Virus record (IMG/VR): IMGVR_UViG_3300009031_000368
Location: 64,001-128,000 of that record
Source: a virus
Taxonomy: Duplodnaviria > Caudoviricetes
Direction: 5' to 3' (one strand)
DNA: 64,000 nt
Program-made: the position numbers and the translations under genes
The notes under the pieces: generated by a model
What the model saw: the letters and a program-made list of their open reading frames with translations, nothing else
What the model was told of the DNA's origin: nothing
Databases searched by the model: none
Part shown: piece after piece, positions 1 to 64,000 of the stretch
How the letters are laid out: each line of letters opens with the position of its first letter
Position numbering within the stretch: the first letter of the stretch is position 1

Positions 1-1322
1 GCCGCCGTTGCCGTAATGGTAACCGAATACTTGACACAGCTAGCTTCCGCCAATGTCCCTGTAACTTCTGTCGATCCATCGCTGCCATCAACCAATACTT
101 CACCACTCACAGCTGTTCCAGACAGTGTGGTCGGAACACTATCATCAAATGATGGTGTTTGAACTTCAATAAGCGCCGAACCATTATCCTCATCATTTAC
201 AACGTTTGGGAAATAATCGGCATCGTCTGAATCGGTAAAGCTCATAGCCTTAAACGATTCCTTTTGATTCCATTTTGCCTTGCTGGCATCATATTCTTCA
301 ACAATGACGTCATACCGTGAGAATGTCCCAAGTCCGATGTTTTCATAATTGGGATTACCGGAAATCTTCACTCTAACATTATCACCAGATGCACCGGGCC
401 ATAACATCACTATACGCCACAATGCTTCCGTGTATGCTGACGATACGATACCAAGACTTTCATGCGTTTCAATAGTTGATGATGTTTTGAACGAATACGC
501 GCCAGTATCGTAATCTATCGTGTTGGTGCCGCCATCGTCTACATCCCCTTCAAGACTGCCTAATCCATCATCGGTAATAGTACGTTCAATAAGCTGTCTA
601 TATGTGACTGTAATAGTTGTCCCTGTTTTAACCGGAGCACCAGTTGTATCAAGCTCAAGAAGACCGTTTACATAATCAAACGTTGTATTGGCCGGTGCGC
701 CATCGCCAGCCCATTCACCGGTTGAATCTGTTTGTGATTTAGCAACGTCCGCTGCGTTTACCCAGTTAATCGTGACACTGCCAGGCTTAACCGGCAATGA
801 GGCAAACGGCAAAACGGCGCCTTCACCATCGTCTGAACCAACTGTTTTCCATAACACGATGATTCCGTTCGCCTCATTGCCATCTTCGATTTCTTCATCC
901 TCTGTTTCAGCACCATCGCCATAATAGGTAATTGACAACGTCGATGGAACAGGCTTGCCGGTTAACGTTCCAGAAAATTGAGTCGTTGCACCGTCACCAA
1001 CTTCAATATTTTCTTCAGCGCCAGCATTTTTTACATATAACGAAGACTCTACCGCGTCATCAGGCGTAGTGCGAACCACGTAAGCCTTAGAACCGCCATT
1101 TTTAAGGAAAGTATACAGTGATAGTGGAACCAGTCCATCTGCGGTAAATGTACCGAATCGATCGACAAATTGTCCCCAACTCGAAACAAGTGTTGCCTCG
1201 TGGTGCGGCCCCTTGGTCGTCCATCCAGCTATTCCGAGAGTAGACGATGACACGCCTTGGATTGGAGATGGAGCACCTTTTTTCTCATTAACATAAACGC
1301 CAGGGTATGTTACTTGTGCCAT
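1..1322 (-). CDS. Contractile tail sheath protein (T4 gp18-like), partial; runs off the window start
   Basis: Manual translation from ATG at 1322: MAQVTYPGVYVNEKKGAPSPIQGVSSSTLGIAGWTTKGPHHEATLVSSWGQFVDRFG, the typical sheath N-terminus; later WPGASGDNVRVKI. Absent from the ORF track because it is truncated. Confidence 0.9.
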   Translation of the reverse strand, partial: MAQVTYPGVYVNEKKGAPSPIQGVSSSTLGIAGWTTKGPHHEATLVSSWGQFVDRFGTFTADGLVPLSLYTFLKNGGSKAYVVRTTPDDAVESSLYVKNAGAEENIEVGDGATTQFSGTLTGKPVPSTLSITYYGDGAETEDEEIEDGNEANGIIVLWKTVGSDDGEGAVLPFASLPVKPGSVTINWVNAADVAKSQTDSTGEWAGDGAPANTTFDYVNGLLELDTTGAPVKTGTTITVTYRQLIERTITDDGLGSLEGDVDDGGTNTIDYDTGAYSFKTSSTIETHESLGIVSSAYTEALWRIVMLWPGASGDNVRVKISGNPNYENIGLGTFSRYDVIVEEYDASKAKWNQKESFKAMSFTDSDDADYFPNVVNDEDNGSALIEVQTPSFDDSVPTTLSGTAVSGEVLVDGSDGSTEVTGTLAEASCVKYSVTITATA

Positions 1323-1325
1323 GTC

Positions 1326-1517
1326 TTACTTCTTTCTAGAAACGACCACGTCGCCATTAGCCGGAATGCTTTTATTTATTAGACTTCCTGATTGCTGATA
1401 TCTGGCAATTTGATCTGAAACCTTTTCGATATCGAGGTATTGCCCTGTTTTAAGCAATACAACTTCACCAGACAGTAGACGGACAGGAATATCTTTCCTG
1501 CAATAGAATGTAGCCAT
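1326..1517 (-). CDS. Small hypothetical protein
   Basis: 63-aa ORF filling the gap directly upstream of the sheath, on the coding strand. Confidence 0.6.
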   Translation of the reverse strand: MATFYCRKDIPVRLLSGEVVLLKTGQYLDIEKVSDQIARYQQSGSLINKSIPANGDVVVSRKK

Positions 1518-1549
1518 ATTGAAACCTCAAAATTTAATCTTATTAAAGA

Positions 1550-2245
1550 CTATGTGGTGCTAACTGTAAGGTCAACGGTTGTCGCAGCACTATATTCAAC
1601 GTCATCAAATATATCTATCTCGCCGAGAACTTTAACGGTGAAACTTACGCCGATATTTCTTTCAGCCACATTCATCAATTCGCTATTGCCGGTCGCTGAA
1701 TCCAAATACATGTCATACATTCGTTCTTCGTTAAGACTATCCATAACCGTCAATGAACCAAACTTTGGAAACTTCCTAGCCAGGAATACCTGCATTCTTA
1801 CCATATCTTCGCGCGTCGTAGCGGTTGCAATTATTTCATAATTGAAATCAAATGGCTGCGCGGCTTCACGCTGTTGGTATCTGGTAAACCCGGTAACTTC
1901 GACGCCAATACTATTTGTTACCGTTACCTGCTTGGATCCAGGTGCTGCCCACCTCCCACCGATTTGATTAGATCTAAAACGATCCATGGCAATCGATGGA
2001 ATGTCGGGTCTGATGGCAATGGATGGCAACAGATCGGGATAATACTTAACATCTACAGGTATGATTTTGACTGGTATTTTTTGATTGATTTCTTTTGGAC
2101 CAGTGACGCCGGGGATACTGACTGCGAACGAATAGAAGGTTTGGCCAGATTGTTTCCGACAAGTCTCAACAACTGAACCTAAATGTAGGATGATTCCTTT
2201 ATCAAAGCATTCTAAATCAACCTTTCCTGGTGCCGCCATTTGCAA
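1550..2245 (-). CDS. Probable tail completion/terminator-type virion protein
   Basis: 231 aa, just upstream of the sheath; position-based call, no diagnostic motif recognised. Confidence 0.4.
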   Translation of the reverse strand: MQMAAPGKVDLECFDKGIILHLGSVVETCRKQSGQTFYSFAVSIPGVTGPKEINQKIPVKIIPVDVKYYPDLLPSIAIRPDIPSIAMDRFRSNQIGGRWAAPGSKQVTVTNSIGVEVTGFTRYQQREAAQPFDFNYEIIATATTREDMVRMQVFLARKFPKFGSLTVMDSLNEERMYDMYLDSATGNSELMNVAERNIGVSFTVKVLGEIDIFDDVEYSAATTVDLTVSTT

Positions 2246-2666
2246 ACCTATCAGTTCTCTTTAACGTTCTTACGATTATTTTCTTACCTTGTGGTAACCT
2301 GCCTAAGTGTTGTCTGAATTCAGCGACAAGCGTATATCGTCCTTTGACAATCTTATTATAAGATACAAGGAAATCCATCTCCGGCTCTTTCCTTGCTATA
2401 AAGCGTCTTGATTCAATGCTGTTCAATTCATTGATCAAATCCACTACTGACTGCCGCTCAACACCCTTTCGGATATAAATGATATTCATACCGGCGATGA
2501 CGGCAACATCTTCAACGATTGGATTGTCTGCAATCAATTGCACCAGTATCCGCTTAAGTCGCCTTGCCTGGTTCATTATTTCAGACTCAATAACAAGATC
2601 ACGAACAGCCGTTAAACATTCTGTCAAATTCATATTCCACCTGTTCCATCTACAACGACATACCAT
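2217..2666 (-). CDS. Hypothetical protein, candidate internal head protein (likely start ATG 2633)
   Basis: N-terminus MNLTECLTAVRDLVIESE shares a motif with neighbouring genes. Confidence 0.55.
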   Translation of the reverse strand: MVCRCRWNRWNMNLTECLTAVRDLVIESEIMNQARRLKRILVQLIADNPIVEDVAVIAGMNIIYIRKGVERQSVVDLINELNSIESRRFIARKEPEMDFLVSYNKIVKGRYTLVAEFRQHLGRLPQGKKIIVRTLKRTDRFANGGTRKG

Positions 2667-2935
2667 CCATCATCAAGTTCTTGAATGCCGGTCGTTACTC
2701 CTTTAATGCTAAGACTACCATATATGTAATCGTCCAATCGCTCCGCCGTTCTTCTCGAATCGATCGGCCCAACCCTTATCAATTCAGACTTACGACTTAG
2801 ACCGATCGTCAATCCTCGAAGTTTTGACATCCTGGAAAGGATTCGATGCAATGAATCTATGTCGATAACTTGGTCTTCCAACAGGTAATCCTTCACGGCA
2901 TCTAGTTGCTCAAATAGCCTTGTATTGATCCTCAT
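2630..2935 (-). CDS. Hypothetical protein, candidate internal head protein
   Basis: N-terminus FEQLDAVKDYLLED; start/stop overlaps with neighbours. Confidence 0.55.
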   Translation of the reverse strand: MRINTRLFEQLDAVKDYLLEDQVIDIDSLHRILSRMSKLRGLTIGLSRKSELIRVGPIDSRRTAERLDDYIYGSLSIKGVTTGIQELDDGWYVVVDGTGGI

Positions 2936-3711
2936 TACGATATGTCATCATCGACAACGACGACCCAACTATCGCCATTATTCCATTCTTGAACTCCGGC
3001 ATTTACATACTTATGCTTACTAAGTATGTATTTCATAATTTGGTTTGCGCGTCTTTCACTGTCCATCCATCCAATGACGATGACGTTTAATTCATCATTA
3101 ATACTGATGTCCCAACTTCGTAGCAGCGGATCCTGACTAAGTTCATGTCGAAGTTCTATCAAGTCGTTTCGCCGATGCCGTGATGAAATTGAACTTGATT
3201 CCGTCTGCCGTGGTGGTTCAATAACCCAGTACAGTGGTCGCGGGCCGGTTGGTGTTATTTCTGGATCTTGCTCAACCTTTGCAAAACCGCTAATGACAAG
3301 GCTTCCAACAGGGAACCGCTTCAGTGCATTACCATCCTTTACCTGAATAGGCTCTCCAAGTGTGGACACCTTCAGCTTCTCACTATCGTCAAAATAGCCC
3401 TTAACCACATTGATGGTTTTTCGTTTGGCATCAATCCATGCCGGCTTTCCACCAGTAAGCGCCAACTGTTTGATGATATTCCGCGGTATCTGCGCGGCAC
3501 CTATGATACCTTCCGATAGGATCGATTCACCCATTCGGCGCTTTCTTGCCTGTCTGGCTTGTTTATGTTTTTCTCTAACGGCCGAAACGATACCATGTGA
3601 CGCGGATTGTTCTTTAGTCTTTTTCTTGAATGGATTCCACCCCTCTTCAAGGTCATCCATTAAGAATTGTTTTACTGCTTCGAGTTGCCTGTTTACCACA
3701 TCATCACCCAT
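2935..3711 (-). CDS. Hypothetical protein, candidate internal head protein
   Basis: N-terminus NRQLEAVKQFLMDDLEEG followed by a basic segment. Confidence 0.6.
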   Translation of the reverse strand: MGDDVVNRQLEAVKQFLMDDLEEGWNPFKKKTKEQSASHGIVSAVREKHKQARQARKRRMGESILSEGIIGAAQIPRNIIKQLALTGGKPAWIDAKRKTINVVKGYFDDSEKLKVSTLGEPIQVKDGNALKRFPVGSLVISGFAKVEQDPEITPTGPRPLYWVIEPPRQTESSSISSRHRRNDLIELRHELSQDPLLRSWDISINDELNVIVIGWMDSERRANQIMKYILSKHKYVNAGVQEWNNGDSWVVVVDDDIS

Positions 3712-3717
3712 CTGTTA

Positions 3718-4611
3718 TTAAAAGTCAAACTCATCGAATTCAATCGACTCAGCTCTGGCCAACTGTTTCGCGCGTCCACGTTTTCCAGCTGCCGATAACT
3801 TATTGTGCCGCGCGGCTGACTTATCGGCTTTATCCTTTGTATCTTGTGCGTAGCTCTTGACGTTTTTCATCGTTACATCGAATCGCTTTGAATCAATCTC
3901 ACCACCTAGCGCCTTATCGCCGCGAACGTAATCGGCCTTACTGGATGAACCATGCGTTACCCGATTGGTATGGTTAAAGCGTCCTTTGGTGCGTCCAGGT
4001 TCAACTGAAGGCTCTGAACGAAGCGCCTTTTGAGGATTTGTCTTACTGGATTGACCACGAAGCCCCTTAGCACCAAGCGGCTTATCGGTATTTCGCTTAA
4101 TGGGATTATCTTTACCCTTTTTACGGGCAGCTCGTCCGCCAGGCTCACTCATCAAAACCTTTTTACCCGACTTAAAATAACTCTGTTCCCTGCCAAACGC
4201 CCAACTTGTTGCACGGCTTGGCTCAGAAAACATACCGGCTTCGTCATGGAATGGATTCGCCTCGTCAAGCTCATCTTCATCATATTGTTCAGATTCATCA
4301 AGATTTGGATCGTCTACCTGAATAACCCATCCGCCTTTCGACATTGCATGTACCGATGTCTCAGCACCATCTAACTCTCGCTCAATCGCACGAGCCGTAT
4401 ACTCCGCACTTTTCTTGCTAACAAAGCCGCTAGCCATAATTGAACGACCTGAAATAACGGATTCTATATCTTTATCATCGGATTCCTCTTCAACAACTTC
4501 TTGAACATCATCAAGGAAATCCTGAAGCTCACGACTCACCGCCTCCTCAAGATCTTCATGTTCACTAAGCAGGAAATCCCGCACATCGGTCAACCTATCG
4601 ATAAAACTCAT
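3718..4611 (-). CDS. Hypothetical protein with acidic N-half and basic C-half, candidate internal head protein
   Basis: N-terminus FIDRLTDVRDFLLSE; LxEA sites (DLEEA, ELDEA); NPFHDEAGMF motif; K/R-rich tail. Confidence 0.6.
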   Translation of the reverse strand: MSFIDRLTDVRDFLLSEHEDLEEAVSRELQDFLDDVQEVVEEESDDKDIESVISGRSIMASGFVSKKSAEYTARAIERELDGAETSVHAMSKGGWVIQVDDPNLDESEQYDEDELDEANPFHDEAGMFSEPSRATSWAFGREQSYFKSGKKVLMSEPGGRAARKKGKDNPIKRNTDKPLGAKGLRGQSSKTNPQKALRSEPSVEPGRTKGRFNHTNRVTHGSSSKADYVRGDKALGGEIDSKRFDVTMKNVKSYAQDTKDKADKSAARHNKLSAAGKRGRAKQLARAESIEFDEFDF

Positions 4612-4628
4612 AACTCCTCCAAAACCTA

Positions 4629-5300
4629 TTAATAATTGTCGACAAGCGCCTGAGCCAGATGCTTGAGATATTTATTGACATCACCATTAACGAAATCAAT
4701 CCGGCGTATCATATTGGCGATACCGGTTTGTTCGTTCTTTGGTGCGCCGGCTATTGCTTCTATCACTACTTCATTGCTAATGATATGTGGCATCCCATCT
4801 TTTGACTTAAGTGTCCATTGCTGAAATGGAAGATCCTTCTCTTGAAAGAAGGTCTTCAAATAACGACTCATTCCTTTAAGATTAAGACTATCAAGGTCAA
4901 CACCAACAGATTCACTAACGATAGATTCTTCCCATGTATTTATCCGTCTAATGTTTCGTTCCGCTATTTCGTCTACCGCATCATCGATAACACTGTATAG
5001 GTTATCGTCTTGAACATCTTTTGTTACGTCAAGCTTCAGGATATCTCTACCTTTATTACTAATGGACAGTGGACGGACTTCATAAGTGTCTCGACCTGGC
5101 ATATATACGATAGATATCGCACCAATACGATGCCCATCAAGTTTGCTTTTTATATCGAATATCAGTCTATCTGATTCCGAATGTGTGATGCTATTAACGC
5201 CCCATCGCCGATATGCATTACTGTTTACTGCCAGTATTTGTGCTTCAATAGTTTTTGATATTTGTGACTCAAACAGTGAATTCATTATACGCTTCTTCAT
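4629..5300 (-). CDS. Hypothetical virion-region protein
   Basis: 223-aa ORF; N-terminus RIMNSLFES resembles that of 8326..8637. Confidence 0.6.
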   Translation of the reverse strand: MKKRIMNSLFESQISKTIEAQILAVNSNAYRRWGVNSITHSESDRLIFDIKSKLDGHRIGAISIVYMPGRDTYEVRPLSISNKGRDILKLDVTKDVQDDNLYSVIDDAVDEIAERNIRRINTWEESIVSESVGVDLDSLNLKGMSRYLKTFFQEKDLPFQQWTLKSKDGMPHIISNEVVIEAIAGAPKNEQTGIANMIRRIDFVNGDVNKYLKHLAQALVDNY

Positions 5301-6076
5301 AATACCTTCTTTTCAAAATACTGTAGTTTTACGGTTGAATCTAACTGTATTTCATCGACATCAATCTTGAACCGCCAACCGCCATATGTTGGATCTGTCA
5401 ATGTCCGTTCAATACGCTTCAACAGTTTCGGCCTAGCGTCAAACAAATCATCAACGGCTGGCCGCCAATGTGGTTTTAACGCTTCACCGATACCGAATTC
5501 AGCTCTAAGAACCTGGAAAGCAAAATCCTTAACCGCTGACTGTCCGACATATCCGATCGGTGTTGTTGGGAAATCAATATCGGTTCCATTCCGCACAATA
5601 TCTGCGATTGACTTCCATTCCGATTTTATTCTATCGTTAAGAATATCGATTTCTCTAGCCGTTACATGACGAGACGTTGCTTTAAGATTCTCTGTCGGTC
5701 TAAATGGAACCAATCCAGCCGGCCATGGTGAGTAATCAACCAATATCTGTTCAATTACGCTTAACGGTCTAGCTTCAGATGTAAACGAGATAACGGTTTG
5801 ATTCACTGTTTGCTCGGTAATTGTTTCCAACATGTCGGCGTCAGATGTGACGATATATGCCGATGTTTCTTTTGCAATACGTTTAACTGTTATCGAATCA
5901 CCGTAACCTTCAAATTGTCCACCTGACGGCGCATAATGCGATACTCGTTCTGCCAGTATTCGAGCTGCCTCATAGGTAACCATATCGTTAGCCGCATTGA
6001 TGCGCTTCGGCAATTCATTCATGAATTTAAACAACAGCTTTGCATCACTGCCAAGCACAAATTCAAAATATTTCAT
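5297..6076 (-). CDS. Probable neck/tail-completion virion protein
   Basis: 259 aa between neck and sheath genes; LRAEFG...PHWRPA segment reminiscent of HK97 gp10-like proteins. Confidence 0.35.
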   Translation of the reverse strand: MKYFEFVLGSDAKLLFKFMNELPKRINAANDMVTYEAARILAERVSHYAPSGGQFEGYGDSITVKRIAKETSAYIVTSDADMLETITEQTVNQTVISFTSEARPLSVIEQILVDYSPWPAGLVPFRPTENLKATSRHVTAREIDILNDRIKSEWKSIADIVRNGTDIDFPTTPIGYVGQSAVKDFAFQVLRAEFGIGEALKPHWRPAVDDLFDARPKLLKRIERTLTDPTYGGWRFKIDVDEIQLDSTVKLQYFEKKVL

Positions 6077-6528
6077 ACGCGAAACTGTATCTTCTTTTGT
6101 TGAAGTGTCTTGTATCCCTTCGGCTCAACGGAACGTCGCCAAAGGTTAAACTCATCAAAATGTTCACCACATACACCTATTATCGATTCAGAACCGCCGA
6201 CCTTAAGTCCAAATTCTGCCTCAATGCCACATCTAAAACATGTCGTTGTTCTAAGTTGTGTCGTCAATGGACCTTCGTATTGTGGAAAATCCATACCGCC
6301 CATCGGGCCGCGACATTCATTGCCAGTTAGTCCGGCTTCGCATGTTGAATTTCCAGCATCAATGGAACGCCATAATTTAAGGCACATGCTGCATGTGTGG
6401 CTAAAACCTTCTGCCATCAATTGTTTTGGATCAGCCATCCAGTATACGTCCTTTAATAATAGATTTTGCCACGACCGGACACTTGCCGATTTCGCGCAAT
6501 CGATTGCGTGGCAAGATGCCGGATTCAA
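6073..6528 (-). CDS. Small Cys-rich putative Zn-binding protein (true start probably near 6438)
   Basis: CSMC, CFRC and CGEH motifs. Confidence 0.55.
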   Translation of the reverse strand: MNPASCHAIDCAKSASVRSWQNLLLKDVYWMADPKQLMAEGFSHTCSMCLKLWRSIDAGNSTCEAGLTGNECRGPMGGMDFPQYEGPLTTQLRTTTCFRCGIEAEFGLKVGGSESIIGVCGEHFDEFNLWRRSVEPKGYKTLQQKKIQFRV

Positions 6529-6964
6529 TCAATGCGGTAAATGCTGCACCTATCGCGCTTGACTCAATATCCATAAAGCGTGTTGCCGTTTCAGACAGTG
6601 TGCCGGTTATAAGCGCATTGTAGAAGTCGCGTGCAGTTTGATTGCCACAAGATAGATGTCGCTCGATAAGCTTGGTTCCTGTTTCAGTCTTATCCTCTCG
6701 GTACAGATCCATCTTGCGCATCACCGCGTCAACTGTTTTTCTACGCTCGTAATCGGACAACATTCCGAACAATACAAAGCTGTCCTTTAAGGCAACATAT
6801 AGCTTTTCCGGATCAGATAGTATGTCTTCATCCAATCCTTCTCGTTGTAGACTCTTGACGGCACGTACCGTAGCATGTAACCTGGTAGGAGATATGTTGC
6901 TATGTGTCTTGCGCCAATCGCGTCTTACCTGCGATCGTTCGGCTTCTTCTAATCGTAAAAACAT
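6431..6964 (-). CDS. Hypothetical protein
   Basis: 177-aa ORF in the operon; weak similarity (HATV, KSLQRxG) to 8039..8323. Confidence 0.55.
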   Translation of the reverse strand: MFLRLEEAERSQVRRDWRKTHSNISPTRLHATVRAVKSLQREGLDEDILSDPEKLYVALKDSFVLFGMLSDYERRKTVDAVMRKMDLYREDKTETGTKLIERHLSCGNQTARDFYNALITGTLSETATRFMDIESSAIGAAFTALIESGILPRNRLREIGKCPVVAKSIIKGRILDG

Positions 6965-6965
6965 A

Positions 6966-7640
6966 TCACTCCTCTGATATCGGAATAAATTGAGAGCTGG
7001 TGTTCAACATCCTTGCCGGATCAAATTTTGTCGTCGATTCACATGTAAGGATTAACTCGATCCAATAATCGGTAAAGTCAATCGTTTTACCATAATTCAC
7101 ATCAGCTATTACAAAATAGTATGGACCTATTCGTTGACCGCCTGTTAAATCTTTCATTGACGTATTGCCAACATCAAGTATTTCAACAATGTCACCAGTC
7201 GCCGGCATTCTTATTTTCTCTTCTACAGGTACATCTATCATGCTGGCTTCACGCAACGATTGCCTCGGCACATTTATCATAAACATGCTGGCCGAATACT
7301 TGTTGCCGTTTTCATCGGTCATTGTTGTGATGATGTCAGATGGCTTTAGCTGATACAATCCACGAAGCCCATACGGGCCATCATAAACTGTTCCTGTTTC
7401 ACCGACCGTTTGATTATCGGTTGGCTGATTACCATAAAGCAACGATGATTCGATATAGGTTGGATTAAATCGCTTTGTTTGGTCAAGACAATATAAATTT
7501 ATAGCCGGCATCTTCACAATGGCACCACCAACTCCCATCCGCTCCATCTTTTTCAATACTTTTTCCGATGGAGGCCAATGTAGTTTGCCCATTGTGTTGC
7601 ACCGTATGGCAGAATGGTCACCAACAATGAAACCAATCAT
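6966..7640 (-). CDS. Probable neck/head-closure protein (T4 gp14-like)
   Basis: Position in the neck region; composition and motifs (PATGDIVEI, YYFVIADV) resemble gp14-like proteins of large myoviruses. Confidence 0.5.
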   Translation of the reverse strand: MIGFIVGDHSAIRCNTMGKLHWPPSEKVLKKMERMGVGGAIVKMPAINLYCLDQTKRFNPTYIESSLLYGNQPTDNQTVGETGTVYDGPYGLRGLYQLKPSDIITTMTDENGNKYSASMFMINVPRQSLREASMIDVPVEEKIRMPATGDIVEILDVGNTSMKDLTGGQRIGPYYFVIADVNYGKTIDFTDYWIELILTCESTTKFDPARMLNTSSQFIPISEE

Positions 7641-7654
7641 TGCTGGTGAATCAA

Positions 7655-8020
7655 TTAAGTAGGCTCAGTTCGCTTTGGTCCAAGCACCAACAGGAACGTG
7701 TCGCCGGCCGCATTGTAATCGGCTGCTTCATTGGTAATCGTTAGACCATCGGCTGAGAGATCGAAGTTAGAACCTGGACGCCACAACAGCACGGCGGCCC
7801 CACTTGCGTCTCGCACAAATGCACCAATCACCGAAGTGACGGCAAAGTCAAGATCAATGTCTGCGCCGGTTGCCGGGCCGGAACCACTTAGATCAACAAG
7901 CTGAACGGAACGAAGGAAATCTGCCTCAAGCAGCTGGAAAGCCGAATCAACTTCATCCCTCAATTCGCTGGCACGAGTCGGATCGCCATAGCGGGATCCG
8001 ATAAAATACTTTGAACCCAT
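7655..8020 (-). CDS. Small hypothetical virion protein
   Basis: 121 aa, beta-rich composition, in the structural operon. Confidence 0.55.
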   Translation of the reverse strand: MGSKYFIGSRYGDPTRASELRDEVDSAFQLLEADFLRSVQLVDLSGSGPATGADIDLDFAVTSVIGAFVRDASGAAVLLWRPGSNFDLSADGLTITNEAADYNAAGDTFLLVLGPKRTEPT

Positions 8021-8038
8021 AAAATACTCCTTTTTGGA

Positions 8039-8323
8039 CTAAACTGTAATGTCCTTGAACAACTCTTTAAACTTTTCGTTTTTGCCTTTATTGTCGCGTT
8101 CAAATGAATGCTTCATGTTGCGCCTTGTCCCCTTTTGTGTCGACTTGGTGCCGCCATGTTTAAGATATCCATTCCTCTGAAGCGACTTCCTCGCTATATT
8201 AAACGCATGCTGCGTGGTTAACTTTTTATCCTTCTTAGATATAGCAACCGTAGCGTGCCGCAATAATGACGGAATATCGGCTAACGATGACTCACTGATA
8301 ACTATATCTAAACTGATAAACAT
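8039..8323 (-). CDS. Small basic hypothetical protein
   Basis: 94-aa K/R-rich ORF. Confidence 0.55.
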   Translation of the reverse strand: MFISLDIVISESSLADIPSLLRHATVAISKKDKKLTTQHAFNIARKSLQRNGYLKHGGTKSTQKGTRRNMKHSFERDNKGKNEKFKELFKDITV

Positions 8324-8325
8324 TG

Positions 8326-8637
8326 TTAGCTCGATGCCATTCTTTTTGTTATCGCGGTAATGTCTGCAATATTCTTGCGAATCTCAGTCTCGTATATGCC
8401 TTGAATCTTATTCAACGCTGAAGCAATCATCGAAAGCTTTGCCGCAACTTCTTTACCATCAACGCGAGTCTCCACATACTGTGAGAATTCAATCATGCTG
8501 TTGACGTTGCCAAGCATCCCGGCCAACCGGCCATTGAGCTGAAACAGTAAGTCTACGACACTGTAGCTATCCAGATTCTTCTTTTTCTTTGCTTCTGTTA
8601 GTTCATCGAATACTGAACGCATTATTCTTTGCCGCAT
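8326..8637 (-). CDS. Hypothetical protein, candidate processed head protein
   Basis: MRQRIMRSVFDELTEAKKKK contains an LxE/A gp21-type cleavage-like site. Confidence 0.55.
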   Translation of the reverse strand: MRQRIMRSVFDELTEAKKKKNLDSYSVVDLLFQLNGRLAGMLGNVNSMIEFSQYVETRVDGKEVAAKLSMIASALNKIQGIYETEIRKNIADITAITKRMASS

Positions 8638-8646
8638 AGTTAATTC

Positions 8647-8928
8647 CTAAAGTTGTTTGACTTTACTCGATATTGTGTCTATTAGATCAATGACCCCGTT
8701 TGTTCTATCATCAAATGCCTCAGCAATATTGGTAATTATATTATCTAAAGATCTTGTGCCGTACTGAATCGTTTTTATTAAGCCGGGCTGATCAGACGTA
8801 ACTTCTAGAGACTCGTTTTTAACGATTTCAGCCAAGTTCATCATTCTGACAATATTTTCGTATGTCACACCAGATAAAGCCTTAAGCAACTTAATATTGT
8901 TTTTTAGTTTATCGTTTATTGAATCCAT
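8647..8928 (-). CDS. Hypothetical protein
   Basis: 93-aa helical ORF in the operon. Confidence 0.55.
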   Translation of the reverse strand: MDSINDKLKNNIKLLKALSGVTYENIVRMMNLAEIVKNESLEVTSDQPGLIKTIQYGTRSLDNIITNIAEAFDDRTNGVIDLIDTISSKVKQL

Positions 8929-8958
8929 GTATCATCAACTCCAAACAAGTATATCGTA

Positions 8959-9513
8959 TTATCTACGGCTATGTCCTAAAACTTTTGTTCCGAATGTCTG
9001 AGCATACATCTGATCTGCCAATTCATTGATGCCGCCATCCTGCACAAACGCATCGATGACTTCACCTTCAGCATCCCAAACAGCCTGAATATCTTCTCTC
9101 AACGGACCATACGAAGCATCCCCGCTCACGCGGCCAGCAAACTCCTTAGCGTTTTTCAACATCTTTGACACGATGCGAAGTTCTGCAACGACTTCTGACA
9201 GTTTTGAATACGCGGCTCTTACGTTACGTTCTACTTCCTTTCGGGCTGCTTTCTCTCTTGCATTGAATTCCTCATCTGGTTCAAATGCCTCAACTGTTAA
9301 TCCGAGCTCTTTCCGCATGGCTTTTGCGGTATTTATGGCATCCTGCTTATCGTTGGTGTAATAGGTTTTGCCTTCATCACGCTTACCGTTACGCTTAACG
9401 ACAACGACCCAATCGCCAGAAGAATCTTTCTTCTGCCTCATGACTTCATATACATCTGCTGACGACTCAACCAATGAGTCTACCACTGCTTTCAATACAC
9501 GGTTACCGTTCAT
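8959..9513 (-). CDS. Hypothetical protein, candidate head protein
   Basis: 184 aa; LVES and LTVEA sites; DSSGDWVVVV resembles NNGDSWVVVV in 2935..3711. Confidence 0.55.
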   Translation of the reverse strand: MNGNRVLKAVVDSLVESSADVYEVMRQKKDSSGDWVVVVKRNGKRDEGKTYYTNDKQDAINTAKAMRKELGLTVEAFEPDEEFNAREKAARKEVERNVRAAYSKLSEVVAELRIVSKMLKNAKEFAGRVSGDASYGPLREDIQAVWDAEGEVIDAFVQDGGINELADQMYAQTFGTKVLGHSRR

Positions 9514-9516
9514 ACA

Positions 9517-10245
9517 TCATCCTATAATAAAACCAATTGGCTTCTGTTTCACTTCTTCCATAATGGTCATCATCTCTTCCTTCGCCTCTTCCAACAATGT
9601 CTGCCCATCGGCGATCTCTACATTATCCCCCGGACCTGGTAGATTTCCATACTTGCTTCTAATGCGTCCAAGCACCTTCTTAGCTTCCGCTTCAGCCCAA
9701 CGCAAATAATACAACTGTTCGCTTGGCGTCATGGCATCATAATCGATATCCTTCGACACATAACTGTAATGCACATATCCACCCGAAGATGCCGGTACAG
9801 CCATTGGATAGATACGGATCTTCCGCTCACTTCTTACGTATTCCCAATCACGCTCCGCGCCAAACACTCTAGCCGTCATTTCAATATGGTTCTGCATCTG
9901 ATAGATGTCACCAACTCCACCACCACGACCTGGCCTGAACAGTGTAGCCGGGATAGCCCTAGCGTCACTGAATGTTCCAGGATCAATCATAGCCAAGTAA
10001 TCGGTTGAGCGTCCACTTAGATTTACTTCCAATACCTGAGAACAATCATCGGCTACCGTTATTTCTCGCTCGCCTGAACCGTATTGTGTAACCGCTTCTT
10101 TGATGGTGCCAAACCATGTCAGAAACCATATGTCGGTATAATCTAAAGCGTCTTCAAAGTCATCGCCATCTAGCTCATCGCAGAAATCTCCACCGAGCCT
10201 ACGCTTGATTTTTCCGATGACACGTTCGCGGGTGAGCTTTTCCAT
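9517..10245 (-). CDS. Neck/head-tail adaptor protein (T4 gp13-like)
   Basis: IKRRLGG...ELDGDDFEDALD N-terminus and KKVLGRIRSKYGNLPGPG...DGQTLLEEAKEE C-terminus, typical of the gp13 family. Confidence 0.8.
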   Translation of the reverse strand: MEKLTRERVIGKIKRRLGGDFCDELDGDDFEDALDYTDIWFLTWFGTIKEAVTQYGSGEREITVADDCSQVLEVNLSGRSTDYLAMIDPGTFSDARAIPATLFRPGRGGGVGDIYQMQNHIEMTARVFGAERDWEYVRSERKIRIYPMAVPASSGGYVHYSYVSKDIDYDAMTPSEQLYYLRWAEAEAKKVLGRIRSKYGNLPGPGDNVEIADGQTLLEEAKEEMMTIMEEVKQKPIGFIIG

Positions 10246-10246
10246 G

Positions 10247-10771
10247 TCAGGATTTTATCCTCGCGCCCGTCATGAATGCTTTATGGGTTGGACGGCCATT
10301 AATTTCCGCCAGTCCATCTTTGACAAGAAGCAACTTTGTCATATCGTCAAAGCCGTTCCATACGACGGATACCCATTGTCGATCTTTGTTTGTCGCAAAA
10401 TCTTTATCGGCATTGAATGCAGCCACATACCATCTATACTTCACATCTTCTGAAAGCTTTGTCTTACGTGAATCCCTTACAAAGTCCATAATGGCATCTG
10501 CGGCCATATCCCAATTCCTGGTATTGCTCATCCAATCTGGCGGTGTATTGCCATACCGGGCTGACTTGACAATCACGACTTTTATACCAAACTGTGCGGC
10601 TTGACGTCTCGCGAATTCCAATTCATCATCGGTGGCTGGACCGCCGTAATCGCTAAAGGCTTCCCAATCTGCTGAAAGCTTCATTGCCGGAATTCTAGTC
10701 TCTTGTAAAGGTGCCTGCTCAGCAAGAAAGTCTCGTATTGCCGTTATGTTTTCAATAAAGTCATTGTTCAT
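10247..10771 (-). CDS. Hypothetical protein, candidate internal head protein
   Basis: N-terminus FIENITAIRDFLAEQAPLQET carries the shared motif. Confidence 0.55.
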   Translation of the reverse strand: MNNDFIENITAIRDFLAEQAPLQETRIPAMKLSADWEAFSDYGGPATDDELEFARRQAAQFGIKVVIVKSARYGNTPPDWMSNTRNWDMAADAIMDFVRDSRKTKLSEDVKYRWYVAAFNADKDFATNKDRQWVSVVWNGFDDMTKLLLVKDGLAEINGRPTHKAFMTGARIKS

Positions 10772-10779
10772 AAAACAGT

Positions 10780-11562
10780 TTATACTCTACCACGAATCAA
10801 TGCAACAAGATCTGGTTTTGGAATCCGCACTTCGATTTCACTAAGCCGGATGCCGCGCAGTTCAGCTTCCTTGATCCATCGGCTCTTGCGCCAGTCGTCC
10901 ATATTGTCTGGGAATGGTGTAAATTGAGCTTGAGACGATTCAGAGAATCCAACAACTGGAACCTGTTCCGGCTCATGTATGAAGCCAGTCTTTGATTCAT
11001 TGGTAATGAATTGAACACTATTTGTTGAAGCCGTTGACTCGAATGTCGGGCCAGCCACAAGCGCGGCAACTTCGGCCGGGGACGCAATTGATTGCATATC
11101 TGGTTCACCGCCGATTGTGGCCATAACTGGTGCCGGCATTGAAACTGCTACCGACACTTGCTCGAATGCCTGTTGACCATCAACGTCTGGATTGCCGTCA
11201 ATATCCACCGCCGTATACTTCAAATTGAATATCGATGACTGACCGGTTGATTCGGCAAACTCGTTAGGGGTTTTCTGCACCGTTAACGCGGATCTTCCCG
11301 TTGACACGGTGACGGTTCTATTTCCGCCAACTACACGCTGTGGGACATCGGAAAGTTGAACCTGAACCATCTCACCTTTGCCGTTCTTTGTTAGCTTTAC
11401 CAGGAATCCACTCTTTACCGCTCTGTCCAGAGAACCATCTTCATCATTGCTTTCAACAATATCACTCTTATTGATGAATAGCTTTTCACGTTTTCCGTCA
11501 CGCTTAATGGTAATCCATGTTCCGTTACGCGGGCATTTGGAGCTTAACTTATAATAAAACAT
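10780..11562 (-). CDS. Hypothetical protein with a possible C-terminal helix-extension-helix (Rho-N/SAP-like) motif
   Basis: C-terminus WRKSRWIKEAELRGI...PKPDLVALI. Confidence 0.45.
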   Translation of the reverse strand: MFYYKLSSKCPRNGTWITIKRDGKREKLFINKSDIVESNDEDGSLDRAVKSGFLVKLTKNGKGEMVQVQLSDVPQRVVGGNRTVTVSTGRSALTVQKTPNEFAESTGQSSIFNLKYTAVDIDGNPDVDGQQAFEQVSVAVSMPAPVMATIGGEPDMQSIASPAEVAALVAGPTFESTASTNSVQFITNESKTGFIHEPEQVPVVGFSESSQAQFTPFPDNMDDWRKSRWIKEAELRGIRLSEIEVRIPKPDLVALIRGRV

Positions 11563-11579
11563 TTATTACTCCACCGTTA

Positions 11580-11909
11580 TCAAACAAGCTTTTTAATCGC
11601 AGCAACGGCTTGTTCTGCGGCCAATTGAATTTCCATTGATTGTCTGTCAATACTGGCAAGGATATTTCTCAATGCCTTTTTAGTATCGCGATCGGATCCT
11701 TCAATTTTTTCGTCTAAAGTTTCAATAAAACTATCAAGACTAGCCATGATACCTTTAAACTTAAATACCGCCATACCGACAAGAGCGCCGGCATTCAATT
11801 GAGTTGATTCTTTCATCAAATATCTGTATTGATTTTCATCAATCCGCATACATGCCTCATACAAAAATGGACCAGACGTCCAGCCTGATCCATCTGTTAT
11901 TGATATCAA
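11580..11909 (-). CDS. Hypothetical protein
   Basis: 109-aa ORF directly downstream of the capsid gene. Confidence 0.55.
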   Translation of the reverse strand: MISITDGSGWTSGPFLYEACMRIDENQYRYLMKESTQLNAGALVGMAVFKFKGIMASLDSFIETLDEKIEGSDRDTKKALRNILASIDRQSMEIQLAAEQAVAAIKKLV

Positions 11910-11918
11910 AATGTCTGG

Positions 11919-11950
11919 TCTGACTGTATTGAATCAACGATACAGTCAGA
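11919..11950 (-). terminator. Strong hairpin just downstream of the major capsid stop codon (terminator or mRNA-stabilising stem)
   Basis: TCTGACTGTAT (11919-11929) pairs perfectly with ATACAGTCAGA (11940-11950); only a weak U-tract follows. Confidence 0.6.
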
Positions 11951-11955
11951 ATGTT

Positions 11956-13455
11956 TTACGGCAGGGTGACGTCGATTACGCCATAGAATTCAGGACGCAA
12001 CAGCTTCTTAGCATATCGCATCTTGATTCCCTTACGCGCCGAGAAGTCGTCAGGATCCTCAAGGGTCTGAGTCAGCTTCATCGGAACGTATGGTGCATAC
12101 ACGTAACCTGAGTCCAGGTAACTCTGTCCCTTAAGACCAACCAGGATTGTAGTCTGGTTAGCCATCAGCGGATCGATATATACCATCATTCGGTTAAACA
12201 GTGTACCGACTGCCTGCACGCCGAAATCACTTGACATCGGGCCATAGCTTGGCTGACGAATATGGGTCTGCATACCGTCGCCACCATATGGATTCTGCAC
12301 ATTCTTGGCATAAACCAGCGGTGCAAAGTCACCATGAGTAGTCAGCTGTTGCATATACGCGGCAATCTTTGGCGAAGTAACGATCCAGTTGGCAGGTGCG
12401 CGCATCGAACCAGTATGGATTTGAGCCGACATGGTGCTGATAACGGTCAACAGACCACGGATTCGGTTAATCTCATTCGGATCATCGCCACCACCAAGGT
12501 CATAACTGTCGGTGTATGAAGCATTGCTGATCAGGTCATTGATGATTTCTCGATCAACTTCAAGCGCCATCTGATTACTGAAGATGGCAACCAGTTCCTG
12601 CTCAGCATCCAGTCCATACATGGACTTCATGTCTTCCTGAGCGGTTGAACTCCATCGCGCCCGCATGCGTCGTTCAGTCGCCTTCACAACCTCCATGCTG
12701 ATTTCGATGTTGATCTCAGGAACCTGATCGTTCATTTCATTGTTGTACCAATAGACGGCAACAATGGTTGCACCATCGGCTGGCGCATCGGTGAACTTCA
12801 GGTTACTGACTCGTCCAGTCGTATAGTTGACGGTTCCGGTACCGGCTCCACCGAATGAGCCAGAACCATCGTCGACAACAACCTGAGTAGAATCATCCGG
12901 GTTGGTTGCCGTAATGGTAACGCTGATACCATTGGTGCTATCCAGTGGTCGCACCGGCTTCCAATTGAGTGTCGCATTCAGTCCTAGACCAGCTCCACCG
13001 TAATTGGTACCATCACCTGTTCCGACTGACTCTTCATCAATCTTTTCAGACGAATAGTTGGCACTGAAGGTCTGGATAACCTTATCGCCAGCAGTAATGG
13101 AACCCTTGGTGGTCGCATACTTGGCTTCGTAATAGAACACGGCGCCGTATGGGCCAGTCATCGGCTGAATTGACACCAATTCGTTAGCAATCAGGTTGGG
13201 GAAAATTCGCCTAATGGCCGGGAACAGATACTTGGTATAGGTAGCAATATTGCCAGTCAAAGTATCTTCATTCAGTGCGCCACGCACGAAGTTATACTGA
13301 TTGTTTAACAGAATGGCGGTTGCATTCCGCTTGTGTGGATCCTTAATGTTGCCAACCAGTGGTGCCCAGTTGCGCACAACCCTATTGACCCAACTATCAT
13401 CCTGAATTGTCCCGCGCACATCTTCCTGCATGGGCTTTCGATTTCTTGCTTGCAT
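11956..13455 (-). CDS. Major capsid protein (T4 gp23-like, HK97 fold) with an inserted beta-rich domain
   Basis: NWAPLV...AILLNNQ, LFPAIRRIFPNLIANELVSIQPMTGPYGAVFY, RRMRARWS, GLKGQSYLDSGYVYAPYVP, KGIKMRY motifs. Confidence 0.95.
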   Translation of the reverse strand: MQARNRKPMQEDVRGTIQDDSWVNRVVRNWAPLVGNIKDPHKRNATAILLNNQYNFVRGALNEDTLTGNIATYTKYLFPAIRRIFPNLIANELVSIQPMTGPYGAVFYYEAKYATTKGSITAGDKVIQTFSANYSSEKIDEESVGTGDGTNYGGAGLGLNATLNWKPVRPLDSTNGISVTITATNPDDSTQVVVDDGSGSFGGAGTGTVNYTTGRVSNLKFTDAPADGATIVAVYWYNNEMNDQVPEINIEISMEVVKATERRMRARWSSTAQEDMKSMYGLDAEQELVAIFSNQMALEVDREIINDLISNASYTDSYDLGGGDDPNEINRIRGLLTVISTMSAQIHTGSMRAPANWIVTSPKIAAYMQQLTTHGDFAPLVYAKNVQNPYGGDGMQTHIRQPSYGPMSSDFGVQAVGTLFNRMMVYIDPLMANQTTILVGLKGQSYLDSGYVYAPYVPMKLTQTLEDPDDFSARKGIKMRYAKKLLRPEFYGVIDVTLP

Positions 13456-13474
13456 CTATAAACTTCCTTTCAAA

Positions 13475-16400
13475 TTAATCGTCAAGCCGGTCTGGAAATT
13501 GGACCGGATATGCACCTTTTCCGCCCGATTGTGCTATTAGCTCATCTAGCGGTGTTGATGTTGACTCTGTAAAACTTCTTCTTCCAAATGTGTCTTCTTC
13601 GACACTTCTTTCGTATCCTCTTCGCACACGCTCCCGCGCCTTCTCGGCCGCATACGGATCGTGTCTTGCATTTGAACTTTCTGCTAGAATTCTATCTATT
13701 TTTGATGAAGGTGCGCGTTCGCCGATAAGAGATGTTAATTTTTTACCATTTTTCATCTTATTGACGATTTCTGTTGCCCGGTTGGCACGCTCTTCAAGGA
13801 TTTCAACAGCACTCACATACTTTTGAAGTTCCCTTTCATACTGCTCCTTCATCTTTTCACTATTTTCCTTCAAAGCCTTAAGTCGTGAACCATACTTGCC
13901 TGATTCAATCTTTGCGCGTTCATGTTCTGCCGTCAATGCATTGATTCGGTCTTTTGATTCCGACAACAACTGCCTGGTTTCTGTAACTTCACCAGATAGT
14001 TTTAATGCTCTCGCCTCAGATTCAGTCAACCGCTTAACTTCGGCATTAAGACGATTCAATTCAATCTTTGAATCCCTTAAACAATCCTTACTGGCATCAA
14101 CGGTTGTCCTGGCTTCAGCCAATTCAGATCTAATGTTGGCAATATACTGGTCCTTGGCATCTACCAGTTTGGCCGTTTGGATTTCCACTTCCTTGAGGCG
14201 CTTAAGCTCACTGGATGATTCGGTCAGTAAATCCTTTAGACCTTGAACGCTTGCCGCAACTTCCGATACTTCGGCAAATTCGGCCTTCAACTGTTGGAAT
14301 CCTTCCAGCTGTGTCTTTGCCTTTTGAAGAATTCCACGAAGCTTTTCAACCTCTTCCGCCTTGGCTGATAACGATTCAATTTGATGCTTCAGTTCAATGT
14401 TCTCAACCGCAGCCGTATCGACAGGAATCTTGCCGATTTCCTTTGCCAGACGTTCTGCCAGTTCGTCAATCTCCGGTAATTGCATCGTATTAGTTACGCT
14501 TCCGGCAATTAAATCAACCATCGTGTCCTTGTTTTCATACATTGAAAACTTTTGAGCCAGATGATACTTGATGACTGCCCGTCGTCCAAATTCAACCGAT
14601 TCTGCCAGCTGATTCTTTGCGTCAGCCAGTTCGCATTCAATCCTGGCACCATTCTGCTGTTCACGCTTTACGCTGTTTTCCAAATCCTTAATGTATTCGT
14701 TGGAATCCTCTGAAAAGATGAATGGTCTGATCAGCTTAACGATACCTTCAATGGCCCGCTTAGCGCCAGCAACCGATGGATCTTCCAACATCGATTCACG
14801 CAGGTTGTCGGTCAGCTCATCCTTTGCCGCAACGACATCTTCAATCAATCGCCTGGCATAGATTTCCTTTATTCGCGACGTCTCGGTCCTTATCGCATTA
14901 CTGACCGCTTCCTCAACATCTGATTTGGAATACTGCTTATCGGTTACCGTTTGTTGAGTCGTTTCCAATAGGAACTTGTTGGCTTCCGGAATCGCGCGCT
15001 CAATCTCTTCAGAAATCGTTTTACCAATACGTTTCCTTACTTCCTCAACTGATGAACCGGCGATGCGCTCACTTTCAGCAAAAACATCCGGGTAAGCGGT
15101 TTTTGTGGCTGGATCGTAAACGACATCGAAGGTCATTAACCTGTAATCGTCACCAACAGATTCCGTTCCATCCTCAAGCTTGGTGGTAGATCCGTAACCG
15201 CGTGAACTGATACCAGGGTCTATGCCGGCTTCAATTAATCCAGTCAGAATCTTACCGGTTGGTGTTGGCAGAATTTCAGCTTCGCCGATGATTTCATTGC
15301 CTTCAATTCTTAAATCAGTGATGACGTGACTGACACGCTGAAGCCTTGTTTGCCCATCGCTGTTACCGGTCCAAAACGTATGGCCGTTTTGCTCCATGTA
15401 GAAGTTACCGTGATCAACCGATAGACAATAGATGCGACCAGCATGGTGCTCTTCTTCAATCTTCATGAATCTCTGATCAAGCCAAATGTGCTTGGAATTC
15501 GAGAAGTGCAACTGGTAAAGTGGCACCTTATTTTCTGCTTTGATGATCCTACCGGCGAATTCGTAATCACCATCAGGTTCAATGACAGAAATGCTACCAG
15601 CACGCCCAGTCTTAATCAAACACTCATGAAGGTCTTTTATAAGCTGCTCAGATACAGTGAAGACATCGTTCCTGATATTGGTGACATTTCCATGTCGTAC
15701 CGACTCAGCCTTCACTTCCTTAAACGTCTTTCCCGAATCTCTCCATTCACCATTAACCGTATGGTCATCGGTTCTGCTGTCAACAATTCTGCCATCACCG
15801 ATGGAAAACCAAAACAGCAATTCAGATAATGGACCCGGGCCTAGATTTTTGATCTCTGACGGAATATACTTATTGTAGCAGTCGCCAAGCGGCTTCAGAT
15901 AGTTGTAAAGCCTTGCGTCGTATGTCATATAACCGTCAGCATACTTACTCCATTGAATCTCAGGCGACATCTTGCTTAAGACTTCATCATAAATATACTT
16001 GGTTGACCATTCATTCTTTTGGCAAACAAACACAGCATATCCGCTATGGTTTTCCGACCTGCAACATCCTTCCGCGAGATAAATACCCATAAATGCTGCA
16101 AACACGTTTGCATCTATTACAAGGTCTTTTGACGCATCAGTTTTTGTTCCACGTAGTCCCTGTATGGCAGGCAACGTAAATGTTTTCGGTGATTCTGGAT
16201 TCCATTGAGCAGTTTTCGGAATTGCGGAATGACCATATGAAGCCCTGTTTGTAAAGATGGTTTCAGAAGTAACATACTCCTCAAACTCTCTCTTTTCACC
16301 AGGTCGTGTAACAAGAAGATTCCTGTGACCGGGAGTAAAAGTAGAATCGATACTCCTACCTTTAAAATGGTACACCGGTCCATCGTATGGCTCGTCGATG

Positions 16401-16801
16401 ATGGCATTCACGGTAGAGAGAACGGCTTTGCCATTTTTGCGGGACCAAGCCTTTTCACCTACGCCGATATCCCTGAACTTTTTCCACCCACTTTCAGTAA
16501 GTACTTGAAATTGTTCACTTTTCAGACAAGGATGGTCAAGTTCCCCCAGCAATTTCCTACCTTGCATTTTCTCTTCAAGTCGCTCCAATTCGCGCTTCCA
16601 GAGTGGTAACTCATATCGGCGATTGTTTTCGGTCGGCACACCGGCCAATGCGAACAATCCGCGCAGGTAGAGCTTCCTGTTACCATTGGCGGTAGCTTCA
16701 CCAAGCTCTGATTTGAATTTAAACGGAACAGTATCTATAAGAAGTCGTGGCTTTGTCATATTAATTTCCATATTTTTGCGCAAAATGTAACCTACAATCA
16801 C
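13475..16801 (-). CDS. Prohead core protease (T4 gp21-like) containing an intein, fused to a long coiled-coil scaffold-like region (likely start ATG 16759)
   Basis: GELDHP, VSHVITDL, ILPTPTGKIL, GISSRGYGS and FDVVYDPAT gp21 motifs; about 500 aa of coiled-coil at the C-terminus. Confidence 0.9.
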   Translation of the reverse strand: MIVGYILRKNMEINMTKPRLLIDTVPFKFKSELGEATANGNRKLYLRGLFALAGVPTENNRRYELPLWKRELERLEEKMQGRKLLGELDHPCLKSEQFQVLTESGWKKFRDIGVGEKAWSRKNGKAVLSTVNAIIDEPYDGPVYHFKGRSIDSTFTPGHRNLLVTRPGEKREFEEYVTSETIFTNRASYGHSAIPKTAQWNPESPKTFTLPAIQGLRGTKTDASKDLVIDANVFAAFMGIYLAEGCCRSENHSGYAVFVCQKNEWSTKYIYDEVLSKMSPEIQWSKYADGYMTYDARLYNYLKPLGDCYNKYIPSEIKNLGPGPLSELLFWFSIGDGRIVDSRTDDHTVNGEWRDSGKTFKEVKAESVRHGNVTNIRNDVFTVSEQLIKDLHECLIKTGRAGSISVIEPDGDYEFAGRIIKAENKVPLYQLHFSNSKHIWLDQRFMKIEEEHHAGRIYCLSVDHGNFYMEQNGHTFWTGNSDGQTRLQRVSHVITDLRIEGNEIIGEAEILPTPTGKILTGLIEAGIDPGISSRGYGSTTKLEDGTESVGDDYRLMTFDVVYDPATKTAYPDVFAESERIAGSSVEEVRKRIGKTISEEIERAIPEANKFLLETTQQTVTDKQYSKSDVEEAVSNAIRTETSRIKEIYARRLIEDVVAAKDELTDNLRESMLEDPSVAGAKRAIEGIVKLIRPFIFSEDSNEYIKDLENSVKREQQNGARIECELADAKNQLAESVEFGRRAVIKYHLAQKFSMYENKDTMVDLIAGSVTNTMQLPEIDELAERLAKEIGKIPVDTAAVENIELKHQIESLSAKAEEVEKLRGILQKAKTQLEGFQQLKAEFAEVSEVAASVQGLKDLLTESSSELKRLKEVEIQTAKLVDAKDQYIANIRSELAEARTTVDASKDCLRDSKIELNRLNAEVKRLTESEARALKLSGEVTETRQLLSESKDRINALTAEHERAKIESGKYGSRLKALKENSEKMKEQYERELQKYVSAVEILEERANRATEIVNKMKNGKKLTSLIGERAPSSKIDRILAESSNARHDPYAAEKARERVRRGYERSVEEDTFGRRSFTESTSTPLDELIAQSGGKGAYPVQFPDRLDD
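15362..16528 (-). mobile_element. Intein (389 aa) with a LAGLIDADG-type homing endonuclease, inside the prohead protease
   Basis: Begins CLKSEQFQVLTESGWK right after ELDHP; ends YCLSVDHGNFYMEQNGHTFWTGN followed by Ser; FMGIYLAEG and WFSIGDG helices. Confidence 0.92.
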
Positions 16802-16818
16802 GCACTACATCTAACGAT

Positions 16819-17224
16819 CTATTTTGTTCTACCATGTTTGGATGTAGAGATATCGGAGTGCTTATACCATCCTTCATTTTCTTCGTCATCTGATGATCGA
16901 TAGTAAACACTCGCCTTTTTAGTATTGGCTTCAAGTTTTGCTAGTCCATTCTCAATCGCCTTATTGATATCATCTATTACAGACTCCAAATTAGCCCACA
17001 TATTAACTGCAAATGCACGTTCAGCTTTTCCTTTTGGTAAATCAGCAACCTTCAATCCCATAGTCTTGTGAAACGACTCCATGTTGGCAAGCGGCAAGCA
17101 GTCCACGAAATTTAAAGTTTGCCATTGCATATATCTGCTTATCAGATATTGGCTTCTTTTTCTTTGTATCTGCTGCTTCTTGCAATTCATACAAGAGATC
17201 ATCGCGTTTGATGCTAGCGCTCAT
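16819..17224 (-). pseudogene. Paralog of 17250..17537 interrupted by a 7-bp tandem duplication
   Basis: GGCAAGC is repeated at 17086-17092 and 17093-17099; deleting one copy joins MANFKFRGLLA to NMESFHKTMGLKV, matching the paralog MSNFKLKGILANLDKFHQKMSTKV. Confidence 0.8.
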
Positions 17225-17249
17225 ACGATTACCACTTCATCCATTTGGA

Positions 17250-17537
17250 CTATGATTTTAGATTTGATTCCATCTCTTTAAGTCCTTTTGAAATTACATC
17301 GTGTAGTTCGTCAAGGATATCCTTTAGAGTGTAAGACATTTTTCCCCTTCTAACCTTTGTGCTCATTTTTTGGTGAAATTTATCAAGGTTTGCGAGTATG
17401 CCTTTTAATTTAAAGTTTGACATCGCATAGATCTGTCCGTCTGAAATTGGTTTATTTCCAGATTCAGCTTCATAAATACTGTGCGACAGAATGTCCTCGA
17501 GATTTCTAAAGTTCATGCTATTTACCACTTCATCCAT
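17250..17537 (-). CDS. Small head-region protein (likely start at MNFRNLED)
   Basis: IYEAESGNKPISDGQIYAMSNF, paralogous to the downstream gene. Confidence 0.7.
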   Translation of the reverse strand: MDEVVNSMNFRNLEDILSHSIYEAESGNKPISDGQIYAMSNFKLKGILANLDKFHQKMSTKVRRGKMSYTLKDILDELHDVISKGLKEMESNLKS

Positions 17538-17703
17538 TTTGTCTTTGATGCAAAACTGGTACCGGCCAACGTTCTAGGTTTCTTTTTAACCTTTCGGTTA
17601 GTCTTATTGTCACGCCAGTACGGTTTCATCCATCTATAGAAGCCAATCTTTTCAAGGCGGCCAGATCTGTAATGTGTTCTGGCTCGCCTTGGTGCTTCGT
17701 TGA

Positions 17704-18627
17704 TTAAAAACCCACCTTTGTTTCATACTCCCTAACGGCTTCCGTTACGGCGTGCAATCGCTTGCGTAGAATCCGACGAAGTGACTCATGATCAGCTTCG
17801 CTCTCCGAAAGAGTATCGGTCGCATTGGCGACATCAATCAAACTATCGGCAATTTCAGATTCACCGATGGCATCGTATCGCTTAGCCATAAGCTCCGCAA
17901 TATCGGCAATCAGTCGGCAACTGATATCAAACTTAGATTCAGTCTCAGTATTCTCATTTGCAATAACACTATCGATTCGATCAATTAGATCGTCAGAGTC
18001 ATATCGTCCCATATCGTCACCGTCCTCCACTGATTCTCCATAACTGTATTCATCACCAAAATCACCATCTGATTCGACATCACCTACTGGCTCTTCCAGC
18101 ATTTCCATCGCAATGTCATAAACCTCTTCGGCCGACATATCATCGAGTCCGAATTCATCGGCAATAAAACCAATAAGCTCTTCGTCTGAAGCACCAGCAT
18201 CAAGCAACGACAGGAAGTCATCATCATCGGCCAATTCACCGGCTACGTCTTCAACGCTGAATGATTCATCGTCAACATCATCCATCATTCCCATGTCGCC
18301 CATATCGTCTGATTCGCCGAATTCGTAAAACTCTTCATCCTCATCATCAAAACCTTTGAAGTTAAGAGATGTGTCATCATCACCAAGGATGTCGGTATCG
18401 GGATCCACGTCGCCATAAGGCTCAACGTAATCATCGGCGAATTCCTCATCGATTGGTGCAATTCTTGACAGATTGGTATCCTGATTCATCGGGCCAACTC
18501 CAAGCGCATTAATTGGTGCCAACACGCCAGACATTTCCAGCATTGTGTCAACATTCGCCCCAAGCTCTTTTAATTCTCGAAGCGGGTTTCCATTCTCGTT
18601 CAACATTCCATAAAACATTTCAGCCAT
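17704..18627 (-). CDS. Highly acidic protein, probable prohead core/scaffold component
   Basis: 307 aa, very D/E-rich, between portal and protease like T4 core genes. Confidence 0.6.
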   Translation of the reverse strand: MAEMFYGMLNENGNPLRELKELGANVDTMLEMSGVLAPINALGVGPMNQDTNLSRIAPIDEEFADDYVEPYGDVDPDTDILGDDDTSLNFKGFDDEDEEFYEFGESDDMGDMGMMDDVDDESFSVEDVAGELADDDDFLSLLDAGASDEELIGFIADEFGLDDMSAEEVYDIAMEMLEEPVGDVESDGDFGDEYSYGESVEDGDDMGRYDSDDLIDRIDSVIANENTETESKFDISCRLIADIAELMAKRYDAIGESEIADSLIDVANATDTLSESEADHESLRRILRKRLHAVTEAVREYETKVGF

Positions 18628-18639
18628 TGTTACTTTCCT

Positions 18640-19503
18640 CTAACTATTGTTTGCAATCCTTTTGATAAACTCTCCACAAAAGTCTGCCGCATTAACGTGT
18701 CCGGCAATGCCATCATGCAATTTACACAGCTCTGATGTCTCGCATACCGTCGAATCAAGCTTGAGCTTTTGTGAAACCGTTTTAACCACATCTTTGCTAA
18801 AACTTGTTACACCATTAAACATATTGACGAATTCTTGTCTCGTCATCAAAATATCATCTGGAAGTTTGACATCATCTACCTGGATATCTTTTATGCCGTC
18901 GATGACGCCTTCCAGTCTTAACATTATATTATGCAAAGCAACAATGACGTTATCTCTAATTGTTTCATCAGATGATTCGTAATATTTTTGAAACCGCGCC
19001 TTAATGGCTCTATCACGCAAGCCGGATAGCGTTCCATATAGCGCCTTTCTCATTGGAACATTCTTTTCCTCATGAATCCTGACGAATTCTGCTTCAGACA
19101 TCAGTGTCCCAATTCTATTGGAAATCAATTCAGATGCTTCGGCATGGTAAGACTGAATGATGGGAAATAATTCGGTAAGCCCTTTACGGAACGAATCAAG
19201 ATCGCCGACAATCAAACGCTCAACCAGTCTTCTAGACTGTTCGATCAATACGATGGCTTCATCTATTTCGTCAAGCATTTCAAGGTTGAGTTCAAGCTCT
19301 TCGCCGATCGTTAAACCGTCGTATTGGAACTTATGGAAACTGCCATCAGCGTATAAGACTACGACATGGTCTTCATATAGTGAAAACAGTTGAGCCGTCT
19401 CACCAAAATTTCCAGTCACGCAATCAATTGCACGTTCTATCTTGTCCTGGTAACTGTTTTCAACAATCCGTTTTAGCGAATCCAACCTGATCGACTTGCC
19501 CAT
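18640..19503 (-). CDS. Hypothetical head-module protein
   Basis: 287-aa helical ORF directly downstream of the portal. Confidence 0.6.
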   Translation of the reverse strand: MGKSIRLDSLKRIVENSYQDKIERAIDCVTGNFGETAQLFSLYEDHVVVLYADGSFHKFQYDGLTIGEELELNLEMLDEIDEAIVLIEQSRRLVERLIVGDLDSFRKGLTELFPIIQSYHAEASELISNRIGTLMSEAEFVRIHEEKNVPMRKALYGTLSGLRDRAIKARFQKYYESSDETIRDNVIVALHNIMLRLEGVIDGIKDIQVDDVKLPDDILMTRQEFVNMFNGVTSFSKDVVKTVSQKLKLDSTVCETSELCKLHDGIAGHVNAADFCGEFIKRIANNS

Positions 19504-19558
19504 TTTATATCCCTTTAATGTTTCATCTAAGCTAAGACTATTGATATGTGTGCCTATG

Positions 19559-21292
19559 TCAATATTGTTTCTTTTGCATTTCGCTTCGCAATTCCATCAT
19601 CATAGCCCTTGATTTCCTTACATCTCGGCCAACGACATCCATTCGCTCTGTTAATTCGCCTTCCGCGCGCTTAATTCTTGCATCAAGCAATTTACTGACA
19701 TTCCTTTCAGTCAATTGTCCAGCGTTTCGCTTCGTCGGCTTAACCGGCTTACGGAATGTAATGCTTTCTTCACCATAATCACCGCCGCTGTCCTGATTAT
19801 ATGCGTCTTCAATCTCAGCCTGTTGTTCCATTCCGAATGATTGGGCCTTAGCCTGCGTCTTCCCTTCGTCAATGATTTCATTCCTACGCTGTTTCCTGAT
19901 TTCCACAATCTCGTCATCGGTAAACTGCATGACGTTTTTCAAACACCATGTCAGCGATGTGCTTTCAAGAAGCGATTGTATCGTTTGCGCCTTGGCCGCT
20001 AGTGCTTCAATCTGAGACAGTTCATAAATCATTGTTGGCTTTGTCATTGCCAATGTCCATTCGGATTCGTCTGGATCTTTGTCAATAGCCAATAGGTGTG
20101 CGCGACAGACCTGTTTAAATCCAGTCATGATTTCACGCTGGATATTCATCACAGACCTGGCAAAGTTTACATCGGCATGGCTTAAATGCTTTTCTGGAAT
20201 ATCGGCACCGAATCCCAAATATGCGGCAGGAACCTTTAATGCACCTTGCAGTGCCTCTCTAAATCTATCGATATCTTCAGTTCCAGTCCATCCCAATCCA
20301 CCAATCGTTTCAATCCTTGCAGAATCCTTGCCATCTCGTGTGGGTATCCATAGATTTTCGTTCATCGACAACGGGGTAGCGCGCATATCGAGCCCACCCT
20401 TTTCGACATTGTAAAACTTCTTTTTACTATACTGTTGCTTCAATCTATTGATATATTGTCTGGCTTCAGATTCCGGCATACTGCCAACATCGATAAAGAA
20501 TGCAAGCCGCTCTGGACTTCGTTCCAGCCGATACATCAAGCTGGCATCCTCCATCATGGCAAGACGCTTCCATACCGTCCTGGCCGCTTCAACGGCACTT
20601 ATTCCATATACAGATCTGATGTGTTTGGCGCGCAATCTCCAATGGACTATTTCCCATGGCTTATACAGTATCGCACCAGTTGCCGTTATAGCCTTATCGC
20701 GCGAAGCATTGGTATTGACAAAATATTCCATGTCGGTGTCGTTGAATTCAAACCGCATATTGGTATCTTGTATATATCCCAACGTCGTTCCACTAACATC
20801 CATAATCCTTCGCATGCTGGCAGGCGGGAGATAGTTTATGCCAATGACGCCAGTTTCATCAATAAGTATTTCTCCGTATGAGTTCCCCATGTGTGCCAGT
20901 GTCCTTGCCAATGGCCATATATCGGCTTCAATTTCAAGAGCACCATGTAGGAGACCGATCAATTCAGCCTTTGTCCAATCGTCTTCCGTAACGACCCACA
21001 TGCATATACCACGATTGTAATCCGGTTGTGATATATCGTTGGCATATACGTCAAGTGCCGTTTGGATGTATGAAAAGTCATCCATCGCTTCATAATCTCG
21101 ATACCTGGCATGAAGATCGGCTTCGACTTCCAGCATCGGCCTAATCAACGAATAGTTTGATTCAGATACTCCACCGCTACCATCTACACCGAATGTGCCG
21201 CTAATCGGTGACTTAGATGAGCCGGAAATGCGCGAATCCTTCTTACCGAAATACTGTTTAAATTTATCAGATATATTGTTGGACCAACCCAT
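19559..21292 (-). CDS. Portal vertex protein (T4 gp20-like)
   Basis: YRDYEAMDD, YLPPASMRR, EAARTVWKRLAMMEDASLMYRLERSPERLAFFIDVG, ENLWIPTRDG, ALKVPAAYLG. Confidence 0.95.
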   Translation of the reverse strand: MGWSNNISDKFKQYFGKKDSRISGSSKSPISGTFGVDGSGGVSESNYSLIRPMLEVEADLHARYRDYEAMDDFSYIQTALDVYANDISQPDYNRGICMWVVTEDDWTKAELIGLLHGALEIEADIWPLARTLAHMGNSYGEILIDETGVIGINYLPPASMRRIMDVSGTTLGYIQDTNMRFEFNDTDMEYFVNTNASRDKAITATGAILYKPWEIVHWRLRAKHIRSVYGISAVEAARTVWKRLAMMEDASLMYRLERSPERLAFFIDVGSMPESEARQYINRLKQQYSKKKFYNVEKGGLDMRATPLSMNENLWIPTRDGKDSARIETIGGLGWTGTEDIDRFREALQGALKVPAAYLGFGADIPEKHLSHADVNFARSVMNIQREIMTGFKQVCRAHLLAIDKDPDESEWTLAMTKPTMIYELSQIEALAAKAQTIQSLLESTSLTWCLKNVMQFTDDEIVEIRKQRRNEIIDEGKTQAKAQSFGMEQQAEIEDAYNQDSGGDYGEESITFRKPVKPTKRNAGQLTERNVSKLLDARIKRAEGELTERMDVVGRDVRKSRAMMMELRSEMQKKQY

Positions 21293-21304
21293 TACGTTTT
21301 ATTC

Positions 21305-23329
21305 CTATTCATCAAATCCGAATATTATTGGTTGCTGGAATGGCTCACGCTTTGTTCTATTGGATGGATTTCGCACACCGATGACCCATGAATCATCTTC
21401 ATACTCTTCACGGCTAAATGAACCAGAGATGATGCCCATCGGACGAGATGGAGGATTTTCGACAAGACTGCAAACGACACCGGATGCCGATACGGCAAGG
21501 TCATCGTGTCCTTCTGTTCCATCAATATTAAGATTCGGATGATCAATGATTCCAGTGTTTGGATCCAGTTCAAGGTTTATCAATTCTCTCCTTAATGGAG
21601 AATATGGATAAACGATCAATCTGTCTTCATAGATGGCTGCTTTAATCCGTTCCAGTGCTCTCGACTTACCAGATTCACCGCTAATCAGCGAATGCTTGAT
21701 GCCACGTTCCTCAAACTTTTGCCGCGTTTCTAAATGATGATAACTATCCGTTGTGCAATGAACGATATTGAATCCATGTGCCTTAAGGTCATATATGAGA
21801 GCGCGCAATGCTCCCGGTGTAATCTCACCATTCTTTGGTGCAATTACTTGCATGATGAAGTCAATATAGATCTCTGGCGAATATTCGATATACTCCGTTC
21901 CATCTGGCGCAAGCTTGACGACATCGATCCATCTTGAAATATGCCCAACACAGATGCCGGCCGGATCTTGTCGGCCAGCTGAAAGGTCGATATGGGCATG
22001 ACGTGGTGCATTTGGATTAATGTGGGGGATGTAAACCTTTTCCTTATATCCGCCTTTTAATCTACGCTCAGCCTGACGGCAAAGTAGGTGCCATTCAAAG
22101 TCGCCCGATTCACCACAAGCCCATGTTTCAACGGTGAATGGATGATATAGCCCTTGTTTGAAACAGTTGTCGATCTTGTCGCGCCGGCCAATAAAGGTCT
22201 TTGTCGGCATCGTGCTGACACCAGCATGGTCGCGGATTGCAAGATCTAGATCGTTTTCAAAGACCTGTCGTAGGAATGGATGGTCTGGAACAGGAACTAT
22301 TTTGGCAAATCTATCCGGCCCTGATATTTCTTTCCTTACATGCTCTACTTCATCATTCGTTAGTATTCTATTTGAACACTGGTCGTCGCCGACCAATACG
22401 TAAAATCTCTCCTTGGGATATTGCTCCGGTATAAGTTCCCATTTTGCATACTCTTTTACCATTATTTTGTTTTTAGAATCTCTCGCAGCCTTCACTCTTT
22501 CATCCGTGAATGATCCAACGACATTCTTGGATGAAGCAAGTATCATGATCCCAGGTTTAATACCCGTTCCAGTAAATCGGCTTCTGATACGAGACAATAA
22601 TGCGGTATATTGTTGGTAGGCGACTCCTTTGTCTGCACGGGCTGATCGTTTACCTTCATAAAAGTTAGCTTCGTCAAGAGCTCCTCCGTAAACGTTTCTA
22701 CCAAGTAAGCCTGGTGATCCTGGAGATGCTGTAATGATTGATATATTTTTGGGGAAGTCTATAACGCCAGCTGATACCTTGTATCCGAGCTGTTTAAAGT
22801 ACGGAGATGATTCCAAGTTTGCAATTATGTCTGCAAAAATACCGCGTCGAACCTGTTGTAAGTCGACCGACAATACACCAAATGCAATGTTTTTACCATC
22901 CATCAATCCAAGCTGCCGTTGTGGATTTGCCAGGCAATATATCTGATACACCATGTAAGGAATTGCAAGCGCGCAGTATGTGCTTTTCCCTGTCCCGACA
23001 CCGCCAGATATAATTGCTTCATAGTAGTCGCCTTCAAACATTTCAATCAAATTTTCGATTAATGGTTTGTATGTTCCGGTGCATACTTCACCAAAATAAT
23101 ATGGATCTGAATAAAACGTCTTAGGCGACACCGGCCGTTCAGAATAATGGACTGATTCCAATACATCCAGGATTTCAGATTCACCACCATTATCTAGCTC
23201 GGCAAGTGCCTGCTCCAATACTTCGCGCTCTTCCGGCGAACATGAAGCAATCATGGCCTGAAGCTCTTCAAATTCCTCTTCCGGCGTTTTTACAGATATA
23301 ATCTTACCGTTAAAATCGATTAGATGCAT
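21305..23329 (-). CDS. Terminase large subunit
   Basis: Walker A GGVGTGKS, Walker B ALDEANF, nuclease AHIDLS and GHDDLAVS; adjacent to the portal. Confidence 0.93.
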   Translation of the reverse strand: MHLIDFNGKIISVKTPEEEFEELQAMIASCSPEEREVLEQALAELDNGGESEILDVLESVHYSERPVSPKTFYSDPYYFGEVCTGTYKPLIENLIEMFEGDYYEAIISGGVGTGKSTYCALAIPYMVYQIYCLANPQRQLGLMDGKNIAFGVLSVDLQQVRRGIFADIIANLESSPYFKQLGYKVSAGVIDFPKNISIITASPGSPGLLGRNVYGGALDEANFYEGKRSARADKGVAYQQYTALLSRIRSRFTGTGIKPGIMILASSKNVVGSFTDERVKAARDSKNKIMVKEYAKWELIPEQYPKERFYVLVGDDQCSNRILTNDEVEHVRKEISGPDRFAKIVPVPDHPFLRQVFENDLDLAIRDHAGVSTMPTKTFIGRRDKIDNCFKQGLYHPFTVETWACGESGDFEWHLLCRQAERRLKGGYKEKVYIPHINPNAPRHAHIDLSAGRQDPAGICVGHISRWIDVVKLAPDGTEYIEYSPEIYIDFIMQVIAPKNGEITPGALRALIYDLKAHGFNIVHCTTDSYHHLETRQKFEERGIKHSLISGESGKSRALERIKAAIYEDRLIVYPYSPLRRELINLELDPNTGIIDHPNLNIDGTEGHDDLAVSASGVVCSLVENPPSRPMGIISGSFSREEYEDDSWVIGVRNPSNRTKREPFQQPIIFGFDE

Positions 23330-24066
23330 TACTTATCCGCCAACAGTTTAACCGATGTCGCCTGTTCAAGATCGTCACCGTTGAGATTCTTTAGCTTCTT
23401 TGCGCGCTTCAAGATATCCAACAGCTTATTGCGTGAAGCATTGTTCTTGAGCACTTCCGATACTTGACTGCCGACATTCTGTAACACTGAATCCTTTTGA
23501 GATTGCGTGTCCTCCAATGGAATCCCCATATTGACTTTTATCTCGGCGCTTGTTTGTAACAGTGACTGTGAAAGCTTCATCGCATTAGTTACGTTTGGAT
23601 TCAAAAATCCCATACTGGCTTCTTGTTCCATGGCGGTTTCAAGTCTTACAGAATTGAGCGCATGCATTTTATGCAATTCCGTCACTTCATTGATACCGGC
23701 TTCAAGTTTTGCCAGCGCTTTAGCAGCAAACTCTGGGAGATGATGTTGAGCTATTTCACCGGCTGGAATCTTATTCCGACGATACCATGACAATACCGAT
23801 GTCAATGAATCATGATCAATATGTAAATATTCTTGACAATCTTCTTGTATGTATTTAGCAATCACTGAAGGAGTAATCCCTGCTTTCAATCTGGATTCCA
23901 CTTCCGGCCAACATTTGATTCTCGTCAGCTTAGGTGGACTTTTTACAAGTTGCGGACGTCGCACGCTATTGGTAGCTGGCGTAACATCAATAACCTCGAA
24001 TCGCTTTAAATCGTCCGAATCATCGAAATCGAACACTGTCATCTCGATATCTTCATCTTCTGTCAT
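23329..24066 (-). CDS. Probable terminase small subunit
   Basis: Immediately upstream of TerL with a 1-bp overlap; N-terminal HTH-like segment followed by long helices. Confidence 0.55.
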   Translation of the reverse strand: MTEDEDIEMTVFDFDDSDDLKRFEVIDVTPATNSVRRPQLVKSPPKLTRIKCWPEVESRLKAGITPSVIAKYIQEDCQEYLHIDHDSLTSVLSWYRRNKIPAGEIAQHHLPEFAAKALAKLEAGINEVTELHKMHALNSVRLETAMEQEASMGFLNPNVTNAMKLSQSLLQTSAEIKVNMGIPLEDTQSQKDSVLQNVGSQVSEVLKNNASRNKLLDILKRAKKLKNLNGDDLEQATSVKLLADK

Positions 24067-24097
24067 TCCAATACTCCATAAAAATGTATCTACCTAT

Positions 24098-24126
24098 AAG
24101 TTATTGAAATTCAATGTTAATGTCAA
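24098..24126 (-). promoter_or_regulatory. Sigma70-like promoter upstream of TerS-TerL-portal
   Basis: TTGACA (24126-24121), 17 nt, TAACTT (24103-24098); the spacer region contains the inverted repeat ATTGAA-N-TTCAAT. Confidence 0.5.
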
Positions 24127-24182
24127 AAACAAAAAAGCAGATGACTGGTCGGCCCAATTACCGATTCAATCATCTGCTTTTT
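24125..24182 (-). terminator. Intrinsic terminator after 24217..25095
   Basis: AAAAAGCAGATGA (24132-24144) pairs with TCATCTGCTTTTT (24170-24182); on the minus strand it runs into TTTTTTGTTTTT. Confidence 0.65.
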
Positions 24183-24216
24183 ATCTAAATCAAAGAATGT
24201 ATATTAAAACTATCTA

Positions 24217-25095
24217 TCAGTAGTCGTCATCATTATCGGCAGACTGCTCTGAATCACTGTAATCAAGTGCGTCCGTGTATGATGAAGATAGAAGTTGTTC
24301 GTCGGTGGCATTTGAAGCAACCGCCGCAATCGCATCGATGGCATCTTCGCCATACACGACATCGACGCTGTTTCGCTTAAGGGCCAGGATCGTGATGCCA
24401 AAGTTCTCTTCAAGACTCTTCAACAAGTATGGTAATCCGTCCAAGTTATCGACACCGGCATTCAGGGCAAGGAAGTTGGTGCAGATCTGGTCAATCAAAT
24501 GTCCCGGCTTATCGGATTCTGCCATTTCGGCGGCTTTCTTTAAAGCCAATTCGACATTGTGAAGCTGCTCATCGGTTAGCTTGAAATTCTTACTGTTGAA
24601 CTTTTCACCTGTTGGAAGGTCGGCCGGATCAACATCGGCGTCAGGATCATCGGCCATCTTCTGGAGAGCACCACGAGCCAGTTCGAGAAGCTTTGGTGCC
24701 GATACCTGTTTGGCGGTTTCAACCCACTGGTCAACGTTATCTGGTGTAACGACGCCGATTAGATCCTTGGCCTTTGTCCAACCGATCGTCTTAACCTTAT
24801 CCATCACTTCCGGATTTCCCGCAAGCTTCACACCATAGTATGCCCACATGGAAATAAAATACTGTGCCTTACGCTTCTCAAAATCTAAATCGTTTTCCAC
24901 ATACTCGACAAAGTTTTCATACCCTAGCCTGGTGTAGAGCGCTTCCTGGTGAATGGTGTATAGCACTTCGGCCAGATCAAAGTTCACACTATCGATGCGC
25001 TTCCTGCAATCCCGCGCCTTTTCACCAAAATCATGTGCGCGGATATCCTTTTCATCCAAAACCTCTACCTGTTGATCAACGTTAAATTCATTCAT
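24217..25095 (-). CDS. Putative DNA-binding protein (DUF3102-like N-terminal helical/HTH region)
   Basis: LGYENFVEYVENDLDFEKRKAQYFISMW resembles DUF3102-type motifs; acidic tail. Confidence 0.5.
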   Translation of the reverse strand: MNEFNVDQQVEVLDEKDIRAHDFGEKARDCRKRIDSVNFDLAEVLYTIHQEALYTRLGYENFVEYVENDLDFEKRKAQYFISMWAYYGVKLAGNPEVMDKVKTIGWTKAKDLIGVVTPDNVDQWVETAKQVSAPKLLELARGALQKMADDPDADVDPADLPTGEKFNSKNFKLTDEQLHNVELALKKAAEMAESDKPGHLIDQICTNFLALNAGVDNLDGLPYLLKSLEENFGITILALKRNSVDVVYGEDAIDAIAAVASNATDEQLLSSSYTDALDYSDSEQSADNDDDY

Positions 25096-25121
25096 CGTCT
25101 GTTATCTCCCATCATTTCCAT

Positions 25122-25394
25122 TTAAATAAAAACTACTTCTTTAATTCTAACTTCGGTAAGTTCTTTGCGCTTCATCAACTCGCCATAAACTTCGGCACGG
25201 CAACCTGCGGCCATATGGCTTCGGCAGATTTGTACCAAGGTCGGCCCATATGCGTTACAGCGAATTGCTGTAATAAATCCGCCATTACCCTCAACGACAA
25301 GCCTAAACGTCGCGCAGTCAGTTCCACTATTGGTTTCATCGAACAGCGGATCTTCAACCGTTCCAGAAACCATTACATGATTCATACCTCTCAT
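25122..25394 (-). CDS. Short SSB/PriB-like OB-fold protein lacking an acidic C-tail
   Basis: MNHVMVSGTV...CATFRLVV...IRCNAYG...GCRAEVYGEL pattern of bacterial SSB. Confidence 0.75.
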   Translation of the reverse strand: MRGMNHVMVSGTVEDPLFDETNSGTDCATFRLVVEGNGGFITAIRCNAYGPTLVQICRSHMAAGCRAEVYGELMKRKELTEVRIKEVVFI

Positions 25395-25465
25395 TCAAGT
25401 TACTCCGTATATATCACAAATATCAAAAGTTGTATCACTCATGCAATTAATTGCACCATTGATTC

Positions 25466-25494
25466 ATGATAAAGCATCTGTTACAGGCTGTCAA
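25466..25494 (-). promoter_or_regulatory. Sigma70-like promoter with an adjacent GCAATTAATTGC palindrome
   Basis: TTGACA (25494-25489), 17 nt, TATCAT (25471-25466); palindrome at 25443-25454 just downstream. Confidence 0.7.
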
Positions 25495-25516
25495 TGGTAA
25501 AAGTGTTTTGATTGCA

Positions 25517-26044
25517 TTAAATTGATGGTTTGATTGAATCGGTGACTTTATCGGCTTGAAGAACTGTATCTTGAACTTCAATATCTGATTCAACAGTAAC
25601 TACAATCATCCGGACGCCCGGATTTGTTCCATATCTCTTACTGATTGTAATATTTACGACCTGATTATCATCCTTAATGACTACACCTTTTATTGCGTCC
25701 TCGACAAGTTTACAAATATTAGAGCAGTCAGGAGTAACTATTGGTAAAAGCTCATGTTTTAGCGCGGCCTCGTGCTTCTTTTTAGAAAATGAAGTCGGTA
25801 TAGGGAATGTCGCTTCTATCCGGATATGAACCGCGCCAACATATGGTGGTCGTACCGTCTCACCGTTCTGGTACGCTGTTGCCGCATAGAATCTCACTTC
25901 AGCCTCACGGCTCACCGTTTCTGGATCCGCGTATGTTGACACAAATTTTCCGACACGTCTAAATTTTGGAGACTTCTTTCCTGCCGGTTTCCCTGGAACA
26001 AAAATATCAATCAATGTTTGCTGCAACTGATGGCACTCCTTCAA
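25517..26044 (-). CDS. rusA: RusA-family Holliday junction resolvase
   Basis: VPGKPAGKKSP, VTPDCSNICKLVEDAIKGVVIKDDNQVV; the first Asp of the usual PDxDN motif appears as PDCSN. Confidence 0.8.
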   Translation of the reverse strand: MKECHQLQQTLIDIFVPGKPAGKKSPKFRRVGKFVSTYADPETVSREAEVRFYAATAYQNGETVRPPYVGAVHIRIEATFPIPTSFSKKKHEAALKHELLPIVTPDCSNICKLVEDAIKGVVIKDDNQVVNITISKRYGTNPGVRMIVVTVESDIEVQDTVLQADKVTDSIKPSI

Positions 26045-26417
26045 TCTCTATATCGCAATGTGTTATGATGAAACCATCATCGATAACGTTATCTGTTGTG
26101 GAACCATATCCGGATAACCTGGCGCTGATTGAATATATGGGCTGTCGTTGTTCAAGAATCTGATGTAAAATATTTCCTTGTGGTGTCGCAACAATTTCGA
26201 TATCTGCGACCACTATATCATCGTCATCAACACACATCTCCGTTACACGGTGTGATACTTCGCCCAGCTTCGAGTCTGACGCTGAACCAGTATAGATACG
26301 ACCATACATTGGAAATATTGCCCGGCCGATGGCACGTTCAACGACTTCTCTGGGATATATGTTGCCATTACGGGTTGGCTGGCCGGTTTTCATTCCTTTC
26401 ACATTACATATCTTCAT
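26007..26417 (-). CDS. Truncated paralog of the prohead protease; catalytic ELDHP motif absent
   Basis: GQPTRNGNIYP, VSHRVTEM, IVATPQGNIL and ISARLSGYGST align to 13475..16801. Confidence 0.85.
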   Translation of the reverse strand: MKICNVKGMKTGQPTRNGNIYPREVVERAIGRAIFPMYGRIYTGSASDSKLGEVSHRVTEMCVDDDDIVVADIEIVATPQGNILHQILEQRQPIYSISARLSGYGSTTDNVIDDGFIITHCDIEIEGVPSVAANID

Positions 26418-26941
26418 TTACTATCCCGGTGTTCTTTTCTAACCTGTACCAGTAATTGAATTTCTGGCTCAGACAATCCAGTATTCTCTCTAAGATAGAC
26501 AGCATATTGTTCGTCGTCATACCCGCGACTATTGGCATATGATGCAAGCCAAGACACTGTTGTTATTTGTCGCTCTCTCAATATTGAATCAATATCCTCA
26601 TCAGAAAACTTCATTATATTCTTTAACATCCATTGGCTCGAAAGCCTGTCGGCTGCTACATTTCGTTCGTTTTGCAATTTCTCGATTTGTGCATTATTCA
26701 AAACCAGATACTCCACAATAGTCTTTTTGAACTCATCTTCATTGAAGTCATTCATTTCAACATATTGTGCAATCAATTGCGCGGCCATGGTGATGCTGTT
26801 AGACATCTGACTAGATAACCATTCCGGTTCAGGAAATCTGTCACCGTCGATATCTTTCAATACATAATTCCGCATATCACGAACACGGCCCATTTGGATA
26901 TCGATCAATTCACTCATTAAAGTCTTAACGTCCATTATCAT
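26414..26941 (-). CDS. Paralog of the portal C-terminal region
   Basis: IDGDRFPEPEW / NAQIEKL / SSQWMLKNIMKFSDEDIDSI versus portal IDKDPDESEW / LSQIEAL / SLTWCLKNVMQFTDDEIVEI. Confidence 0.8.
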   Translation of the reverse strand: MIMDVKTLMSELIDIQMGRVRDMRNYVLKDIDGDRFPEPEWLSSQMSNSITMAAQLIAQYVEMNDFNEDEFKKTIVEYLVLNNAQIEKLQNERNVAADRLSSQWMLKNIMKFSDEDIDSILRERQITTVSWLASYANSRGYDDEQYAVYLRENTGLSEPEIQLLVQVRKEHRDSK

Positions 26942-27107
26942 TTCTCCTCTTAATCGCCATTTTTAAGTTGTTAAGATAATGCTTCGCCTGAACATCTGAC
27001 AGACTACCAACATCTATAAAGAATGCCAATCGTTCTGTAACCGGCATACGCTTCATTCTGACTTTTCCATCTGTTCCAATCGTCTTACAATATTTCATAA
27101 CTGTCAT
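26925..27107 (-). CDS. 60-aa paralog of an internal portal segment
   Basis: ERLAFFIDVGS is identical (11/11) to the portal; SDVQAKHYLNNLK versus PESEARQYINRLK. Confidence 0.85.
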   Translation of the reverse strand: MTVMKYCKTIGTDGKVRMKRMPVTERLAFFIDVGSLSDVQAKHYLNNLKMAIKRRNDNGR

Positions 27108-27790
27108 CCCTTTCCATATCTGGCTTCAATCGCCAATCTGCCTAGCTCAACTTCATCATCTGACATCATCACGGTATCTGATTCACCAATCTCGTTATAG
27201 GTTATTGGAACCGGTGGGCTAAAAACATATCCGGCATCCCGTTTAGCTTCCGCCTCTACTTTTGACTGCAACTGTTTCAACAGATCTTTAATGGTCTCTG
27301 TTGGTATTTCTTTCATCGCTGCTTCAATAGCCGCTTGCGCCGATGCCATCTCTTCATCGGTAAACCGTCTGGCGCTATTGGTGCCCATCCGGCTCTCAAC
27401 CGTATACCATTTTGGTGTATCGGTTAAGCTGTCACCGGTCGTTGTTTCAGACGTTGTGCCATCTTCAAAGAATGACGCATCATCGATCATTGCACCATAC
27501 TTATGGATGCCGCGTAACGGTTGAAAAGAACATATCGGCGTTGCAACGATTCTAACATGACTGATCTGACTACATCCATGGATGCATCCACCTGGAATAA
27601 ATATTGGCCATGCACTGGTCTGTGTCGTTATCGGACATCCGCACCAACAATTACCTACGTTTTTACTCTCCATCACACTCGTCCTCTGATTGATCGCAAC
27701 ATTCAAATGTGTGACAGATGCTGTTGACATAAATATTACTTTTGCCTTTTTCTGTAATGATGTAAAAGCTTGGGATAGTCTTTTGTTCAA
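27104..27790 (-). CDS. Protein containing a paralogous fragment of the TerL ATPase (Walker B region)
   Basis: LRGIHKYGAMIDDASFFE versus TerL LLGRNVYGGALDEANFYE; RFTDEEMASAQ versus SFTDERVKAAR. Confidence 0.65.
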   Translation of the reverse strand: MNKRLSQAFTSLQKKAKVIFMSTASVTHLNVAINQRTSVMESKNVGNCWCGCPITTQTSAWPIFIPGGCIHGCSQISHVRIVATPICSFQPLRGIHKYGAMIDDASFFEDGTTSETTTGDSLTDTPKWYTVESRMGTNSARRFTDEEMASAQAAIEAAMKEIPTETIKDLLKQLQSKVEAEAKRDAGYVFSPPVPITYNEIGESDTVMMSDDEVELGRLAIEARYGKG

Positions 27791-28157
27791 AGTATGCCAA
27801 GCGCATCGTTACACCTGTTTCTTGCTGAATATCGGAAATATGCTTCAATACTGTTTCAACATTAGGGACGACACGGAATCCAGTTAAACGGCTGTCTGGA
27901 TTAACGAAAGCATTCATGTCAACAGTATCGCCATTTTCTTTAAATGCGAAGCCATTAACCGACGAAACGACTACACTTGGAGTCCACTTTCTGAAAGTAG
28001 TGTGGTGCATGATATCACTGTGTTCAACCATACCGCCAAGCCTGTCTTCCAGACTATCCGACACATATGTTTCCAAGTCTTTAGTCACCCGAGCCACATC
28101 CATTTTCAGAACACCGATATCATCAATAATAAGGTTGACATCACTGACTGTCTTCAT
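27663..28157 (-). CDS. Hypothetical protein, tandem paralog of 28154..28690
   Basis: Shared SVNGFAF, VPNxxxVxxH and ETGV motifs. Confidence 0.7.
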   Translation of the reverse strand: MKTVSDVNLIIDDIGVLKMDVARVTKDLETYVSDSLEDRLGGMVEHSDIMHHTTFRKWTPSVVVSSVNGFAFKENGDTVDMNAFVNPDSRLTGFRVVPNVETVLKHISDIQQETGVTMRLAYFEQKTIPSFYIITEKGKSNIYVNSICHTFECCDQSEDECDGE

Positions 28158-28690
28158 TGTCCGTCTCCATTCGCAAACCAGTCTAAATCGTTAGACTCTT
28201 CAGAATCGCACATACAATTTTCACAATGGTCTTCATAAAATGAAACGTATAACTTATTACGTTCGCCATTCTTGTACACATGAAACCTGTTAACCGTCTG
28301 TTGTTCACAACGGGCAAGCATCACTTCCACACCTGTTTCTTCAGAAATTGCCCTTAAATGTTCCATAACAACATCATGGTTTGGCACAAGCCGTTCTCCG
28401 CCTGTTTCCTCTTGAAAATTAGGACCAATATCAATCGTACCACCATCATCAGTAAATGCAAATCCATTAACAGATGTTACTGCAACGTACGGCCTATATG
28501 GAAACTGAACGTCATGAACATCGCTATCCTGATAGAAATTATCTGTATGAAATACAGGCATACCGATTCTAGCATCCAATTGACTATCGATGTACTCTGA
28601 TAACTGCTGAATCTTTGTATCAATATCAAAACTTAGTGTGGCAGTCTGCCGGATTAATTGTTCCACTTCTTTTGCCATTACCATAAACAA
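28154..28690 (-). CDS. Hypothetical protein, tandem paralog of 27663..28157
   Basis: Same shared motifs; 4-bp start/stop overlap. Confidence 0.7.
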   Translation of the reverse strand: MFMVMAKEVEQLIRQTATLSFDIDTKIQQLSEYIDSQLDARIGMPVFHTDNFYQDSDVHDVQFPYRPYVAVTSVNGFAFTDDGGTIDIGPNFQEETGGERLVPNHDVVMEHLRAISEETGVEVMLARCEQQTVNRFHVYKNGERNKLYVSFYEDHCENCMCDSEESNDLDWFANGDGQ

Positions 28691-28691
28691 T

Positions 28692-29033
28692 TTATCCTTT
28701 CTTAATTGTTTTTACCAAATTGAAAGATGAATCATATACCTTGGTGTCATCGTCAGGCTTTGAACCATACAATGCAACAAATACCGGACAATCGATTTGT
28801 CTCGATAGTTGTTTCAAATAGATTGAGTCACCAATAGCCTCATTAATCGAGGCATTCCTAGCAAAACATATTCCAACGACACCATTGTCATTCGCATATT
28901 TAATCGGAAATTTATATCCTATTGCACTAACAAGCTTATAGCTGTCGGTACGACATAGCGCATCATGTATCCGAGCATTCAAAAGCCAATCTGGCTTTCT
29001 GAATAGTATTTGTTTAATTGTCTCTTGTTTCAT
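28692..29033 (-). CDS. Hypothetical protein
   Basis: 113-aa ORF in the operon. Confidence 0.55.
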   Translation of the reverse strand: MKQETIKQILFRKPDWLLNARIHDALCRTDSYKLVSAIGYKFPIKYANDNGVVGICFARNASINEAIGDSIYLKQLSRQIDCPVFVALYGSKPDDDTKVYDSSFNLVKTIKKG

Positions 29034-29045
29034 TTTGCAATTTAC

Positions 29046-30014
29046 CTACACTGAGAAACAAATATCTTCCAACTGACATTCCTTAGCTCGTGGACATGAC
29101 CTGGTGCCACATATGCGTTTTGGCAGTGGACCACCATCCAATCCTTCACGCAGCGCAATGATGTTGGATCTGATTTCATCGAACTGTTGTTGGTCTCTAT
29201 TTACGAATACTTCCAGCCAACTATCCTTAATGCTGTTGGTGCTCTTGTCCAGGAATACGAATCTCATCCTACGCCGGTTAGCGGTAGCTAGATAGAATTG
29301 CGCCTGAACCTTATACTTGTCATAAATGTCACCATTCCTGAATCCCTTCATGCTCCATCCGTTGGCTGTTTTGAATTCCCACATATCGGTAGGAATTGGA
29401 TGGAAGCCATCGGTGTGTCCATGAATCCCTAACTCATGGTCTACAAGATAAAGCTCCACATACTCGAACATAACCGGCACAACTTCCCATGCCTCGCCGC
29501 ATTGCTCGCACACTTTATTGGTATACGATTTATCGATTTCCGGATCCCGGTTACGCTTACACTCATTGTGACATTTTACACAAATCAACGTCCCTGACTT
29601 AAATCCACAACCATCGCATCCATCCGGCATAACGGTCGGCTCACTGAATGAACCATGAATCCTGTTACAATTGCTGCACTTCCATTGACCTGTCAACAGC
29701 TTTCGTGGGCCAAGGATTTCGTTCTGAAACACGTAATGCAATCCGGTTCCAATTGCCATCGCCCACTTAATGTCAGAACTCCATGGCTTGGTTCTGATGA
29801 TATCATGACGCGCGGCAAGAACTTCCTCCCTGGCACAGACACCACCTAATCCGCTCGCCCTGATATACGTACCTGATTTCATCGGCCGGATGGTGTCTTC
29901 ACTCTTTAGATTCTCAATACCCCAATCAACAAGCCTTACGTCTCGGATCGGGATGGTTGATTCTTCAACGGTTGAAGTATCCTTTTTTATCGACTTTATA
30001 ATATTGCCTAACAT
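29046..30014 (-). CDS. Cas4/RecB-family PD-(D/E)XK exonuclease with Zn-ribbon insertions
   Basis: RASGLGGVC, GTGLH, GHTDG, WEFKT, QAQFY and a C-terminal CxxxxCxxxxxCxxxxxC cluster. Confidence 0.8.
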   Translation of the reverse strand: MLGNIIKSIKKDTSTVEESTIPIRDVRLVDWGIENLKSEDTIRPMKSGTYIRASGLGGVCAREEVLAARHDIIRTKPWSSDIKWAMAIGTGLHYVFQNEILGPRKLLTGQWKCSNCNRIHGSFSEPTVMPDGCDGCGFKSGTLICVKCHNECKRNRDPEIDKSYTNKVCEQCGEAWEVVPVMFEYVELYLVDHELGIHGHTDGFHPIPTDMWEFKTANGWSMKGFRNGDIYDKYKVQAQFYLATANRRRMRFVFLDKSTNSIKDSWLEVFVNRDQQQFDEIRSNIIALREGLDGGPLPKRICGTRSCPRAKECQLEDICFSV

Positions 30015-30021
30015 TTGTTTC

Positions 30022-30366
30022 CTAATCTGGCTTTACGATTACTTCAAATTCTACAAACCACACCAACCGACCTGTTCCGAATGCCGCTCCAGTTTTACGC
30101 TTTCCATCAAGGAAATCTTTAATGGCTTCATCACGCGACCTGTTGCCAAGCTGACGCGCCATAGTTTCAGTCAAATCCGTCAACTTAAGACGTCGTGTGG
30201 TTCTGATTCTTACAACGGCAAACGGACCATTCTTTTCAGAGACATGAAGCGTTTGAACACTTCCTTCCGGTAATTCTGGAACATCTGTCGGCCAAGATCT
30301 AAGAAAGGCATTAATTTTACCGGTCAATATCTGTTCTCGTTCTGTTTCATTATATACAATCGCCAT
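30022..30366 (-). CDS. ASCH/PUA-like domain protein
   Basis: EREQILTGKINAFLR...EGS...AVVRI...LTDLTETMARQLG...VWFVEFEV. Confidence 0.6.
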   Translation of the reverse strand: MAIVYNETEREQILTGKINAFLRSWPTDVPELPEGSVQTLHVSEKNGPFAVVRIRTTRRLKLTDLTETMARQLGNRSRDEAIKDFLDGKRKTGAAFGTGRLVWFVEFEVIVKPD

Positions 30367-30382
30367 ACCTTATCCATTCTGT

Positions 30383-30640
30383 TTAATTCATACATTCTTT
30401 AGCTGTATGTATCATTTCTTCTAACAACTGGTCAACGGTGACATATGGAAGCATACCGTTTAACTGCTCTTCCGTCATTTCCGGACTATATAGCATCACA
30501 ATCTCTCGTGCCAACATCCTTCCGGTATTCACACCAAGCGCATAACTTTCATGCTCTAAGCTGAACGGCTCTTTTATCCTGCTCACCGTTAATAGAAACC
30601 TGAATTTTGTGTATTCATCGTTATCCATCATCTCCACCAA
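30383..30640 (-). CDS. Hypothetical protein
   Basis: 85-aa ORF in the operon. Confidence 0.5.
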   Translation of the reverse strand: MVEMMDNDEYTKFRFLLTVSRIKEPFSLEHESYALGVNTGRMLAREIVMLYSPEMTEEQLNGMLPYVTVDQLLEEMIHTAKECMN

Positions 30641-31013
30641 ACTTACTATAAAACAAACTCGCCGGGATCAGGAACCAATCCTTTTCAACGAGTCGATTGT
30701 CAAACGTTAATTGAATTGAAAGTGCCGGCTGTCTTCCGGCCTGTAATGCTTCCATGGTAATCTTTTCCAGCCAATCGGCTCTAACGGATAATGATGCTTT
30801 ATCGGTGCGCTTTGCTTCAATCAAAAACTGTTCACTCTTAACATCACCCTTAGCTCTGAAGTCTGCCCCGCTTAACGGTTGTCGTTTTGCTGAGTTTAGA
30901 TTGCGTGCAATCGATTGCTCTTGCCGCTTTGAATCGTCCTTGATTTTCTTGCGATCCACGCCACCTTCAAAACAGGTATTCTTTAGGCTTTTAGGGTTTT
31001 GAGGAAGTGCCAC
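30621..31013 (-). CDS. Hjc-like PD-(D/E)XK Holliday junction resolvase
   Basis: RQEQSIA...PLSGA...KGDV...FLIEAKRT. Confidence 0.8.
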   Translation of the reverse strand: MALPQNPKSLKNTCFEGGVDRKKIKDDSKRQEQSIARNLNSAKRQPLSGADFRAKGDVKSEQFLIEAKRTDKASLSVRADWLEKITMEALQAGRQPALSIQLTFDNRLVEKDWFLIPASLFYSKFGGDDG

Positions 31014-32255
31014 TTAACGCATCCTTTCGATCTTTAAACCACCATCAGTTTCGATAGACTGTAGAAACATTTTAGCATGACGGATGGCGTTTGTAACGAA
31101 TGGTGATACATTGTTGTAATCATTTGTATCGACAATCACCACATCATATTGATGTGGTGGATCAAATCCTTCATGACTATCTTTCGTCGCTTTGATGCAA
31201 TCAATCTGTAACAGCCTATCCATCACCTGACTATTATCAAATCGAAGGAACGGTCTCGGATATAGCGGCTTAGCGAAATCAAGTAATGTCGATGCCCGCT
31301 GATTGCCAATATACAAAATTCTCATGTCTGAATTACTTTGTGTTGATCGGAAGTAACAATACCACAACCCGGCCAACATCATCGCGGTTGATTTTCCAGT
31401 CGCCCTGCTACCAGTTACCAGATATTTTCCATCCGTGGCAGTTCCGGTACGACATGCAAACATACCATCCAAAACCTGGTAAGTATTGTAACGTTCGTTT
31501 CTTCGGTCCATTCCCCATATTGAACCAAGATATTCGACCAGAGTCTTTGGCTTTTTATTATCAACCGCTGGCCCATGCACACCATAGACGGCCAATTGCT
31601 GCTGTGACAGATTATCAAAATTCCTGGATATCGACAAATCGCCATCGGTTGAATTATAAACGATAACGCTACACCAGTTATTTCCAATCCTTGATTGCAT
31701 TCTGGAACGCATGTCATTATATGACAATGCATCTTGTAAGGAACCTCTGACATCAAAAGTTAATGCATCCCAACAAGTCATCACGACATTACGTCCTAGT
31801 GTCATACATTGAAATGTAGAACTACCAACTGGACGGACTGAGATAGCCACGCCAATTGTATTAAACACAATATCACTATTTAATCTAATATTTCCATTCA
31901 ATCCAGCTGAGTCAAGTACATGACATAATGCTTTTGCCAGAGATCGCCCTTCGTTAGTGTAATAAAGGATCGTAATCGGCGCATTAGGTGCCAGTCCAAT
32001 CATCTGTCGATACCGTTCACCACCAATCTCCTGTATTTGTTTAATATATCCCGCAATCAATTGCATTGTGGCAGTCGTCTTACCGGAACCTGGACGGCCT
32101 GAAATTCTAATGGTGCCTGTTGGAAATACATCGGGCAGCTTGCCTAATGGAATGGACTTTCCTGTTTCCTCTTCCATTACAAACTGTTTGAGAACCTCAA
32201 TCGCATCTGTTACTTCTTTTCGGTTACCGGTATCTACCTCAATTGACAGTTTCAT
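31014..32255 (-). CDS. Tandem degenerate P-loop protein paralogous to the TerL ATPase domain
   Basis: ISGRPGSGKTT, RQMIGLAPN, LGRNVVMTCWDALTF and MRSRMQSRIG versus TerL ISGGVGTGKST, RQLGLMDG, LGRNVYGGALDEANF and LLSRIRSRFTG; second P-loop VTGSRATGKST. Confidence 0.7.
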   Translation of the reverse strand: MKLSIEVDTGNRKEVTDAIEVLKQFVMEEETGKSIPLGKLPDVFPTGTIRISGRPGSGKTTATMQLIAGYIKQIQEIGGERYRQMIGLAPNAPITILYYTNEGRSLAKALCHVLDSAGLNGNIRLNSDIVFNTIGVAISVRPVGSSTFQCMTLGRNVVMTCWDALTFDVRGSLQDALSYNDMRSRMQSRIGNNWCSVIVYNSTDGDLSISRNFDNLSQQQLAVYGVHGPAVDNKKPKTLVEYLGSIWGMDRRNERYNTYQVLDGMFACRTGTATDGKYLVTGSRATGKSTAMMLAGLWYCYFRSTQSNSDMRILYIGNQRASTLLDFAKPLYPRPFLRFDNSQVMDRLLQIDCIKATKDSHEGFDPPHQYDVVIVDTNDYNNVSPFVTNAIRHAKMFLQSIETDGGLKIERMR

Positions 32256-32271
32256 ACATTTACCTTTCTAT

Positions 32272-33129
32272 TTACTTTAATGGTCCAACCGACACGATCA
32301 TCTCTTCAACAAATTGCCGGTTTGCTTTACATGACACCATTCTGGCTACTGGATGTGTCGATACATGGACGAACGGCGGTGACGGGTAAATCTTTGTAAC
32401 CGTATCCTCCGTCTTATGATTCGTAATAACCACCTTCGCACCAACGTTTGCCGCGTCAACCGCTAACGCTGATAGTCGGTAATGGTCGGCGTCACCAAGC
32501 CATAATGGCCCATACTCTTTAAAATTAGCCGTGGCGGAAAGTGGCACATATGGTGGATCGCAATAGATGTGGTCACCGGATTGAGCCTGCTTTAGGATTT
32601 TACCAAAGTCGCCCCATAGGAATTCAGTATTCTGAACGCAATAAGAAATCATCCTAAGATCGGATTCATGCGGCAATGCAACGTATTGATACTTACCTAC
32701 CGGGCTGTTGAAGACTCCAGACTTATTCTCTCGATACAATCCATTATAGCATGCATGATTGAGCCAAATCATCAGCGCGGCCTGTCGGACGTTAAACTGC
32801 TCAGCTGTTACCATATCATTGAATTCCTTCTTCAAGGAATCATAATGGGCTTCAAATCCGACAATCGGTAGTGACTTCAACTCCTGCATCAAGGCATCGA
32901 TATTATCTCTAACCTGTGTCCATGCATTAATCAACTTCCGGTTGCCGTCTGAAAGCTGCGCCGTTTGTGCCATTCCGGATGAAAGGACATAAAGCTCTAA
33001 CGCGCCACCACCCAGGAATGGAGACCGAAACGTTCCTTCGCACTTCTTTCCAAATGCCGCCGCAATATATTGTGCCAGGCGCGACTTGCCGCCTGCCCAC
33101 TTCCAGGGAGACTTAACTGTTGCTGCCAT
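32272..33129 (-). CDS. dam: Dam-family DNA adenine methyltransferase
   Basis: SPWKWAGGKS, PFLGGG, NHACYNGLYRENKSGVFNSPVG, IYCDPPY. Confidence 0.9.
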   Translation of the reverse strand: MAATVKSPWKWAGGKSRLAQYIAAAFGKKCEGTFRSPFLGGGALELYVLSSGMAQTAQLSDGNRKLINAWTQVRDNIDALMQELKSLPIVGFEAHYDSLKKEFNDMVTAEQFNVRQAALMIWLNHACYNGLYRENKSGVFNSPVGKYQYVALPHESDLRMISYCVQNTEFLWGDFGKILKQAQSGDHIYCDPPYVPLSATANFKEYGPLWLGDADHYRLSALAVDAANVGAKVVITNHKTEDTVTKIYPSPPFVHVSTHPVARMVSCKANRQFVEEMIVSVGPLK

Positions 33130-33149
33130 TTTCTACCTTCTCTTCAACT

Positions 33150-33995
33150 TTAATTAGCCCATGATAAATCTAACCATCGCAGTATGTTACAAACTTGACC
33201 AGTATCGCAATTTACTACACTATATCCAATTGATTTCTTTCCACACCATGGTTTCCATCTTTCGACCGGCCCACGATTGCCTGACACATAACAAACGGCA
33301 TCAAATATTCCAATCTTTTCCGCTGCTATACGATCAGTTAGTTCATACAGTCGTTCGTAAAACATACGTTCTGCTTCATCGGGCGACACTGGAATAATTG
33401 TTTCCTTCAACGGCTCCACGTTGATGTTCCATTTCAATCCGCCATCCTTCATGAGATCGCGCTTTTCGGTCACCAATAACACATTGTCGGCATACTTGAG
33501 ATACCATGGTTCAACGTCGGGCAATCCGAGCCATCTCCAAGCTGTTGACATCCCGCGCTTTTCCACATCCCGGTATGGTTTCATTTCCGGCATATATTTC
33601 AATGGCCGGACGATATCGGACAGATATGCTTCCATGGTCTCATGAAACAATCCATACATGCCGCCGATTCGACATTCCAATTCACTGCAACAGTGACTTC
33701 TCAATATCGATTCGATCAATCGTGAAACTCTAACCGAGTGTTCGGCAACCGAGTAGAATTTGAGACAATGACCGCAAAACCGGCAAAGCTTACTCAGTGA
33801 TGCCGCAATATCTTGTACGCTGAAATCCTCAACCCGCACATCTAGTGGATAAAACTTTCGCGCCGAATATGTTTGCGACCAGTCACCATGACGTGGTTCA
33901 CTGTTGGCTTGAAGTCCATTTATGTCAGCAATGGTCTGCCTATCTATTTCAGACATCATGTTCCATAATGATTCATTGTAACCGTCATGTATCAT
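33150..33995 (-). CDS. HD-superfamily phosphohydrolase (YfbR-like; HD appears as HE)
   Basis: SKLCRFCGH, YSVAEHSV, LFHETMEAYLSDI, KYADNVLLVTE. Confidence 0.75.
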   Translation of the reverse strand: MIHDGYNESLWNMMSEIDRQTIADINGLQANSEPRHGDWSQTYSARKFYPLDVRVEDFSVQDIAASLSKLCRFCGHCLKFYSVAEHSVRVSRLIESILRSHCCSELECRIGGMYGLFHETMEAYLSDIVRPLKYMPEMKPYRDVEKRGMSTAWRWLGLPDVEPWYLKYADNVLLVTEKRDLMKDGGLKWNINVEPLKETIIPVSPDEAERMFYERLYELTDRIAAEKIGIFDAVCYVSGNRGPVERWKPWCGKKSIGYSVVNCDTGQVCNILRWLDLSWAN

Positions 33996-34255
33996 ATGAA
34001 CCGCCTTACCGGCACAAGCATTTCGTCATCACGCAAACGGTATAACCAGCCAGCTATACTGAATCGACGTTCACATTTAACCATTTTGAGCTTGATGTCA
34101 ACTGCACCATTGTTCCCGTTTATATCATCAAAAACCGTCGCAATCTGCCATCCAATAATGCGGATTAGTGGATTGATGACTACATTTAACAAACTTCTAT
34201 GGCTAACGATGTTACCAGCAGCATCTACAACGATACCTAGATTTAAACAAATCAT
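33992..34255 (-). CDS. Hypothetical protein
   Basis: 87 aa; 4-bp overlaps on both sides. Confidence 0.55.
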   Translation of the reverse strand: MICLNLGIVVDAAGNIVSHRSLLNVVINPLIRIIGWQIATVFDDINGNNGAVDIKLKMVKCERRFSIAGWLYRLRDDEMLVPVRRFI

Positions 34256-34572
34256 GATGGGCTCTTTTCGGTTGCCTGATTGAATGTAAGCGTTATGCCT
34301 CTCTGATAGAAAGAAAGCCTAACATCATTGTCCAAATGATAACCGTTTAGCATCGATACGAATTCAGCACAGCTATCTGTTGTCTCGAACTGAAACAAAT
34401 AATAGGAGTGTCGTATCGTCTCTGGTTTTATTATACATAGTGTAGCAAGCTCTTCAGAAACCGCATAGCTCTCTGTTTCCAGCACGCAAAACACGCCTGT
34501 AGTTGCTGCCGACAATCGTTCCATATATGGTTTTACAAAAGATTCTGCGTCCAGATGAGTTTCAACAATCAT
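34252..34572 (-). CDS. Hypothetical protein
   Basis: 106 aa, in the operon. Confidence 0.55.
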   Translation of the reverse strand: MIVETHLDAESFVKPYMERLSAATTGVFCVLETESYAVSEELATLCIIKPETIRHSYYLFQFETTDSCAEFVSMLNGYHLDNDVRLSFYQRGITLTFNQATEKSPS

Positions 34573-34591
34573 TGCTTTATTTCCTTTATCA

Positions 34592-35839
34592 TTAAGCCGT
34601 TAATTCGGCCAATCTATTTTCTACCATTTGCCTAACTAGGTCATATTCAAACCGGTGCGTCCGCCACCATTCACGGATCGCCTTCTGCGACGAAAATTCC
34701 TCACCGGCCAGATAATACTTATTGCCTTCCTGTTGAATCAGTTCCAGCTTCATACAGATTGAAAAGATGTAATCCGATTCAAGAATCTGTCCAAGCCGTA
34801 CTCCGCGCTCCGGATTATTGGTGAGCGACATACGGAAGGATCCATCGCGCAACGGCGCACCAGTTTTATTCTTTGTAACCTTGAAATTCACAGTAATTTC
34901 CAGCGGAACCTTAACTTTATCATCCTTGGCGGTTCCGATTTGAACTTCCTCAACAACTTTGTCGGATGTCCAAAACCTCACATCCAGCGAATCGGCAAAT
35001 TCTTGTCCCTTCCCACCAGGTCTGGTCGTTGGATCACCATATGACATTCCTATTTTTTGTCTGATCTGTTGGAGACAAAGAATCGTTGGCGCCGTATGAA
35101 AGTTGTTATACGCTTCATTCGTACCGGCAACCCACTTCCTAAACGCCTTATTTAGCAACCTGGCTTGAAGACCCTGCTGCCAGTCCTCCGAAGAAGATTC
35201 TATTTCCTTGGATGGTGTCAGTGCGGCAATGGAATCAATGATGACCAAATCTATTGAGCCACTCTGGATAGCTGAACTGACAAGATCAATGGTTCGCTCT
35301 GCCGTTTCTGGCTGACTAAGAAGAAGCCGGTCTAGGTCAACGCCATGAAGTTCTGCCCAACCTGGATCGAAAGTGCCTTCTTGATCAAAGAACCAACAAA
35401 TGAATTCTGAGAATGAATTCTGCTGGAGTCCGGCCAGTCGCTCCTTGTATTCCTTATCCTTTTCATTCGGCCACTGAACCGGAATCCATAATCCAGCCTT
35501 TACGCAATCACATGTCGCTATTGCACGCTTGTTGGTGCCTGTTTCATCAGTTACATCTTCAACATGGAGATCGCGCGGTTCACGCCAACAATGCCTGCAA
35601 AGCCTTTGCGCGGCTGCAATCACCATACATGCTGCCGTTGTTTTTCCTGAACTACATTCACCAAAAAATTGTGTAATGCGGCCTCGCGGGACACCACCAC
35701 CGGTTGCATGATTGAAGCTAACTGAACCAATCTTAATTCTATCAAGCTTCGGGATAGACCTTGCAGAACGTACCACGTCATAGCTGTATGTTTTATCCGC
35801 CGCTTTCACTATCTGATTAATTACATCGAATCTATTCAT
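34592..35839 (-). CDS. recA: RecA/UvsX recombinase with a Cys-rich insertion
   Basis: GGGVPRGRITQFFGECSSGKTT, FFDQEG, LLSQPETAE, VIIDSIAAL, QARLLNKAFRK, PGGKGQEFADS, KVTKNK. Confidence 0.93.
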   Translation of the reverse strand: MNRFDVINQIVKAADKTYSYDVVRSARSIPKLDRIKIGSVSFNHATGGGVPRGRITQFFGECSSGKTTAACMVIAAAQRLCRHCWREPRDLHVEDVTDETGTNKRAIATCDCVKAGLWIPVQWPNEKDKEYKERLAGLQQNSFSEFICWFFDQEGTFDPGWAELHGVDLDRLLLSQPETAERTIDLVSSAIQSGSIDLVIIDSIAALTPSKEIESSSEDWQQGLQARLLNKAFRKWVAGTNEAYNNFHTAPTILCLQQIRQKIGMSYGDPTTRPGGKGQEFADSLDVRFWTSDKVVEEVQIGTAKDDKVKVPLEITVNFKVTKNKTGAPLRDGSFRMSLTNNPERGVRLGQILESDYIFSICMKLELIQQEGNKYYLAGEEFSSQKAIREWWRTHRFEYDLVRQMVENRLAELTA

Positions 35840-35842
35840 CTA

Positions 35843-36373
35843 TCACCTTCTGTATGCTGCATGAATGGCATCTACCCGCTCGCCAATCTTCGCTTCCATC
35901 CAAGCATCTAATTCTGCAATTGATTGCGCGAGGTTGGTACTACTACATGGAATGGTTCGCCCAACATCGGCCTTTGCGAACCTGTAGTCGCCGACATTAA
36001 TCGTTATACCATAATCCAACCATATTAGCAACAATGGTGTATTGAACGACATATTAAAATCCGGCCTTACCGCGTCGCCTTTAAAGGCAGCCGATTCATA
36101 ATTGAGCCAAGCTCTCACTTGGTCCAATATTGCCTGATAACATTCATCATGTCTGTTTGGTTCAACATAAGCCGTGATCCCGACATTAATGCGCGCCGAT
36201 TCATTCTTTGGCAATGTAACCGTTTTACCAAGTTTAACTGAAACAGGTAGCATCATTTGATCAGATGTTATATCGAATAGCTTTGGCTCAACGATATCGT
36301 TTTCAATGGATTCTTGTTCTGCGCCTTTAAATAAGGCTTGTGTAACATAAAAGTTACCATTAACTGAAATCAT
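35843..36373 (-). CDS. Hypothetical protein with an internally duplicated domain
   Basis: VKLGKTVTLPKNESARINVG versus LDYGITINVGDYRFAKADVG. Confidence 0.6.
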   Translation of the reverse strand: MISVNGNFYVTQALFKGAEQESIENDIVEPKLFDITSDQMMLPVSVKLGKTVTLPKNESARINVGITAYVEPNRHDECYQAILDQVRAWLNYESAAFKGDAVRPDFNMSFNTPLLLIWLDYGITINVGDYRFAKADVGRTIPCSSTNLAQSIAELDAWMEAKIGERVDAIHAAYRR

Positions 36374-36387
36374 AGTAAAAATATTCC

Positions 36388-37014
36388 TTATATCTGTGTT
36401 CTGTCATTCAAGGTAAAACGGTATTCAACATTGATCCGTGTAACAAATTGTGGAATTCCGATATGATTGGCCAAATTATGCTTTATGCATTCTGTCGCAT
36501 CAAGGTGCCAATCGGCATGGCCTTTTTCATGGATGATTTCCTTGAAATATGACGGCTTATGTCCACAATTCAATGCCATCCGTTCCATCAATACGTTGTT
36601 TAGATTATTGGCATGGTCGGCTGTTGCGTTAAATTCCGTAACCTTACTAAAATCTCCAGTTAACACCTCATGAATCATACAGTATCCGCTTGGTGCAATA
36701 TATCTAACTTGCCCGCAACTAAACAGTACCGCACCACACGACATCGCCTTTCCCGTTACAATGGTCGCGACTGGAATCTTTGAAGCCTTAACGATATCCA
36801 TCATGGCAAAAAGGCTATGGATGATTCCACCATAGCTATCTATCACGACTGGAATTACCGGTTGACCTGTTTGATGCGCGGTAGAAAAACTGGCTGCGAA
36901 TTCCTTGACCGATTTTTCATTGAAATCATTTACCCAAACCGTAACCGGCAGACTCAAGATATCGGCCGGTTGCTTAATGTTGAGCCTTGGATCTATATCG
37001 AAGTAATTCAGCAT
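36388..37014 (-). CDS. clpP: ClpP-like protease
   Basis: VIDSYGG, GKAMSCGAVLFSCG (Ser), CMIHEV (His), DWHLDATECIKHNLANHI. Confidence 0.85.
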   Translation of the reverse strand: MLNYFDIDPRLNIKQPADILSLPVTVWVNDFNEKSVKEFAASFSTAHQTGQPVIPVVIDSYGGIIHSLFAMMDIVKASKIPVATIVTGKAMSCGAVLFSCGQVRYIAPSGYCMIHEVLTGDFSKVTEFNATADHANNLNNVLMERMALNCGHKPSYFKEIIHEKGHADWHLDATECIKHNLANHIGIPQFVTRINVEYRFTLNDRTQI

Positions 37015-37016
37015 GG

Positions 37017-37208
37017 CTACACCACACCATACAACGATACACGGCTGACATGCTCCTGCTCATCAGCAGCTAGCCTGTCCCAAATAGCATCAAGTTGATT
37101 TCTCTGTTCAACCTCTTCCTCTGTTTCCTTGTCGTATACCGACATCAGCCGTCTAAGTTCTTTTTCGGCATCCAGGTATTCTTCGATAAGAATCTGATTC
37201 ATAATCAT
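37017..37208 (-). CDS. Small acidic hypothetical protein
   Basis: 63-aa helical ORF. Confidence 0.5.
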   Translation of the reverse strand: MIMNQILIEEYLDAEKELRRLMSVYDKETEEEVEQRNQLDAIWDRLAADEQEHVSRVSLYGVV

Positions 37209-37310
37209 TATCCCTTGATTTGTGGCACACCATAATGTGAAAGAAAGTTGACATATGGTCCGAACAAGTAAACGTTATATCCATCATCGTAACTTCGATA
37301 CAAGACATAG

Positions 37311-37841
37311 TCACTGCCTGGTGGAATCGTTTCCCATATCCCCATTTTGATCTGTCCCATAAACTGATTCATCCAATTGTCGTTTTAATTCCATCATTGC
37401 CGCGTTACTGCAACGTGCCGGATGTGGTGTTTTAATGATCTGATATACACCATTCAAACAATCTACACCATCGCCGGCAATCCTACCGAAACATATCACA
37501 ATATCTGGATTGTGTCGTTCAATCTGTTGTTTGATGTGATCAATATCTGCTTTATTGCAAGAGTTAGATGTAAAACCATGAATCGGACTCGCATCACAGA
37601 ATTGCATCATTGTCAGATGCTCGCCAACCGATGCAACAATCCTCTTACCTGTTTTACTCCTCAACAACAACCGCCTCATGAAGGCTTCATCGTCTCGAAA
37701 CCTATCTATGACTTCCTGCCTGGTACCCGGCTTAAACCACGGATTTTGCAACATGGCCAATATTTTCATAATTTCCTTGACAAAATATCGATGTGTGATA
37801 TGTTGTGCTACAAATAACGATATTTGGAGCATGGTATGCAT
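37311..37841 (-). CDS. Uracil-DNA-glycosylase-fold protein (likely start at MKILAMLQNP)
   Basis: ILAMLQNPW, NPDIVICFGRIA, TPHPA. Confidence 0.6.
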   Translation of the reverse strand: MHTMLQISLFVAQHITHRYFVKEIMKILAMLQNPWFKPGTRQEVIDRFRDDEAFMRRLLLRSKTGKRIVASVGEHLTMMQFCDASPIHGFTSNSCNKADIDHIKQQIERHNPDIVICFGRIAGDGVDCLNGVYQIIKTPHPARCSNAAMMELKRQLDESVYGTDQNGDMGNDSTRQ

Positions 37842-38345
37842 TATTCCCGATATGCTCAGCGCCCACGATTACTGGCCTTGACGGCTAAAGATATTGCCGA
37901 GATGCTTACAACCAAGTATCCTGGCCGTAAATATATTCTGTGTTACACGGGCTTGAGCGGTATCACGCTGTCTACCGCCATCGGTCTTCAGCTTTTTACC
38001 TGTCACGGCATTGAGCCGGGATACATTTACGTGCGCAAGAAAGGTGAGGATTGCCATGGGGATTCCGTAGAGCATGAAAATTGCTTAAATGTGCGATTAA
38101 GAACCAAAACAGACCTGTACGTTTTTGTCGATGATTTCATATCTGATGGCGATACGATGAATAGGCTACTCACAATATGTAAGGATAAAATAAATTCAAA
38201 ATGGTATACTCTAGATACTCTACCCCATACGGCACTATCACGACGGAATGCCGTCATAGTACTGGGTCGCACCAGTAGGACAGAACCGTTTAAATTCGGA
38301 AGATATCAGATACCGGTTATAGGTTTCAATAAAGATTTATACTAG
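37824..38345 (+). CDS. Type I phosphoribosyltransferase-like protein
   Basis: TGLSG, YVRK, PRPP loop FVDDFISDGDT; one of the few plus-strand genes. Confidence 0.8.
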   Translation: MEHGMHYSRYAQRPRLLALTAKDIAEMLTTKYPGRKYILCYTGLSGITLSTAIGLQLFTCHGIEPGYIYVRKKGEDCHGDSVEHENCLNVRLRTKTDLYVFVDDFISDGDTMNRLLTICKDKINSKWYTLDTLPHTALSRRNAVIVLGRTSRTEPFKFGRYQIPVIGFNKDLY

Positions 38346-38632
38346 ACATGCCAGTTTAAGCCTAGCTCGGACCATGTTTTAGGATAATCGGACTGTTCAT
38401 TGATCCATTCAGTAACATCTAGTGTTTCATTCCGCTTAAATGCCTGCAAACAGTTATATGTTTCATATGTTGATAGAAACTCCAATATGTCCGACATATC
38501 CCAACCGTCATACAGTTCGCCGTGAATATAAACGTAAAGATCTGGCTCACCATCATCTGTAAAGGTCTGTACTATTTCAAGGCTTAATATTTCTCCATCA
38601 CATTCAACAATACCGCCCAAGCGCCTATCCAA
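38342..38632 (-). CDS. Hypothetical protein
   Basis: 96 aa; AGGAG upstream of a TTG start. Confidence 0.5.
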   Translation of the reverse strand: MDRRLGGIVECDGEILSLEIVQTFTDDGEPDLYVYIHGELYDGWDMSDILEFLSTYETYNCLQAFKRNETLDVTEWINEQSDYPKTWSELGLNWHV

Positions 38633-38833
38633 TCAATACACTCCTTTCGCGCAATCAATTGCATGTCAATATGCTGACGATATTTTCTCCATAACTTCAT
38701 CAACATCTTGCCAGTATCGTTTATTACATTCTACTTGTTGCTCAAATTCAATCGGGCGATCATTCAACCACCTATGGAGACTGGTCAACATGATTGATGA
38801 CATGTCATCGGGATGCGTGATCTGATCTGTCGT

Positions 38834-39286
38834 TCATGTGCGAACCGTGGTATCTGAATAATGGGGAGGTGCAATAACCAATAAATTTCTATTATAGACC
38901 AAATACGCGACTACAATACGTTCAATGTTAGGATTATGAACATCTAGTCGTCCGTCATGATCTGCACATAGGCGAATTCCTACGTGGAGACAGTTTGAAC
39001 AACGGCACAACCGCTCACCGGTAATAGCTTCATAGCTTTTTACAAAATCATTACAGACATCTTCACTGCATTCAATTTCATCACACATTATTGATTCATA
39101 AAACGTAAGTTCTTCACCACACGAGACAGCCCCATCTTTTGTTATCCCGACGATATTTAGGAAATAATCACCATTCCTATACTGCCTGTATTGGCTATAT
39201 TCTGAATCATGTCCACCATCTGTCGCAATAACTGACCATCGCGCAATCGACTCTGTTGCTTTTACGGTTTGCATAAATCTAATCAT
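38834..39286 (-). CDS. Hypothetical protein
   Basis: 150-aa ORF. Confidence 0.5.
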   Translation of the reverse strand: MIRFMQTVKATESIARWSVIATDGGHDSEYSQYRQYRNGDYFLNIVGITKDGAVSCGEELTFYESIMCDEIECSEDVCNDFVKSYEAITGERLCRCSNCLHVGIRLCADHDGRLDVHNPNIERIVVAYLVYNRNLLVIAPPHYSDTTVRT

Positions 39287-39443
39287 CCTTGATTTAAGGG
39301 ATCACGATTCCGTGTTGCCGCGAAACGTAAATATTCCAAACTTAAAGCATAGAATATCTCAAACGGCACTGACGGCATAATAGCACAAGTTGAGGAATAT
39401 GGAGGAATGTGATTGCTGATTTGGCAGGATGATGTGCTGAAGT

Positions 39444-41135
39444 TTACTTTGTGGTCTTTGCATTTGTCTTCCGGATGGAAGGCCCGCTAAATATGCTACA
39501 TGATTTAACTTCTGGCTCATAGTCAGTATTTTCTACTCGCCGCATGCCTTCTGGGATAATAACCACATATTTGCCAACAACGCCAGGATGTGCGGTTAGT
39601 AGTGCAACCCATGAATTGACAAAGTGTTTATTGTATGAATCAATATGATAGATAACAGGAGACCCGGGAGCGCCTTTAGTACTACGTCGTTGCCCATACA
39701 ATGCTGCTTCTGCGATATCATTAGAATTGTTTTCACTTACATGATTCACACCTTTCCAGGTTTTATCTTCACATAGAAATCCACGGATACGAAGGATTTG
39801 CTCTGCCTCTTCTCTCGATGAAACAATATGCTTGCTGTAGTCTCGTACAGTTTTATACGGAGACCACGGCCTAATTCTGTCAGCCAACTGAACACCACGT
39901 TTTACAAGCTCTTCAGCAGAAATACGGCCAGCCGCATACAGAAAGACATCCCTGTTGCCATATACGCGGATTTTACAATCTTTACCCTTGTAAGATCCTC
40001 CGTAATGTGCAACACGAAGCATTGCCTGTGCCATCGTGGCATAGTTGCTGGAACCCACTGGACGGTAATCATGCCAGAACGAAATATACTGATGGAATTT
40101 AACCTCCGTTGATCTTGTTGCCGTTTGAGCAATCAACAGAATCGTCTTACGCTTTTTAAGAAAAACAGCGTCACAAAAGCTGGTAGCCCAATCGAATTCT
40201 TTGTTTTTGTAATCATCATCATCGGTTGTATTACTCTGAGCAGAGTCGCACCCAATAAACTTCACATCGAAACCACGTTCAGTTAATGACTTCACAAAGT
40301 CACAGCCTTCCGCCCTGATCTTTTTGAATCCATCAACGAAACGGATAACGCCAAAATACTTACCTCGCTGCGATTTGAAAAGCTTTATGGCTTCCGCGCC
40401 TTGTGCCGTAAAGCAGTTGTTGTCGAAATCCCAAAACGGTTTTGCTTCGTACATCAACTTATTGTCAAGCGACCAACCTGCCCCACGGTAATCTGCCGAT
40501 GGAATAAACGTCTTAACGATGAAATCGCCAGAAAGTCGACTATACGTGACTTCCTCATTCGTCGCTGAATACATGATAAACTTTACGCGCCGATTGTACC
40601 AAAGTGCATAAAACAAACCATCAGTATTGAGACACTGCTTTTTGTCGGTCCCGTAATCAGACTCATTAAGATGGATGACTACGGAATGTTCCTGGTTGAG
40701 ATCCAGGTACTGAGTGATCTCTTCAACAAGCTCAATCATCTTTGCACGCTTGTAAATTAGCCGAAGCCGAAGATTATGCTTTCCAAGTCTGACACGCTGG
40801 CTGGCTTCGTCGCGTCTGTTGAACGCACTTACATAATATTGCCTGTTGAGACCATTTGTCTTATACGCCCGTAAGGCATAAATCATCTTCATGATGCTTT
40901 TCCCGCACTTAACTGGTGCGTTCACCGCGACATGGCTGTTGATTAATTCCAGTTCAGCAACAAATGCTGTTGCTTCAGGGCAAGCCCGCTCAAGTTCCGC
41001 AAGATTCTTCACGTCAACGGACGGGTTAGTCACAATCAAAGACATACTCAAAATCTCCAGATGTAAGTGGAATATCGACAGAGTGCCAAGCCATACGACA
41101 TGGGCCATATTGGCATATCGACATGAATATGTCAA
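39444..41135 (-). CDS. Divergent SF2 helicase-like/P-loop protein (likely start ATG 41045)
   Basis: APVKCGKS Walker A-like, HLNESDYG Walker B-like, MYSAT motif III-like, QAMLRVAHY motif VI-like. Confidence 0.5.
   Translation of the reverse strand: MTYSCRYANMAHVVWLGTLSIFHLHLEILSMSLIVTNPSVDVKNLAELERACPEATAFVAELELINSHVAVNAPVKCGKSIMKMIYALRAYKTNGLNRQYYVSAFNRRDEASQRVRLGKHNLRLRLIYKRAKMIELVEEITQYLDLNQEHSVVIHLNESDYGTDKKQCLNTDGLFYALWYNRRVKFIMYSATNEEVTYSRLSGDFIVKTFIPSADYRGAGWSLDNKLMYEAKPFWDFDNNCFTAQGAEAIKLFKSQRGKYFGVIRFVDGFKKIRAEGCDFVKSLTERGFDVKFIGCDSAQSNTTDDDDYKNKEFDWATSFCDAVFLKKRKTILLIAQTATRSTEVKFHQYISFWHDYRPVGSSNYATMAQAMLRVAHYGGSYKGKDCKIRVYGNRDVFLYAAGRISAEELVKRGVQLADRIRPWSPYKTVRDYSKHIVSSREEAEQILRIRGFLCEDKTWKGVNHVSENNSNDIAEAALYGQRRSTKGAPGSPVIYHIDSYNKHFVNSWVALLTAHPGVVGKYVVIIPEGMRRVENTDYEPEVKSCSIFSGPSIRKTNAKTTK
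41107..41135 (-). promoter_or_regulatory. Sigma70-like promoter candidate
   Basis: TTGACA (41135-41130), 17 nt, CAATAT; GGAG RBS before ATG 41045. Confidence 0.4.
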
Positions 41136-41236
41136 GCAAATTTCAAGAAAATAATTCGGGCTGGATTATAGATGTTTAGTTTTAGAACTTAGAGATTTAT
41201 TACGTACGGAATATGTTGAAAATAGAAACAGGATTG

Positions 41237-42136
41237 TCATGTAAGCAACTTCTCGTTATCAGCTGCCCATAATTCTTTTGATTCTTGCAGAACTTTGCTG
41301 TAATCCGTATCAGGGTAGCGCTTATTTCCAGACAGAAGCTCATCCAATGGCGTCTTTAGCTTCATGCTCTCATCTTTGGAAAGCTTTCCTTCCCATGCAT
41401 GGTACCTATCTGCAATCTGTTGAAAATATTCCTTATGCGCTAGAAACCACTTCAACCCATCATCCAGGTTGCCGCCACGGTCCAGTAACGCCATTGTCTT
41501 AATTTCAGACAAATGAGCCGTTGCAGCAACGACGTCAGGAGTGACATCTGAATCAGCATACATATTGGTCAACTGTACCAATTCGGCCAATCCGCCAAGC
41601 CCTGTTTTATCAACTTCGATTGTTTCTTTGCCAAGAAACATTTTTGCATGTCCGCATGACTTTATCATCCGTATAAAATCATCGTCGACTTCATACTCTC
41701 TTATATATTCATTGAAGTTGATACTGCAATATCTCTTAACTGGAATACGCTCTTCAAACTGCTTCGTGGCTTCAACGATTCTACTCTTTAGCTGTTCGTC
41801 AAACGATTCCTTGACCGGTCTTATGTTTCTAACATTGTCTATCATCAGAACGGAAACAATGTAACCAGTTTTTGTCGTCAACTCCACACAATAGACGTTT
41901 GCCGTAAATCCGAATTCATGCTGGATCAGACATTCAACAGATGATTGCTTTTTCTTGTTACAAGTCACGTGTCCGAATACTTCAGTAACCGTCTGAAATG
42001 CTCCAGCAAGCCTGTCATAGTCACTTAAAGTCGAAGCAAATTCAAAAGACAGCGCATCATCTAATTTTTCAGTCACCGATTGACTCATCGCCATCCTCCT
42101 TTTCCACAACAGTAGAACTGTCTGCCAACGGGTCAC
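41237..42136 (-). CDS. Hypothetical protein
   Basis: 299-aa ORF (likely start at MSQSVTE). Confidence 0.6.
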   Translation of the reverse strand: MTRWQTVLLLWKRRMAMSQSVTEKLDDALSFEFASTLSDYDRLAGAFQTVTEVFGHVTCNKKKQSSVECLIQHEFGFTANVYCVELTTKTGYIVSVLMIDNVRNIRPVKESFDEQLKSRIVEATKQFEERIPVKRYCSINFNEYIREYEVDDDFIRMIKSCGHAKMFLGKETIEVDKTGLGGLAELVQLTNMYADSDVTPDVVAATAHLSEIKTMALLDRGGNLDDGLKWFLAHKEYFQQIADRYHAWEGKLSKDESMKLKTPLDELLSGNKRYPDTDYSKVLQESKELWAADNEKLLT

Positions 42137-42320
42137 CGTAAACTTGAATCATATTCTCAATATCTTCGTCGCTGGCTTTCCATCCATTCGCTCCAACTGG
42201 ACACGGTGGAAAACCATCCGTTGCAAAAGTAGTCTCTAATAGAATTTTTTTAATGTCACCAAATGCTTTTTTCTCTAATTCGCTGTCACAAACAACCATT
42301 TCTTCATTTCTATACATCAT
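42069..42320 (-). CDS. Hypothetical protein
   Basis: 83-aa ORF. Confidence 0.5.
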   Translation of the reverse strand: MMYRNEEMVVCDSELEKKAFGDIKKILLETTFATDGFPPCPVGANGWKASDEDIENMIQVYGDPLADSSTVVEKEDGDESIGD

Positions 42321-42341
42321 TTAAATAACCTCATATTATCG

Positions 42342-43016
42342 TTACCTTAAATTCAATACTATGTAAAATTCCGGCCTTGCTGGATGTTGGAAGCAATTTA
42401 CCGTAATTTTGTCATGTTGTTCCATCACGTCACCGATACCCACCAGATATCCGGCGTCATAGCTTGACCGTCCTTTAAAGCCAAGGATGATTTGTCGTTC
42501 AGGCACAACTGGGTGAGTAAACACCTTTAACTGCAAATATCTGGATGTTCCGATTTCGGTTAACCCGGTACCTGGTTCTGCCGTTCGGTTTAACGCTACA
42601 TCTGGAATTGTCTTATCGTTGACAATCATGAACGTTGCTGGACTTCTAATCGTATCGGTATGTATGGTGTTTGACGCAACACCAATTTCCAATTCAAGCT
42701 TTTCGGCATCAACATCCATCACGTTAGCTCTCGACATAATGCCACAAACGGCTGACCGCTCAATGGTCGCAATGATGTCGTTCAATGCTTTCGCCTTAAC
42801 GGTTTGCAACATGTCTGGACCAACCTGTTTATCGGCTATGTCGAGATTTATTTCTTGCACGCTACCATCTTCGCCTTTAACGACTTTTGCCATATACCAG
42901 TGCAGCGAGGTATCTTCACTTACATCATGAATTCCAACAATACTGTTTAGACTAGAGCCTTTAAGTGCCGACATCAACTGACTTCTAACATCACTCATTG
43001 TTTTATTCTCCTTCAT
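42342..43016 (-). CDS. Paralog of the C-terminal half of the major capsid protein
   Basis: SVQEINLDIADKQV / SNTIHTDTIRSPATFMIV / IILGFKGRSSYDAGY versus MCP QVPEINIEISMEVV / SAQIHTGSMRAPANWIVT / ILVGLKGQSYLDSGY. Confidence 0.85.
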   Translation of the reverse strand: MKENKTMSDVRSQLMSALKGSSLNSIVGIHDVSEDTSLHWYMAKVVKGEDGSVQEINLDIADKQVGPDMLQTVKAKALNDIIATIERSAVCGIMSRANVMDVDAEKLELEIGVASNTIHTDTIRSPATFMIVNDKTIPDVALNRTAEPGTGLTEIGTSRYLQLKVFTHPVVPERQIILGFKGRSSYDAGYLVGIGDVMEQHDKITVNCFQHPARPEFYIVLNLR

Positions 43017-43485
43017 TAGTTTTTAATCGCTCAATACGAAACATTACATCAATAAAAATTTTACCATCCACGGCTTGCGCTATCAATGACTTAGACGCCG
43101 CAACGGCAAGACGGTTCAACAAATATTCTTCATCGTCCATGTGGTATGGAATACCCGGCTCATCTTTATAATAAAATAAGCACGCATTCAATGCGTTGAC
43201 TGTCGCGTCATCATATGCTGTAACTATATCATCGAACGGATAATATATAATTGTAATGCCAGCATCTGTCAGATTAGAAGCTGTTCGTTGTATTGCCATA
43301 AACAATAACCTGACAAACCTTCTTACCTGATCTCGAAATTGTTTGACACCTTCGTCAGCAATATCCTTCACATATTGAAGCTGTCTATCATAAATTGAAG
43401 CTAACGCTAATTTATCTCCACAATATGTATTGCTAATCAGTGGCTTCCACTTTTCGACAAGTTCATTATTCACCGTTTCATCCAA
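43003..43485 (-). CDS. Paralog of the N-terminal part of the major capsid protein
   Basis: NELVEKWKPLI...LASIYDRQLQYV...LLFMAIQRTASNL versus MCP NRVVRNWAPLV...TAILLNNQYNFV...YLFPAIRRIFPNL. Confidence 0.75.
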   Translation of the reverse strand: MDETVNNELVEKWKPLISNTYCGDKLALASIYDRQLQYVKDIADEGVKQFRDQVRRFVRLLFMAIQRTASNLTDAGITIIYYPFDDIVTAYDDATVNALNACLFYYKDEPGIPYHMDDEEYLLNRLAVAASKSLIAQAVDGKIFIDVMFRIERLKTNEGE

Positions 43486-44725
43486 TCATGTATTGTGGTT
43501 TTACCCATCGGCTCATCCACTCAAGCGGCTCCGACAAAGCATACAGCTGACGGAATTCCTGTATATACTGATTGGCTGTTTCGTAACCGGTGACATACAG
43601 CGCATTCTCGAAAGACCGTGCCGCTGAATCGGTAAAGTTAAATGAACCGGTCCATACCGCGTATGGCACCAACACGTTGACGTTACCGAATCGTGATGGC
43701 ACATACTGCCTCTCATATCGGCAGAACACCATAAACTTATGGTGCATTCTTTCTGACGCCTGATTCTCACGGTCACAATTTCCCACACATCGAACCGGAT
43801 CCACGTTGGTTCCTTCACCTAACAGCAATCCAATATCGTTGTATCGGTTCAACCCGCAATGCAGCTTACCGTATGATGCCTGTAACCGCCTAACGAAATC
43901 TGAACCGTTATCGTCCGGCCGGAGGAAATCTTCCTTTTGAACCAGTATCGCGCAATCTTTTTCCGACAATGCATCCAGTATACGCTTACTTGTCATCCAA
44001 GCCACACATCCGACAACGGCATCTGCTTCATGGATGTAGGCAGTGAGCGCCGTCGATAGATTCCTGAAATGGACACTGACACTTGCGTCAATATTCATCC
44101 TTGTATAATCATGTTGCGCGAATCCACCGGAACCTGTTGGTAGTTTTACATCGTTTAGATTTTCAATCCGCTTTACCGCTGTCGATTGTGCAATTGATTG
44201 CGCGTTATCTGAAACAACCTTTGCTTCTACTTCTGGATTACCAACTGGTGGTCCATCAACCACTACCTTCTTTTTCGTAGGTGTCTTTGCGCGCTGCCAC
44301 TGACGGTACATCTTGCCAACATCAAGCGCACCATCTTTTTCTTTCGCGATCCATGCTGTGGCGCGAGATTCACCAATAAGAAGTGACATCACAGAACTGT
44401 AAAAGAAATCATCGAACGGTGGCTCTGGTAAAAAGTGTTGTTCCGCTGGATGTCCTGTAGTTAGCTTGACGCCATCATTGTAAAACTTCTCGCGGATCTT
44501 AACCGCGTACTGAAGTTGTCCATCCGTAGCTGTTGGAAACTCCGGCCAGCCACGCTTAACCTGTTCAACGTAAAGCTTACCGACATATTCCTCGTGACAC
44601 GATGGACATTCCTTCAATTTCCATTCAGCAATTCTGTCTTCGTATCCTGGCGATAGCGTGAACTCCTTTTGGCTAAAATGTCCACAACTCATCTGAAGTT
44701 GAAATCGCTTTTTACCATATCCCAT
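43478..44725 (-). CDS. Zn-ribbon protein fused to a PLD-family (HKD) nuclease domain
   Basis: N-terminal SCGH...CPSC; C-terminal RMHHKFMVF...VWTGSFNFT...FENAL. Confidence 0.8.
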   Translation of the reverse strand: MGYGKKRFQLQMSCGHFSQKEFTLSPGYEDRIAEWKLKECPSCHEEYVGKLYVEQVKRGWPEFPTATDGQLQYAVKIREKFYNDGVKLTTGHPAEQHFLPEPPFDDFFYSSVMSLLIGESRATAWIAKEKDGALDVGKMYRQWQRAKTPTKKKVVVDGPPVGNPEVEAKVVSDNAQSIAQSTAVKRIENLNDVKLPTGSGGFAQHDYTRMNIDASVSVHFRNLSTALTAYIHEADAVVGCVAWMTSKRILDALSEKDCAILVQKEDFLRPDDNGSDFVRRLQASYGKLHCGLNRYNDIGLLLGEGTNVDPVRCVGNCDRENQASERMHHKFMVFCRYERQYVPSRFGNVNVLVPYAVWTGSFNFTDSAARSFENALYVTGYETANQYIQEFRQLYALSEPLEWMSRWVKPQYMIG

Positions 44726-44740
44726 AAATCACATGATTCC

Positions 44741-45088
44741 TTATTTTACAACATATCCACACAGTATCTGACCGGCCATACGGTATTCGCCAACCGTTGG
44801 ATAAAATCTGCCGGTTCGTTCTATGAACTTACCATGCCACTGTTTACCGGTAGTTGTACAGGTAAACTGTTTTTCCGATAGTCCAGAAACGTGCATGAAT
44901 CCCTTAACGAGTCCTTCATGCACAATGAAACACTTACTTTTGCCTGGAATCAGACATTCTGGAAAATGCTTCACCTTATAATTCAATGTCTGGTCGGAAC
45001 ATGCTGCAAACAATTCTTTCTCGTAATCCGACCACTTGATTGACTTGGGAACAGTTACCGCTATATGTGGTGTCACGATTTTATCCAT
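44741..45088 (-). CDS. Hypothetical protein
   Basis: 115-aa ORF. Confidence 0.55.
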   Translation of the reverse strand: MDKIVTPHIAVTVPKSIKWSDYEKELFAACSDQTLNYKVKHFPECLIPGKSKCFIVHEGLVKGFMHVSGLSEKQFTCTTTGKQWHGKFIERTGRFYPTVGEYRMAGQILCGYVVK

Positions 45089-45612
45089 CTGAACCTGCCA
45101 ACACCGTCATACTCTAGCCACTTTTGCTTAACTAATAGCTCTGTCGCGATAGAAGACGAAAGCCCATCATCGGAATACCCTAACAGTTCATCAATTTTGT
45201 CACATATAACATCGGAGTCGGTCCATTCGGTAAAACATGAGAGCTGCAACAGTTCAATGCCTTCAGGCGTATGAAGAGTAATATCTCGTTTGCAATTATC
45301 GTCTAGATCTATCTGATGATTGCGCTCAAGTCTTTTAACCATCTTGGTAAATTTATTACAAAAACACGCTAACTTTGTCCAATCTACTTTACGCATAAAA
45401 GTTGTGCTGCTGTTAGGCAGACCACTACTAACGATCAATATGTATTCATCACCAATTTTTGAGACAGAAAATTGAAAAGGATTATTACGAAATTCATCCT
45501 CATCTATACTTGCTGTTAAAACAAAATCACTCATCAGATACTCCCGCAAGTCGCTTAAGCTCTCCTGTCGACGCCCCAAGTTCATCGGCGATATCGTTAA
45601 ACCCTGAATCAT
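45073..45612 (-). CDS. Hypothetical protein
   Basis: 179-aa ORF overlapping the upstream gene. Confidence 0.5.
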   Translation of the reverse strand: MIQGLTISPMNLGRRQESLSDLREYLMSDFVLTASIDEDEFRNNPFQFSVSKIGDEYILIVSSGLPNSSTTFMRKVDWTKLACFCNKFTKMVKRLERNHQIDLDDNCKRDITLHTPEGIELLQLSCFTEWTDSDVICDKIDELLGYSDDGLSSSIATELLVKQKWLEYDGVGRFRWIKS

Positions 45613-45826
45613 CTGGTGTAGGTTCTATATCCGGTTGTTCATCGGTATCGTGTTCCCATCGCCTAGAGGCAATCACCGACAATACATCAAGCTGCAACCT
45701 GGCGACATTTGTCACATTAGGATTTAAACATCCCATGGCTGCTTCCTGCTCTACTGAAAACTCGAGCCGTTTACGGTTCAAGCCTGCCAACATGACCAAT
45801 TCATCATATGTACTAAATTCACTCAT
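45527..45826 (-). CDS. Truncated paralog of the probable small terminase
   Basis: LNRKRLEFSVEQEAAMGCLNPNVTN versus LNSVRLETAMEQEASMGFLNPNVTN. Confidence 0.85.
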   Translation of the reverse strand: MSEFSTYDELVMLAGLNRKRLEFSVEQEAAMGCLNPNVTNVARLQLDVLSVIASRRWEHDTDEQPDIEPTPDDSGFNDIADELGASTGELKRLAGVSDE

Positions 45827-45939
45827 CGTAATCTAATCTCCAATCTATTTTGCATTTTTAATTGCAGTTTCCAGTGAAAGATCCATACGTGTCCACGATG
45901 CTTGTCCTATCTCATCCAGTGCAATTTGATGTCATTCCC

Positions 45940-46884
45940 TTACATGTTTAAGGGCATCATCGAAATCTGGCAACCTGACTCGTGCGCTACTTTTGCAGCC
46001 ATGCTGGCTCGATAACCTGGCCCAAGTCGTTGCTTGATTACCTTCACCTTGTACATCAATCTGTCATACAATCCAGAGCTATGCCAAGCTGTTTCATATT
46101 GGGTTTTATCACAAAGCTCATTCAGTATGTCTATATATGCTTCTTCTTCAGTTATTAAATGGTCCGTAAGCTGCAATAGGTCATACAGGCTGATGGTTCT
46201 ACCATTGCCAGCCTCAACACCGATCAAGACATCGTTACTACGTGGTTTAGCCGAAACAATAACGGTATATGTAACCAATCCATGGTTTCCTTTAATGATG
46301 GCAGGTTTAAATACACTATGATGTACTAGTGTATCAGCGCTTGACGTCATAACATCAACACCAACGTTATGACGTTCAATCAATTCATGTATGCAATCAA
46401 TTGCGCCGTCATCTGGAACATACTTCATGTCAATTTTATCTTCAGGTTCGATCAGATATGAAACATCGTACGGCTTTGATGTTGTTGGGAATACATCGGC
46501 CGGGAAGATCATAGTATTGGTTTTAAACAATATCAGCCGGGTTATCCACCTGACATCTGCCTCAAACGTGATGGTCCTGTCCGACATATGTAGTTTAATG
46601 GTTGATGCTGTAAACTGTTTCGGCAACATACCATCTAATACCGTTAACGTGATGGCATGAAAGACATGCGTCTCGGCCCGCATGATTTTAACGATGGTGA
46701 CATTGACACGGTGTAACGTTGTAGGCTTATCTTTATAAACATCCCTTGATGTAACGGCACAACGGACATTCTCCCATAACCGCACATCCGCTTCACCGCC
46801 AAACAATCTGCAAAGCTCTGTCGCACTGTTCTGAATCATAAGATTTGTCTCCATATAAATTATGGTCAACCTGACACCACTCAA
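45940..46884 (-). CDS. Hypothetical protein
   Basis: 314-aa ORF. Confidence 0.6.
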   Translation of the reverse strand: MSGVRLTIIYMETNLMIQNSATELCRLFGGEADVRLWENVRCAVTSRDVYKDKPTTLHRVNVTIVKIMRAETHVFHAITLTVLDGMLPKQFTASTIKLHMSDRTITFEADVRWITRLILFKTNTMIFPADVFPTTSKPYDVSYLIEPEDKIDMKYVPDDGAIDCIHELIERHNVGVDVMTSSADTLVHHSVFKPAIIKGNHGLVTYTVIVSAKPRSNDVLIGVEAGNGRTISLYDLLQLTDHLITEEEAYIDILNELCDKTQYETAWHSSGLYDRLMYKVKVIKQRLGPGYRASMAAKVAHESGCQISMMPLNM

Positions 46885-46912
46885 GACATCAGATTGAAAT
46901 GTCGATTACCTA

Positions 46913-47791
46913 TTAGAATGGAATTAGGTCGTCTTCATTGGTGGCGGGTCTAATTGTTTCGCCATGCTGATTTAGCATTTCGGTAGAGTCATCCTGACCG
47001 ATGATGGGAATACCACGCTGACGCATGATTTCATCAGCAAGCTGTGTCGCGTCGGCCAGACTCATTGGCTGGATCAACTCACTATACTTGAATGGTGTCC
47101 AAGGATACTTGTCGTAATTCTCGACACCAGCTTCTGCCGCAAGCTTTGCCCATTGAGTCTTGTCATAGAACTCAACAAACTCAAATTCATCTCCACACGA
47201 TGGAGACTTATCGTCCCTACGACTGACATCAAACACACAACCGACGATATCGTCTAGATTCTTATAGGCAGACTTGCGCTTTAGTGCATCGAACTTCTTC
47301 TTCAAGAGATCCGCAACACCAACCGTCTCCTTCTTTTCGCCAGTCTTTGGGTCGGTGTATTTCTTGCCAAACTTCGCCGGAAAAAGCTGTCGGATACCCT
47401 TATGGGTGACCGTTCCATCATCATGTTTGAATCCACTCAACAGTGCAACCGTCAATAGCCCAGTATGATACACCTTTGATCCAGGTCTCGTATCACCCTT
47501 AATATAAGGGTAAGCTCTGTCAAGTGGGTCTTCCGCATAAGTCAATCCGGTTTCAGGATCCGGAATGCCCTTATTTCTGGTAAGATGTGGCGTATAGTTG
47601 TAGAATGAACCATTGTGGTAATACTGACGTTCCCAGAACGTGAACATCGTATTAAGGCCATCGATGAATAGAACCTGTGCCTGCTCTCCGAGACGTACAT
47701 TCAATCGCTTCGGCATATGCTTGTTTGAATTAACTGGAGCCCGTTGTGACTCCTTGCTCCCCTCACTGTAACCAGTACTGTACCAACCCAT
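46913..47791 (-). CDS. Probable phage single-stranded DNA-binding protein (gp32-like)
   Basis: Next to primase; aromatic-rich core; acidic C-terminal tail ending EDDLIPF. Confidence 0.7.
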   Translation of the reverse strand: MGWYSTGYSEGSKESQRAPVNSNKHMPKRLNVRLGEQAQVLFIDGLNTMFTFWERQYYHNGSFYNYTPHLTRNKGIPDPETGLTYAEDPLDRAYPYIKGDTRPGSKVYHTGLLTVALLSGFKHDDGTVTHKGIRQLFPAKFGKKYTDPKTGEKKETVGVADLLKKKFDALKRKSAYKNLDDIVGCVFDVSRRDDKSPSCGDEFEFVEFYDKTQWAKLAAEAGVENYDKYPWTPFKYSELIQPMSLADATQLADEIMRQRGIPIIGQDDSTEMLNQHGETIRPATNEDDLIPF

Positions 47792-47903
47792 AACGTTATC
47801 CTTTCAGATTTAATTGATTCCCAAATCTGGGATTTGATGCACCATTGTGTGCATGCTATAATGATATGTAATCATGATTAGATGAATGTGTCAAATGGTT
47901 TTA

Positions 47904-49040
47904 TTACTTTATATTGTTGTTGACATCATTATGACATTTATCAATAGATAGGCCGTTTTCGGCCAGCACTAGCTTTAATTTATCGTCGTCAAGATCTCCT
48001 GGATCTTCAGATGGCTTATTGATTAAGCGAATCGTTTTACCGCCTAGCTGTATAAACCGTATCCCAACATTGAATTCCATTTCCTCGCCAGCCGGATCGC
48101 TATCGCCCCAAACAACCAACTCATCGAACCATGTTCTAAGCTTTGACAGCTGAACATCCCCGACATTTGTTCCCAACGATGCAACCGGATTTATCGCACC
48201 ATTTTGCCAAAGCTTAAGGACATCGAAGCCACCTTCCACCAGAATGCCTCTCCGTATTGAATGATTGATCTTATGCTCACCATAAAGGATGAGATTGCGC
48301 CAACCGCGACTATCGACATTATGGCTATGGAGATACTTCGGCGGGATGGACCATCTGCAATCAATTGCACTACATTTTCCGTTTACGTTTTCATGATGAC
48401 GGGGGCATTGTGGATTTGGATCATAAAGCCGGCCCGTGATACCGACAAGTTCACCTTTGTAATTTCTTGCGGGAAACAACAACCGCTTCATTTTTCGATC
48501 ATGACCAAGTTCCCACTCCCGGCACACATCCAGAGTCAATCCTCGATCTAATGCATAATTGGGTACCGATGATCGATATGGTGCGTAAACCGATTCATCC
48601 AACACGCTGTACGTTATATCGTCCAGGCTAAATAGCGTGGTACGTTTACGTGTACGGCTAGATGTATTCTTTAACTGTTTGAGTGTGCCGCGTCCAGGTT
48701 GATCGAAACCGCTTTGACGAATCAGATTCAATCGATCCAACATGCCGTCAGGCGAATGACTGAATTCCTCATCTCGTAACAACAAGAGCATAAATATGCC
48801 CATCGGTGTCTTTGTCGTAAACTGAAACCTCAACACCGTATCGGTAAATGGTTCCTTCAGCTTACACGCCAGACAACTTGACATTGGAGTGTCGCCGATC
48901 AATACGGCAAACGACGGATGCCGGTCGTAGCCATCTCGATGTTTTGCTTCATTAGGGCAACTTGAAGTTACTTTATTTTGATGTTGTTTTATTTCACGAC
49001 ACCCCATTACCGATAGGGCGTGTGCGATAACGTCAATCAC
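47904..49040 (-). CDS. DNA primase (DnaG-like, Zn-binding domain plus TOPRIM)
   Basis: SCPNEAKH...CLAC, YALDRG, LLFPARN, ILVEGGFDV, ASLGT, WGDSDPAG. Confidence 0.9.
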   Translation of the reverse strand: MIDVIAHALSVMGCREIKQHQNKVTSSCPNEAKHRDGYDRHPSFAVLIGDTPMSSCLACKLKEPFTDTVLRFQFTTKTPMGIFMLLLLRDEEFSHSPDGMLDRLNLIRQSGFDQPGRGTLKQLKNTSSRTRKRTTLFSLDDITYSVLDESVYAPYRSSVPNYALDRGLTLDVCREWELGHDRKMKRLLFPARNYKGELVGITGRLYDPNPQCPRHHENVNGKCSAIDCRWSIPPKYLHSHNVDSRGWRNLILYGEHKINHSIRRGILVEGGFDVLKLWQNGAINPVASLGTNVGDVQLSKLRTWFDELVVWGDSDPAGEEMEFNVGIRFIQLGGKTIRLINKPSEDPGDLDDDKLKLVLAENGLSIDKCHNDVNNNIK

Positions 49041-49172
49041 GCGGTATCCTCCCTTTTCAGGTTATAGCATGAAGTGGATGATATGTAACAACATGCGCAA
49101 GCAATTGCACCATTAACGGTTTGCATATTCGGTAATCCGTGATAATATCACATCATTACATAAAGATAAACA

Positions 49173-50642
49173 ATGAATGGAACAACAATGAAAATCGTTA
49201 TCAATACCCATGCGTTTATACCGAAACAAACCAATGAATGTCCAGATGGCATCAACATACAACAAGCCCATACAGTAAAAAATGCATTAACGGTAATCCC
49301 GCGCGTTATGCAAGACTTTGCCGATGATGCCGACACTCAACCGATTTATTGTTTCAAGGAAACGGCAACCCATATCGGGGTACCGCGTGCATTTTTTGAA
49401 TCAAACAGAAAAAGGGATCATGAAGTAATTGAAGACTACTGCAATGGTGCCCCGACGCCAGAGCTAACGACAAATTGGAAGGCGGAAGGCAAATACGCAG
49501 AACAGAAAATTGCCGTAGACAGTATGGTTGATGTTCTTTTAAAAGGATCACATGGTGCAATTCTTCAAGGGAACTGTGCGTTTGGAAAAACTCAAAGTGG
49601 CATCGAAATAGCGAGAAGGCTTGGTCGCGCAACTATCATTCTTTGCCATAAGGACTTTCTGATAGACCAATGGACTGATCGTATCAAGATGTTGATACCG
49701 GATGCTAGGGTTGGTCTTGTTAAACAAAACACATGTGATTATAGAAACAAGGACTTCACAGTTGCTTCAATTCAGACTTTACTTGAGCGCAAATATGACG
49801 AAGAATTCTATAAAACATTTGGAACAATAATCTGTGATGAGTGTCACCGCAGCGGATCTCGTACATGGTCTGATACATTAAACATGTTCCCAGCTAAATA
49901 CAAGCTAGGATTGTCAGCGACTCCAAGAAGAAAAGATGGTTGTGAAAATATCTTTTTCTGGAGTATCGGACCAATCGGGTATGTCGCAAAAACTAAGCCT
50001 ATTGCCTTCAAAGTCAAGAAAGTCGATACCGGCTGGACATGTAAAGAAACAATCATGAAGCCTCAAGCGCTTTCCATGATGTCAGTTGATCAATACCGTA
50101 ACAGACGAATCGTTGACGAATTGGTAAAAGCGCTAACTGCTGGCCGGAAGGTTCTCGTTATGGGCGAACGGCTCAACATGCTGGAAGGCATCAAGATTGA
50201 CCTGGAAAAGGTTATGCCAGGTATTTCAATCGGTATATATTGTGGTGAATGGTTTGAATCAACGGCCGACAGACCTGAAAAGTATAAGCGTAAGAAATCG
50301 ACTCGAAAAATGCGAAAGGTGACTAAAGCAGAAAAAGAACTTGCAGCCGGCTGTCGCGTCATTCTCGCCACACGTCAAACGGTTGAAGAAGGATTTGATG
50401 TCCAGGATTTAGACACTCTTGCACTTGTTACACCGATATCTGATCCTGAACAAGCTGTTGGCCGAATTAGACGTCATCCACGAGAAGGGCAGACCAAAAA
50501 AGATCCCATCGTGATTGATTTTGTTGACAACGTAGGCTTCGCACAGTCATCATTTAAATGGCGAAAGCAGTTCTATGTTGAAAACGATGCGATGCCGGCA
50601 TCAACCGGTTCACAGATACAGCTCATAAAGAAACAATCATGA
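49173..50642 (+). CDS. Superfamily II DNA helicase (UvsW/A18-like)
   Basis: CAFGKT, ICDECHR, GLSATPRRKDG, EGFDV, QAVGRIRR. Confidence 0.9.
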   Translation: MNGTTMKIVINTHAFIPKQTNECPDGINIQQAHTVKNALTVIPRVMQDFADDADTQPIYCFKETATHIGVPRAFFESNRKRDHEVIEDYCNGAPTPELTTNWKAEGKYAEQKIAVDSMVDVLLKGSHGAILQGNCAFGKTQSGIEIARRLGRATIILCHKDFLIDQWTDRIKMLIPDARVGLVKQNTCDYRNKDFTVASIQTLLERKYDEEFYKTFGTIICDECHRSGSRTWSDTLNMFPAKYKLGLSATPRRKDGCENIFFWSIGPIGYVAKTKPIAFKVKKVDTGWTCKETIMKPQALSMMSVDQYRNRRIVDELVKALTAGRKVLVMGERLNMLEGIKIDLEKVMPGISIGIYCGEWFESTADRPEKYKRKKSTRKMRKVTKAEKELAAGCRVILATRQTVEEGFDVQDLDTLALVTPISDPEQAVGRIRRHPREGQTKKDPIVIDFVDNVGFAQSSFKWRKQFYVENDAMPASTGSQIQLIKKQS

Positions 50643-51046
50643 AACTATATGATATACTTTCCAATACTCAAACGGTAAACCTGAAACGATACATCGACTC
50701 CATCAGCCGATATGTAAACGATCCTATCATGTATCTGAATGATCCAGAACTTTATGAATCAGATATAGTGCAACATCCAATGTTCGATGAATCAATGTTA
50801 GACACATTTGAACAACAGCGCACCATTGATGTTTGGACCATACTGATTGACGAACGAGACTGTTGGGCGCCTGAACACTCAGCGTATATTGAAAAGTGGA
50901 ATTTGATTCCATTTGATTACCAGCATCAATATCTGTGTAGCCATTACTTCAAACGGCCCGGACGTGAATGTAGAACATGTATGTTTCGTGCTACAGGACA
51001 ATCTGTCGCAACAAATGCAAGGTTAACAATATCTGGGAGAAAATGA
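50639..51046 (+). CDS. Hypothetical protein
   Basis: 135 aa; 4-bp overlap with the helicase. Confidence 0.55.
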   Translation: MKLYDILSNTQTVNLKRYIDSISRYVNDPIMYLNDPELYESDIVQHPMFDESMLDTFEQQRTIDVWTILIDERDCWAPEHSAYIEKWNLIPFDYQHQYLCSHYFKRPGRECRTCMFRATGQSVATNARLTISGRK

Positions 51047-51891
51047 TGCCATACTTTAAAGATTTCAAAAAACAAATCACAATAAAAGATGCACTATACA
51101 TGTGTCCTTACTGCGATGGAACAATTTATAAAACATCATCGACGCAATGTTACGTCGGCCATTTTAATGAATGTTGCCATAAACATGAAGTTAACATCAC
51201 ACAAAGAATGCACGATGAGGACTACCGCGATATGGTAGGCGCAACTGTGATGTATGTATTGGACAATGACCATATTTACATGGCAACAATTACACGATTT
51301 ATACCTGAAAGCGTATATGCAGACTTACATGTCACCATTAACGGAAAAGAAATAGAGATATCGGCAGTAAAAGAAGCATGGGGTGACTACAACAAAAAGC
51401 CTCATTGGAGATACTGTATGGGAAGTGATTTTAACAAAGAAACTACTTATCATGCTTATCCCACAACGATGACTTCCGAACAAGTGGCTGGTTCGGTCGA
51501 TGAAGTGCTGGAATGGTGGTTGGCTGAACACCGGTATCAGGTATTATCAGATTATACTGTCACCGTTGAGCCACAATTGTTGAGAGAAAAATTTCAACCT
51601 GGACGTGAGGCGGTTTGCGTAACCGTTAAAACGATGCCATTGCTTCAAAACGAACAATCGAAGTACCATGGACTGATTAAAGACCTGAAGCAATTGATGC
51701 TTCGCGCATACCTGATGACTTACCGGGAAGATTTTACCAATGTTGAATTGTTTGAAAGCGAACTGGCGCGTCAACTAAACGATAACTATTTGGCGATTTG
51801 TCGCGAAGCTGATCCAGAGTATCGGGCCGGTATTGAGGAAGCTTATTGTTGCTATAGTTTTGACCTATACTTTGTAAGGGAGCAGTTATGA
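50977..51891 (+). CDS. Hypothetical protein (likely start at MMPYFK)
   Basis: CPYC Zn motif; part of the plus-strand operon. Confidence 0.55.
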   Translation: MYVSCYRTICRNKCKVNNIWEKMMPYFKDFKKQITIKDALYMCPYCDGTIYKTSSTQCYVGHFNECCHKHEVNITQRMHDEDYRDMVGATVMYVLDNDHIYMATITRFIPESVYADLHVTINGKEIEISAVKEAWGDYNKKPHWRYCMGSDFNKETTYHAYPTTMTSEQVAGSVDEVLEWWLAEHRYQVLSDYTVTVEPQLLREKFQPGREAVCVTVKTMPLLQNEQSKYHGLIKDLKQLMLRAYLMTYREDFTNVELFESELARQLNDNYLAICREADPEYRAGIEEAYCCYSFDLYFVREQL

Positions 51892-52457
51892 CGTGTATTG
51901 TTGGTCTTGTGCAAAACGATGAAGTCTGGATTGGTTCCGATAGCCGTGTTTCATTTGGCGACAGTTATGGATACACGACATCTACCGAAAAGGTATTTAC
52001 TAACCGGTTCCTGTTCGGTTGCTGTGGCGACATTAGAATGATCAATCTCTTGCGATATGAACTTGTTGTTCCAGAACTAGACGAATATGATTTGGACAGA
52101 TCTATCGTAACCAGGCTTATTCCAGCCATACAAAAAACGTATAAGGAAGGTGGATGGCTGATTGAAAATCAAGGGCGACAACAAGGTGGTCAGTTTCTAC
52201 TAGCGGTTGGCAATAATCTCTACACCGTTGACTATAACCATCAGATCATTAAACCTGGATCCGGATTTACTGCAATCGGTTCTGGCGTGGAGGTTGCACT
52301 TGGAAGCCTGTATTCCACGGCAAAAAGGGAACCGCTCAACAGGGTACTGACGGCATTACAGGCTGGTGCAAGCTTTAACCCATACGTAGCCGCGCCGTTT
52401 CATATCTGGCGTTCCGGATCCAGTGGAATAAGTTACTGCGGGATATTTAATCGCTAA
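51888..52457 (+). CDS. HslV/proteasome-beta-like Ntn-hydrolase
   Basis: MTCIVGL...IGSDSRVS (N-terminal Thr), TEKVF, AIGSGVEVALGSL. Confidence 0.85.
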   Translation: MTCIVGLVQNDEVWIGSDSRVSFGDSYGYTTSTEKVFTNRFLFGCCGDIRMINLLRYELVVPELDEYDLDRSIVTRLIPAIQKTYKEGGWLIENQGRQQGGQFLLAVGNNLYTVDYNHQIIKPGSGFTAIGSGVEVALGSLYSTAKREPLNRVLTALQAGASFNPYVAAPFHIWRSGSSGISYCGIFNR

Positions 52458-52813
52458 GGGATGTTATACGTTCGATACACTGGCTTTACGCCAGTTTGCT
52501 TTATCGATTCAACTACGACTGCAATAATGCGTTTAGCATCGTCGGAATAATCTGCATTACATCGGCCTTCACCCGTATACTCAGTCACCTCTCCCGTAAC
52601 TGCATGCATATACGAATATTCTGAGGAATGCCACGATACGGCGAATTTTCTCATTGAAATGCGATCGATCAAGTCTCTGTCATCAATATACTGCTTGCCG
52701 ACGTGAAACAATTGGCCATCGTGATAAAAATGGTAGGAGCCGTCGCCATGCATCGTAATGTCAAACATCATCATCCTCCATGTGGAACAAGATACTTGAC
52801 GGCATGATAACAT
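52454..52813 (-). CDS. Hypothetical protein (likely start at MMMFDIT, near 52774)
   Basis: GGAGG RBS and an upstream promoter. Confidence 0.55.
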   Translation of the reverse strand: MLSCRQVSCSTWRMMMFDITMHGDGSYHFYHDGQLFHVGKQYIDDRDLIDRISMRKFAVSWHSSEYSYMHAVTGEVTEYTGEGRCNADYSDDAKRIIAVVVESIKQTGVKPVYRTYNIP

Positions 52814-52832
52814 ACGCTGCTGACGTTGTCAA
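52804..52832 (-). promoter_or_regulatory. Sigma70-like promoter
   Basis: TTGACA (52832-52827), 17 nt, TATCAT (52809-52804), with TGn extension. Confidence 0.7.
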
Positions 52833-52839
52833 GTAGTTT

Positions 52840-53433
52840 TTAAAAAACCATCCATGCCAGCACGATAACGGCGCAATGGATCCCGATTTCAAACAATCGC
52901 TGGCCGACCATTTCTTCCTGCACCAGCATTAGCCCGCTGACGATTTCCATCAATTCTTTATGGGTAAGTCGCTGATTTTGATCTTCGGCCACAAACACAA
53001 TATCGGACCATCGTTGAAGGATCGGCTCAATGCTGTTGGCGAGATGTTGTACACCAATCTTTTCGGCCAGCCATAACGGAAACCTGGTACAGTCGGCAAC
53101 AAAATGCAAAGTTAGCAGCGTAATTGAAAACATCGCTATCTGTGGCAGTGTAACTGCTACACCGTACAGTCCAAACACCGTTACACAGGCTGTCCAAATG
53201 GTGGAATGGATCAATCCGGCGATAAGCGCGTAACGTTTATTGTTTTTCCATTCGCGCTTTGTGGCATTAAGTTTTGAAGGTTGGATCACATACTCGGCCA
53301 AACAATGACCAATCAGCGCTCCACCTAGATTGATGGGATTAAATACTATCAAGATTTGCCTTCTCTTTTTCTGACCAGAAACGTTCAACGGCTGAACGAT
53401 ACAGATCGCCACCGTGCGTATACCTGTAATCAT
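52840..53433 (-). CDS. DUF3307-like membrane protein
   Basis: GHCLAEYVIQP, LIHSTIW and LHFVAD His motifs in hydrophobic helices. Confidence 0.7.
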   Translation of the reverse strand: MITGIRTVAICIVQPLNVSGQKKRRQILIVFNPINLGGALIGHCLAEYVIQPSKLNATKREWKNNKRYALIAGLIHSTIWTACVTVFGLYGVAVTLPQIAMFSITLLTLHFVADCTRFPLWLAEKIGVQHLANSIEPILQRWSDIVFVAEDQNQRLTHKELMEIVSGLMLVQEEMVGQRLFEIGIHCAVIVLAWMVF

Positions 53434-53590
53434 CTGCGGATGCTGGAACCACTACCGGGTCGCGACTTGGAAATTGAATCGTGTTTTCAACAAAATTGAA
53501 ATATACAACATAATTACGTATACGGTTGCTGACAACAACAGTCTGAAATGCCTTCATGACGATATCTCTCCTATCTGGTTTTATTATCAA
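53339..53590 (-). CDS. Small hypothetical protein
   Basis: 83 aa directly after the amidase. Confidence 0.45.
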   Translation of the reverse strand: MIIKPDRRDIVMKAFQTVVVSNRIRNYVVYFNFVENTIQFPSRDPVVVPASADDYRYTHGGDLYRSAVERFWSEKEKANLDSI

Positions 53591-54452
53591 ATCCTGGAAT
53601 CAACTTGAACAACTGCGCAATTGATTGCGCGTTCCCCTTTAAGTTATCACGAGTCACATTATTGTCAATTACAATTTTAGTTTTTGAGAATCTATACCGT
53701 TCGGCATAAGTATCCCATACTTGTTCAACCGCATTCTGTGTATTCTTGCCCCATACACCATCAATATCGCCTACCTTAAAACCCATCCTGGCGCAATGAG
53801 ATTGGACTGCCTTATTGACAGTTTTGTCATTCCCTACGATTGGTCCAAAAAGTTCAAAATAGTCATATAGTCCTAACCAGATGTCTCTGAACGCCGGTCC
53901 AGGATCAAGTTTCCTGCCTGGGCTGATATGCTCATGACCAATGATTGATTCAATCCCGATACTGTGACGAGACGCTATATCGTAGGCCAACAGGAATGCC
54001 GACGCGGCTTGGACGTATGGGAACTTCGCCCAACTATATGTTGATGTCTCTGGTCGATGATCTAACGGCTTAACTGGTTCAAGGTTTGTCGTTTCTTTCA
54101 TCAGCATGGTGGTACCGGTGCCAGACGTCAATGTGTAATTTCTATATAGACCAGATTCATCAGCCGCGCCATAGCCGAAGTTAACGATCTCTATACCGAT
54201 GGAAAAGCTATTGACATAACTGGTTCCATTCCATGTCGAGTCACCGGCATGCCAGGCTCTATCTGATTCATTTACGGTTTGTATGATGGTGCCATCTGTG
54301 TCGATGATGTAATGCGAAGATGCCTTATTGGCATTTAGTCCATTGATAGCAGATTCCAACGTATTTCCGGCCGTATAATGGAACACGATACAACTGACCG
54401 GTGCCGATCTACCTTTGGAATAGTTCTTTAACTGAACGGTTTGATATTTCAT
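53571..54452 (-). CDS. N-acetylmuramoyl-L-alanine amidase (Amidase_2/AmpD-like endolysin) with a C-terminal PG-binding-like segment
   Basis: IVFHYTAG, ASSHYII, RAWHAG, SIGIEIVN, GHEHISPGRKLDPG, GDIDGVWGKNT. Confidence 0.92.
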   Translation of the reverse strand: MKYQTVQLKNYSKGRSAPVSCIVFHYTAGNTLESAINGLNANKASSHYIIDTDGTIIQTVNESDRAWHAGDSTWNGTSYVNSFSIGIEIVNFGYGAADESGLYRNYTLTSGTGTTMLMKETTNLEPVKPLDHRPETSTYSWAKFPYVQAASAFLLAYDIASRHSIGIESIIGHEHISPGRKLDPGPAFRDIWLGLYDYFELFGPIVGNDKTVNKAVQSHCARMGFKVGDIDGVWGKNTQNAVEQVWDTYAERYRFSKTKIVIDNNVTRDNLKGNAQSIAQLFKLIPGFDNKTR

Positions 54453-54491
54453 AAAATCCTCCTGGCTGAATTCTATGAATTACTCAACCGA

Positions 54492-54758
54492 TTACTCAGC
54501 GGTTATTAGATCTTTAATCTTTTCAAACGTTTTATCGCCGACGACTCTACGGCCCGATTGGCGCTTAACGGATTGAATATCTGATGGTGATTTGAAACGA
54601 CGTGTGGTTCGATACTCGAGTATCAGCGATGCGCCTGATTCACCAATACCGGGAAGATCTACAAACTGTTGATGACTGGCCGTATTGATGTTTACCTTTT
54701 CGCCGGCCCATACAATTGTTGTGAACAGTAACATTAAGACTAGTATGATGTGTCGCAT
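54492..54758 (-). CDS. ComEA-like helix-hairpin-helix DNA-binding protein with a signal peptide
   Basis: MRHIILVLMLLFTTIVWA signal; KVNINTAS, LPGIGES, VGDKTFEKIKDLIT. Confidence 0.85.
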   Translation of the reverse strand: MRHIILVLMLLFTTIVWAGEKVNINTASHQQFVDLPGIGESGASLILEYRTTRRFKSPSDIQSVKRQSGRRVVGDKTFEKIKDLITAE

Positions 54759-54794
54759 ATCAGGTTACCTCCTACTGGTGTAATGTTATGCAGA

Positions 54795-56045
54795 CTAGAG
54801 GCTCCATGGATTAGATTCATCAGCCGATTGACCGCGTGGAGGAATGATGGCTGCGCGCTCACTGTAATCCATTCTGTCAAAATCCCAATTCAATGTTAGG
54901 TCTTGGGCGTGAGCAGCACGCCGAACCATTTTAGGTATTACACGAAGAACCTTATCTGCCTTCATGTCCGGTGTTTGTTCGAGTTCTACAACATTATGCG
55001 CATCCCATCCTGTCTGTTTTGATAGCGCCGCTTTTCTTTCGTCATTGAGTTGGCTCATACATACATGTGGAATCATGGTGTCTTTTGCCTGTTCCTTGGC
55101 CCATTTTGAGAATATCGGCATATTCTCCATTCTGGTAAGACCTGGAATCATTTGAATATCATAACATGAATCAAGTATAACAACCTTTGGTTTTAAATCT
55201 TTTGTCGCTGCTGAAATTCGTTTAGGATTCATGTCATCAACTTCATCCAGTATGTCGAAGCCTCTATAATTTCCAGACTTTAGTTCTATTATCTTTTGAT
55301 TCAACAGATCTTCTGCAAAATAACCTAACTCTCCAGATACGAGATTTCGATACGATATCCCGGCATCTATTGTAAGGAAACGTTCCTGTATTTCAACTCG
55401 TTTCATTTCTGGGCTAACAAACAATACTTCGTTTCCGCACAACCACGCATGTCGGGCCAGAATAATTGCCAAAAAAGTTTTACCCGTCTTCGGGGAGGCA
55501 AGAAAGTATGTCAACGTCCCAGGCAATAATCCCATGCACATCTTATTGAGAGTCGGCCATGGCAATTCAATACCTAACTCGCCGCGCTTTGTGGCTTCAT
55601 AGTTTTCAACTACTTCCTCCATACCTTCAAACATTGACTTGACCTGGTATGCCTTTTCGGTCGAAACCTCCTTCATCTTCATGTGAAGTTCATCAACCAG
55701 ATCTCTAACCTTTTCTGGATTCTTTTCCTGAAGCGCAAGCAGGATCGGCTCCATGGATGATTCTTGCATCTCGTATAGGTGTCGGCGCAACAGGTGAGTA
55801 ACGATGGCCTCAATGGAAGCACCAATTGGATTAAACTCTCGATTAAATTCATGACTGACGACATCTAATCCGGGAAGTTGCCGGTATGTGTCGACGTATT
55901 GTGTGATGTAATTCCATGCCAGCGTGCTGATGCCCTTCAACAGTTTAGAATTCACACCGGTGCGTAATGCGTATCCGTAGCTATCTGGACCACCATCCAG
56001 TATGGAACGGATCAATCCAATATCGTATGATTCAAATTCCATCAC
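54795..56045 (-). CDS. Replicative DnaB-like helicase
   Basis: ASPKTGKT, FVSPEM, VILDSCY, CMSQLN. Confidence 0.88.
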   Translation of the reverse strand: MMEFESYDIGLIRSILDGGPDSYGYALRTGVNSKLLKGISTLAWNYITQYVDTYRQLPGLDVVSHEFNREFNPIGASIEAIVTHLLRRHLYEMQESSMEPILLALQEKNPEKVRDLVDELHMKMKEVSTEKAYQVKSMFEGMEEVVENYEATKRGELGIELPWPTLNKMCMGLLPGTLTYFLASPKTGKTFLAIILARHAWLCGNEVLFVSPEMKRVEIQERFLTIDAGISYRNLVSGELGYFAEDLLNQKIIELKSGNYRGFDILDEVDDMNPKRISAATKDLKPKVVILDSCYDIQMIPGLTRMENMPIFSKWAKEQAKDTMIPHVCMSQLNDERKAALSKQTGWDAHNVVELEQTPDMKADKVLRVIPKMVRRAAHAQDLTLNWDFDRMDYSERAAIIPPRGQSADESNPWSL

Positions 56046-56695
56046 GGCTTCCTTTTAAAGATATTGGTGATTTGTCGGGCTGATTCTTCTCTTCTGTCTG
56101 GTCCAACAACTTCAACCCTTACAAAACATTCCTTAGCGGTTGATGTTGAGGAAGTCCCGAAACATGTTTCAAATTCATCCGGCGAAATCTGGCTTGTCAT
56201 CCAGGTGATTTTCATATCGGCAGAGCGCTGTTTGAGGATCATTTTCAGGAATTCCTCACCGGTTCCCTTAGTATCCTTCACTCCCTTGCCGACATCATCA
56301 ATCAATAGGACATCTACCGACATTGCACGTTGCCACATGGTTTCGTATTCATCGAATGACACCTTGTTGATGACGTAATCCTTTATCATCAAGTATTCGA
56401 GATACATTGCCGTGATGCCACGCTGCCTGAGTGATTTCAGAGCCACAATCGCTGCACTCGTTTTACCGTTGCCGTTCTTCCCCCAACAATACATTCCCAC
56501 TCCATTCCTGAACATCACTTCAAGATTTTTGAAGTATGTATCTATCACGTCGCGGAATGAAAGTTCTGTCTGCTCTCCATTTACCTTAACCTTAAACGTG
56601 CAATCAATTGCGCTATACTGTGCTGTTCTGAAACGTTTTGGTATCCTCATTCGTTCAAGATCATCATCGGTCAATTTACGCTTCTCCATCACCAA
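56042..56695 (-). CDS. DnaC/IstB-like AAA+ helicase loader
   Basis: IPKRFRTA, GKNGNGKT, VLLIDDVG, WMTSQ. Confidence 0.85.
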   Translation of the reverse strand: MVMEKRKLTDDDLERMRIPKRFRTAQYSAIDCTFKVKVNGEQTELSFRDVIDTYFKNLEVMFRNGVGMYCWGKNGNGKTSAAIVALKSLRQRGITAMYLEYLMIKDYVINKVSFDEYETMWQRAMSVDVLLIDDVGKGVKDTKGTGEEFLKMILKQRSADMKITWMTSQISPDEFETCFGTSSTSTAKECFVRVEVVGPDRREESARQITNIFKRKP

Positions 56696-57120
56696 CTGTC
56701 TCCAGCTTTGTCGGCATTATATTCCGCGCCGGCGTGTATCTTTTTCTTTTTTACCTGCACCTTATCGAAAATGCGCGCACGAATTGAGTATAATAGATTG
56801 ATACCAGGTAGCCCGTCGAAGCTATATGTCGGCCATTCATCACACAAACAATCTACGGCTTTCTTTACCAGCTCATCACCATATTCGAGGAGTAGCTTCT
56901 TGGCCAAGGTTGATTCCTTTATGCCCCATCCCGATTCAATATAACCGTTGGCCGTCACAAATCCTGATGCGAATAGGCGGCTACGTCCTTCCCTGAACCA
57001 ATCACGCACCGTATGCGCATTGGCGCGGTTGTCGGGAATTCCGTCAATCTTTTTGAGTTTTACCTTTTTCTTTTTAGTTGAGGAGAATAGGCTTATTTGA
57101 ATGTTACCGCCGTCTGCCAT
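56689..57120 (-). CDS. Hypothetical replication-module protein
   Basis: Immediately upstream of the DnaC-like gene, where initiator C-terminal domains often lie. Confidence 0.45.
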   Translation of the reverse strand: MADGGNIQISLFSSTKKKKVKLKKIDGIPDNRANAHTVRDWFREGRSRLFASGFVTANGYIESGWGIKESTLAKKLLLEYGDELVKKAVDCLCDEWPTYSFDGLPGINLLYSIRARIFDKVQVKKKKIHAGAEYNADKAGDSW

Positions 57121-57383
57121 ACCGTTATGCTTTCGATATAATCGTTTGGTTCAATTGAATATGATTCACCATCGGATTCAACATCTGCCATCCAAAACGT
57201 CTTCGTCCAATCGGCGCCATACCGTGACAATTTATCACGAATGAACTGTTTTGCCGCAATTTCATCCGGCAACCCATCAAGGATATCTTCACACCTATAC
57301 GTTGTTGTAACGGTACCTGTCAACGTGTTACCATAAACATTAAAACGGATCAAATCACCACGTCGTATCTTTATCTTACTCAT
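57093..57383 (-). CDS. Hypothetical protein
   Basis: 96 aa; 4-bp overlap with the sigma gene. Confidence 0.55.
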   Translation of the reverse strand: MSKIKIRRGDLIRFNVYGNTLTGTVTTTYRCEDILDGLPDEIAAKQFIRDKLSRYGADWTKTFWMADVESDGESYSIEPNDYIESITVWQTAVTFK

Positions 57384-58348
57384 ACCGTTTGCTTTACATT
57401 ATTTAAAAATAGTTCAAAACACTGTTGACATCTAAACGCATTTCCACCGTCGTTTATGAGCGATGAACGTTTACACCCATCCTCAATACAAACAGATTCC
57501 ATAAACTCGTTCCGATGCAATTTAGTGGTAGATTGCTCATGAAGCAATTCATCAACCTTTCGTCTAGAACGTTTATAGATTAAACGGACTCGCTCGCGGG
57601 ACAATTCCATCAGTCGGCCGATTTCAGCATAACTGACCGGGCCATATGATGATGTTTCAAAGATAAATCGCTCACGTATCGATAATTGAGAACTTGCCGC
57701 CAGGATGTCACGTATAACAAATTTATTGAACATTGAGTCGAACGACGCATGCAGGTAGCTACTATGGAGTGTCAATATTTTGTTCTTATTGTATAGCTGA
57801 AACTGCGGATCATCTGATGATTCCGATTGCAATTGATCCACTACCGCTTCATTACTGGTATGGCTCATATCGGCACGTATTTCGTCAAGCCGGACAACAC
57901 CAATCGTGTTTTTTAAACATCTCCATCCATATCCGTCTTTGACGATCCATCCTTCCGATAATGCCTGCTTTTGAATATATTGCCGGAACCACCAATTGGC
58001 ATATGTGAGAAATGAAACATTCTTTTCTGTCTCAAACTTCGTCACCGCCGGATATAGCGCTTCAAGTCCAGAATGAACAAGATCCACCATCGTTACAGTG
58101 ATCTTCTTTTGAAGCATCATGTCGTGAATCTTTTTTGCCTCCTTGAATATGAAGTAAAAGCATGCGCCCATCATCTTAGCCATAATGGCACGCTGTTCAT
58201 CGGTAACCTGTTTATCCCGTGGCAACAGCTCCAATTGTTGATATCTCAACACCAAACGTATCTTCTCGTGTTCATCAATCGGCGTGGTATCAAGTCCGTC
58301 AACCAGTCTCTTTAACTCTTTATTATTTCCAACAACGTCCTGCTTCAT
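57380..58348 (-). CDS. Sigma70-family RNA polymerase sigma factor
   Basis: DLVHSGLEAL...KFETEKNVSFLTYANWWFRQYI (region 2) and SYAEIGRLMELSRERVRLI (region 4). Confidence 0.9.
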   Translation of the reverse strand: MKQDVVGNNKELKRLVDGLDTTPIDEHEKIRLVLRYQQLELLPRDKQVTDEQRAIMAKMMGACFYFIFKEAKKIHDMMLQKKITVTMVDLVHSGLEALYPAVTKFETEKNVSFLTYANWWFRQYIQKQALSEGWIVKDGYGWRCLKNTIGVVRLDEIRADMSHTSNEAVVDQLQSESSDDPQFQLYNKNKILTLHSSYLHASFDSMFNKFVIRDILAASSQLSIRERFIFETSSYGPVSYAEIGRLMELSRERVRLIYKRSRRKVDELLHEQSTTKLHRNEFMESVCIEDGCKRSSLINDGGNAFRCQQCFELFLNNVKQTV

Positions 58349-58460
58349 TACATTGAATCCATAACAACTCCTACTACTCTATGTTTAATCAATATTGTAA
58401 ATGTGCTTTCCAAACAATCATCAACACCATCGTAGCAGACATACAGTGTTGTTACAATTC

Positions 58461-58488
58461 AATCTAACATTACTGTACGGCGTGTCAA
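58461..58488 (-). promoter_or_regulatory. Sigma70-like promoter upstream of the phage sigma gene
   Basis: TTGACA (58488-58483), 16 nt, TAGATT (58466-58461). Confidence 0.5.
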
Positions 58489-58517
58489 TGGTTTTAATGA
58501 AAATGTTTGAAAATAGT

Positions 58518-60473
58518 TTAGATCGATTCCATGAACTGTCTGAACTTATCCCAATTGTTGGTATATTGAAATGGCGGGAGAGACTTCAACAGCAATTGAC
58601 CATACGGCTTATTGACGATACGGTTATCGAGTAATACGAACGTTCCCTTATCGGTGATGCTTCTAATCAGTCGCCCGGCCGCTTGTGCCAACACGATACC
58701 GGTTAACGGCATGATGAAGTTATTCCATCCGCTCATCCCCTTCTTTTCAATCAATTGCTGGATGGCGGCTAATACTGGATCATCTGGTACCGGGAATGGA
58801 AGCTTATCCATAATTACTGTCTGTAGCGCGTCACCGGCCACATCTACGCCTTCAAAAAAGCTCTTGGTGGCAAACAGTACCGAATTGGTGTCCTGCTTAA
58901 ATTCCTCCAGTACCAGCTGCCGTGACTTATTTTCCTGTAACATCAAATTTCGGCCAGATTGCCTGATACGGTCGGCCAACAACCTTGAGCAATTATTGAG
59001 AGATTTGAATGATGTGAACAAACACAGTACGCCACCTTTCGTGCAATCAATTGCGCGCATCATCAATTCGGCCGTTTCGCTATCATCAAAATCCTTTGAC
59101 CTATCGTTTCGGTCTGGGATGAACAGCAATCCGTTATTCTTCAAATCAAAAGGACTCTTAAGCTTTAGAGTCTTGATATCCTTTGGCGCACCGACCTGGG
59201 ATGCAATATAGTTAAAGTTGCCAAGTGTCGTCATGGTGGCACTTGTCAACACGGTCGCATGCTTATCGTCGAATAGCTTACTGCCTATCCAGTCCGATAC
59301 ATCTATGGGAGAAAACTTAACCGTCAGCTTCCATTGCTTAGCTGCCGTGGCGAAACCATCATTTTCACTCCATACGACAAAATCATCAGTAGATCCTGCA
59401 CCGATTCGTTCAACTGCCTTTCGGAATTCTGACAAACTTGTTGCCAACATTTCCAAATTGGCAGAGTCTCGTTCTGCCGTCGTATCGCTTTTTGCCTTGA
59501 GCCGCACTTCTCTCAAAAGTTCATCGATGCGCTTCAGTGCAACCGTAATGTTTAACTCGCCTGGCTGGATCCTTCGCTTTTCCTTAAAGTCCTTCATCTG
59601 AGCTTGAATGAGCTGTAACAGATCTCTAATCGATGTCTGGAATTTTTCAATAACATCCTGTTCTATGTATTTGTTGAGTCGACCAGCAAGCCACTTTGAT
59701 TTACTTTCCGACACTTCGCCGGATTGAAACGCTCTGGCAATTTCGGTAATCTGATGCGCTTCATCACAGATCAATACATCGAATGGAGGCAGCACTTCAC
59801 CATCTAACTTGAAGTCTGTCATCAATAGGTGATAGTTGACGACAATGACTTGTGCTCTAGCCAGACCTTGCCTGGCCCGGTTGGCATAACATTCACCGAC
59901 AAGTGGACACTTGGCCTTCAGGCATTCATTGCCTGATACCGATACGTTGCTCCATTCCTGTTTGGGATTAAACGTCAGCTCCGACTTATCGCCGGTTTCA
60001 GTACTTTCCGCCCAACCGATCAGTTTTTGTTTTATCTCACGGGATTCATCAGACGCATATAGCTGGTTTTCATTCGTGTAATCGTCATACCTGTGCCGGC
60101 AGAGGAAGTTAGATCGGCCTTTTACAAGTGCAAACTCGAAATCCCATGGCAGCATGGCCTTCAACATTGGAAGGTCTTTGTAGTATAGCTGCTCCTGTAA
60201 CGCAATGTTGGCCGTGGCTACAATTACCGTGCCACCGGTACGTGCCGCATGCTCGATACCAGGTATCAAATATGACAGGCTCTTACCTACGCCGCACGGT
60301 CCTTCAATAAGGATATGCTGAGTACCATCAACATGATTTTCAATGCCATCAATGACATCACAAACCGCTTTAGCCATGACGACTTGTGATTCCCTACGCG
60401 GAAAACCGTAATCCTCCAGGATTCCTGCTTCGCCAAATGTTCGCTTCATGCCGGTCAGCTGTGCCTGATTCAT
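58518..60473 (-). CDS. DinG/YoaA-family helicase with an Fe-S cluster
   Basis: GPCGVGKSLSYL, LVKGRSNFLC, C..AKCP...C, ICDEAH, LTSAT, FFEGVDV, QAAGRLIRS. Confidence 0.93.
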   Translation of the reverse strand: MNQAQLTGMKRTFGEAGILEDYGFPRRESQVVMAKAVCDVIDGIENHVDGTQHILIEGPCGVGKSLSYLIPGIEHAARTGGTVIVATANIALQEQLYYKDLPMLKAMLPWDFEFALVKGRSNFLCRHRYDDYTNENQLYASDESREIKQKLIGWAESTETGDKSELTFNPKQEWSNVSVSGNECLKAKCPLVGECYANRARQGLARAQVIVVNYHLLMTDFKLDGEVLPPFDVLICDEAHQITEIARAFQSGEVSESKSKWLAGRLNKYIEQDVIEKFQTSIRDLLQLIQAQMKDFKEKRRIQPGELNITVALKRIDELLREVRLKAKSDTTAERDSANLEMLATSLSEFRKAVERIGAGSTDDFVVWSENDGFATAAKQWKLTVKFSPIDVSDWIGSKLFDDKHATVLTSATMTTLGNFNYIASQVGAPKDIKTLKLKSPFDLKNNGLLFIPDRNDRSKDFDDSETAELMMRAIDCTKGGVLCLFTSFKSLNNCSRLLADRIRQSGRNLMLQENKSRQLVLEEFKQDTNSVLFATKSFFEGVDVAGDALQTVIMDKLPFPVPDDPVLAAIQQLIEKKGMSGWNNFIMPLTGIVLAQAAGRLIRSITDKGTFVLLDNRIVNKPYGQLLLKSLPPFQYTNNWDKFRQFMESI

Positions 60474-60529
60474 ATTGTGTCCTTTGAACGTTTGTCAATC
60501 ACAATATCACAACTGGCCCGATTTGTCCA

Positions 60530-60801
60530 TTATACCGATAGGAATTCTTTAATGGTGAGCAATGCCTGATATACAGATGCTTCTCTGTCAGAGATATCTC
60601 TTAACTTAATTTTTCTATGTGTAAATCCACTGGTAGAATCTACCCATACAGCACCATCTTCTATGTATAAATACTCATCAACATGTGGATCTGGAAACTC
60701 CAGTTTGTTTCTAATTTCTGACGAAAGAAGATTATAAATCCAGATAATTGAATGTCAACACTGGTAGGAATGCCTACCGTTTTATTAATTGTTTGTGCCA
60801 T
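60530..60801 (-). pseudogene. Small (~90 aa) gene broken by an apparent 1-bp deletion near 60737
   Basis: MAQTINKTVGIPTSVDIQLSGF in one frame continues as YNLLSSEIRNKLEFPDPHVDEYLYIEDG...EFLSV* in the -1 frame; span is 272 bp. Confidence 0.55.
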
Positions 60802-60814
60802 TATTCATGTTACC

Positions 60815-61189
60815 TCAATACCTCAATGTCTGAATATCAACATTTCCAGTGTCATCAGTCAACCACGTTCGGCCCCAAAGTCGATATTGCTTATTTGGCC
60901 AACCTTCGCCACGAATCGCTTTCGACACATTGATACAATCTCTGGATTGACTGTTCCCACGATCTGCCAACGGTTGTTCATACTGTGTGATGACGTCATA
61001 TAGAGAATTAAACATCTGCATACATTTTGGACAAGCATAGTTATTGAAAATCAAGTAACACATAGCCATCAATACTTTTGATTTTTCTGCCTTACTGTAT
61101 CCGGCCCAATATTCTGGCCGACACTCTGTTGGATTATTCTCGTGGATTTGTTGATGTTCAATATTCATATTATATAAATCACTTTTCAA
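60815..61189 (-). CDS. Hypothetical protein
   Basis: 124-aa ORF. Confidence 0.5.
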   Translation of the reverse strand: MKSDLYNMNIEHQQIHENNPTECRPEYWAGYSKAEKSKVLMAMCYLIFNNYACPKCMQMFNSLYDVITQYEQPLADRGNSQSRDCINVSKAIRGEGWPNKQYRLWGRTWLTDDTGNVDIQTLRY

Positions 61190-61207
61190 ATAACTTTATG
61201 ATTAACT

Positions 61208-63058
61208 TCATTCAAATTGAGAACTTATCGCCTCATACAATGCCTGTGACAGTTGTTCCCAACTATACCCATTTTCCATTCCGGACTTAATGAAATCATT
61301 TATATCTTTTACCATCACACCACCAGTATAGCGGTAAAGATATTCCCAATCAATAAATCTTGCGCAAATGTTTCTTTTTGCTAGATTTTCAAAGCAACGT
61401 TGCGCACTTGTTTGACCAACACCATTATTATCGACATGATAAGCTATCAATACATACTGTACGCCAGATTGTGCCAACAGTTCGGACATACTGTCGCCGG
61501 CCATAGCTGCTGAATCAATCGCACCAACGACATCTGTCCCGTCAAATATCGTTTCAGTTATCCATGTGTCCATTGCACCTTCGGTAAGGATGACTGAGTT
61601 CTGTGTTAATTTCGGCGTTCCATAATGGAGCGGGAGTTTATTGTGAGTCTTCTTCAGTCCCTTAACCGATTGATACTTTCCGGTCGTTTCATCGGCTTGC
61701 TCGAATCGATGCAAGATGTTACGCACTGTTCCATTTTCATCGAACACTGGGAATCCTAGACAATTTCCGAATGATAGCATCTTTCCATACCGCCACCTCC
61801 TGACTATCTGGTTGGAATAGTCCGGCGCATTACGATCCGCGTATACGATTCTACCATCACCAACATTCTGATGGATGACTTCTTCGGGAATTCCTCGCTG
61901 TTCCAGAAATTCTGCAACCTGCTCGGTTTTATAATCGGTCAGTTGTTGCACGGTTTCAGTAAGATCAGTATCTGGAATGACGGAATCACTGACCGATTCA
62001 ATCGTAGATGAAACTTTTCCAGTAACCGATTTCGTAATAGTCTGGAGTGTAGCAGTCACGTCTCGCGCAATTGATTGCAGTGACAATAGGCTTGAATCCC
62101 AGCCATCAAATGTCTGCGCGGCAAGTTCAACCGCATAATCGCTTATACGGCCACTGTAATGCTTCATGAATTCATATAGCGTCATACCGATAGCTGCAGC
62201 AAAGTCTTTGAACGCACCACGTTGACCACTTTTTATATGATACCATGCATTGTTTTTGAGCGAGATGTTTCGAGAACCGTGAACGCTTGGTTCAAATGCC
62301 GTTCCGGCCCATGGTGCAAACATTAATGCGCCACGTTCAAACCTGTAGTCAGGACTATTGTCGATTATTGATTGAACGGTTACCACAAGCATATCTTCCC
62401 GCGAATATGCCCAATCAGTTTTATTTGCAACTGCAACTACTGGCCGGTCATCAACTTCGCGGTTATCTGTACAGGCATTTGATTTATCACCATATTGTTC
62501 TGACAAATATGGAACAGTAACATTTATATCCTTTACCGCTTCAGCAATATCAAACACATGAGTGAGCCGATGGTGGATAATATTAGCCCGTTCAGCCTTA
62601 TCGTAATCTAACGCATATTCCAAATGACGTCTGTAGCGTGGTGCCTTTCCCGTGCTAACCATTATGGCATTTACACATCCAAGTTTGATTAGCTTATCCA
62701 TGGCAACCTTTATGGCATGTTTCTTAACACCAAGTTTTTCTGCCATATTGTCTTGCTTCATCTTTACTTTTGAATATTTCGTCCCTGGCCGGTAATCATC
62801 GTCCAAGCTATTCAATAATCTGAATAACGAATAGTGCAAGGTAAGTAGGCCAGATTCGTAATCGGCACGGATTGATGCCTGTACCGCGCTACGACGGTTT
62901 TCCTGCTCAATCATCCACCGTGTACTATGTGGACGCAAAATAATGGAGCTTTTCTTCCATTCGTTATTGACATTCATTGTTTTACCAGCTAAAATTGATG
63001 TTGAACTTTGATTAGGTAACATTTGTGTTTCCTTTATGGCCGTAGAAATTGCGGCCAT
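61208..63058 (-). CDS. wHTH plus primase-like (TOPRIM) fusion protein, possible replication initiator
   Basis: KQDNMAEKLGVKKHAIKVAMDKLIKLG (wHTH), EFLEQRGI, ILTEGAMD, IAYHVDNNGVG. Confidence 0.65.
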   Translation of the reverse strand: MAAISTAIKETQMLPNQSSTSILAGKTMNVNNEWKKSSIILRPHSTRWMIEQENRRSAVQASIRADYESGLLTLHYSLFRLLNSLDDDYRPGTKYSKVKMKQDNMAEKLGVKKHAIKVAMDKLIKLGCVNAIMVSTGKAPRYRRHLEYALDYDKAERANIIHHRLTHVFDIAEAVKDINVTVPYLSEQYGDKSNACTDNREVDDRPVVAVANKTDWAYSREDMLVVTVQSIIDNSPDYRFERGALMFAPWAGTAFEPSVHGSRNISLKNNAWYHIKSGQRGAFKDFAAAIGMTLYEFMKHYSGRISDYAVELAAQTFDGWDSSLLSLQSIARDVTATLQTITKSVTGKVSSTIESVSDSVIPDTDLTETVQQLTDYKTEQVAEFLEQRGIPEEVIHQNVGDGRIVYADRNAPDYSNQIVRRWRYGKMLSFGNCLGFPVFDENGTVRNILHRFEQADETTGKYQSVKGLKKTHNKLPLHYGTPKLTQNSVILTEGAMDTWITETIFDGTDVVGAIDSAAMAGDSMSELLAQSGVQYVLIAYHVDNNGVGQTSAQRCFENLAKRNICARFIDWEYLYRYTGGVMVKDINDFIKSGMENGYSWEQLSQALYEAISSQFE

Positions 63059-63081
63059 TTTTATTTGTTCAATTGTTATTC

Positions 63082-63330
63082 TTACTCTACCACTTCAAAC
63101 GTCTTACGATTATCAATCATATTAATTCTGATCCGACCCGAATTCTTCAGATCATTTATTCCATCATAAATATGGCATCTGGTAACTCCGATGAGCCTTG
63201 CCAAATCTGTAACTCTGAATTGATTGTTTCCTGCCCGGATGAATTCCACCAACGCTCTTCTTATCGTAATATCCCTGCCCTTATACTCTTCAACGATACG
63301 TTCAACCTCTGGTGTTACTACTATACGCAT
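63082..63330 (-). CDS. Small HTH DNA-binding protein
   Basis: VTDLARLIGVTRCHIYDGINDLKNSG. Confidence 0.75.
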   Translation of the reverse strand: MRIVVTPEVERIVEEYKGRDITIRRALVEFIRAGNNQFRVTDLARLIGVTRCHIYDGINDLKNSGRIRINMIDNRKTFEVVE

Positions 63331-63356
63331 AACATGCTCCTAACTTCTTACAATAG

Positions 63357-63386
63357 ATTATATCTAAACTATACATATTGTGTCAA
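63357..63386 (-). promoter_or_regulatory. Sigma70-like promoter for the HTH/replication operon
   Basis: TTGACA (63386-63381), 18 nt, TATAAT (63362-63357), then an AGGAG RBS. Confidence 0.65.
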
Positions 63387-64000
63387 CTGCTACAAACGAA
63401 ATACTTTAACAGGCGATCATATACACCACCTGAAAGATCCTCTCTCTCCTCTCTCCGAGAGAAAGAGAGAGTCTGATCGTTTATGATCACTAAGCGATAA
63501 ATCAACAATAGCACCATTGACGGTAAATGTGAATGTATTTTTGTAATGGAAGGAAAACTTCTACGATGAAGAATAAAAGGATGAGGTGAGTTGACGTGTT
63601 AATCTAACTCTGATTCAATGATTCGGCGGGAGGTTTGTCTGGCACGTTTCTTTGCACCAATCAGGCAGGGATTGCGTTGATTTCTAGGACAACTGCTATG
63701 ACTGAAGATCGGGCGCTTTTGATACTTGGAACCGTAATCGTTCCTGTTACGGTAGATATTGTCTCGTTCTAATCCGTATGGGCGCATGATGGATCCAATA
63801 TATGATGTTGTGGACAACGACACCCACATGGTGCAATTGATTGCCAACCGGCTAACCTATTTACAACGGTTGGAGGCAAAGTTTTGACGTTACACTCCCA
63901 GAAGATTTCGGCCGGACATCCTTGCCGGTTACATCGGACCAGATAGTAAATATCGTTGATTTGAACTTCATTGAGTCCGAACATCTTTTTACCGTAACGT

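Follow-up and report, generated by a model that had tools for sequence, protein, structure and literature searches.

The DNA analysed here is a 64,000-nt stretch (hereafter, the window) of a 231,714-bp jumbo-phage contig, G000, which is estimated to be 76% complete. An exact search of the window retrieved 18 copies of the palindrome GCAATYRATTGC, in agreement with a preliminary description of this DNA as to their positions, centres and flanks. In dinucleotide shuffles the mean was 0.10 copies and the maximum 1, the earlier expectation having been roughly 0.02 copies. The computed GC content of the window (0.44) is the one formerly estimated by eye (about 44%). According to the ORF calls, 16 of the 18 sites, rather than fifteen, lie in coding sequences, where they are read as QSIA (seven, not six), AIDC (five), QLIA (three) or RNRL (one), the last three counts being as first reported. 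The other two are intergenic, at 25443 and 38651:

2530..2541: site GCAATCAATTGC, in a CDS, read as QLIA on the minus strand
6496..6507: site GCAATCGATTGC (CG centre), in a CDS, RNRL
11084..11095: site GCAATTGATTGC, in a CDS, QSIA
19420..19431: site GCAATCAATTGC, in a CDS, AIDC
25443..25454: operator-like site TGCAATTAATTGCA, 11 nt downstream of the -10 box in the promoter of the SSB-like/P0001 operon
26769..26780: site GCAATCAATTGC, in a CDS, QLIA
30907..30918: site GCAATCGATTGC, in the CDS of a 130-aa module gene, QSIA
32053..32064: site GCAATCAATTGC, in a CDS, QLIA
35916..35927: site GCAATTGATTGC, in the CDS of a 176-aa gene adjoining RecA, QSIA
38651..38662: site GCAATCAATTGC, intergenic, immediately 3' of a TTGACA word
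44190..44201: site GCAATTGATTGC, in a CDS, QSIA
46393..46404: site GCAATCAATTGC, in a CDS, AIDC
48357..48368: site GCAATCAATTGC, in a primase-like CDS, AIDC
53617..53628: site GCAATTGATTGC, in a CDS, QSIA
56600..56611: site GCAATCAATTGC, in a CDS, AIDC
59043..59054: site GCAATCAATTGC, in a helicase CDS, AIDC
62067..62078: site GCAATTGATTGC, in a CDS, QSIA
63833..63844: site GCAATTGATTGC, in a short ORF, QSIA

The central dinucleotide of the window sites is CA in nine cases, TG in six, CG in two and TA in one; no RY, RR or YY centre was found among them, and the centres are always YR in the whole of G000. All 18 sites have a 5' pyrimidine flank and 16 of 18 a 3' purine flank, and the full site can be written as the 14-bp YGCAAT-YR-ATTGCR, conservation being confined to 12-14 bp between random flanks. 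With 58 copies, in three reading frames and both orientations, this palindrome is the commonest 12-mer of G000, at an average density of one per ~4 kb of phage genome. The asymmetric CA centre (53/58 sites) is preferred over the perfect TA or CG palindromes, and the 25443 site is the sole perfect (TA-centre) palindrome of the genome. The gaps between window sites range from 1.1 to 6.0 kb (previously given as 1.1-5.5 kb), plus a single gap of 8.3 kb, and their fairly even spacing had been correctly noted. In G000, the spacing has a CV of 0.70, an evenness reached by random placement in just 0.24% of simulations, and most relatives likewise show spacing more even than random.

These palindromes are selected as DNA and have reshaped the proteins that contain them, changing amino acids. 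Counted over the whole of G000, 48 copies lie in coding sequences, whereas codon-order shuffles would give 0.06 and synonymous-codon shuffles 2.95 (maximum 7), which upholds the earlier proposal that selection acts on the DNA rather than on the peptide. The tetrapeptides QSIA, QLIA and AIDC are motif-encoded in 17/17, 13/15 and 9/10 cases in G000, respectively. While 84% of the G000 sites are coding, the ~16% that are intergenic compare with ~6-8% of non-coding DNA, and an intergenic enrichment is also observed in the siphophage relatives, with 30-50% of their sites in such regions. Between the Stenotrophomonas phages DLP5 and DLP3 (82% nucleotide identity), 17/17 sites are orthologous, the arms have 1 change per 204 positions and the centres flip among YR steps, a comparison which indicates that the arms are under purifying selection. 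The positional conservation in relatives raised in the preliminary description is found in this pair; in contrast, site positions are not conserved between G000 and its 67%-identical jumbo relative L183, whose top word, TGCAATCAAATGCA, occurs in different places. That the motif is a by-product of composition or codon usage, or the trace of a selfish miniature repeat, has nothing to recommend it beyond its a-priori possibility, and we give it practically no credence. Dinucleotide-, codon- and protein-preserving shuffles all fail to yield such numbers of palindromes, the random flanks around a conserved core of 12-14 bp do not suit a selfish repeat, and the DLP3 and DLP5 sites are orthologous and under purifying selection. 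Therefore, this reading is refuted.

The sense-strand centre in G000 is CA in 25 cases and TG in 28 (p=0.78), and neither gene sense nor genome strand shows any orientation bias, ruling out a polar site of the Chi, KOPS or stoperator kind. Over-represented short words in coding sequence, with selection at the DNA level, are also found in matS/MatP, SlmA-SBS, Chi, KOPS, uptake sequences and HIP1. In contrast to the non-polar, phage-exclusive motif, however, those words are host-chromosomal, and polar or asymmetric in the case of Chi, KOPS and uptake sequences.

The gene proposed to encode the reader of these sites, the promoter of its operon and several replication and recombination genes of the window are the following:

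24217..25095, minus: P0001, 292 aa, the proposed reader
25122..25394, minus: SSB-like OB-fold gene, 90 aa, first in the operon with P0001
25466..25494, minus: sigma-70-like promoter TTGACA-17-TATCAT of the SSB-like/P0001 operon, 11/12 consensus positions
25517..26044, minus: RusA Holliday-junction resolvase, immediately upstream of the SSB-like/P0001 operon
34592..35839, minus: RecA/UvsX-like recombinase, in a module co-inherited with P0001
49173..50642, plus: SF2 (ResIII) helicase, co-inherited module
54795..56045, minus: DnaB-like helicase, common to the motif-bearing siphophages

The motif family TGCAAY-NN-RTTGCA is the top 12-mer in cultured siphophages (80-100 kb) infecting Stenotrophomonas, Vibrio, Rhodobacter, Aeromonas and Rhizobium; in all, it ranks first in 13 genomes besides G000 (48-61% GC, five different hosts), and it does so in dozens of metagenomic contigs (35-64% GC). 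Every motif-bearing genome or contig covering the region encodes a P0001 homologue, the one in G001 being weakly detected (E 0.008). Conversely, of 80 IMG/VR loci picked solely for encoding a P0001 homologue, most have the motif as their top 12-mer or close to it, as do 4/4 such loci from bacterial assemblies. A site is located 54-350 bp upstream of the homologue in 10/11 genomes, and at most 400 bp upstream in 25/59 loci (14.6% expected), where the distances peak sharply at -50 to -115. The gene singled out by this comparative genomics is exactly the first candidate of the preliminary description (24217..25095); the other two that it listed, 63082..63330 and 61208..63058, have no counterparts in related phages. 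In the assembly of Paracoccus sp. MKU1, where the presence of the motif in a host genome could be checked as formerly suggested, a 96-kb phage contig accounts for 34/34 copies, the remaining ~5.3 Mb having none. This rules out a host-chromosome motif in the one host assembly examined, and the absence is consistent with a reader encoded by the phage. Of the huge phages that are nearest in capsid, LR756511 has 1 copy and LR756508 has 0, and the motif is therefore not general to jumbo phages. A scan found no close relatives of the capsid protein, and a megablast of 20 kb against GenBank phages gave no match.

P0001 belongs to phrog_17202 and to a large family of 4,024 clusters (50% identity) at E<=0.001. 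Pfam searches found no family for P0001 or for its homologues DLP05_067 of DLP5 and QWS69833.1 of PG28, and a profile search of PDB sequences with P0001 returned nothing significant. Its nearest sequence family is DUF3102 (PF11300), itself without known function, whose HMM matches P0001 alone among the G000 ORFs (17.6 bits, E 5.7e-4, G000:88745-88927), a score below the 24.4-bit gathering cut-off; the AFDB fold neighbours of P0001 bear the same name. In the predicted structure, residues 12-150 adopt a ParB/KorB-type HTH DNA-binding fold, which aligns (VIA-align) with Spo0J 1vz0 (Z 8.7-9.0, rmsd 2.8-2.9 over 107 residues), the ParB DBD-parS complex 6s6h (Z 8.3-8.6), the KorB DBD 1r71/8qa8 (Z 5.5-6.0) and SopB (Z 4.6). 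This match is moderate, with Z under 9 for an all-helical domain and Foldseek E values of 0.3-1.6 (probability 0.99 at E 0.31), and it covers the HTH part of Spo0J alone (chain residues 98-208). Residues 170-212 form a predicted, conserved beta-alpha-alpha (RHH-like) dimerisation element with the pattern TFKL-x-DQ..(helix)..T..D.VALE.IC. No HMM matched it, and its structural neighbours in the atlas, NikA-like and antitoxin clusters, are weak (TM 0.46-0.49). The homodimer model, with its interface at residues 164-212, reached an ipSAE of 0.62 compared with 0.00 for the best control; 20/30 proteins solved as one-chain pairs, and 1/23 solved as single chains, reach this mark. No ParB_N domain (PF02195) was detected at E<=1 in all of G000, control genomes giving matches, and the 76%-complete contig yielded neither a ParA-type ATPase (AAA_31, PF13614) nor an integrase or other temperate machinery. 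G000 therefore offers no support for canonical partition or lysogeny.

Co-occurrence alone cannot pick out P0001, because the RecA-flanking 130-aa and 176-aa proteins and the helicases likewise co-occur with the motif. Indeed, P0001 is one of about nine gene families common to the jumbo phage and all other motif-bearing phages, among which co-occurrence does not discriminate. P0001 could then be merely a regulated gene, the sites being read by another phage protein, such as one of these two module proteins or a regulator of the MerR kind, or else by a conserved protein of the host, and the siphophages do also encode ParB_N-domain proteins and a MerR-type regulator. We regard such another reader as quite improbable: G000 has no ParB_N match, and the MerR-like regulator beside the DLP5 helicase was rejected as it has no counterpart in G000. 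Further points against it are the spread of hosts over alpha- and gamma-proteobacteria, arms that vary between phages and the zero copies in the host genome examined. In addition, none of the other shared proteins combines a DNA-binding fold with a predicted dimer and a site at the promoter of its own gene, as P0001 does. The arms are of AAT, AAC or AGT type depending on the phage, and a Met follows RKA in homologues of the AAC and ACT arm types, a suggestive correspondence drawn without phylogenetic control. It is P0001 that we propose as the reader.

P0001 is always part of a module for replication and recombination. This module runs SF2 helicase, RecA, Cas4-like nuclease, RuvC and the homologue in siphophages, the RuvC resolvase taking the place of RusA in the window order RusA, SSB-like, P0001; the SSB-like/P0001 pairing recurs in a related 306-kb jumbo phage. 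TerL aside, the genes that the jumbo phage has in common with the siphophages belong to the replisome or to recombination. This context would agree with the sites being loading or initiation points of recombination-dependent replication, where bound P0001 recruits SSB, the DnaB/SF2 helicases, RecA or a nuclease, possibly by means of its acidic tail, giving dispersed origins, recombination hot spots or, like a palindromic Chi read by a protein, protection from the phage's own nucleases. The even spacing and the orientation independence are both compatible with it, as are a weak fold similarity of P0001 to DnaA domain IV (Z 4.3-4.5) and the acidic C-terminal tail of P0001, which ends in Tyr (...NDDDDY) and resembles SSB tips. 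The siphophage homologues have not kept this tail, though, the use of about 60 origins is not known for any phage, and the promoter-proximal sites of several lineages, together with the operator-like site, point to transcription instead. Such a loading or initiation role thus seems unlikely to us.

The promoter-proximal sites were observed in PG28, G004, G006 and G002, where many lie 8-10 nt upstream of a -35 box, a placement that, at the sequence level, links the sites to transcription in these lineages. In contrast, 0/58 G000 sites show this coupling and a single one is located at a promoter. A general promoter element is thereby ruled out in G000, and a purely regulatory role fits this phage poorly.

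The palindrome might otherwise be an enzyme target (for a site-specific nickase, DNA modification or methylation, or as a restriction-evasion signal) instead of a stable binding site. Localised nicks at conserved motifs occur in T5 and some Pseudomonas phages, and the module of one relative includes a Dam-like methyltransferase gene. Nevertheless, an enzyme target offers no reason for selecting ~60 evenly spaced 14-bp sites at the cost of the proteins, two-strand nicking of a palindrome would break the genome, and the operator position at one conserved gene is left unexplained; we consider this very improbable.

A close parallel to the binding by P0001 proposed here is KorB of the IncP plasmid RK2 with its 12 OB operators (TTTAGCSGCTAAA). 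Both systems have a 13-14-bp palindrome at about one per 4-5 kb of a mobile replicon and a dimeric reader with a ParB-type HTH (both predicted for P0001) that controls its own gene (proposed for P0001), and some sites adjoin -35 boxes on their upstream side while others are remote from promoters. However, P0001 lacks the ParB_N/CTPase domain, no ParA/IncC partner was found, the sequence similarity is not significant, and the phage sites are mostly intragenic and 5-10 times more numerous per replicon. Chromosomal ParB/Spo0J-parS and Noc-NBS provide the best structural match for residues 12-150 and share 14-16-bp palindromes, a dimeric reader (again predicted for P0001) and, for Noc, many dispersed sites. 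The phage sites, in contrast, are about 100 times denser and confined to the phage, and P0001, lacking a CTP-binding N-domain, is not expected to load and slide as a clamp in the way that ParB and Noc do. Among phages, comparable arrays are the stoperators of Cluster A mycobacteriophages, read by L5 gp71 (PMC9283540), and the oriented 20-22-bp repeats of T1 and Stevie (PMC4319613). In these, 20 to 35 copies of a 13-22-bp site are spread over the genome, including inside transcription units, and in L5 a single phage protein reads the stoperators and also controls an early promoter. Those sites, however, are asymmetric, oriented with transcription and monomer-bound, whereas the G000 sites are palindromic, unoriented and 84% coding, with a predicted dimer as their proposed reader, in a phage without visible integrase or temperate machinery. 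The DLP3 paper does not mention these repeats, and exact-sequence literature searches (ten variants) gave unrelated primers only; no paper on the motif in a phage context was found, and we found no description of the palindrome array in the literature searched.

Taken together, the palindromes are probably the cognate sites of a dimeric, autoregulated ParB-fold protein, P0001, forming a phage-wide array. That P0001 physically binds them is, in our view, highly likely, and the earlier suggestion of binding sites for a dimeric phage protein is supported by the comparative genomics, the upstream site, the ParB/KorB fold, the predicted homodimer and the absence from the host. P0001 would act as a homodimer whose N-terminal half has the fold of a ParB/KorB/Noc HTH DNA-binding domain, without the ParB CTPase domain, each monomer reading one TGCAAT arm of a candidate cognate site such as TGCAATCAATTGCA. 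As the centre is always a pyrimidine-purine step in G000, this flexible YR step suggests that the DNA may be kinked or bent there. The 25443 site covers the point where transcription of the SSB-like/P0001 operon begins, so that P0001 probably represses its own synthesis through it, and we consider autoregulation reasonably likely. Selection maintains the other ~57 sites, which follow one another at roughly even intervals of 2-6 kb, point either way and fall for the most part within genes, and the protein would assemble on this phage-exclusive array across the whole chromosome. The array would most likely serve as a nucleoprotein scaffold of global reach, comparable to KorB or to stoperators, which keeps the phage DNA silent or organised and labels it as 'self', a scaffold or silencing role of the intragenic sites being plausible but put forward tentatively. 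More speculatively, and with rather low confidence, the system could represent an undescribed, widespread form of self-marking, in which evenly spaced, high-affinity, phage-exclusive palindromes are read by a CTPase-less ParB-fold dimer. The resulting scaffold would let the replication, recombination or nuclease machinery, or carrier-state silencing, tell phage from host DNA, and the pair would co-evolve (arms AAT, AAC, AGT) and move between siphophages and jumbo myophages with the recombination module.

These results pair the large P0001 family, which has neither a Pfam model nor a known function, with a precise DNA word, and show site selection strong enough to rewrite protein sequences. The lineage-variable arms offer a ready-made specificity code, testable in cultured phages such as DLP5, DLP3, the SIO-2-like vibriophages (e.g., PG28) and RcZahn of Rhodobacter. 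The motif is also a simple marker for spotting such phages in metagenomes and bacterial assemblies. The modelled structure suggests that a ParB-type DNA-binding domain may serve in a protein that has no CTPase clamp and in combination with dozens of sites in one genome. DLP5 is temperate and maintained as a phagemid (PMC5834331), and a silencing or scaffolding function of the array, if true, would account for the reported plasmid-like or pseudolysogenic carriage of this phage group and would extend the principle of KorB and the stoperators to jumbo phages.

The pattern GCAATYRATTGC matched 18 times within the window, with CA (nine), TG (six), CG (two) or TA (one) as the dinucleotide between the arms, and the copies, places and centres listed in the preliminary description were all borne out; dinucleotide-preserving shuffles of the window (n=100) gave a mean of 0.10 copies and a maximum of one. 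One copy, at 26769, lies inside the stretch 26007-27790. The whole jumbo phage contig, of which the window forms bases 64001-128000 (G000; IMG/VR, 231,714 bp, 76% complete, 44% GC), holds 58 copies, compared with 0 for a control with the pattern reversed, and the palindrome is by far its commonest 12-mer, the CA/TG copies alone numbering 53 where a third-order Markov model predicts 0.16. Centres of the RY, RR and YY types were not found in this contig. Its logo reads YGCAAT-CA-ATTGCR(C) and the flanks outside the logo are free of information, which rules out an origin of the palindrome in a mobile element or a more extended repeat. The palindrome pattern is genuine and strongly non-random.

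With a simple ORF call of this contig (93% coding), 48 of the 58 copies fall within coding sequences, in all three frames and in both orientations relative to the gene. The earlier claim that selection acts on the DNA rather than on the peptide kept its signal in codon-aware comparisons run on the whole contig: shuffling codon order within genes left 0.06 copies, and shuffling synonymous codons while keeping every protein left 2.95 (maximum 7), both far below the 48 observed. Therefore, the enrichment holds against codon- and protein-aware null models. Selection acts on the palindrome at the DNA level, and the protein sequences of this phage are bent to accommodate it; the tetrapeptides QSIA, QLIA and AIDC occur 17, 15 and 10 times against 0.74, 0.86 and 0.39 expected, and the motif encodes nearly all of these occurrences. 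The asymmetric CA centre displays no orientation bias with respect to gene sense in G000 (25 vs 28). Spacing of the sites is more regular than that of randomly placed points (CV 0.70, simulation tail 0.0024), the smallest gap being 514 bp, compared with a simulated median minimum of 49 bp.

Conservation of the sites depends on the relatives considered. The cultured phages DLP5 and DLP3 share 82% DNA identity, and each of the 17 DLP5 sites that could be mapped has its orthologue in DLP3, with a single change in 204 arm positions (12 per site) where about 37 would be expected at background divergence, while the centres swap among YR steps (TG to CG, CA to TG, TA to CA). In contrast, the nearest jumbo relative (GCA_902730535.1, 305.9 kb), whose homologue of the 292-aa protein P0001 described below is 67% identical, keeps neither the site positions nor the exact word. 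Its word, TGCAATCAAATGCA, is asymmetric and occurs at 837, 11816 and 18485, at non-orthologous positions, and this difference may reflect a recent change of specificity. Positional conservation thus stands for the DLP5/DLP3 pair and fails for the jumbo relative, which indicates that selection maintains the array and not particular places.

A 15-mer scan of IMG/VR retrieved further contigs with several copies, and in ten of these, complete genomes of about 94 kb among them, counting over the whole record yielded 6-47 copies. These contigs have 49-61% GC, yet the AT-rich word in them is the same. The terminase groups them with cultured siphophages of several hosts, namely Stenotrophomonas (DLP5, DLP3, Summit), Vibrio (SIO-2-like), Rhodobacter (RcZahn) and Rhizobium (TM16), and the top 12-mer of each cultured genome falls in one family, TGCAAY-NN-RTTGCA. 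The huge phages closest in capsid protein, two genomes of 595 and 484 kb, contain 1 and 0 copies, respectively.

Top 12-mers of cultured phages, with copy numbers
DLP5: TGCAATCAATTGCA, 27
PG28 (MT735630.2): TGCAATTAACTGCA and TGCAATTAATTGCA, 19 and 8
RcZahn: TGCAATCAACTGCA, TGCAATCAATTGCA and TGCAATTAATTGCA, 5, 5 and 3
Aeromonas HJ05: TTGCAACCRGTTGCAA, 16
TM16: GTGCAACATATTGCAC, 9

BLASTP comparison of all G000 ORFs with the motif-bearing genomes left about nine common families: TerL, RecA, SF2 helicase, DnaB, Toprim primase, a 524-aa protein, two small proteins flanking RecA, and the following protein.

Window 24217-25095, minus strand: P0001, 292 aa, phrog_17202, function unannotated

A Pfam search with P0001 gave no match, and tblastn retrieved exactly this motif-bearing phage group, with a homologue in every genome covering the region (weakly detected in the phage contig G001). 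In the siphophages, a conserved module runs SF2 helicase, RecA, Cas4-like nuclease and RuvC, with the P0001 homologue at its end; in the window, RusA is followed by a 90-aa SSB-like gene and then P0001, and the SSB-P0001 pair is also present in the 306-kb relative. In 10 of 11 genomes the homologue has a motif copy upstream, at a distance of 54-350 bp. Similarly, of 59 IMG/VR loci from a set picked for encoding a homologue, 25 have a site no more than 400 bp upstream of the ORF start, where site density would predict 14.6%, and the peak at -50 to -115 is sharp. The sole perfect palindrome of G000, TGCAATTAATTGCA, begins in the window 11 nt past the -10 box of a TTGACA-17-TATCAT promoter, a placement that is, from its sequence, that of a putative operator.

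Two other genes of the window deserve mention.

Window 51888-52457, plus strand: 189-aa ORF, PF00227 match above the cut-off (24.4 vs 22.4 bits)
Window 13475-16801, minus strand: 1108-aa ORF, T4-type prohead protease likeness at residues 483-639 only (phrog_207)

The former, adjoining the SF2 helicase, is a predicted phage-encoded proteasome or HslV-like protease subunit. The latter could owe its remaining length to an intein or a fusion; inteins are present in TerL and portal of the 306-kb relative.

The AlphaFold model of P0001, built with a 119-sequence alignment, has a mean pLDDT of 83.5 (>90 over residues 11-210), and two models share the same structural neighbours.

Structural neighbours of the P0001 models
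Spo0J (1vz0): Z 8.7-9.0, rmsd 2.8-2.9 over 107 residues, HTH part only
ParB DBD-parS (6s6h): Z 8.3-8.6
KorB DBD (1r71 / 8qa8): Z 5.5-6.0
SopB: Z 4.6
P1 ParB: Z 3.9, first model only
VirB: Z 3.6, first model only

Foldseek agreed weakly (probability 0.99, E 0.31). The AFDB neighbours are DUF3102 proteins, and the sole match of the DUF3102 HMM in G000, below threshold, is the P0001 ORF. Invariant residues (R75-K76-A77-x-Y79 and G105-W106-x-K108) map to the predicted recognition helix and the part that follows it. Residues 170-212 display a conserved beta-alpha-alpha pattern that may be RHH-like, with weak atlas support. The two-copy model passed the dimer test, with an ipSAE of 0.62, whereas the best of three controls scored 0.00; 20 of 30 proteins solved as one-chain pairs attained this mark, as did 1 of 23 with single-chain structures. 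The predicted interface comprises residues 16-57 and 164-212. The C-terminus (window 24217-24260) ends in an acidic run and a terminal aromatic (...SADNDDDY). This tail resembles the partner-binding tips of SSB proteins, and the adjacent 90-aa SSB-like protein is without one. No ParB_N domain, ParA-type ATPase or tyrosine integrase was found in the 232 kb of G000 (76% complete). The family is large, with 4,024 representatives at E<=0.001 and 885 at E<=1e-30. Taken together, independent comparative, structural and positional evidence supports P0001 as the predicted reader of the palindromes, in line with the earlier proposal that these are sites for a phage protein, with 24217-25095 as first candidate.

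Homologues of P0001 also led back to the motif. Among 80 IMG/VR loci fetched solely because they encode one, most have the motif family as their commonest or near-commonest 12-mer, with additional arm variants, and one (IMGVR_UViG_3300025572_000001, 92 kb) carries 28 copies of GCAATTAATTGC in 20.5 kb, one per ~730 bp. Three bacterial assemblies carry homologues too, on contigs of ~96 kb, as does one 309-kb MAG contig, and the top word of each of these four contigs belongs to the family. In the Paracoccus sp. MKU1 isolate assembly (5.4 Mb), all 34 copies of the variant TGCAACSSGTTGCA are on one whole phage-like contig with a P0001 homologue (C206, 96,368 bp). The check for presence in a host genome, made on this one assembly, therefore shows the word to be exclusive to the phage, and this speaks against reading by a host nucleoid protein or use as an uptake-type signal. 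The CC/GG centre of this variant shows that the YR rule is not universal. The contig suggests plasmid-like or pseudolysogenic carriage; DLP5 is temperate and kept as a phagemid (PMC5834331).

Site placement differs between lineages. Sites 8-10 nt upstream of a TTGAC(A/G) -35 box account for 9/27 in PG28 and 9/27, 4/19 and 4/47 in the phage contigs G004, G006 and G002, where chance would give less than about one per genome. PG28, G004 and G006 share a promoter class (TGCAAT..AYTGCA, 8-10 nt, TTGAC(A/G), 17 nt, TAnnAT; 4-9 per genome), to which the promoter of the G004 homologue itself belongs. Judging from these arrangements, a class of promoters must be a target of the predicted reader in these four lineages. 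No -35 coupling was found in G000, DLP5 or G001. Siphophage sites are 30-50% intergenic, often 1-12 nt past the preceding stop codon; those of G000 are 84% intragenic. G000 has about 35 strong sigma-70-type promoters (AAAww-TCTTGACA-N17-(TG)CTATAtTG; for example, outside the window, G000:17178, 23042, 34391 and 160675), about half of them clustered at 8-36 kb among small mixed-strand ORFs. Its largest site-free stretch (16.0-33.7 kb, outside the window) falls inside this cluster and is dense in small genes and in such promoters (AAAww-TCTTGACA-N17-TATAtT).

The nearest functional analogues are KorB/OB on RK2, ParB-parS, Noc-NBS, stoperators and the T1/Stevie repeats. KorB has 12 OB palindromes on RK2. 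Stoperators are carried by Cluster A mycobacteriophages (PMC9283540), and the oriented repeats of T1 and Stevie are unexplained (PMC4319613). Together, these placements would fit a global nucleoprotein array of the KorB or stoperator type, silencing or organising the phage genome and leaving the early region free. The main rival is a role of the array in replication or recombination, kept in play by the constant SSB, resolvase, RecA and helicase neighbourhood and by the SSB-like acidic tail of P0001, restricted to the jumbo clade. Whichever role applies, the phage system differs from ParB, KorB and Noc in having neither a CTPase domain nor a ParA partner, from stoperators in its palindromic, non-polar, mostly intragenic sites and predicted dimeric reader, and from all host systems in being phage-exclusive. 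By these defining features it is not a member of the KorB, ParB/Noc or stoperator families. Sequence and structural models describe a putative replicon-wide operator array with its own predicted reader. The protein family concerned is large and uncharacterised, and cultured phages allow direct tests of the system.

Follow-up and report, generated by a model that had tools for sequence, protein, structure and literature searches.

The window analysed in this study is a stretch of 64,000 nucleotides, comprising bases 64001-128000 of a 231.7 kb IMG/VR contig (~76% complete) from an uncultured huge groundwater phage. Other assemblies of this phage were 99.95-100% identical, and no close relatives beyond those were found. 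The true head module of the phage lies on the minus strand and encodes a putative small terminase (TerS), the large terminase (TerL), the portal, the prohead protease and the major capsid protein (MCP):

23329-24066, minus strand, parent putative TerS, assigned by position only
21305-23329, minus strand, parent TerL (phrog_2, 5.7e-8; precomputed PF27249; 71 related loci)
19559-21292, minus strand, parent T4-type portal (Pfam Portal_T4, 2.1e-60; PDB 3JA7, 1.4e-19)
13475-16801, minus strand, parent prohead protease (Pfam Peptidase_S77, 4.3e-17; phrog_207 in two pieces; PDB 5JBL)
11956-13455, minus strand, parent Gp23-type MCP (Pfam Gp23, 4.1e-66)

The putative TerS gene is directly upstream of the TerL gene, and the boundary at 23329 is common to both. 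Searches of its product against Pfam and PHROG gave no match; 14 homologues were found in the +/-10 kb flanks of TerL in relatives, directly upstream of it where checked (L014). The parent protease is fused to a long C-terminal region and carries an intein-like insert of ~390 aa straight after the catalytic His.

Second copies of these genes, marked here with a prime, are encoded on the same strand upstream of the true head module, within the replication/recombination region. They are listed together with one ORF whose TerL ancestry is unconfirmed:

45527-45826, minus strand, TerS', 99 aa, central block of the putative TerS (parent residues ~129-205), by homology to 23329-24066
43003-43485, minus strand, MCP' N-terminal piece, 156-160 aa, matching MCP residues 18-88
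42342-43016, minus strand, MCP' C-terminal piece, C-terminal half of the Gp23 fold (Pfam Gp23, 0.0016)
31014-32255, minus strand, TerL-like ATPase, 413 aa, by hhalign against a 64-sequence TerL profile
27104-27790 (27104-27673 by other callers), minus strand, ORF with a Walker-B-like motif only, 189 aa
26925-27107, minus strand, portal' piece A, 60 aa, first part of the clip domain with the tip that docks the terminase, by homology to the portal
26414-26941, minus strand, portal' piece B, 173-175 aa, ending in the crown domain, by homology to the portal C-terminus
26007-26417, minus strand, protease', 136 aa (phrog_207 head maturation protease, 7e-9; six-frame search, 6e-9)

All eight ORFs had been taken as diverged, truncated head-gene paralogs by a sequence-only reading of the window. 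Homology searches and hhalign bore this out for seven of them, the exception being 27104-27790.

The two portal' pieces follow the parent portal in order. Piece A aligned with the parent at 49% over 39 aa (E 6e-8, BLASTP; hhalign 96.5%), matched positions 204-235 of Pfam Portal_T4 (2.8e-4), and also matched the real portals of 18 related phages. Mapped via the parent, it corresponds to T4 gp20 residues ~275-311. The clip domain of T4 gp20 comprises residues 279-358, with TerL contacts at N291, M292, R295, and K296, and piece A retains the clip tip, which is the TerL docking surface in T4 (PMC4493910). Piece B takes up the portal alignment beyond a +1 frame junction, with a collinear read-through of portal residues 254-524, and has its own GAGGAG ribosome-binding site. 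It matched portal residues 426-492 (E 0.004, BLASTP; clade HMM, 6.3e-4; hhalign 70.9%) and the portals of 6 relatives. The wing, the capsid-contacting part of the portal, is missing from both pieces (PMC4493910).

Protease' adjoins the portal' pieces and matched the real proteases of 6 relatives. The profile phrog_207 matched both 13475-16801 and 26007-26417, the latter being a second gp21-type homologue beside the complete protease. Motifs were compared by aligning protease' with six real proteases and two further shadow ones, T4 gp21 serving as the reference. The body of the protein and the Asp-strand were kept, the catalytic His and Ser were replaced, and the parent's intein was absent. The claimed loss of catalytic motifs was thereby confirmed: GELDHP and the serine of SSRG are both gone.

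The MCP' pieces are collinear along MCP residues 18-496, with the middle third (~120 central residues) missing, and lie ~29 kb from the true MCP gene among replication genes. The N-terminal piece matched MCP residues 19-88 (E 0.004, BLASTP; clade HMM, 3.5e-4; hhalign 83.6%), and its own parent ranked 1 of 15. The parental N-terminal region kept in this piece presumably corresponds to the part of T4 gp23 that includes the cleaved propeptide. The C-terminal piece (six-frame search, 4.3e-4; hhalign 90.7%) has 218 aa when read from the second ATG at 42998, which is preceded by an AAGGAG ribosome-binding site. One homologue of it, P0004, was found among 1.8 billion proteins (1.7e-8); P0004 is encoded beside DNA pol III alpha in a different phage contig, and no nuclease adjoins it. 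TerS' aligned with 23329-24066 at 51% over 45 aa (E 5e-9, BLASTP; clade HMM, 1.5e-4; hhalign 94.4% over 77 columns). Its nearest family member, by a wide margin, is the resident parent (105 vs 61), and independent pipelines called TerS' as a 99-aa gene.

The two proposed TerL paralogs fared differently. Residues 48-194 of the ORF at 31014-32255 aligned on TerL residues 104-256 from Walker A to Walker B (64 TerLs; hhalign 91.5%, E 8.7e-7, 125 columns), while the controls, nine other Walker-A ORFs of the genome, reached <=31% over 15-41 columns against the same profile. It also matched phrog_2 (6.9e-4), and its nearest structure clusters in the ESM Atlas are terminases (TM 0.46-0.49). No homologue was found among 5.8 billion proteins. 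Walker A is intact, and a second Walker-A-like motif is present at residues 278-286. The HMM alignment, including the helix that follows, confirmed that Walker B is altered from DEANF to DALTF, which replaces Glu with Ala, and no nuclease domain was recognised. On both grounds, the ORF was rejected as a terminase; it is a TerL-derived protein. For 27104-27790, only the motif YGAMIDDASFFE vs YGGALDEANFYE and the position in front of portal' favour TerL ancestry. This motif spans ~20-40 aa (Smith-Waterman z 3.2). Comparison with TerL by hhalign gave 0.7% and 6.5%, a genome-wide clade HMM search and the ESM Atlas gave nothing, and the structure model had a pLDDT of 0.46. The ORF does have gene-like codon usage and a 4-nt ATGA overlap with the next ORF.

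Coding signals are well preserved at the copies. The frames are open and coupled as had been claimed, with no stop in ~1,270 codons and with 4-nt start/stop overlaps (ATGA), and Shine-Dalgarno sites are present; at the split points, ribosome-binding sites have been retained or recruited anew. Codon-usage scores were 0.18-0.26, whereas genes average 0.22 and spurious ORFs score 0.03; the annotated frame was the best of six, and all copies were called by independent gene callers. Thus, neither a lack of homology nor frequent stops, two of the signs against a maintained paralog set that the sequence-only reading had named, was found. Its statement that two compared blocks differ mostly synonymously is only loosely right, since more of the codon differences are non-synonymous than synonymous (16 vs 9 and 22 vs 15). 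In these blocks, third codon positions are saturated (29-34% identity) and positions 1 and 2 are 60-72% identical. Pooled pS was 0.79, against 0.76 for random codon pairs, and pooled pN was 0.47 against 0.73, a value biased downward because it was measured on blocks picked for similarity. The similarity of the copies to their parents sits in blocks rather than being evenly spread, and the retained parts are not merely the best-conserved ones: family conservation places the crown block at the 21st percentile and the block from the MCP N-terminus at the 44th. Portal' and MCP' each have one frameshift-like junction, plus large internal deletions. As judged from these comparisons, the copies are old duplications of head genes, not chance matches, and are kept as translatable genes; the portal clip piece, the MCP N-terminal piece and TerS' are nearest to the resident parent. 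The copies thus appear to behave like retained non-catalytic paralogs.

Dead or truncated head-gene copies were also found in other huge phages, including a 275 kb IMG/VR phage, LR756511 and a 215 kb phage. In G009, a 139-aa protease copy lacking His and Ser adjoins a copy of the MCP N-terminus, and two portal pieces are present as well. In LR756511, a protease paralog (8e-28) lacks the His, an 86-aa ORF carries the same clip segment, and pieces of the MCP also occur. G017 encodes a 374-aa ATPase-only TerL paralog in which the Walker A Lys is replaced by Arg, and G022 encodes a 534-aa MCP-derived protein. The less diverged copies, such as the TerL' of G017 and the protease' of LR756511, are long intact ORFs. 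Because similar sets recur in this way, the copies look like retained pseudo-subunits and not like junk. Multi-copy sets were seen only in phages larger than ~230 kb (this phage, G009 and LR756511), which is a small sample. The sets differ between phages in composition and location, with no clear orthologous groups. The nearest relative has no such cluster at the same place. No copy is present in a complete 160 kb relative, whose sole extra match is an MCP insertion-type domain in a 602-aa protein.

Several known systems resemble parts of this set. Pseudoenzymes can regulate active paralogs by pairing with them, as cFLIP does with caspase-8. The copies are similar in that partner surfaces and fold are kept, catalytic residues are replaced, and an active paralog is encoded in the same genome; the analogy is one of mechanism only. 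Satellite proteins of the PICI/PLE type redirect helper capsid assembly or packaging. These proteins are likewise small and related to, or binding, capsid or terminase components, and there assembly or packaging is altered; unlike them, the copies lie inside a phage genome and derive from genes of the phage lineage itself. No integrase or other satellite hallmark was seen around the copies. In T4, gp24 is encoded beside gp23. MCP' resembles gp24 in being a diverged paralog, within one genome, of a capsid protein of the Gp23 family; gp24 itself is a full-length structural protein (as cited in PMC5694885). MCP' was rejected as a gp24-type vertex paralog: it consists of two ORFs (156-160 and 218 aa), lacks the middle of the fold, and lies among replication genes. 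The closest precedent is that of protease'. Truncated, presumably inactive "cryptic" paralogs of the prohead protease have been reported as SPN3US gp117, 201phi2-1 gp206 (145 aa) and PhiPA3 gp143 (136 aa) (PMC5694885). The earlier statement that no system of this form had been described is therefore partly wrong, as its protease member had been published. Like the SPN3US gp117 type, protease' is a short, diverged second gp21-type homologue encoded away from the active protease. In that type the catalytic His cannot be aligned and activity is presumed lost; protease' is also without the His, and a size of 136 aa occurs in both. Protease' differs in having also lost the Ser, in belonging to a set with portal, MCP, TerS and TerL-like ATPase copies, and in its phage lineage. 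A sequence search with protease' (136 aa) against 50,697 phage records (tblastn, E 0.1) gave no match, including to gp117 homologues.

The explanation that we favour, and hold with about even confidence from the sequence evidence, is that the copies are non-enzymatic pseudo-subunits that would bind the partners of their parents or co-assemble with the parents. The five core head-morphogenesis proteins are each represented twice, the second version being far shorter and catalytically dead, and these copies would be produced as pseudo-subunits. The candidates comprise a mimic of the portal clip that would engage the terminase, a TerL core that would bind ATP without hydrolysing it, a dead protease, two capsid-like pieces and an oligomer block of TerS. 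In this manner the copies may tune, or compete with, prohead assembly and DNA packaging, and the target may be either the timing of the phage's own assembly or a co-infecting relative or satellite. A stronger version, which we consider unlikely, would make the copies a recurrent shadow morphogenesis kit of huge phages with T4-type heads, made before the real proteins and directed at others rather than at assembly of the phage itself; it would poison assembly or packaging in co-infecting relatives and satellites, or blind host sensors of the five proteins.

It is somewhat unlikely that the copies are non-functional relics of one or more head-module duplications, slowly eroding and tolerated since a headful-packaging huge phage has room for them. 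The frameshift-like splits and internal deletions in portal' and MCP' fit such decay, as do the almost unrecognisable state of 27104-27790, the patchy, lineage-specific composition among relatives with a complete 160 kb relative free of copies, and the restriction of multi-copy sets to phages above ~230 kb in the small sample. With portal' and MCP' each broken into a pair of ORFs, some members of the set may be eroding now. However, neutral decay at saturated synonymous sites predicts tens of stops in ~1,270 codons (our estimate, taking ~4% of substitutions to create a stop), and zero were seen. It also predicts an even spread of similarity, whereas the observed similarity is block-wise, and it sits poorly with fully gene-like codon usage, with the retained or newly recruited ribosome-binding sites where the ORFs are split, and with the long intact, less diverged members in G017 (TerL') and LR756511 (protease'). 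The copies could instead be ordinary, minor constituents of the head or of the prohead core that are simply encoded outside the structural module, such as a protein of the vertex or core, or cargo directed there by an N-terminal propeptide resembling that of MCP. This is distinctly unlikely, because they are surrounded by replication genes rather than head genes, MCP' is split and without its middle third, the portal pieces lack the capsid-contacting wing (PMC4493910), and the set is not conserved in relatives with the same head module. In favour of such a role are the precedent of T4 gp24 as a gp23 paralog, the retention of the parent's N-terminal region in the MCP' N-terminal piece, and the situation in giant phages, which have many head paralog families and use long propeptides for targeting (PMC5694885).

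Two further explanations place the copies in conflicts with hosts or other phages. As decoys, they would tie up the Avs, CapRel and Lit sensors, with which hosts detect terminase, portal or capsid, and would not trigger them. TerL and portal are sensed by Avs1-4. TerL, portal and MCP, all among the parents, are reported targets of Avs-type STAND sensors, CapRel and Lit, and sensing of MCP by host defence sensors has been reported (PMC13581612). The copies are also catalytically dead and lie among genes usually expressed ahead of late genes. Nevertheless, we consider decoys very unlikely. Avs sensors envelop the conserved core fold and assemble on binding (PMC13581612); because binding activates them, we infer that a look-alike may trigger as easily as it shields. 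Fragments without most of the fold may not bind sensors at all. The protease and TerS are copied too, though to our knowledge there is no sensor of either. No known defence-related family in PADLOC was matched, apart from a trivial Walker-A match of 31014-32255 (7.7e-4). The same lack of a PADLOC match counts against the remaining proposal, that the copies are head-protein-like sensors paired with neighbouring nucleases as phage-borne modules against competing phages. It draws on adjacency only: a PLDc_2 protein (43478-44725) is directly upstream of MCP', and protease' overlaps at its end with RusA (25517-26044). Phages commonly encode RusA and PLD enzymes for replication and recombination, and the MCP'-like P0004 in another contig is not beside a nuclease, which makes this proposal highly improbable.

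In sum, this phage appears to retain a set of catalytically dead relatives of its own head proteins as pseudo-subunits. Paralogs have been described as rare in phage genomes (Kristensen et al. 2011, as cited in PMC5694885), and the only published dead copy of a head-assembly enzyme that we found is the "cryptic protease" of SPN3US-like phages (PMC5694885). Here, a dead copy of the protease type belongs to a nearly complete set that spans the packaging motor, the portal, the protease and the shell, and three or four further huge phages carry comparable pieces. If the copies are relics, huge phages would keep gene remnants far longer than small ones do. If they are working pseudo-subunits, virus assembly would be controlled, or fought over, at an additional and new level, and natural mimics of the surface at which portal and terminase dock would be at hand.

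The window lies on a 231.7 kb IMG/VR virus contig with a completeness of ~76%. Independent assemblies of at least nine other metagenome samples, whose source, where the name shows one, is groundwater, contain near-identical sequence (99.95-100%); because these assemblies are independent, the sequence carrying the shadow copies is not an assembly artefact. The nearest deposited relatives by capsid protein are the uncultured huge phages LR756511 (595 kb) and LR756508 (484 kb), at ~33% identity. Almost all genes of the window are on the minus strand, including the true head module:

23329-24066, minus strand, putative TerS
21305-23329, minus strand, TerL
19559-21292, minus strand, T4-type portal
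between the portal and protease genes, two unknown genes
13475-16801, minus strand, 1108-aa protein with a T4 gp21-type prohead protease
11956-13455, minus strand, Gp23-type major capsid protein (MCP)

The sequence-only reading had claimed that eight further ORFs are paralogs of these genes. Along the coding strand, these shadow ORFs (copies marked with a prime) are TerS' (45527-45826), MCP' A (43003-43485) and B (42342-43016), a TerL-like ORF (31014-32255), the ORF at 27104-27790 (27104-27673 per other callers), portal' A (26925-27107) and B (26414-26941), and protease' (26007-26417). This is the order of the real module except for MCP', spread across 20 kb of replication genes. The other genes around them serve replication and recombination (RusA, Dam methylase, RecA, ClpP, UDG and a PLD-family nuclease), with a primase just upstream. 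Directly upstream of the shadow cluster are two adjacent paralogs without a family match (27663-28157 and 28154-28690, both minus strand; 32% over 150 aa, 8e-23). A near-consensus sigma-70-like promoter (TTGACA, 17 nt, TATCAT; 25466-25494, minus strand) and a terminator-like hairpin (25608-25623, minus strand) are located between RusA and the genes that lead into TerS; these consensus matches may separate the transcription unit of the shadow cluster from that of the real head module. Expression timing is unreadable from the sequence, because the window contains a single T4 late-promoter motif, fewer than chance would give, and its sigma-70-like sites are no more frequent than by chance. A look through RNA sequencing runs turned up none that contains this sequence. 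A 12-bp palindrome, GCAATYRATTGC, is present in 18 copies in the window (0.1 expected by chance) at a spacing of ~3.5 kb, for example at 2530, 6496, 11084, 19420, 25443, 26769, 30907 and 32053; two copies (26769 and 32053) fall within shadow ORFs.

An all-against-all BLASTP of the window ORFs linked the portal to portal' A (49% over 39 aa, 6e-8) and portal' B (0.004), the TerS-position gene to TerS' (51% over 45 aa, 5e-9), and MCP to MCP' A (0.004). Protease' matches the phrog_207 protease (7e-9), the 60-aa portal' A matches Pfam Portal_T4 (2.8e-4), and MCP' B matches Pfam Gp23 (0.0016). The small ORFs also match the real portal, protease and MCP genes in up to 18 related IMG/VR phages, and HMMs made from related IMG/VR phages recover every one of them. 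Compared by hhalign with the relatives' family alignments, portal' A scored 96.5%, portal' B 70.9%, MCP' A 83.6%, MCP' B 90.7%, TerS' 94.4% and protease' 81%. The original observation is largely right: BLASTP, profiles and hhalign uphold portal' A and B, protease', MCP' A and B, TerS' and 31014-32255 as head-gene paralogs, and 27104-27790 is not upheld. Single-protein IMG/VR scans with portal', MCP' and the real portal gave no matches; protease' and the TerL-like ORF found only themselves among 5.8 billion proteins, and the other contigs carrying these two are 99.95-100% identical. Outside the window, a 145-aa ORF (contig 228793-229230, minus strand) matches MCP residues 161-235 by BLAST (36%, 2e-7; HMM positions 187-245). 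It was rejected as a further MCP shadow: this part of MCP also matches segments of non-capsid proteins of 700-800 aa in this phage and its relatives, and is probably a shared insertion-type domain.

For the TerL-like ORF at 31014-32255, hhalign against a 64-sequence TerL profile gave 91.5% (E 8.7e-7) over 125 columns, from Walker A to Walker B and the next helix; nine other Walker-A ORFs of the genome, including RecA, reached at most 31% over 15-41 columns. A first profile of four sequences had given 0.7% and 9% for the two TerL candidates, and enlarging it reversed the verdict on 31014-32255 but not on 27104-27673. The nearest structures to an ESM Atlas model of 31014-32255 (pLDDT 0.61) were terminase clusters (TM 0.46-0.49), including PF27249, the family of the resident TerL; AlphaFold2 without an alignment gave a mean pLDDT of 37, too low to be of use. 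This ORF is quite likely TerL-derived. The second proposed TerL paralog, 27104-27790, was set aside, its support being a single motif and its place before portal'. The TerL-like ORF retains GRPGSGKTT and has DALTF where TerLs have DEANF. P-loop ATPases with the Walker B glutamate replaced are expected to bind ATP without hydrolysis.

Portal' A and B, joined with an X at the junction, are collinear with portal residues 254-524, and the alignment is unbroken across the +1 frame junction. Mapped through the parent's alignment to T4 gp20 and published domain limits, portal' A runs from the last part of the stem into the first part of the clip domain and takes in the tip loop, whose T4 residues N291, M292, R295 and K296 touch gp17 (PMC4493910). 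Portal' B ends in the crown, and the N-terminal wing is missing. MCP' A and B are collinear with MCP residues 18-496, minus ~120 central residues. Protease' aligns to profile positions 47-168 and lacks the insert of its parent, and its GELDHP histidine and SSRG-motif serine are both replaced; together with the change from DEANF to DALTF in the TerL-like ORF, this bears out the claim that catalytic motifs are lost or altered. A complex prediction for TerS with TerS' scored 0.21, under the mark, and so counts neither for nor against their pairing.

In the real protease, ~390 aa (residues ~92-482) follow right after the catalytic histidine, beginning with Cys after GELDHP and ending in GN before Ser; from its sequence, this insert resembles an intein carrying a LAGLIDADG-like endonuclease. 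The protease of G009, a complete 275 kb IMG/VR phage with a TerL 29% identical, has a canonical intein near the same site, a few residues past the histidine (CLGLG at its start, LAGLIDTDG, and SHN before Ser). In addition, TerL or portal ORFs of 1100-1470 aa in several relatives match their family in pieces (G006, 26498-30247 and 31337-35734; G022, 9700-13014; LR756508, 146009-149425), which suggests inteins in head genes across the clade.

The main rival reading, which we regard as unlikely, is that the shadow copies are long-lived relics. Portal' and MCP' are each apparently broken once, and large parts of each copy are unalignable. Against this stands the state of the frames, which are open and coupled as first described: there are no stops in ~1,270 codons, where neutral sequence after such divergence should have many, and 4-nt overlaps (ATGA) join the ORFs. 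A strong Shine-Dalgarno sequence is present at the start of each of portal' B and MCP' B, and all shadow ORFs were called by independent gene callers. All eight ORFs score 0.18-0.26 for codon usage (mean of the phage's long genes, 0.22; spurious overlapping ORFs, 0.03), and in every one the annotated frame scores highest of the six. In conserved blocks, codon identity to the parents is 29-34% at third positions (saturated) and 60-72% at first and second positions. Pooling all aligned blocks gives a pS of 0.79, against 0.76 for random codon pairs, and a pN of 0.47, against 0.73; this pN is biased low because the blocks were picked for similarity. Similarity extends beyond the segments that are best conserved in the family: the crown block ranks at the 21st percentile of family conservation, and the N-terminal block of MCP at the 44th. 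From these patterns, we conclude that the copies appear to have been under selection through most of their history, and that some of them may be eroding at present.

Among 15-36 family members, the resident parent is the nearest for portal' A, MCP' A and TerS', the last by a wide margin (105 vs 61). For portal' B it ranks second, and for MCP' B and the TerL-like ORF it is no nearer than the genes of other phages. These rankings are better explained by duplications inside the lineage, which probably differ in age, than by import from an unrelated phage.

Similar copies were found in other phages. G009 has a 139-aa protease-like ORF without the His and Ser, which is the best G009 match to protease' and overlaps the start of a 146-aa ORF matching its own MCP (44% over 64 aa). 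In addition, a pair of small G009 ORFs match the G009 portal in the two regions represented by portal' A and B. LR756511 has a second protease homologue (8e-28) with His replaced by Met, two MCP pieces, and an 86-aa ORF with the same clip segment as portal' A (profile positions 205-235). This clip ORF (LR756511.1 410484-410744, minus strand; locus L139) begins with a sequence resembling a twin-arginine signal (SRRNFLK, then a hydrophobic stretch), which would put the clip mimic at or across the membrane. The related phage G017 (215 kb) encodes an ATPase-only TerL paralog of 374 aa (122871-123995; locus L122), 41% identical to its own TerL, with Walker A Lys changed to Arg and Walker B Asp to Glu, and G022 encodes an MCP-derived protein of 534 aa along with a portal-like ORF of 179 aa. 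MCP' B has a single database homologue, P0004, a protein of 546 aa that consists of two Gp23 C-terminal halves in tandem and lacks the N-terminal half; it lies on an unrelated 21 kb contig (L013:1081-2721, plus strand) directly upstream of DNA polymerase III alpha (L013:2839-5439, plus strand). Five tandem paralogs of ~220 aa follow downstream on that contig. No shadow copies were found in a complete 160 kb relative, where the sole extra match is the shared insertion-type domain, or in LR756508 at Pfam level, and in the nearest relative (137 kb contig, TerL identity 44%) the 10 kb upstream of TerS contain no shadow cluster. Across phages, the sets do not sort cleanly into orthologous groups, and pairwise scores of the shadow proteases of three phages are ambiguous as to common origin.

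One member of the set has a precedent. Truncated, presumably inactive prohead-protease paralogs were described in 2017 in SPN3US (gp117), 201phi2-1 (gp206, 145 aa), PhiPA3 (gp143, 136 aa) and Erwinia phages, with the catalytic His not alignable and no function known (PMC5694885); our literature search found no later work on them. Protease' fits the description of gp117 but has no sequence link to deposited phages. No report was found in the literature of dead portal, terminase and capsid copies forming a set. Recent work shows that sensors of the Avs type wrap around core phage folds to recognise them, and that short motifs in MCP are what Lit and CapRel detect (PMC13581612). Because of these modes of recognition, the suggestion in the sequence-only reading that the copies occupy such host sensors is conceivable; by the same modes, a head-protein look-alike could also act as a trigger. 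Immune decoys share what probability remains with minor head components and sensor-nuclease modules. The best-supported reading, on which we are evenly divided between acceptance and doubt, is that the shadow copies are retained non-catalytic pseudo-subunits, which would exert their effect through the surfaces by which their parents bind.

Follow-up and report, generated by a model that had tools for sequence, protein, structure and literature searches.

In the window analysed here, a 64,000-nucleotide stretch of the genome of a groundwater jumbo phage, four overlapping minus-strand open reading frames (ORFs) tile positions 26007-27673, or reach 27790 if a TTG start is read. In the direction of reading, this cluster of about 1.7 kb of open frames and the gene behind it comprise the following features:

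27104-27673, minus strand: 189-aa ORF from ATG 27673; alternative starts give 228 aa from TTG 27790 or 128 aa from M101.
27455-27565, minus strand: candidate TerL relic, a strand plus Walker B, reading RG...MIDDASFFE against RN..ALDEANFYE in the phage's own TerL.
26925-27107, minus strand: 60-aa ORF, a portal piece by Pfam and by alignment with the phage's own portal.
26414-26941, minus strand: 175-aa ORF, or 173 aa from ATG 26935, behind AAGAGGAGA; a portal crown-helix piece.
26007-26417, minus strand: 136-aa ORF, a predicted S77 prohead-protease core by PHROG 207.
25517-26044, minus strand: RusA-type Holliday-junction resolvase gene, overlapping the end of the protease-like ORF and coming next, downstream, in the same string of genes.

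It is well supported that these four ORFs are real, translationally coupled small genes, each built around a piece of a T4-type head protein. Successive ORFs overlap by 4, 17 (or 11) and 4 nt, so that the DNA bears out a preliminary description of this locus, in which every junction was an overlap of starts and stops. Codon log-odds in the annotated frames are 0.21-0.28, compared with 0.23 +/- 0.07 for long genes, and are negative in every other frame. A clear Shine-Dalgarno-like site precedes three of the four starts, among them ATG 27673 of the 189-aa ORF with GAGGA 8 nt before it, and a weak one precedes the protease-like ORF. Contigs from at least four studies carry exactly the same cluster DNA, and the frames are therefore not products of sequencing error. 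A programmed frameshift fusing the 60-aa and 175-aa ORFs was considered and rejected: no slippery site is present, and a strong ribosome-binding site of its own precedes the 175-aa ORF. The cluster lies outside the head module, among DNA-metabolism genes for recombination and replication rather than late genes. A search for T4-type late promoters found none, and hence no timing of expression can be read from them; among the RNA sequencing runs searched, none contains the cluster sequence.

The pieces were compared with the corresponding full-length genes of the same phage:

21305-23329, minus strand: real TerL gene, 674 aa.
19559-21292, minus strand: real portal gene, 577 aa.
13475-16801, minus strand: real prohead protease, 1108 aa including a fused, long coiled-coil tail, with its S77 domain interrupted by an intein at 15362-16528.

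The clearest relationship is that of the 60-aa ORF, whose residues 17-55 match residues 255-291 of the phage's own portal at 49% identity (E 1e-10; E = 2.5e-8 in a whole-genome comparison). Against Pfam Portal_T4 (PF07230), a 433-position profile that spans wing, stem, clip and crown, it aligns at positions 204-235 only (E 2.8e-4, 20.2 bits); the profile cut-off is 22.9 bits and the real portal scores 205 bits, so that the ORF, with a partial match below the cut-off, does not qualify as a full T4-type portal. These matches confirm the portal segment of 60 aa proposed earlier, and on T4 gp20 its residues E25-R55 (26943-27035) align with D281-R311, that is, with the first clip strand, the clip tip and helix alpha-6. 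An assignment to the portal stem was ruled out by the published T4 domain limits, which place the segment in the clip. In T4 gp20 the clip segment accounts for all main-chain contacts from one portal subunit to the next and supplies the tip on which TerL docks, with N291, M292, R295 and K296 as the TerL contacts (PMC4493910). According to a report cited there, packaging of DNA is inhibited by a gp20 peptide spanning residues 288-311, which binds TerL (gp17) (Lin, Rao and Black 1999, cited in Sun et al. 2015, PMC4493910). Residues D32-R55 of the 60-aa protein align with precisely this stretch, D288-R311. However, the T4 peptide is synthetic, whereas the 60-aa ORF is a natural gene that adds the preceding clip strand and 24 unrelated N-terminal residues, and its product terminates 5 residues past the clip segment. 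The tip residues also differ from those of the phage's own portal (SLSDVQ here, SMPESE there), the best conservation lying in the clip strand and not in the TerL-contacting tip, and TerL binding is known for the T4 peptide only. The 60-aa ORF thus shows the first hallmark of a microProtein-type gene, in that it derives from a larger oligomeric protein, retains an interaction surface (the clip) and lacks the functional domains.

The second portal piece, described previously as a paralogue of the portal C-terminus, holds up over residues 84-147 of the 175-aa ORF (26501-26692), which match residues 426-492 of the phage's own portal at 30% identity (E 2e-5), with the crown-helix resemblance W.LKN.M.F.D.EI. 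Residues 1-83 show no portal similarity and no detectable relatives, and the protein matches no portal profile in Pfam or PHROG. Nothing real was found for it among 1.84 billion representative proteins (full HMMER search), 5.8 billion clustered proteins and phage records; the HMMER matches among the 1.84 billion consisted of a chimeric scaffold and two repeat-protein artefacts. Being small and without a wing domain, neither the 60-aa nor the 175-aa protein would be expected to form a dodecameric ring.

The 136-aa ORF matches PHROG 207 at profile positions 47-168 (E 7e-9) and scores 13.1 bits against Pfam PF03420, whose cut-off is 27. By sequence it is an S77 prohead-protease homologue shortened at both ends: relative to T4 gp21 (PDB 5JBL) it is missing the N-terminal ~37 residues and the C-terminal tail, and the core is colinear with the S77 family (T4 gp21, PF03420, PHROG 207) over ~120 residues, in which VSHRxT, TPxGxIL and GxGS are retained. 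It differs from the family in having no catalytic His, in an insertion in the Ser loop and in being ~60-75 residues shorter. The motif GELxHP, invariant in the seven canonical proteases aligned (7/7), is replaced at the aligned position by GRIYTG, with five of the six motif residues changed, and the earlier identification of a gp21 paralogue lacking GELDHP was therefore correct. The Ser motif reads SISAR-LS-GYGS compared with G-[IV]-S-S-R-G in the family; the loop carries a 2-residue insertion, and the first Ser of SISAR aligns with T4 Ser140. A first reading, in which the His was kept as LGEVSH and a deletion fell at the intein site, was abandoned since the multiple alignment puts LGEVSH on the downstream RVSH strand. 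With both catalytic motifs altered, the frame open and the core still family-like, this copy of the protease is predicted to be dead. AlphaFold2 modelled the protease-like ORF at a pLDDT of 51, and a Foldseek search of this low-confidence model against the PDB gave nothing significant (T4 gp21 appeared at E 0.5, which is not evidence).

The 189-aa ORF is of a different quality along its length. Its N-terminal third is Cys/Trp-rich and has a poor codon score, while its C-terminal 128 aa are strongly coding; in the ORF spanning 27104-27790, the codon score is -0.03 for residues 40-100 compared with 0.38 from M101, and gene callers place the start of this ORF either at ATG 27673 (189 aa) or at M101 (128 aa). 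No Pfam, PHROG or protein homologues were found for it. The preliminary description saw a TerL Walker-B fragment here, and this is the part of that account that did not stand. The piece shares 9/28 residues with the phage's own TerL, at an E-value of 0.01 in a single-pair comparison and 0.33 in a region-wide tblastn; 2 of 1000 shuffles did as well (p about 0.002), and an alignment to a small TerL profile lands on Walker B, with 4 of 500 shuffles doing as well (p about 0.01). PHROG 2 (TerL) returned nothing in the piece at E<=10. There is neither a Walker A motif nor an RNase-H-like nuclease domain, MIDDA against ALDEA being the sole candidate for a Walker B (hhhhDE), and the part of the ORF that bears the piece has codon statistics resembling non-coding DNA. 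The alignment is thus suggestive of, at best, a relic. It is well supported both that the TerL member of the set is no better than this and that none of the four genes can do its parent's job.

The order of the pieces and their divergence bear on their origin. They keep the order of the head module and sit just upstream of the real one; the colinearity proposed earlier, TerL-portal-portal-protease as in the real module, holds for portal, portal and protease, but its TerL element is only suggestive. The pieces are 30-49% identical overall to the resident genes. One stretch of the 60-aa ORF, ERLAFFIDVGS, is identical to the phage's own portal at 11/11 residues (27003-27035 compared with 20480-20512) with five synonymous codon differences, exactly as first described, and it shares lineage-specific residues with that portal. 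This pattern had been taken to show protein-level constraint on the fragment. The argument fails: between the mini and main copies, synonymous change has reached saturation (pS 0.64-0.88), and the 11 conserved codons show only that purifying selection acted somewhere along a long path, possibly within another phage's full-length portal. It is well supported that the pieces derive from a TerL-portal-protease module present as a second copy, which is old and has diverged.

Searches beyond this genome recovered little else. All other contigs bearing the cluster genes are 99.95-100% identical, and the cluster has been seen only in near-identical copies of one phage. No diverged homologues of the four proteins were present in the databases searched, and all four are orphans; word-indexed protein searches with the 175-, 136- and 189-aa proteins returned self-matches only, searches of viral contigs with the 175-aa and 136-aa ORFs and TerL, and of JGI metagenomes with TerL, gave no related loci, and the ESM Atlas yielded low-confidence models with no usable neighbours. 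Nine other T4-type-head phages were searched and contain no such ORFs, from which it follows that the trait is sporadic among phages of this type. A comparable case is found in an unrelated phage, the uncultured megaphage LR756511 (595 kb). One of its ORFs, of 86 aa, matches Portal_T4 at positions 204-234 and ends 2 residues beyond, and is closest to the portal of its own phage (14/32); a 297-aa S77 copy reads GELGMP and RSRG, so that both catalytic residues are missing; and its capsid-protein pieces span the same profile range as those found in the present genome, which are:

42342-43485, minus strand: two neighbouring ORFs, 160 + 224 aa, that weakly and colinearly resemble the major capsid protein.

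These capsid-like ORFs belong to a wider set of head-gene pieces. LR756511 thus resembles the present phage in a small ORF ending at the same clip boundary, a dead S77 copy and capsid pieces, and differs in that its copies are scattered and each is closest to its own phage's gene, not specifically related to the ORFs described here. Its clip copy carries a Tat-type leader (Pfam E 0.0056, below the cut-off), and its S77 copy an RR-containing hydrophobic leader, recognised by eye only, with no match to Pfam TAT_signal.

What might such genes do? The best reading, which we hold tentatively, is that they are domesticated interface mimics, with a decaying remnant as the main rival. As interface mimics, the products would retain a surface with which an oligomeric head protein binds its partner, and would contact that partner without entering into assembly. 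The expected ligand of the 60-aa protein would be either the TerL of the same phage or a free subunit of its portal, because in T4 the corresponding gp20 segment docks TerL and the 288-311 peptide blocks packaging. Such binding would restrain packaging or portal assembly, or shield TerL or portal, until proheads have been made; the dead protease would likewise bind protease partners or substrates without cleaving them. A parallel in principle is offered by eukaryotic microProteins and by RTL8, described as a truncated, capsid-derived dominant-negative protein that antagonises PEG10 (PMC11684626): in each, a small derivative keeps an interaction surface and titrates its parent or partner. Those systems belong to another domain of life, and the parallel is one of analogy, not homology.

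The rival account, that the cluster is what remains of a second head module, foreign or displaced by module exchange, which fairly recent deletions have cut into idle leftover ORFs, is unlikely in our estimation. It would explain why the module order is kept just upstream of the real module, why the TerL-like part has codon statistics like those of non-coding DNA, why every protein is an orphan and the cluster occurs only in near-identical copies of one phage with nothing similar in nine related phages, and why portal homology sets in with the opening codons of the reading frame, as it would at the edge of a deletion. It sits poorly, however, with the ~1.7 kb of open frames that have normal codon scores and lie mostly behind ribosome-binding sites. 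Furthermore, the protease copy has changed five of the six residues of an invariant motif, and its core is still open and family-like, which implies long survival after loss of function; by a rough estimate, a randomised 136-codon frame would be free of stops with a chance of about 0.002. That an ORF of a second phage, LR756511, ends at the same portal boundary likewise counts against it. Codon scores, Shine-Dalgarno-like sites, the open but dead protease, the TerL-docking nature of the clip segment and the recurrence in LR756511 together favour maintained, functional fragments.

Several observations count against interface mimicry. Conservation is strongest in the clip strand rather than in the tip that contacts TerL; the twin-arginine-type leaders of LR756511 misfit a purely cytoplasmic role; all four proteins are orphans, with the trait sporadic and missing from the nine other T4-type-head phages; and why a phage should inhibit its own packaging is a matter for guesswork.

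A third possibility, which widens the Avs2/Avs4 idea of the preliminary description, is that the pieces are anti-defence decoys that bind and blunt host sensors of TerL, portal or protease activity. TerL and portal trigger Avs1-4 (PMC13581612) and prohead-protease cleavage switches on CBASS CD-NTases (PMC12991175), so that the parent proteins are known triggers; the location among DNA-metabolism genes rather than late genes would suit such a role, and a binding-competent, non-cutting protease could shield the cleavage loop. Against this, Avs sensors are reported to close around entire folded cores (PMC13581612), more than a segment of 31 residues can present; sensors of this kind are as a rule activated by binding; and the LR756511 counterparts bear export-type leaders. 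None of the cluster proteins matches known anti-defence families in Pfam or PHROG, and nothing specific speaks for a version directed at Avs2 or Avs4. We consider decoys improbable.

Still less probable is a role as weapons against competitors, in which the truncated subunits would disrupt head assembly or DNA packaging in related phages or satellites that infect the same cell. In animals, truncated Gag-derived genes act in this way on related retroviruses. Dominant-negative truncated structural proteins are established elsewhere, as RTL8 against PEG10 illustrates (PMC11684626), and the pieces are diverged overall from the resident genes (30-49%). However, where conservation is highest the sequence is the same as in the phage's own portal, down to shared lineage-specific residues, so that the phage itself would also be a target; there is no known competitor or satellite.

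Equally remote, in our view, is the proposal that the dead protease core and the portal-like pieces are incorporated as minor structural or cargo components at the portal vertex or in the prohead core of a large capsid. It would accord with the packaging of S77 proteases in prohead cores, with the many extra head proteins noted for jumbo phages (PMC5694885 and PMC10052503) and with the several capsid-protein-like pieces elsewhere in the genome. Against it, the genes are found among those for recombination and replication and not in the head module, and the trait is missing from most related phages.

Returning to interface mimicry, a broader version can be entertained, although it is speculative and on balance doubtful: large phages would repeatedly make stand-alone proteins from interface segments of head and packaging proteins (the portal clip strand-tip-helix, a capsid C-terminal motif, a protease core without catalytic residues) as natural competitive binders, an undescribed class of regulators or counter-defence factors. 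The 60-aa protein would then be a naturally occurring counterpart of the T4 portal peptide that binds TerL. Should the products prove to be true binders of TerL, portal or protease partners, they would represent an unnoticed layer of control or protection made from recycled assembly contact surfaces, and would supply natural, evolved inhibitors of the motor-portal contact, a step for which synthetic peptides and mutants have been the only probes to date. They would also open a tangible route to studying how phages deal with host sensors directed at the same conserved head proteins. If they are only remnants, they would still bear witness to a second head module of ancient date, in a lineage of phages that has been sampled very poorly.

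Two further sets of ORFs were compared with small genes of the head module. Paralogues upstream of the cluster at 27663-28157 and 28154-28690 were considered as copies of a 127-aa head-module gene and discarded, no similarity being found. The other comparison gave a clear match:

45527-45826, minus strand: 99-aa ORF sharing 51% identity along a 45-aa stretch with the gene of 245 aa immediately upstream of TerL (E 9e-9).

Four small minus-strand ORFs tile window positions 26007-27790, with RusA following, and stops and starts overlap across the four ORFs as the preliminary description had it. The genes are present, resemble coding sequence, descend from head genes and are not expected to take over the parental functions. 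In a log-odds codon model, with 75 of the genome's long ORFs as training set, the three well-supported ORFs (60, 175 and 136 aa) score 0.21-0.28, against 0.23 ± 0.07 as the mean of long genes, and all other frames at the cluster are negative. In the first ORF (228 aa), residues 40-100 score -0.03, are Cys/Trp-rich and include the TerL-like stretch discussed below, and residues 101-228 score 0.38; gene callers differ on its start (189 aa versus 128 aa). Clear Shine-Dalgarno-like sites stand at three starts, with GAGGA preceding ATG 27673, GGAAAGGG ahead of the 60-aa ORF and AAGAGGAGA ahead of ATG 26935 of the 175-aa ORF; that of the protease-like 136-aa ORF is weak (GGGA). The locus holds no slippery site joining the two portal-like ORFs, and the reading frames are identical across all independent assemblies. 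A 752-bp metagenome scaffold, most probably an assembly chimera and less likely a recombinant variant, repeats the 175-aa ORF region at 91% identity; inserted in it are 80 bases of the protease-like ORF (window 26148-26227), and its tail is unrelated. Immediately upstream of the cluster, on the minus strand, lie two tandem paralogues (27663-28157 and 28154-28690; 32% over 150 aa, E 3e-22), for which neither a family match nor head-gene similarity was found.

The window covers bases 64001-128000 of an IMG/VR virus record of 231.7 kb, whose completeness is estimated at 76%. The same DNA recurs at 99.95-100% identity in at least four studies, in groundwater contigs and in contigs of one soil metagenome. 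The head genes of the phage are T4-like and very distant from those of cultured phages; the best portal match among 50,697 phage records, Microcystis phage Mel-JY01, reaches 29%. The real module runs on the minus strand in the order 245-aa gene, TerL, portal, several small genes, protease-scaffold fusion and gp23-type capsid gene.

Principal genes of the real head module
21305-23329, minus strand, TerL
19559-21292, minus strand, portal
13475-16801, minus strand, protease-scaffold fusion, 1108 aa
11956-13455, minus strand, gp23-type capsid gene

The 60-aa ORF matches residues 255-291 of the phage's own portal at 49% identity (E 1e-10 pairwise, E 2.5e-8 against all genome ORFs) and also Pfam Portal_T4 positions 204-235. 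The 175-aa ORF matches own portal residues 426-492 (30%, E 2e-5); no match was found for its first 83 residues. Against T4 gp20, E25-R55 of the 60-aa protein align with D281-R311, and the portal-like stretch of the 175-aa protein falls at 458-510, within the crown (451-524). Since the gp20 clip domain comprises residues 279-358, with N291, M292, R295 and K296 at its tip facing TerL (gp17) (Sun et al. 2015, PMC4493910), the 60-aa protein is a natural stand-alone copy of the clip strand, tip and helix. The cluster thus includes the portal segment known for TerL docking and subunit bridging. In work cited by that study, a 24-residue gp20 peptide (288-311) bound gp17 and inhibited packaging (Lin, Rao and Black 1999, cited in PMC4493910); the 60-aa protein carries the same segment and stops five residues past the peptide's end.

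The 136-aa ORF matches the head maturation protease profile PHROG 207 (E 7e-9, profile positions 47-168) as well as the two halves of the S77 domain in the main protease. It was aligned with the spliced main protease and with the enzymes of T4 (gp21), S-CAM3, Mel-JY01, immuto, Atu_ph07 and LR756511. All seven canonical enzymes carry GEL-x-HP without change, where the 136-aa ORF reads GRIYTG, bearing out the reported loss of GELDHP; the Ser motif is SISAR-LS-GYGS, with a two-residue insertion, and flanking core motifs are retained. Judged from these motifs, the protease copy appears dead and old, as a five-of-six residue change in an invariant motif would take a long time after catalysis was lost. 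Yet the 136-codon frame is still open and family-like (a randomised frame would be stop-free with p ~0.002, a rough estimate). Together these observations are the best internal evidence that selection has retained at least one cluster gene for a protein without catalysis.

The TerL piece is weaker. The stretch reported as a Walker-B fragment shows 9/28 identity (E 0.01 for the pair by itself, E 0.33 when the whole region is searched), a score reached by 2 of 1000 shuffles; a four-sequence TerL profile aligns it at the Walker-B strand, as it does 4 of 500 shuffles, and the PHROG 2 (TerL) profile has no match there. The proposed miniature operon therefore stands for portal, portal and protease, three solid pieces of four. 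A 413-aa P-loop NTPase elsewhere in the window (31014-32255, minus strand) has two Walker-A-like sites and a marginal PHROG 2 match (E 7e-4 genome-wide).

Constraint on the fragment at the protein level had been argued from ERLAFFIDVGS, coded at both 27003-27035 and 20480-20512. Both DNA stretches, when read, confirm five codon differences, all synonymous. Over all gap-free aligned blocks, however, pS between mini and main copies is 0.64-0.88 (saturated) and pN 0.30-0.46, so the copies are old and the synonymous-change argument fails, although the fragments are likely functional on other sequence grounds. The 11 conserved codons show purifying selection somewhere along the path between the copies; they do not equate to selection on the fragment itself, as a full-length portal of another phage may have housed the segment for most of that time. 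Residues 17-55 of the 60-aa ORF are nearly equally close to the portals of Pseudomonas phage pf16 (46%) and Agrobacterium phage Atu_ph07 (44%) and to the own portal (49%); within the 11-mer, however, three lineage-specific residues are shared with the own portal only.

Other head-gene pieces are scattered through the genome. A 99-aa ORF (45527-45826) resembles the 245-aa gene upstream of TerL (51%, E 9e-9). Two adjacent capsid-like ORFs (42342-43485), overlapping by 14 nt, match the N- and C-terminal parts of the capsid protein in order and look like a split gp24-type paralogue, and a 145-aa ORF far downstream (genome 228793-229230) matches capsid residues 161-235 (36%, E 7e-8). The order of these wider pieces does not follow that of the real module, a point against simple decay in place. 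When ten other phages with T4-type heads were scanned with the profiles, only the 595-kb uncultured megaphage LR756511 gave extra hits, in four ORFs.

Head-gene pieces in LR756511
86-aa ORF: Tat-type leader (Pfam TAT_signal E 0.0056, under cut-off), then a match to Portal_T4 204-234; stops two residues later
297-aa ORF: RR-containing hydrophobic leader (by-eye call only; no Pfam TAT_signal hit) and S77 core over the profile range that the 136-aa ORF also spans (46-171)
171-aa ORF: Gp23 profile positions 190-307, compared with 197-317 for the window's 224-aa ORF (42342-43016)
100-aa ORF: C-terminus with 57% identity to LR756511's own capsid protein across 44 residues

The 86-aa ORF is identical to LR756511's own portal motif at 14 of 32 positions, and the 297-aa ORF has lost both catalytic residues, since it reads GELGMP and RSRG. 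The LR756511 copies are nearest to LR756511's own genes, not to the window ORFs, so each lineage must have gained its pieces, or homogenised them, on its own. That independent cases share boundaries favours functional units over random deletion scars. A decaying remnant of a second head module, against which both these boundaries and the lack of colinearity speak, is less likely but still a live rival, as no diverged relative of the phage was found. No second portal or protease hit was obtained in T4, Atu_ph07, Mel-JY01, immuto, LR756508, SCTP-2, XG4, RM378 or S-CAM3, so the trait is sporadic. In LR756511, an HNH-type endonuclease gene (2815-3384 of its sequence L028) follows the 86-aa clip-motif ORF about 600 bp downstream, on the far side of a 178-aa ORF.

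The cluster products may act as interface mimics. For the 60-aa protein, the T4 peptide suggests TerL of the same phage as a likeliest target; the other would be a free portal subunit, whose clip hairpin it could join by strand donation. Candidate ends are packaging timing, shielding, competition and counter-defence. That the pieces are anti-defence decoys engaging host sensors of head proteins, the Avs idea of the preliminary description, has some plausibility, as Avs1-4 sense TerL and portal (PMC13581612) and prohead-protease cleavage activates CBASS (PMC12991175), but is improbable, given that Avs sensors reportedly wrap around entire folds and that the export-type leaders in LR756511 misfit a cytoplasmic decoy. 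The principle, by which a small protein mimics the larger one it came from, is known; no published description of it in this setting was found.

Finally, the main prohead protease contains an intein of ~389 aa (window 15362-16528, minus strand, within 13475-16801; Cys92 to Asn480), which ends in TGN before the following S, carries LAGLIDADG-like blocks and sits directly behind GELDHP, the motif with the catalytic His. It is at this very point that the S77 profile match breaks in two; the Pfam Intein_splicing match reaches E 0.014 only. In the 484-kb phage LR756508 the protease match is broken at the same profile position, and the 1387-aa portal open frame (146009-149425) gives three separated Portal_T4 matches (3-120, 189-309, 314-431), probably reflecting two insertions, perhaps inteins.
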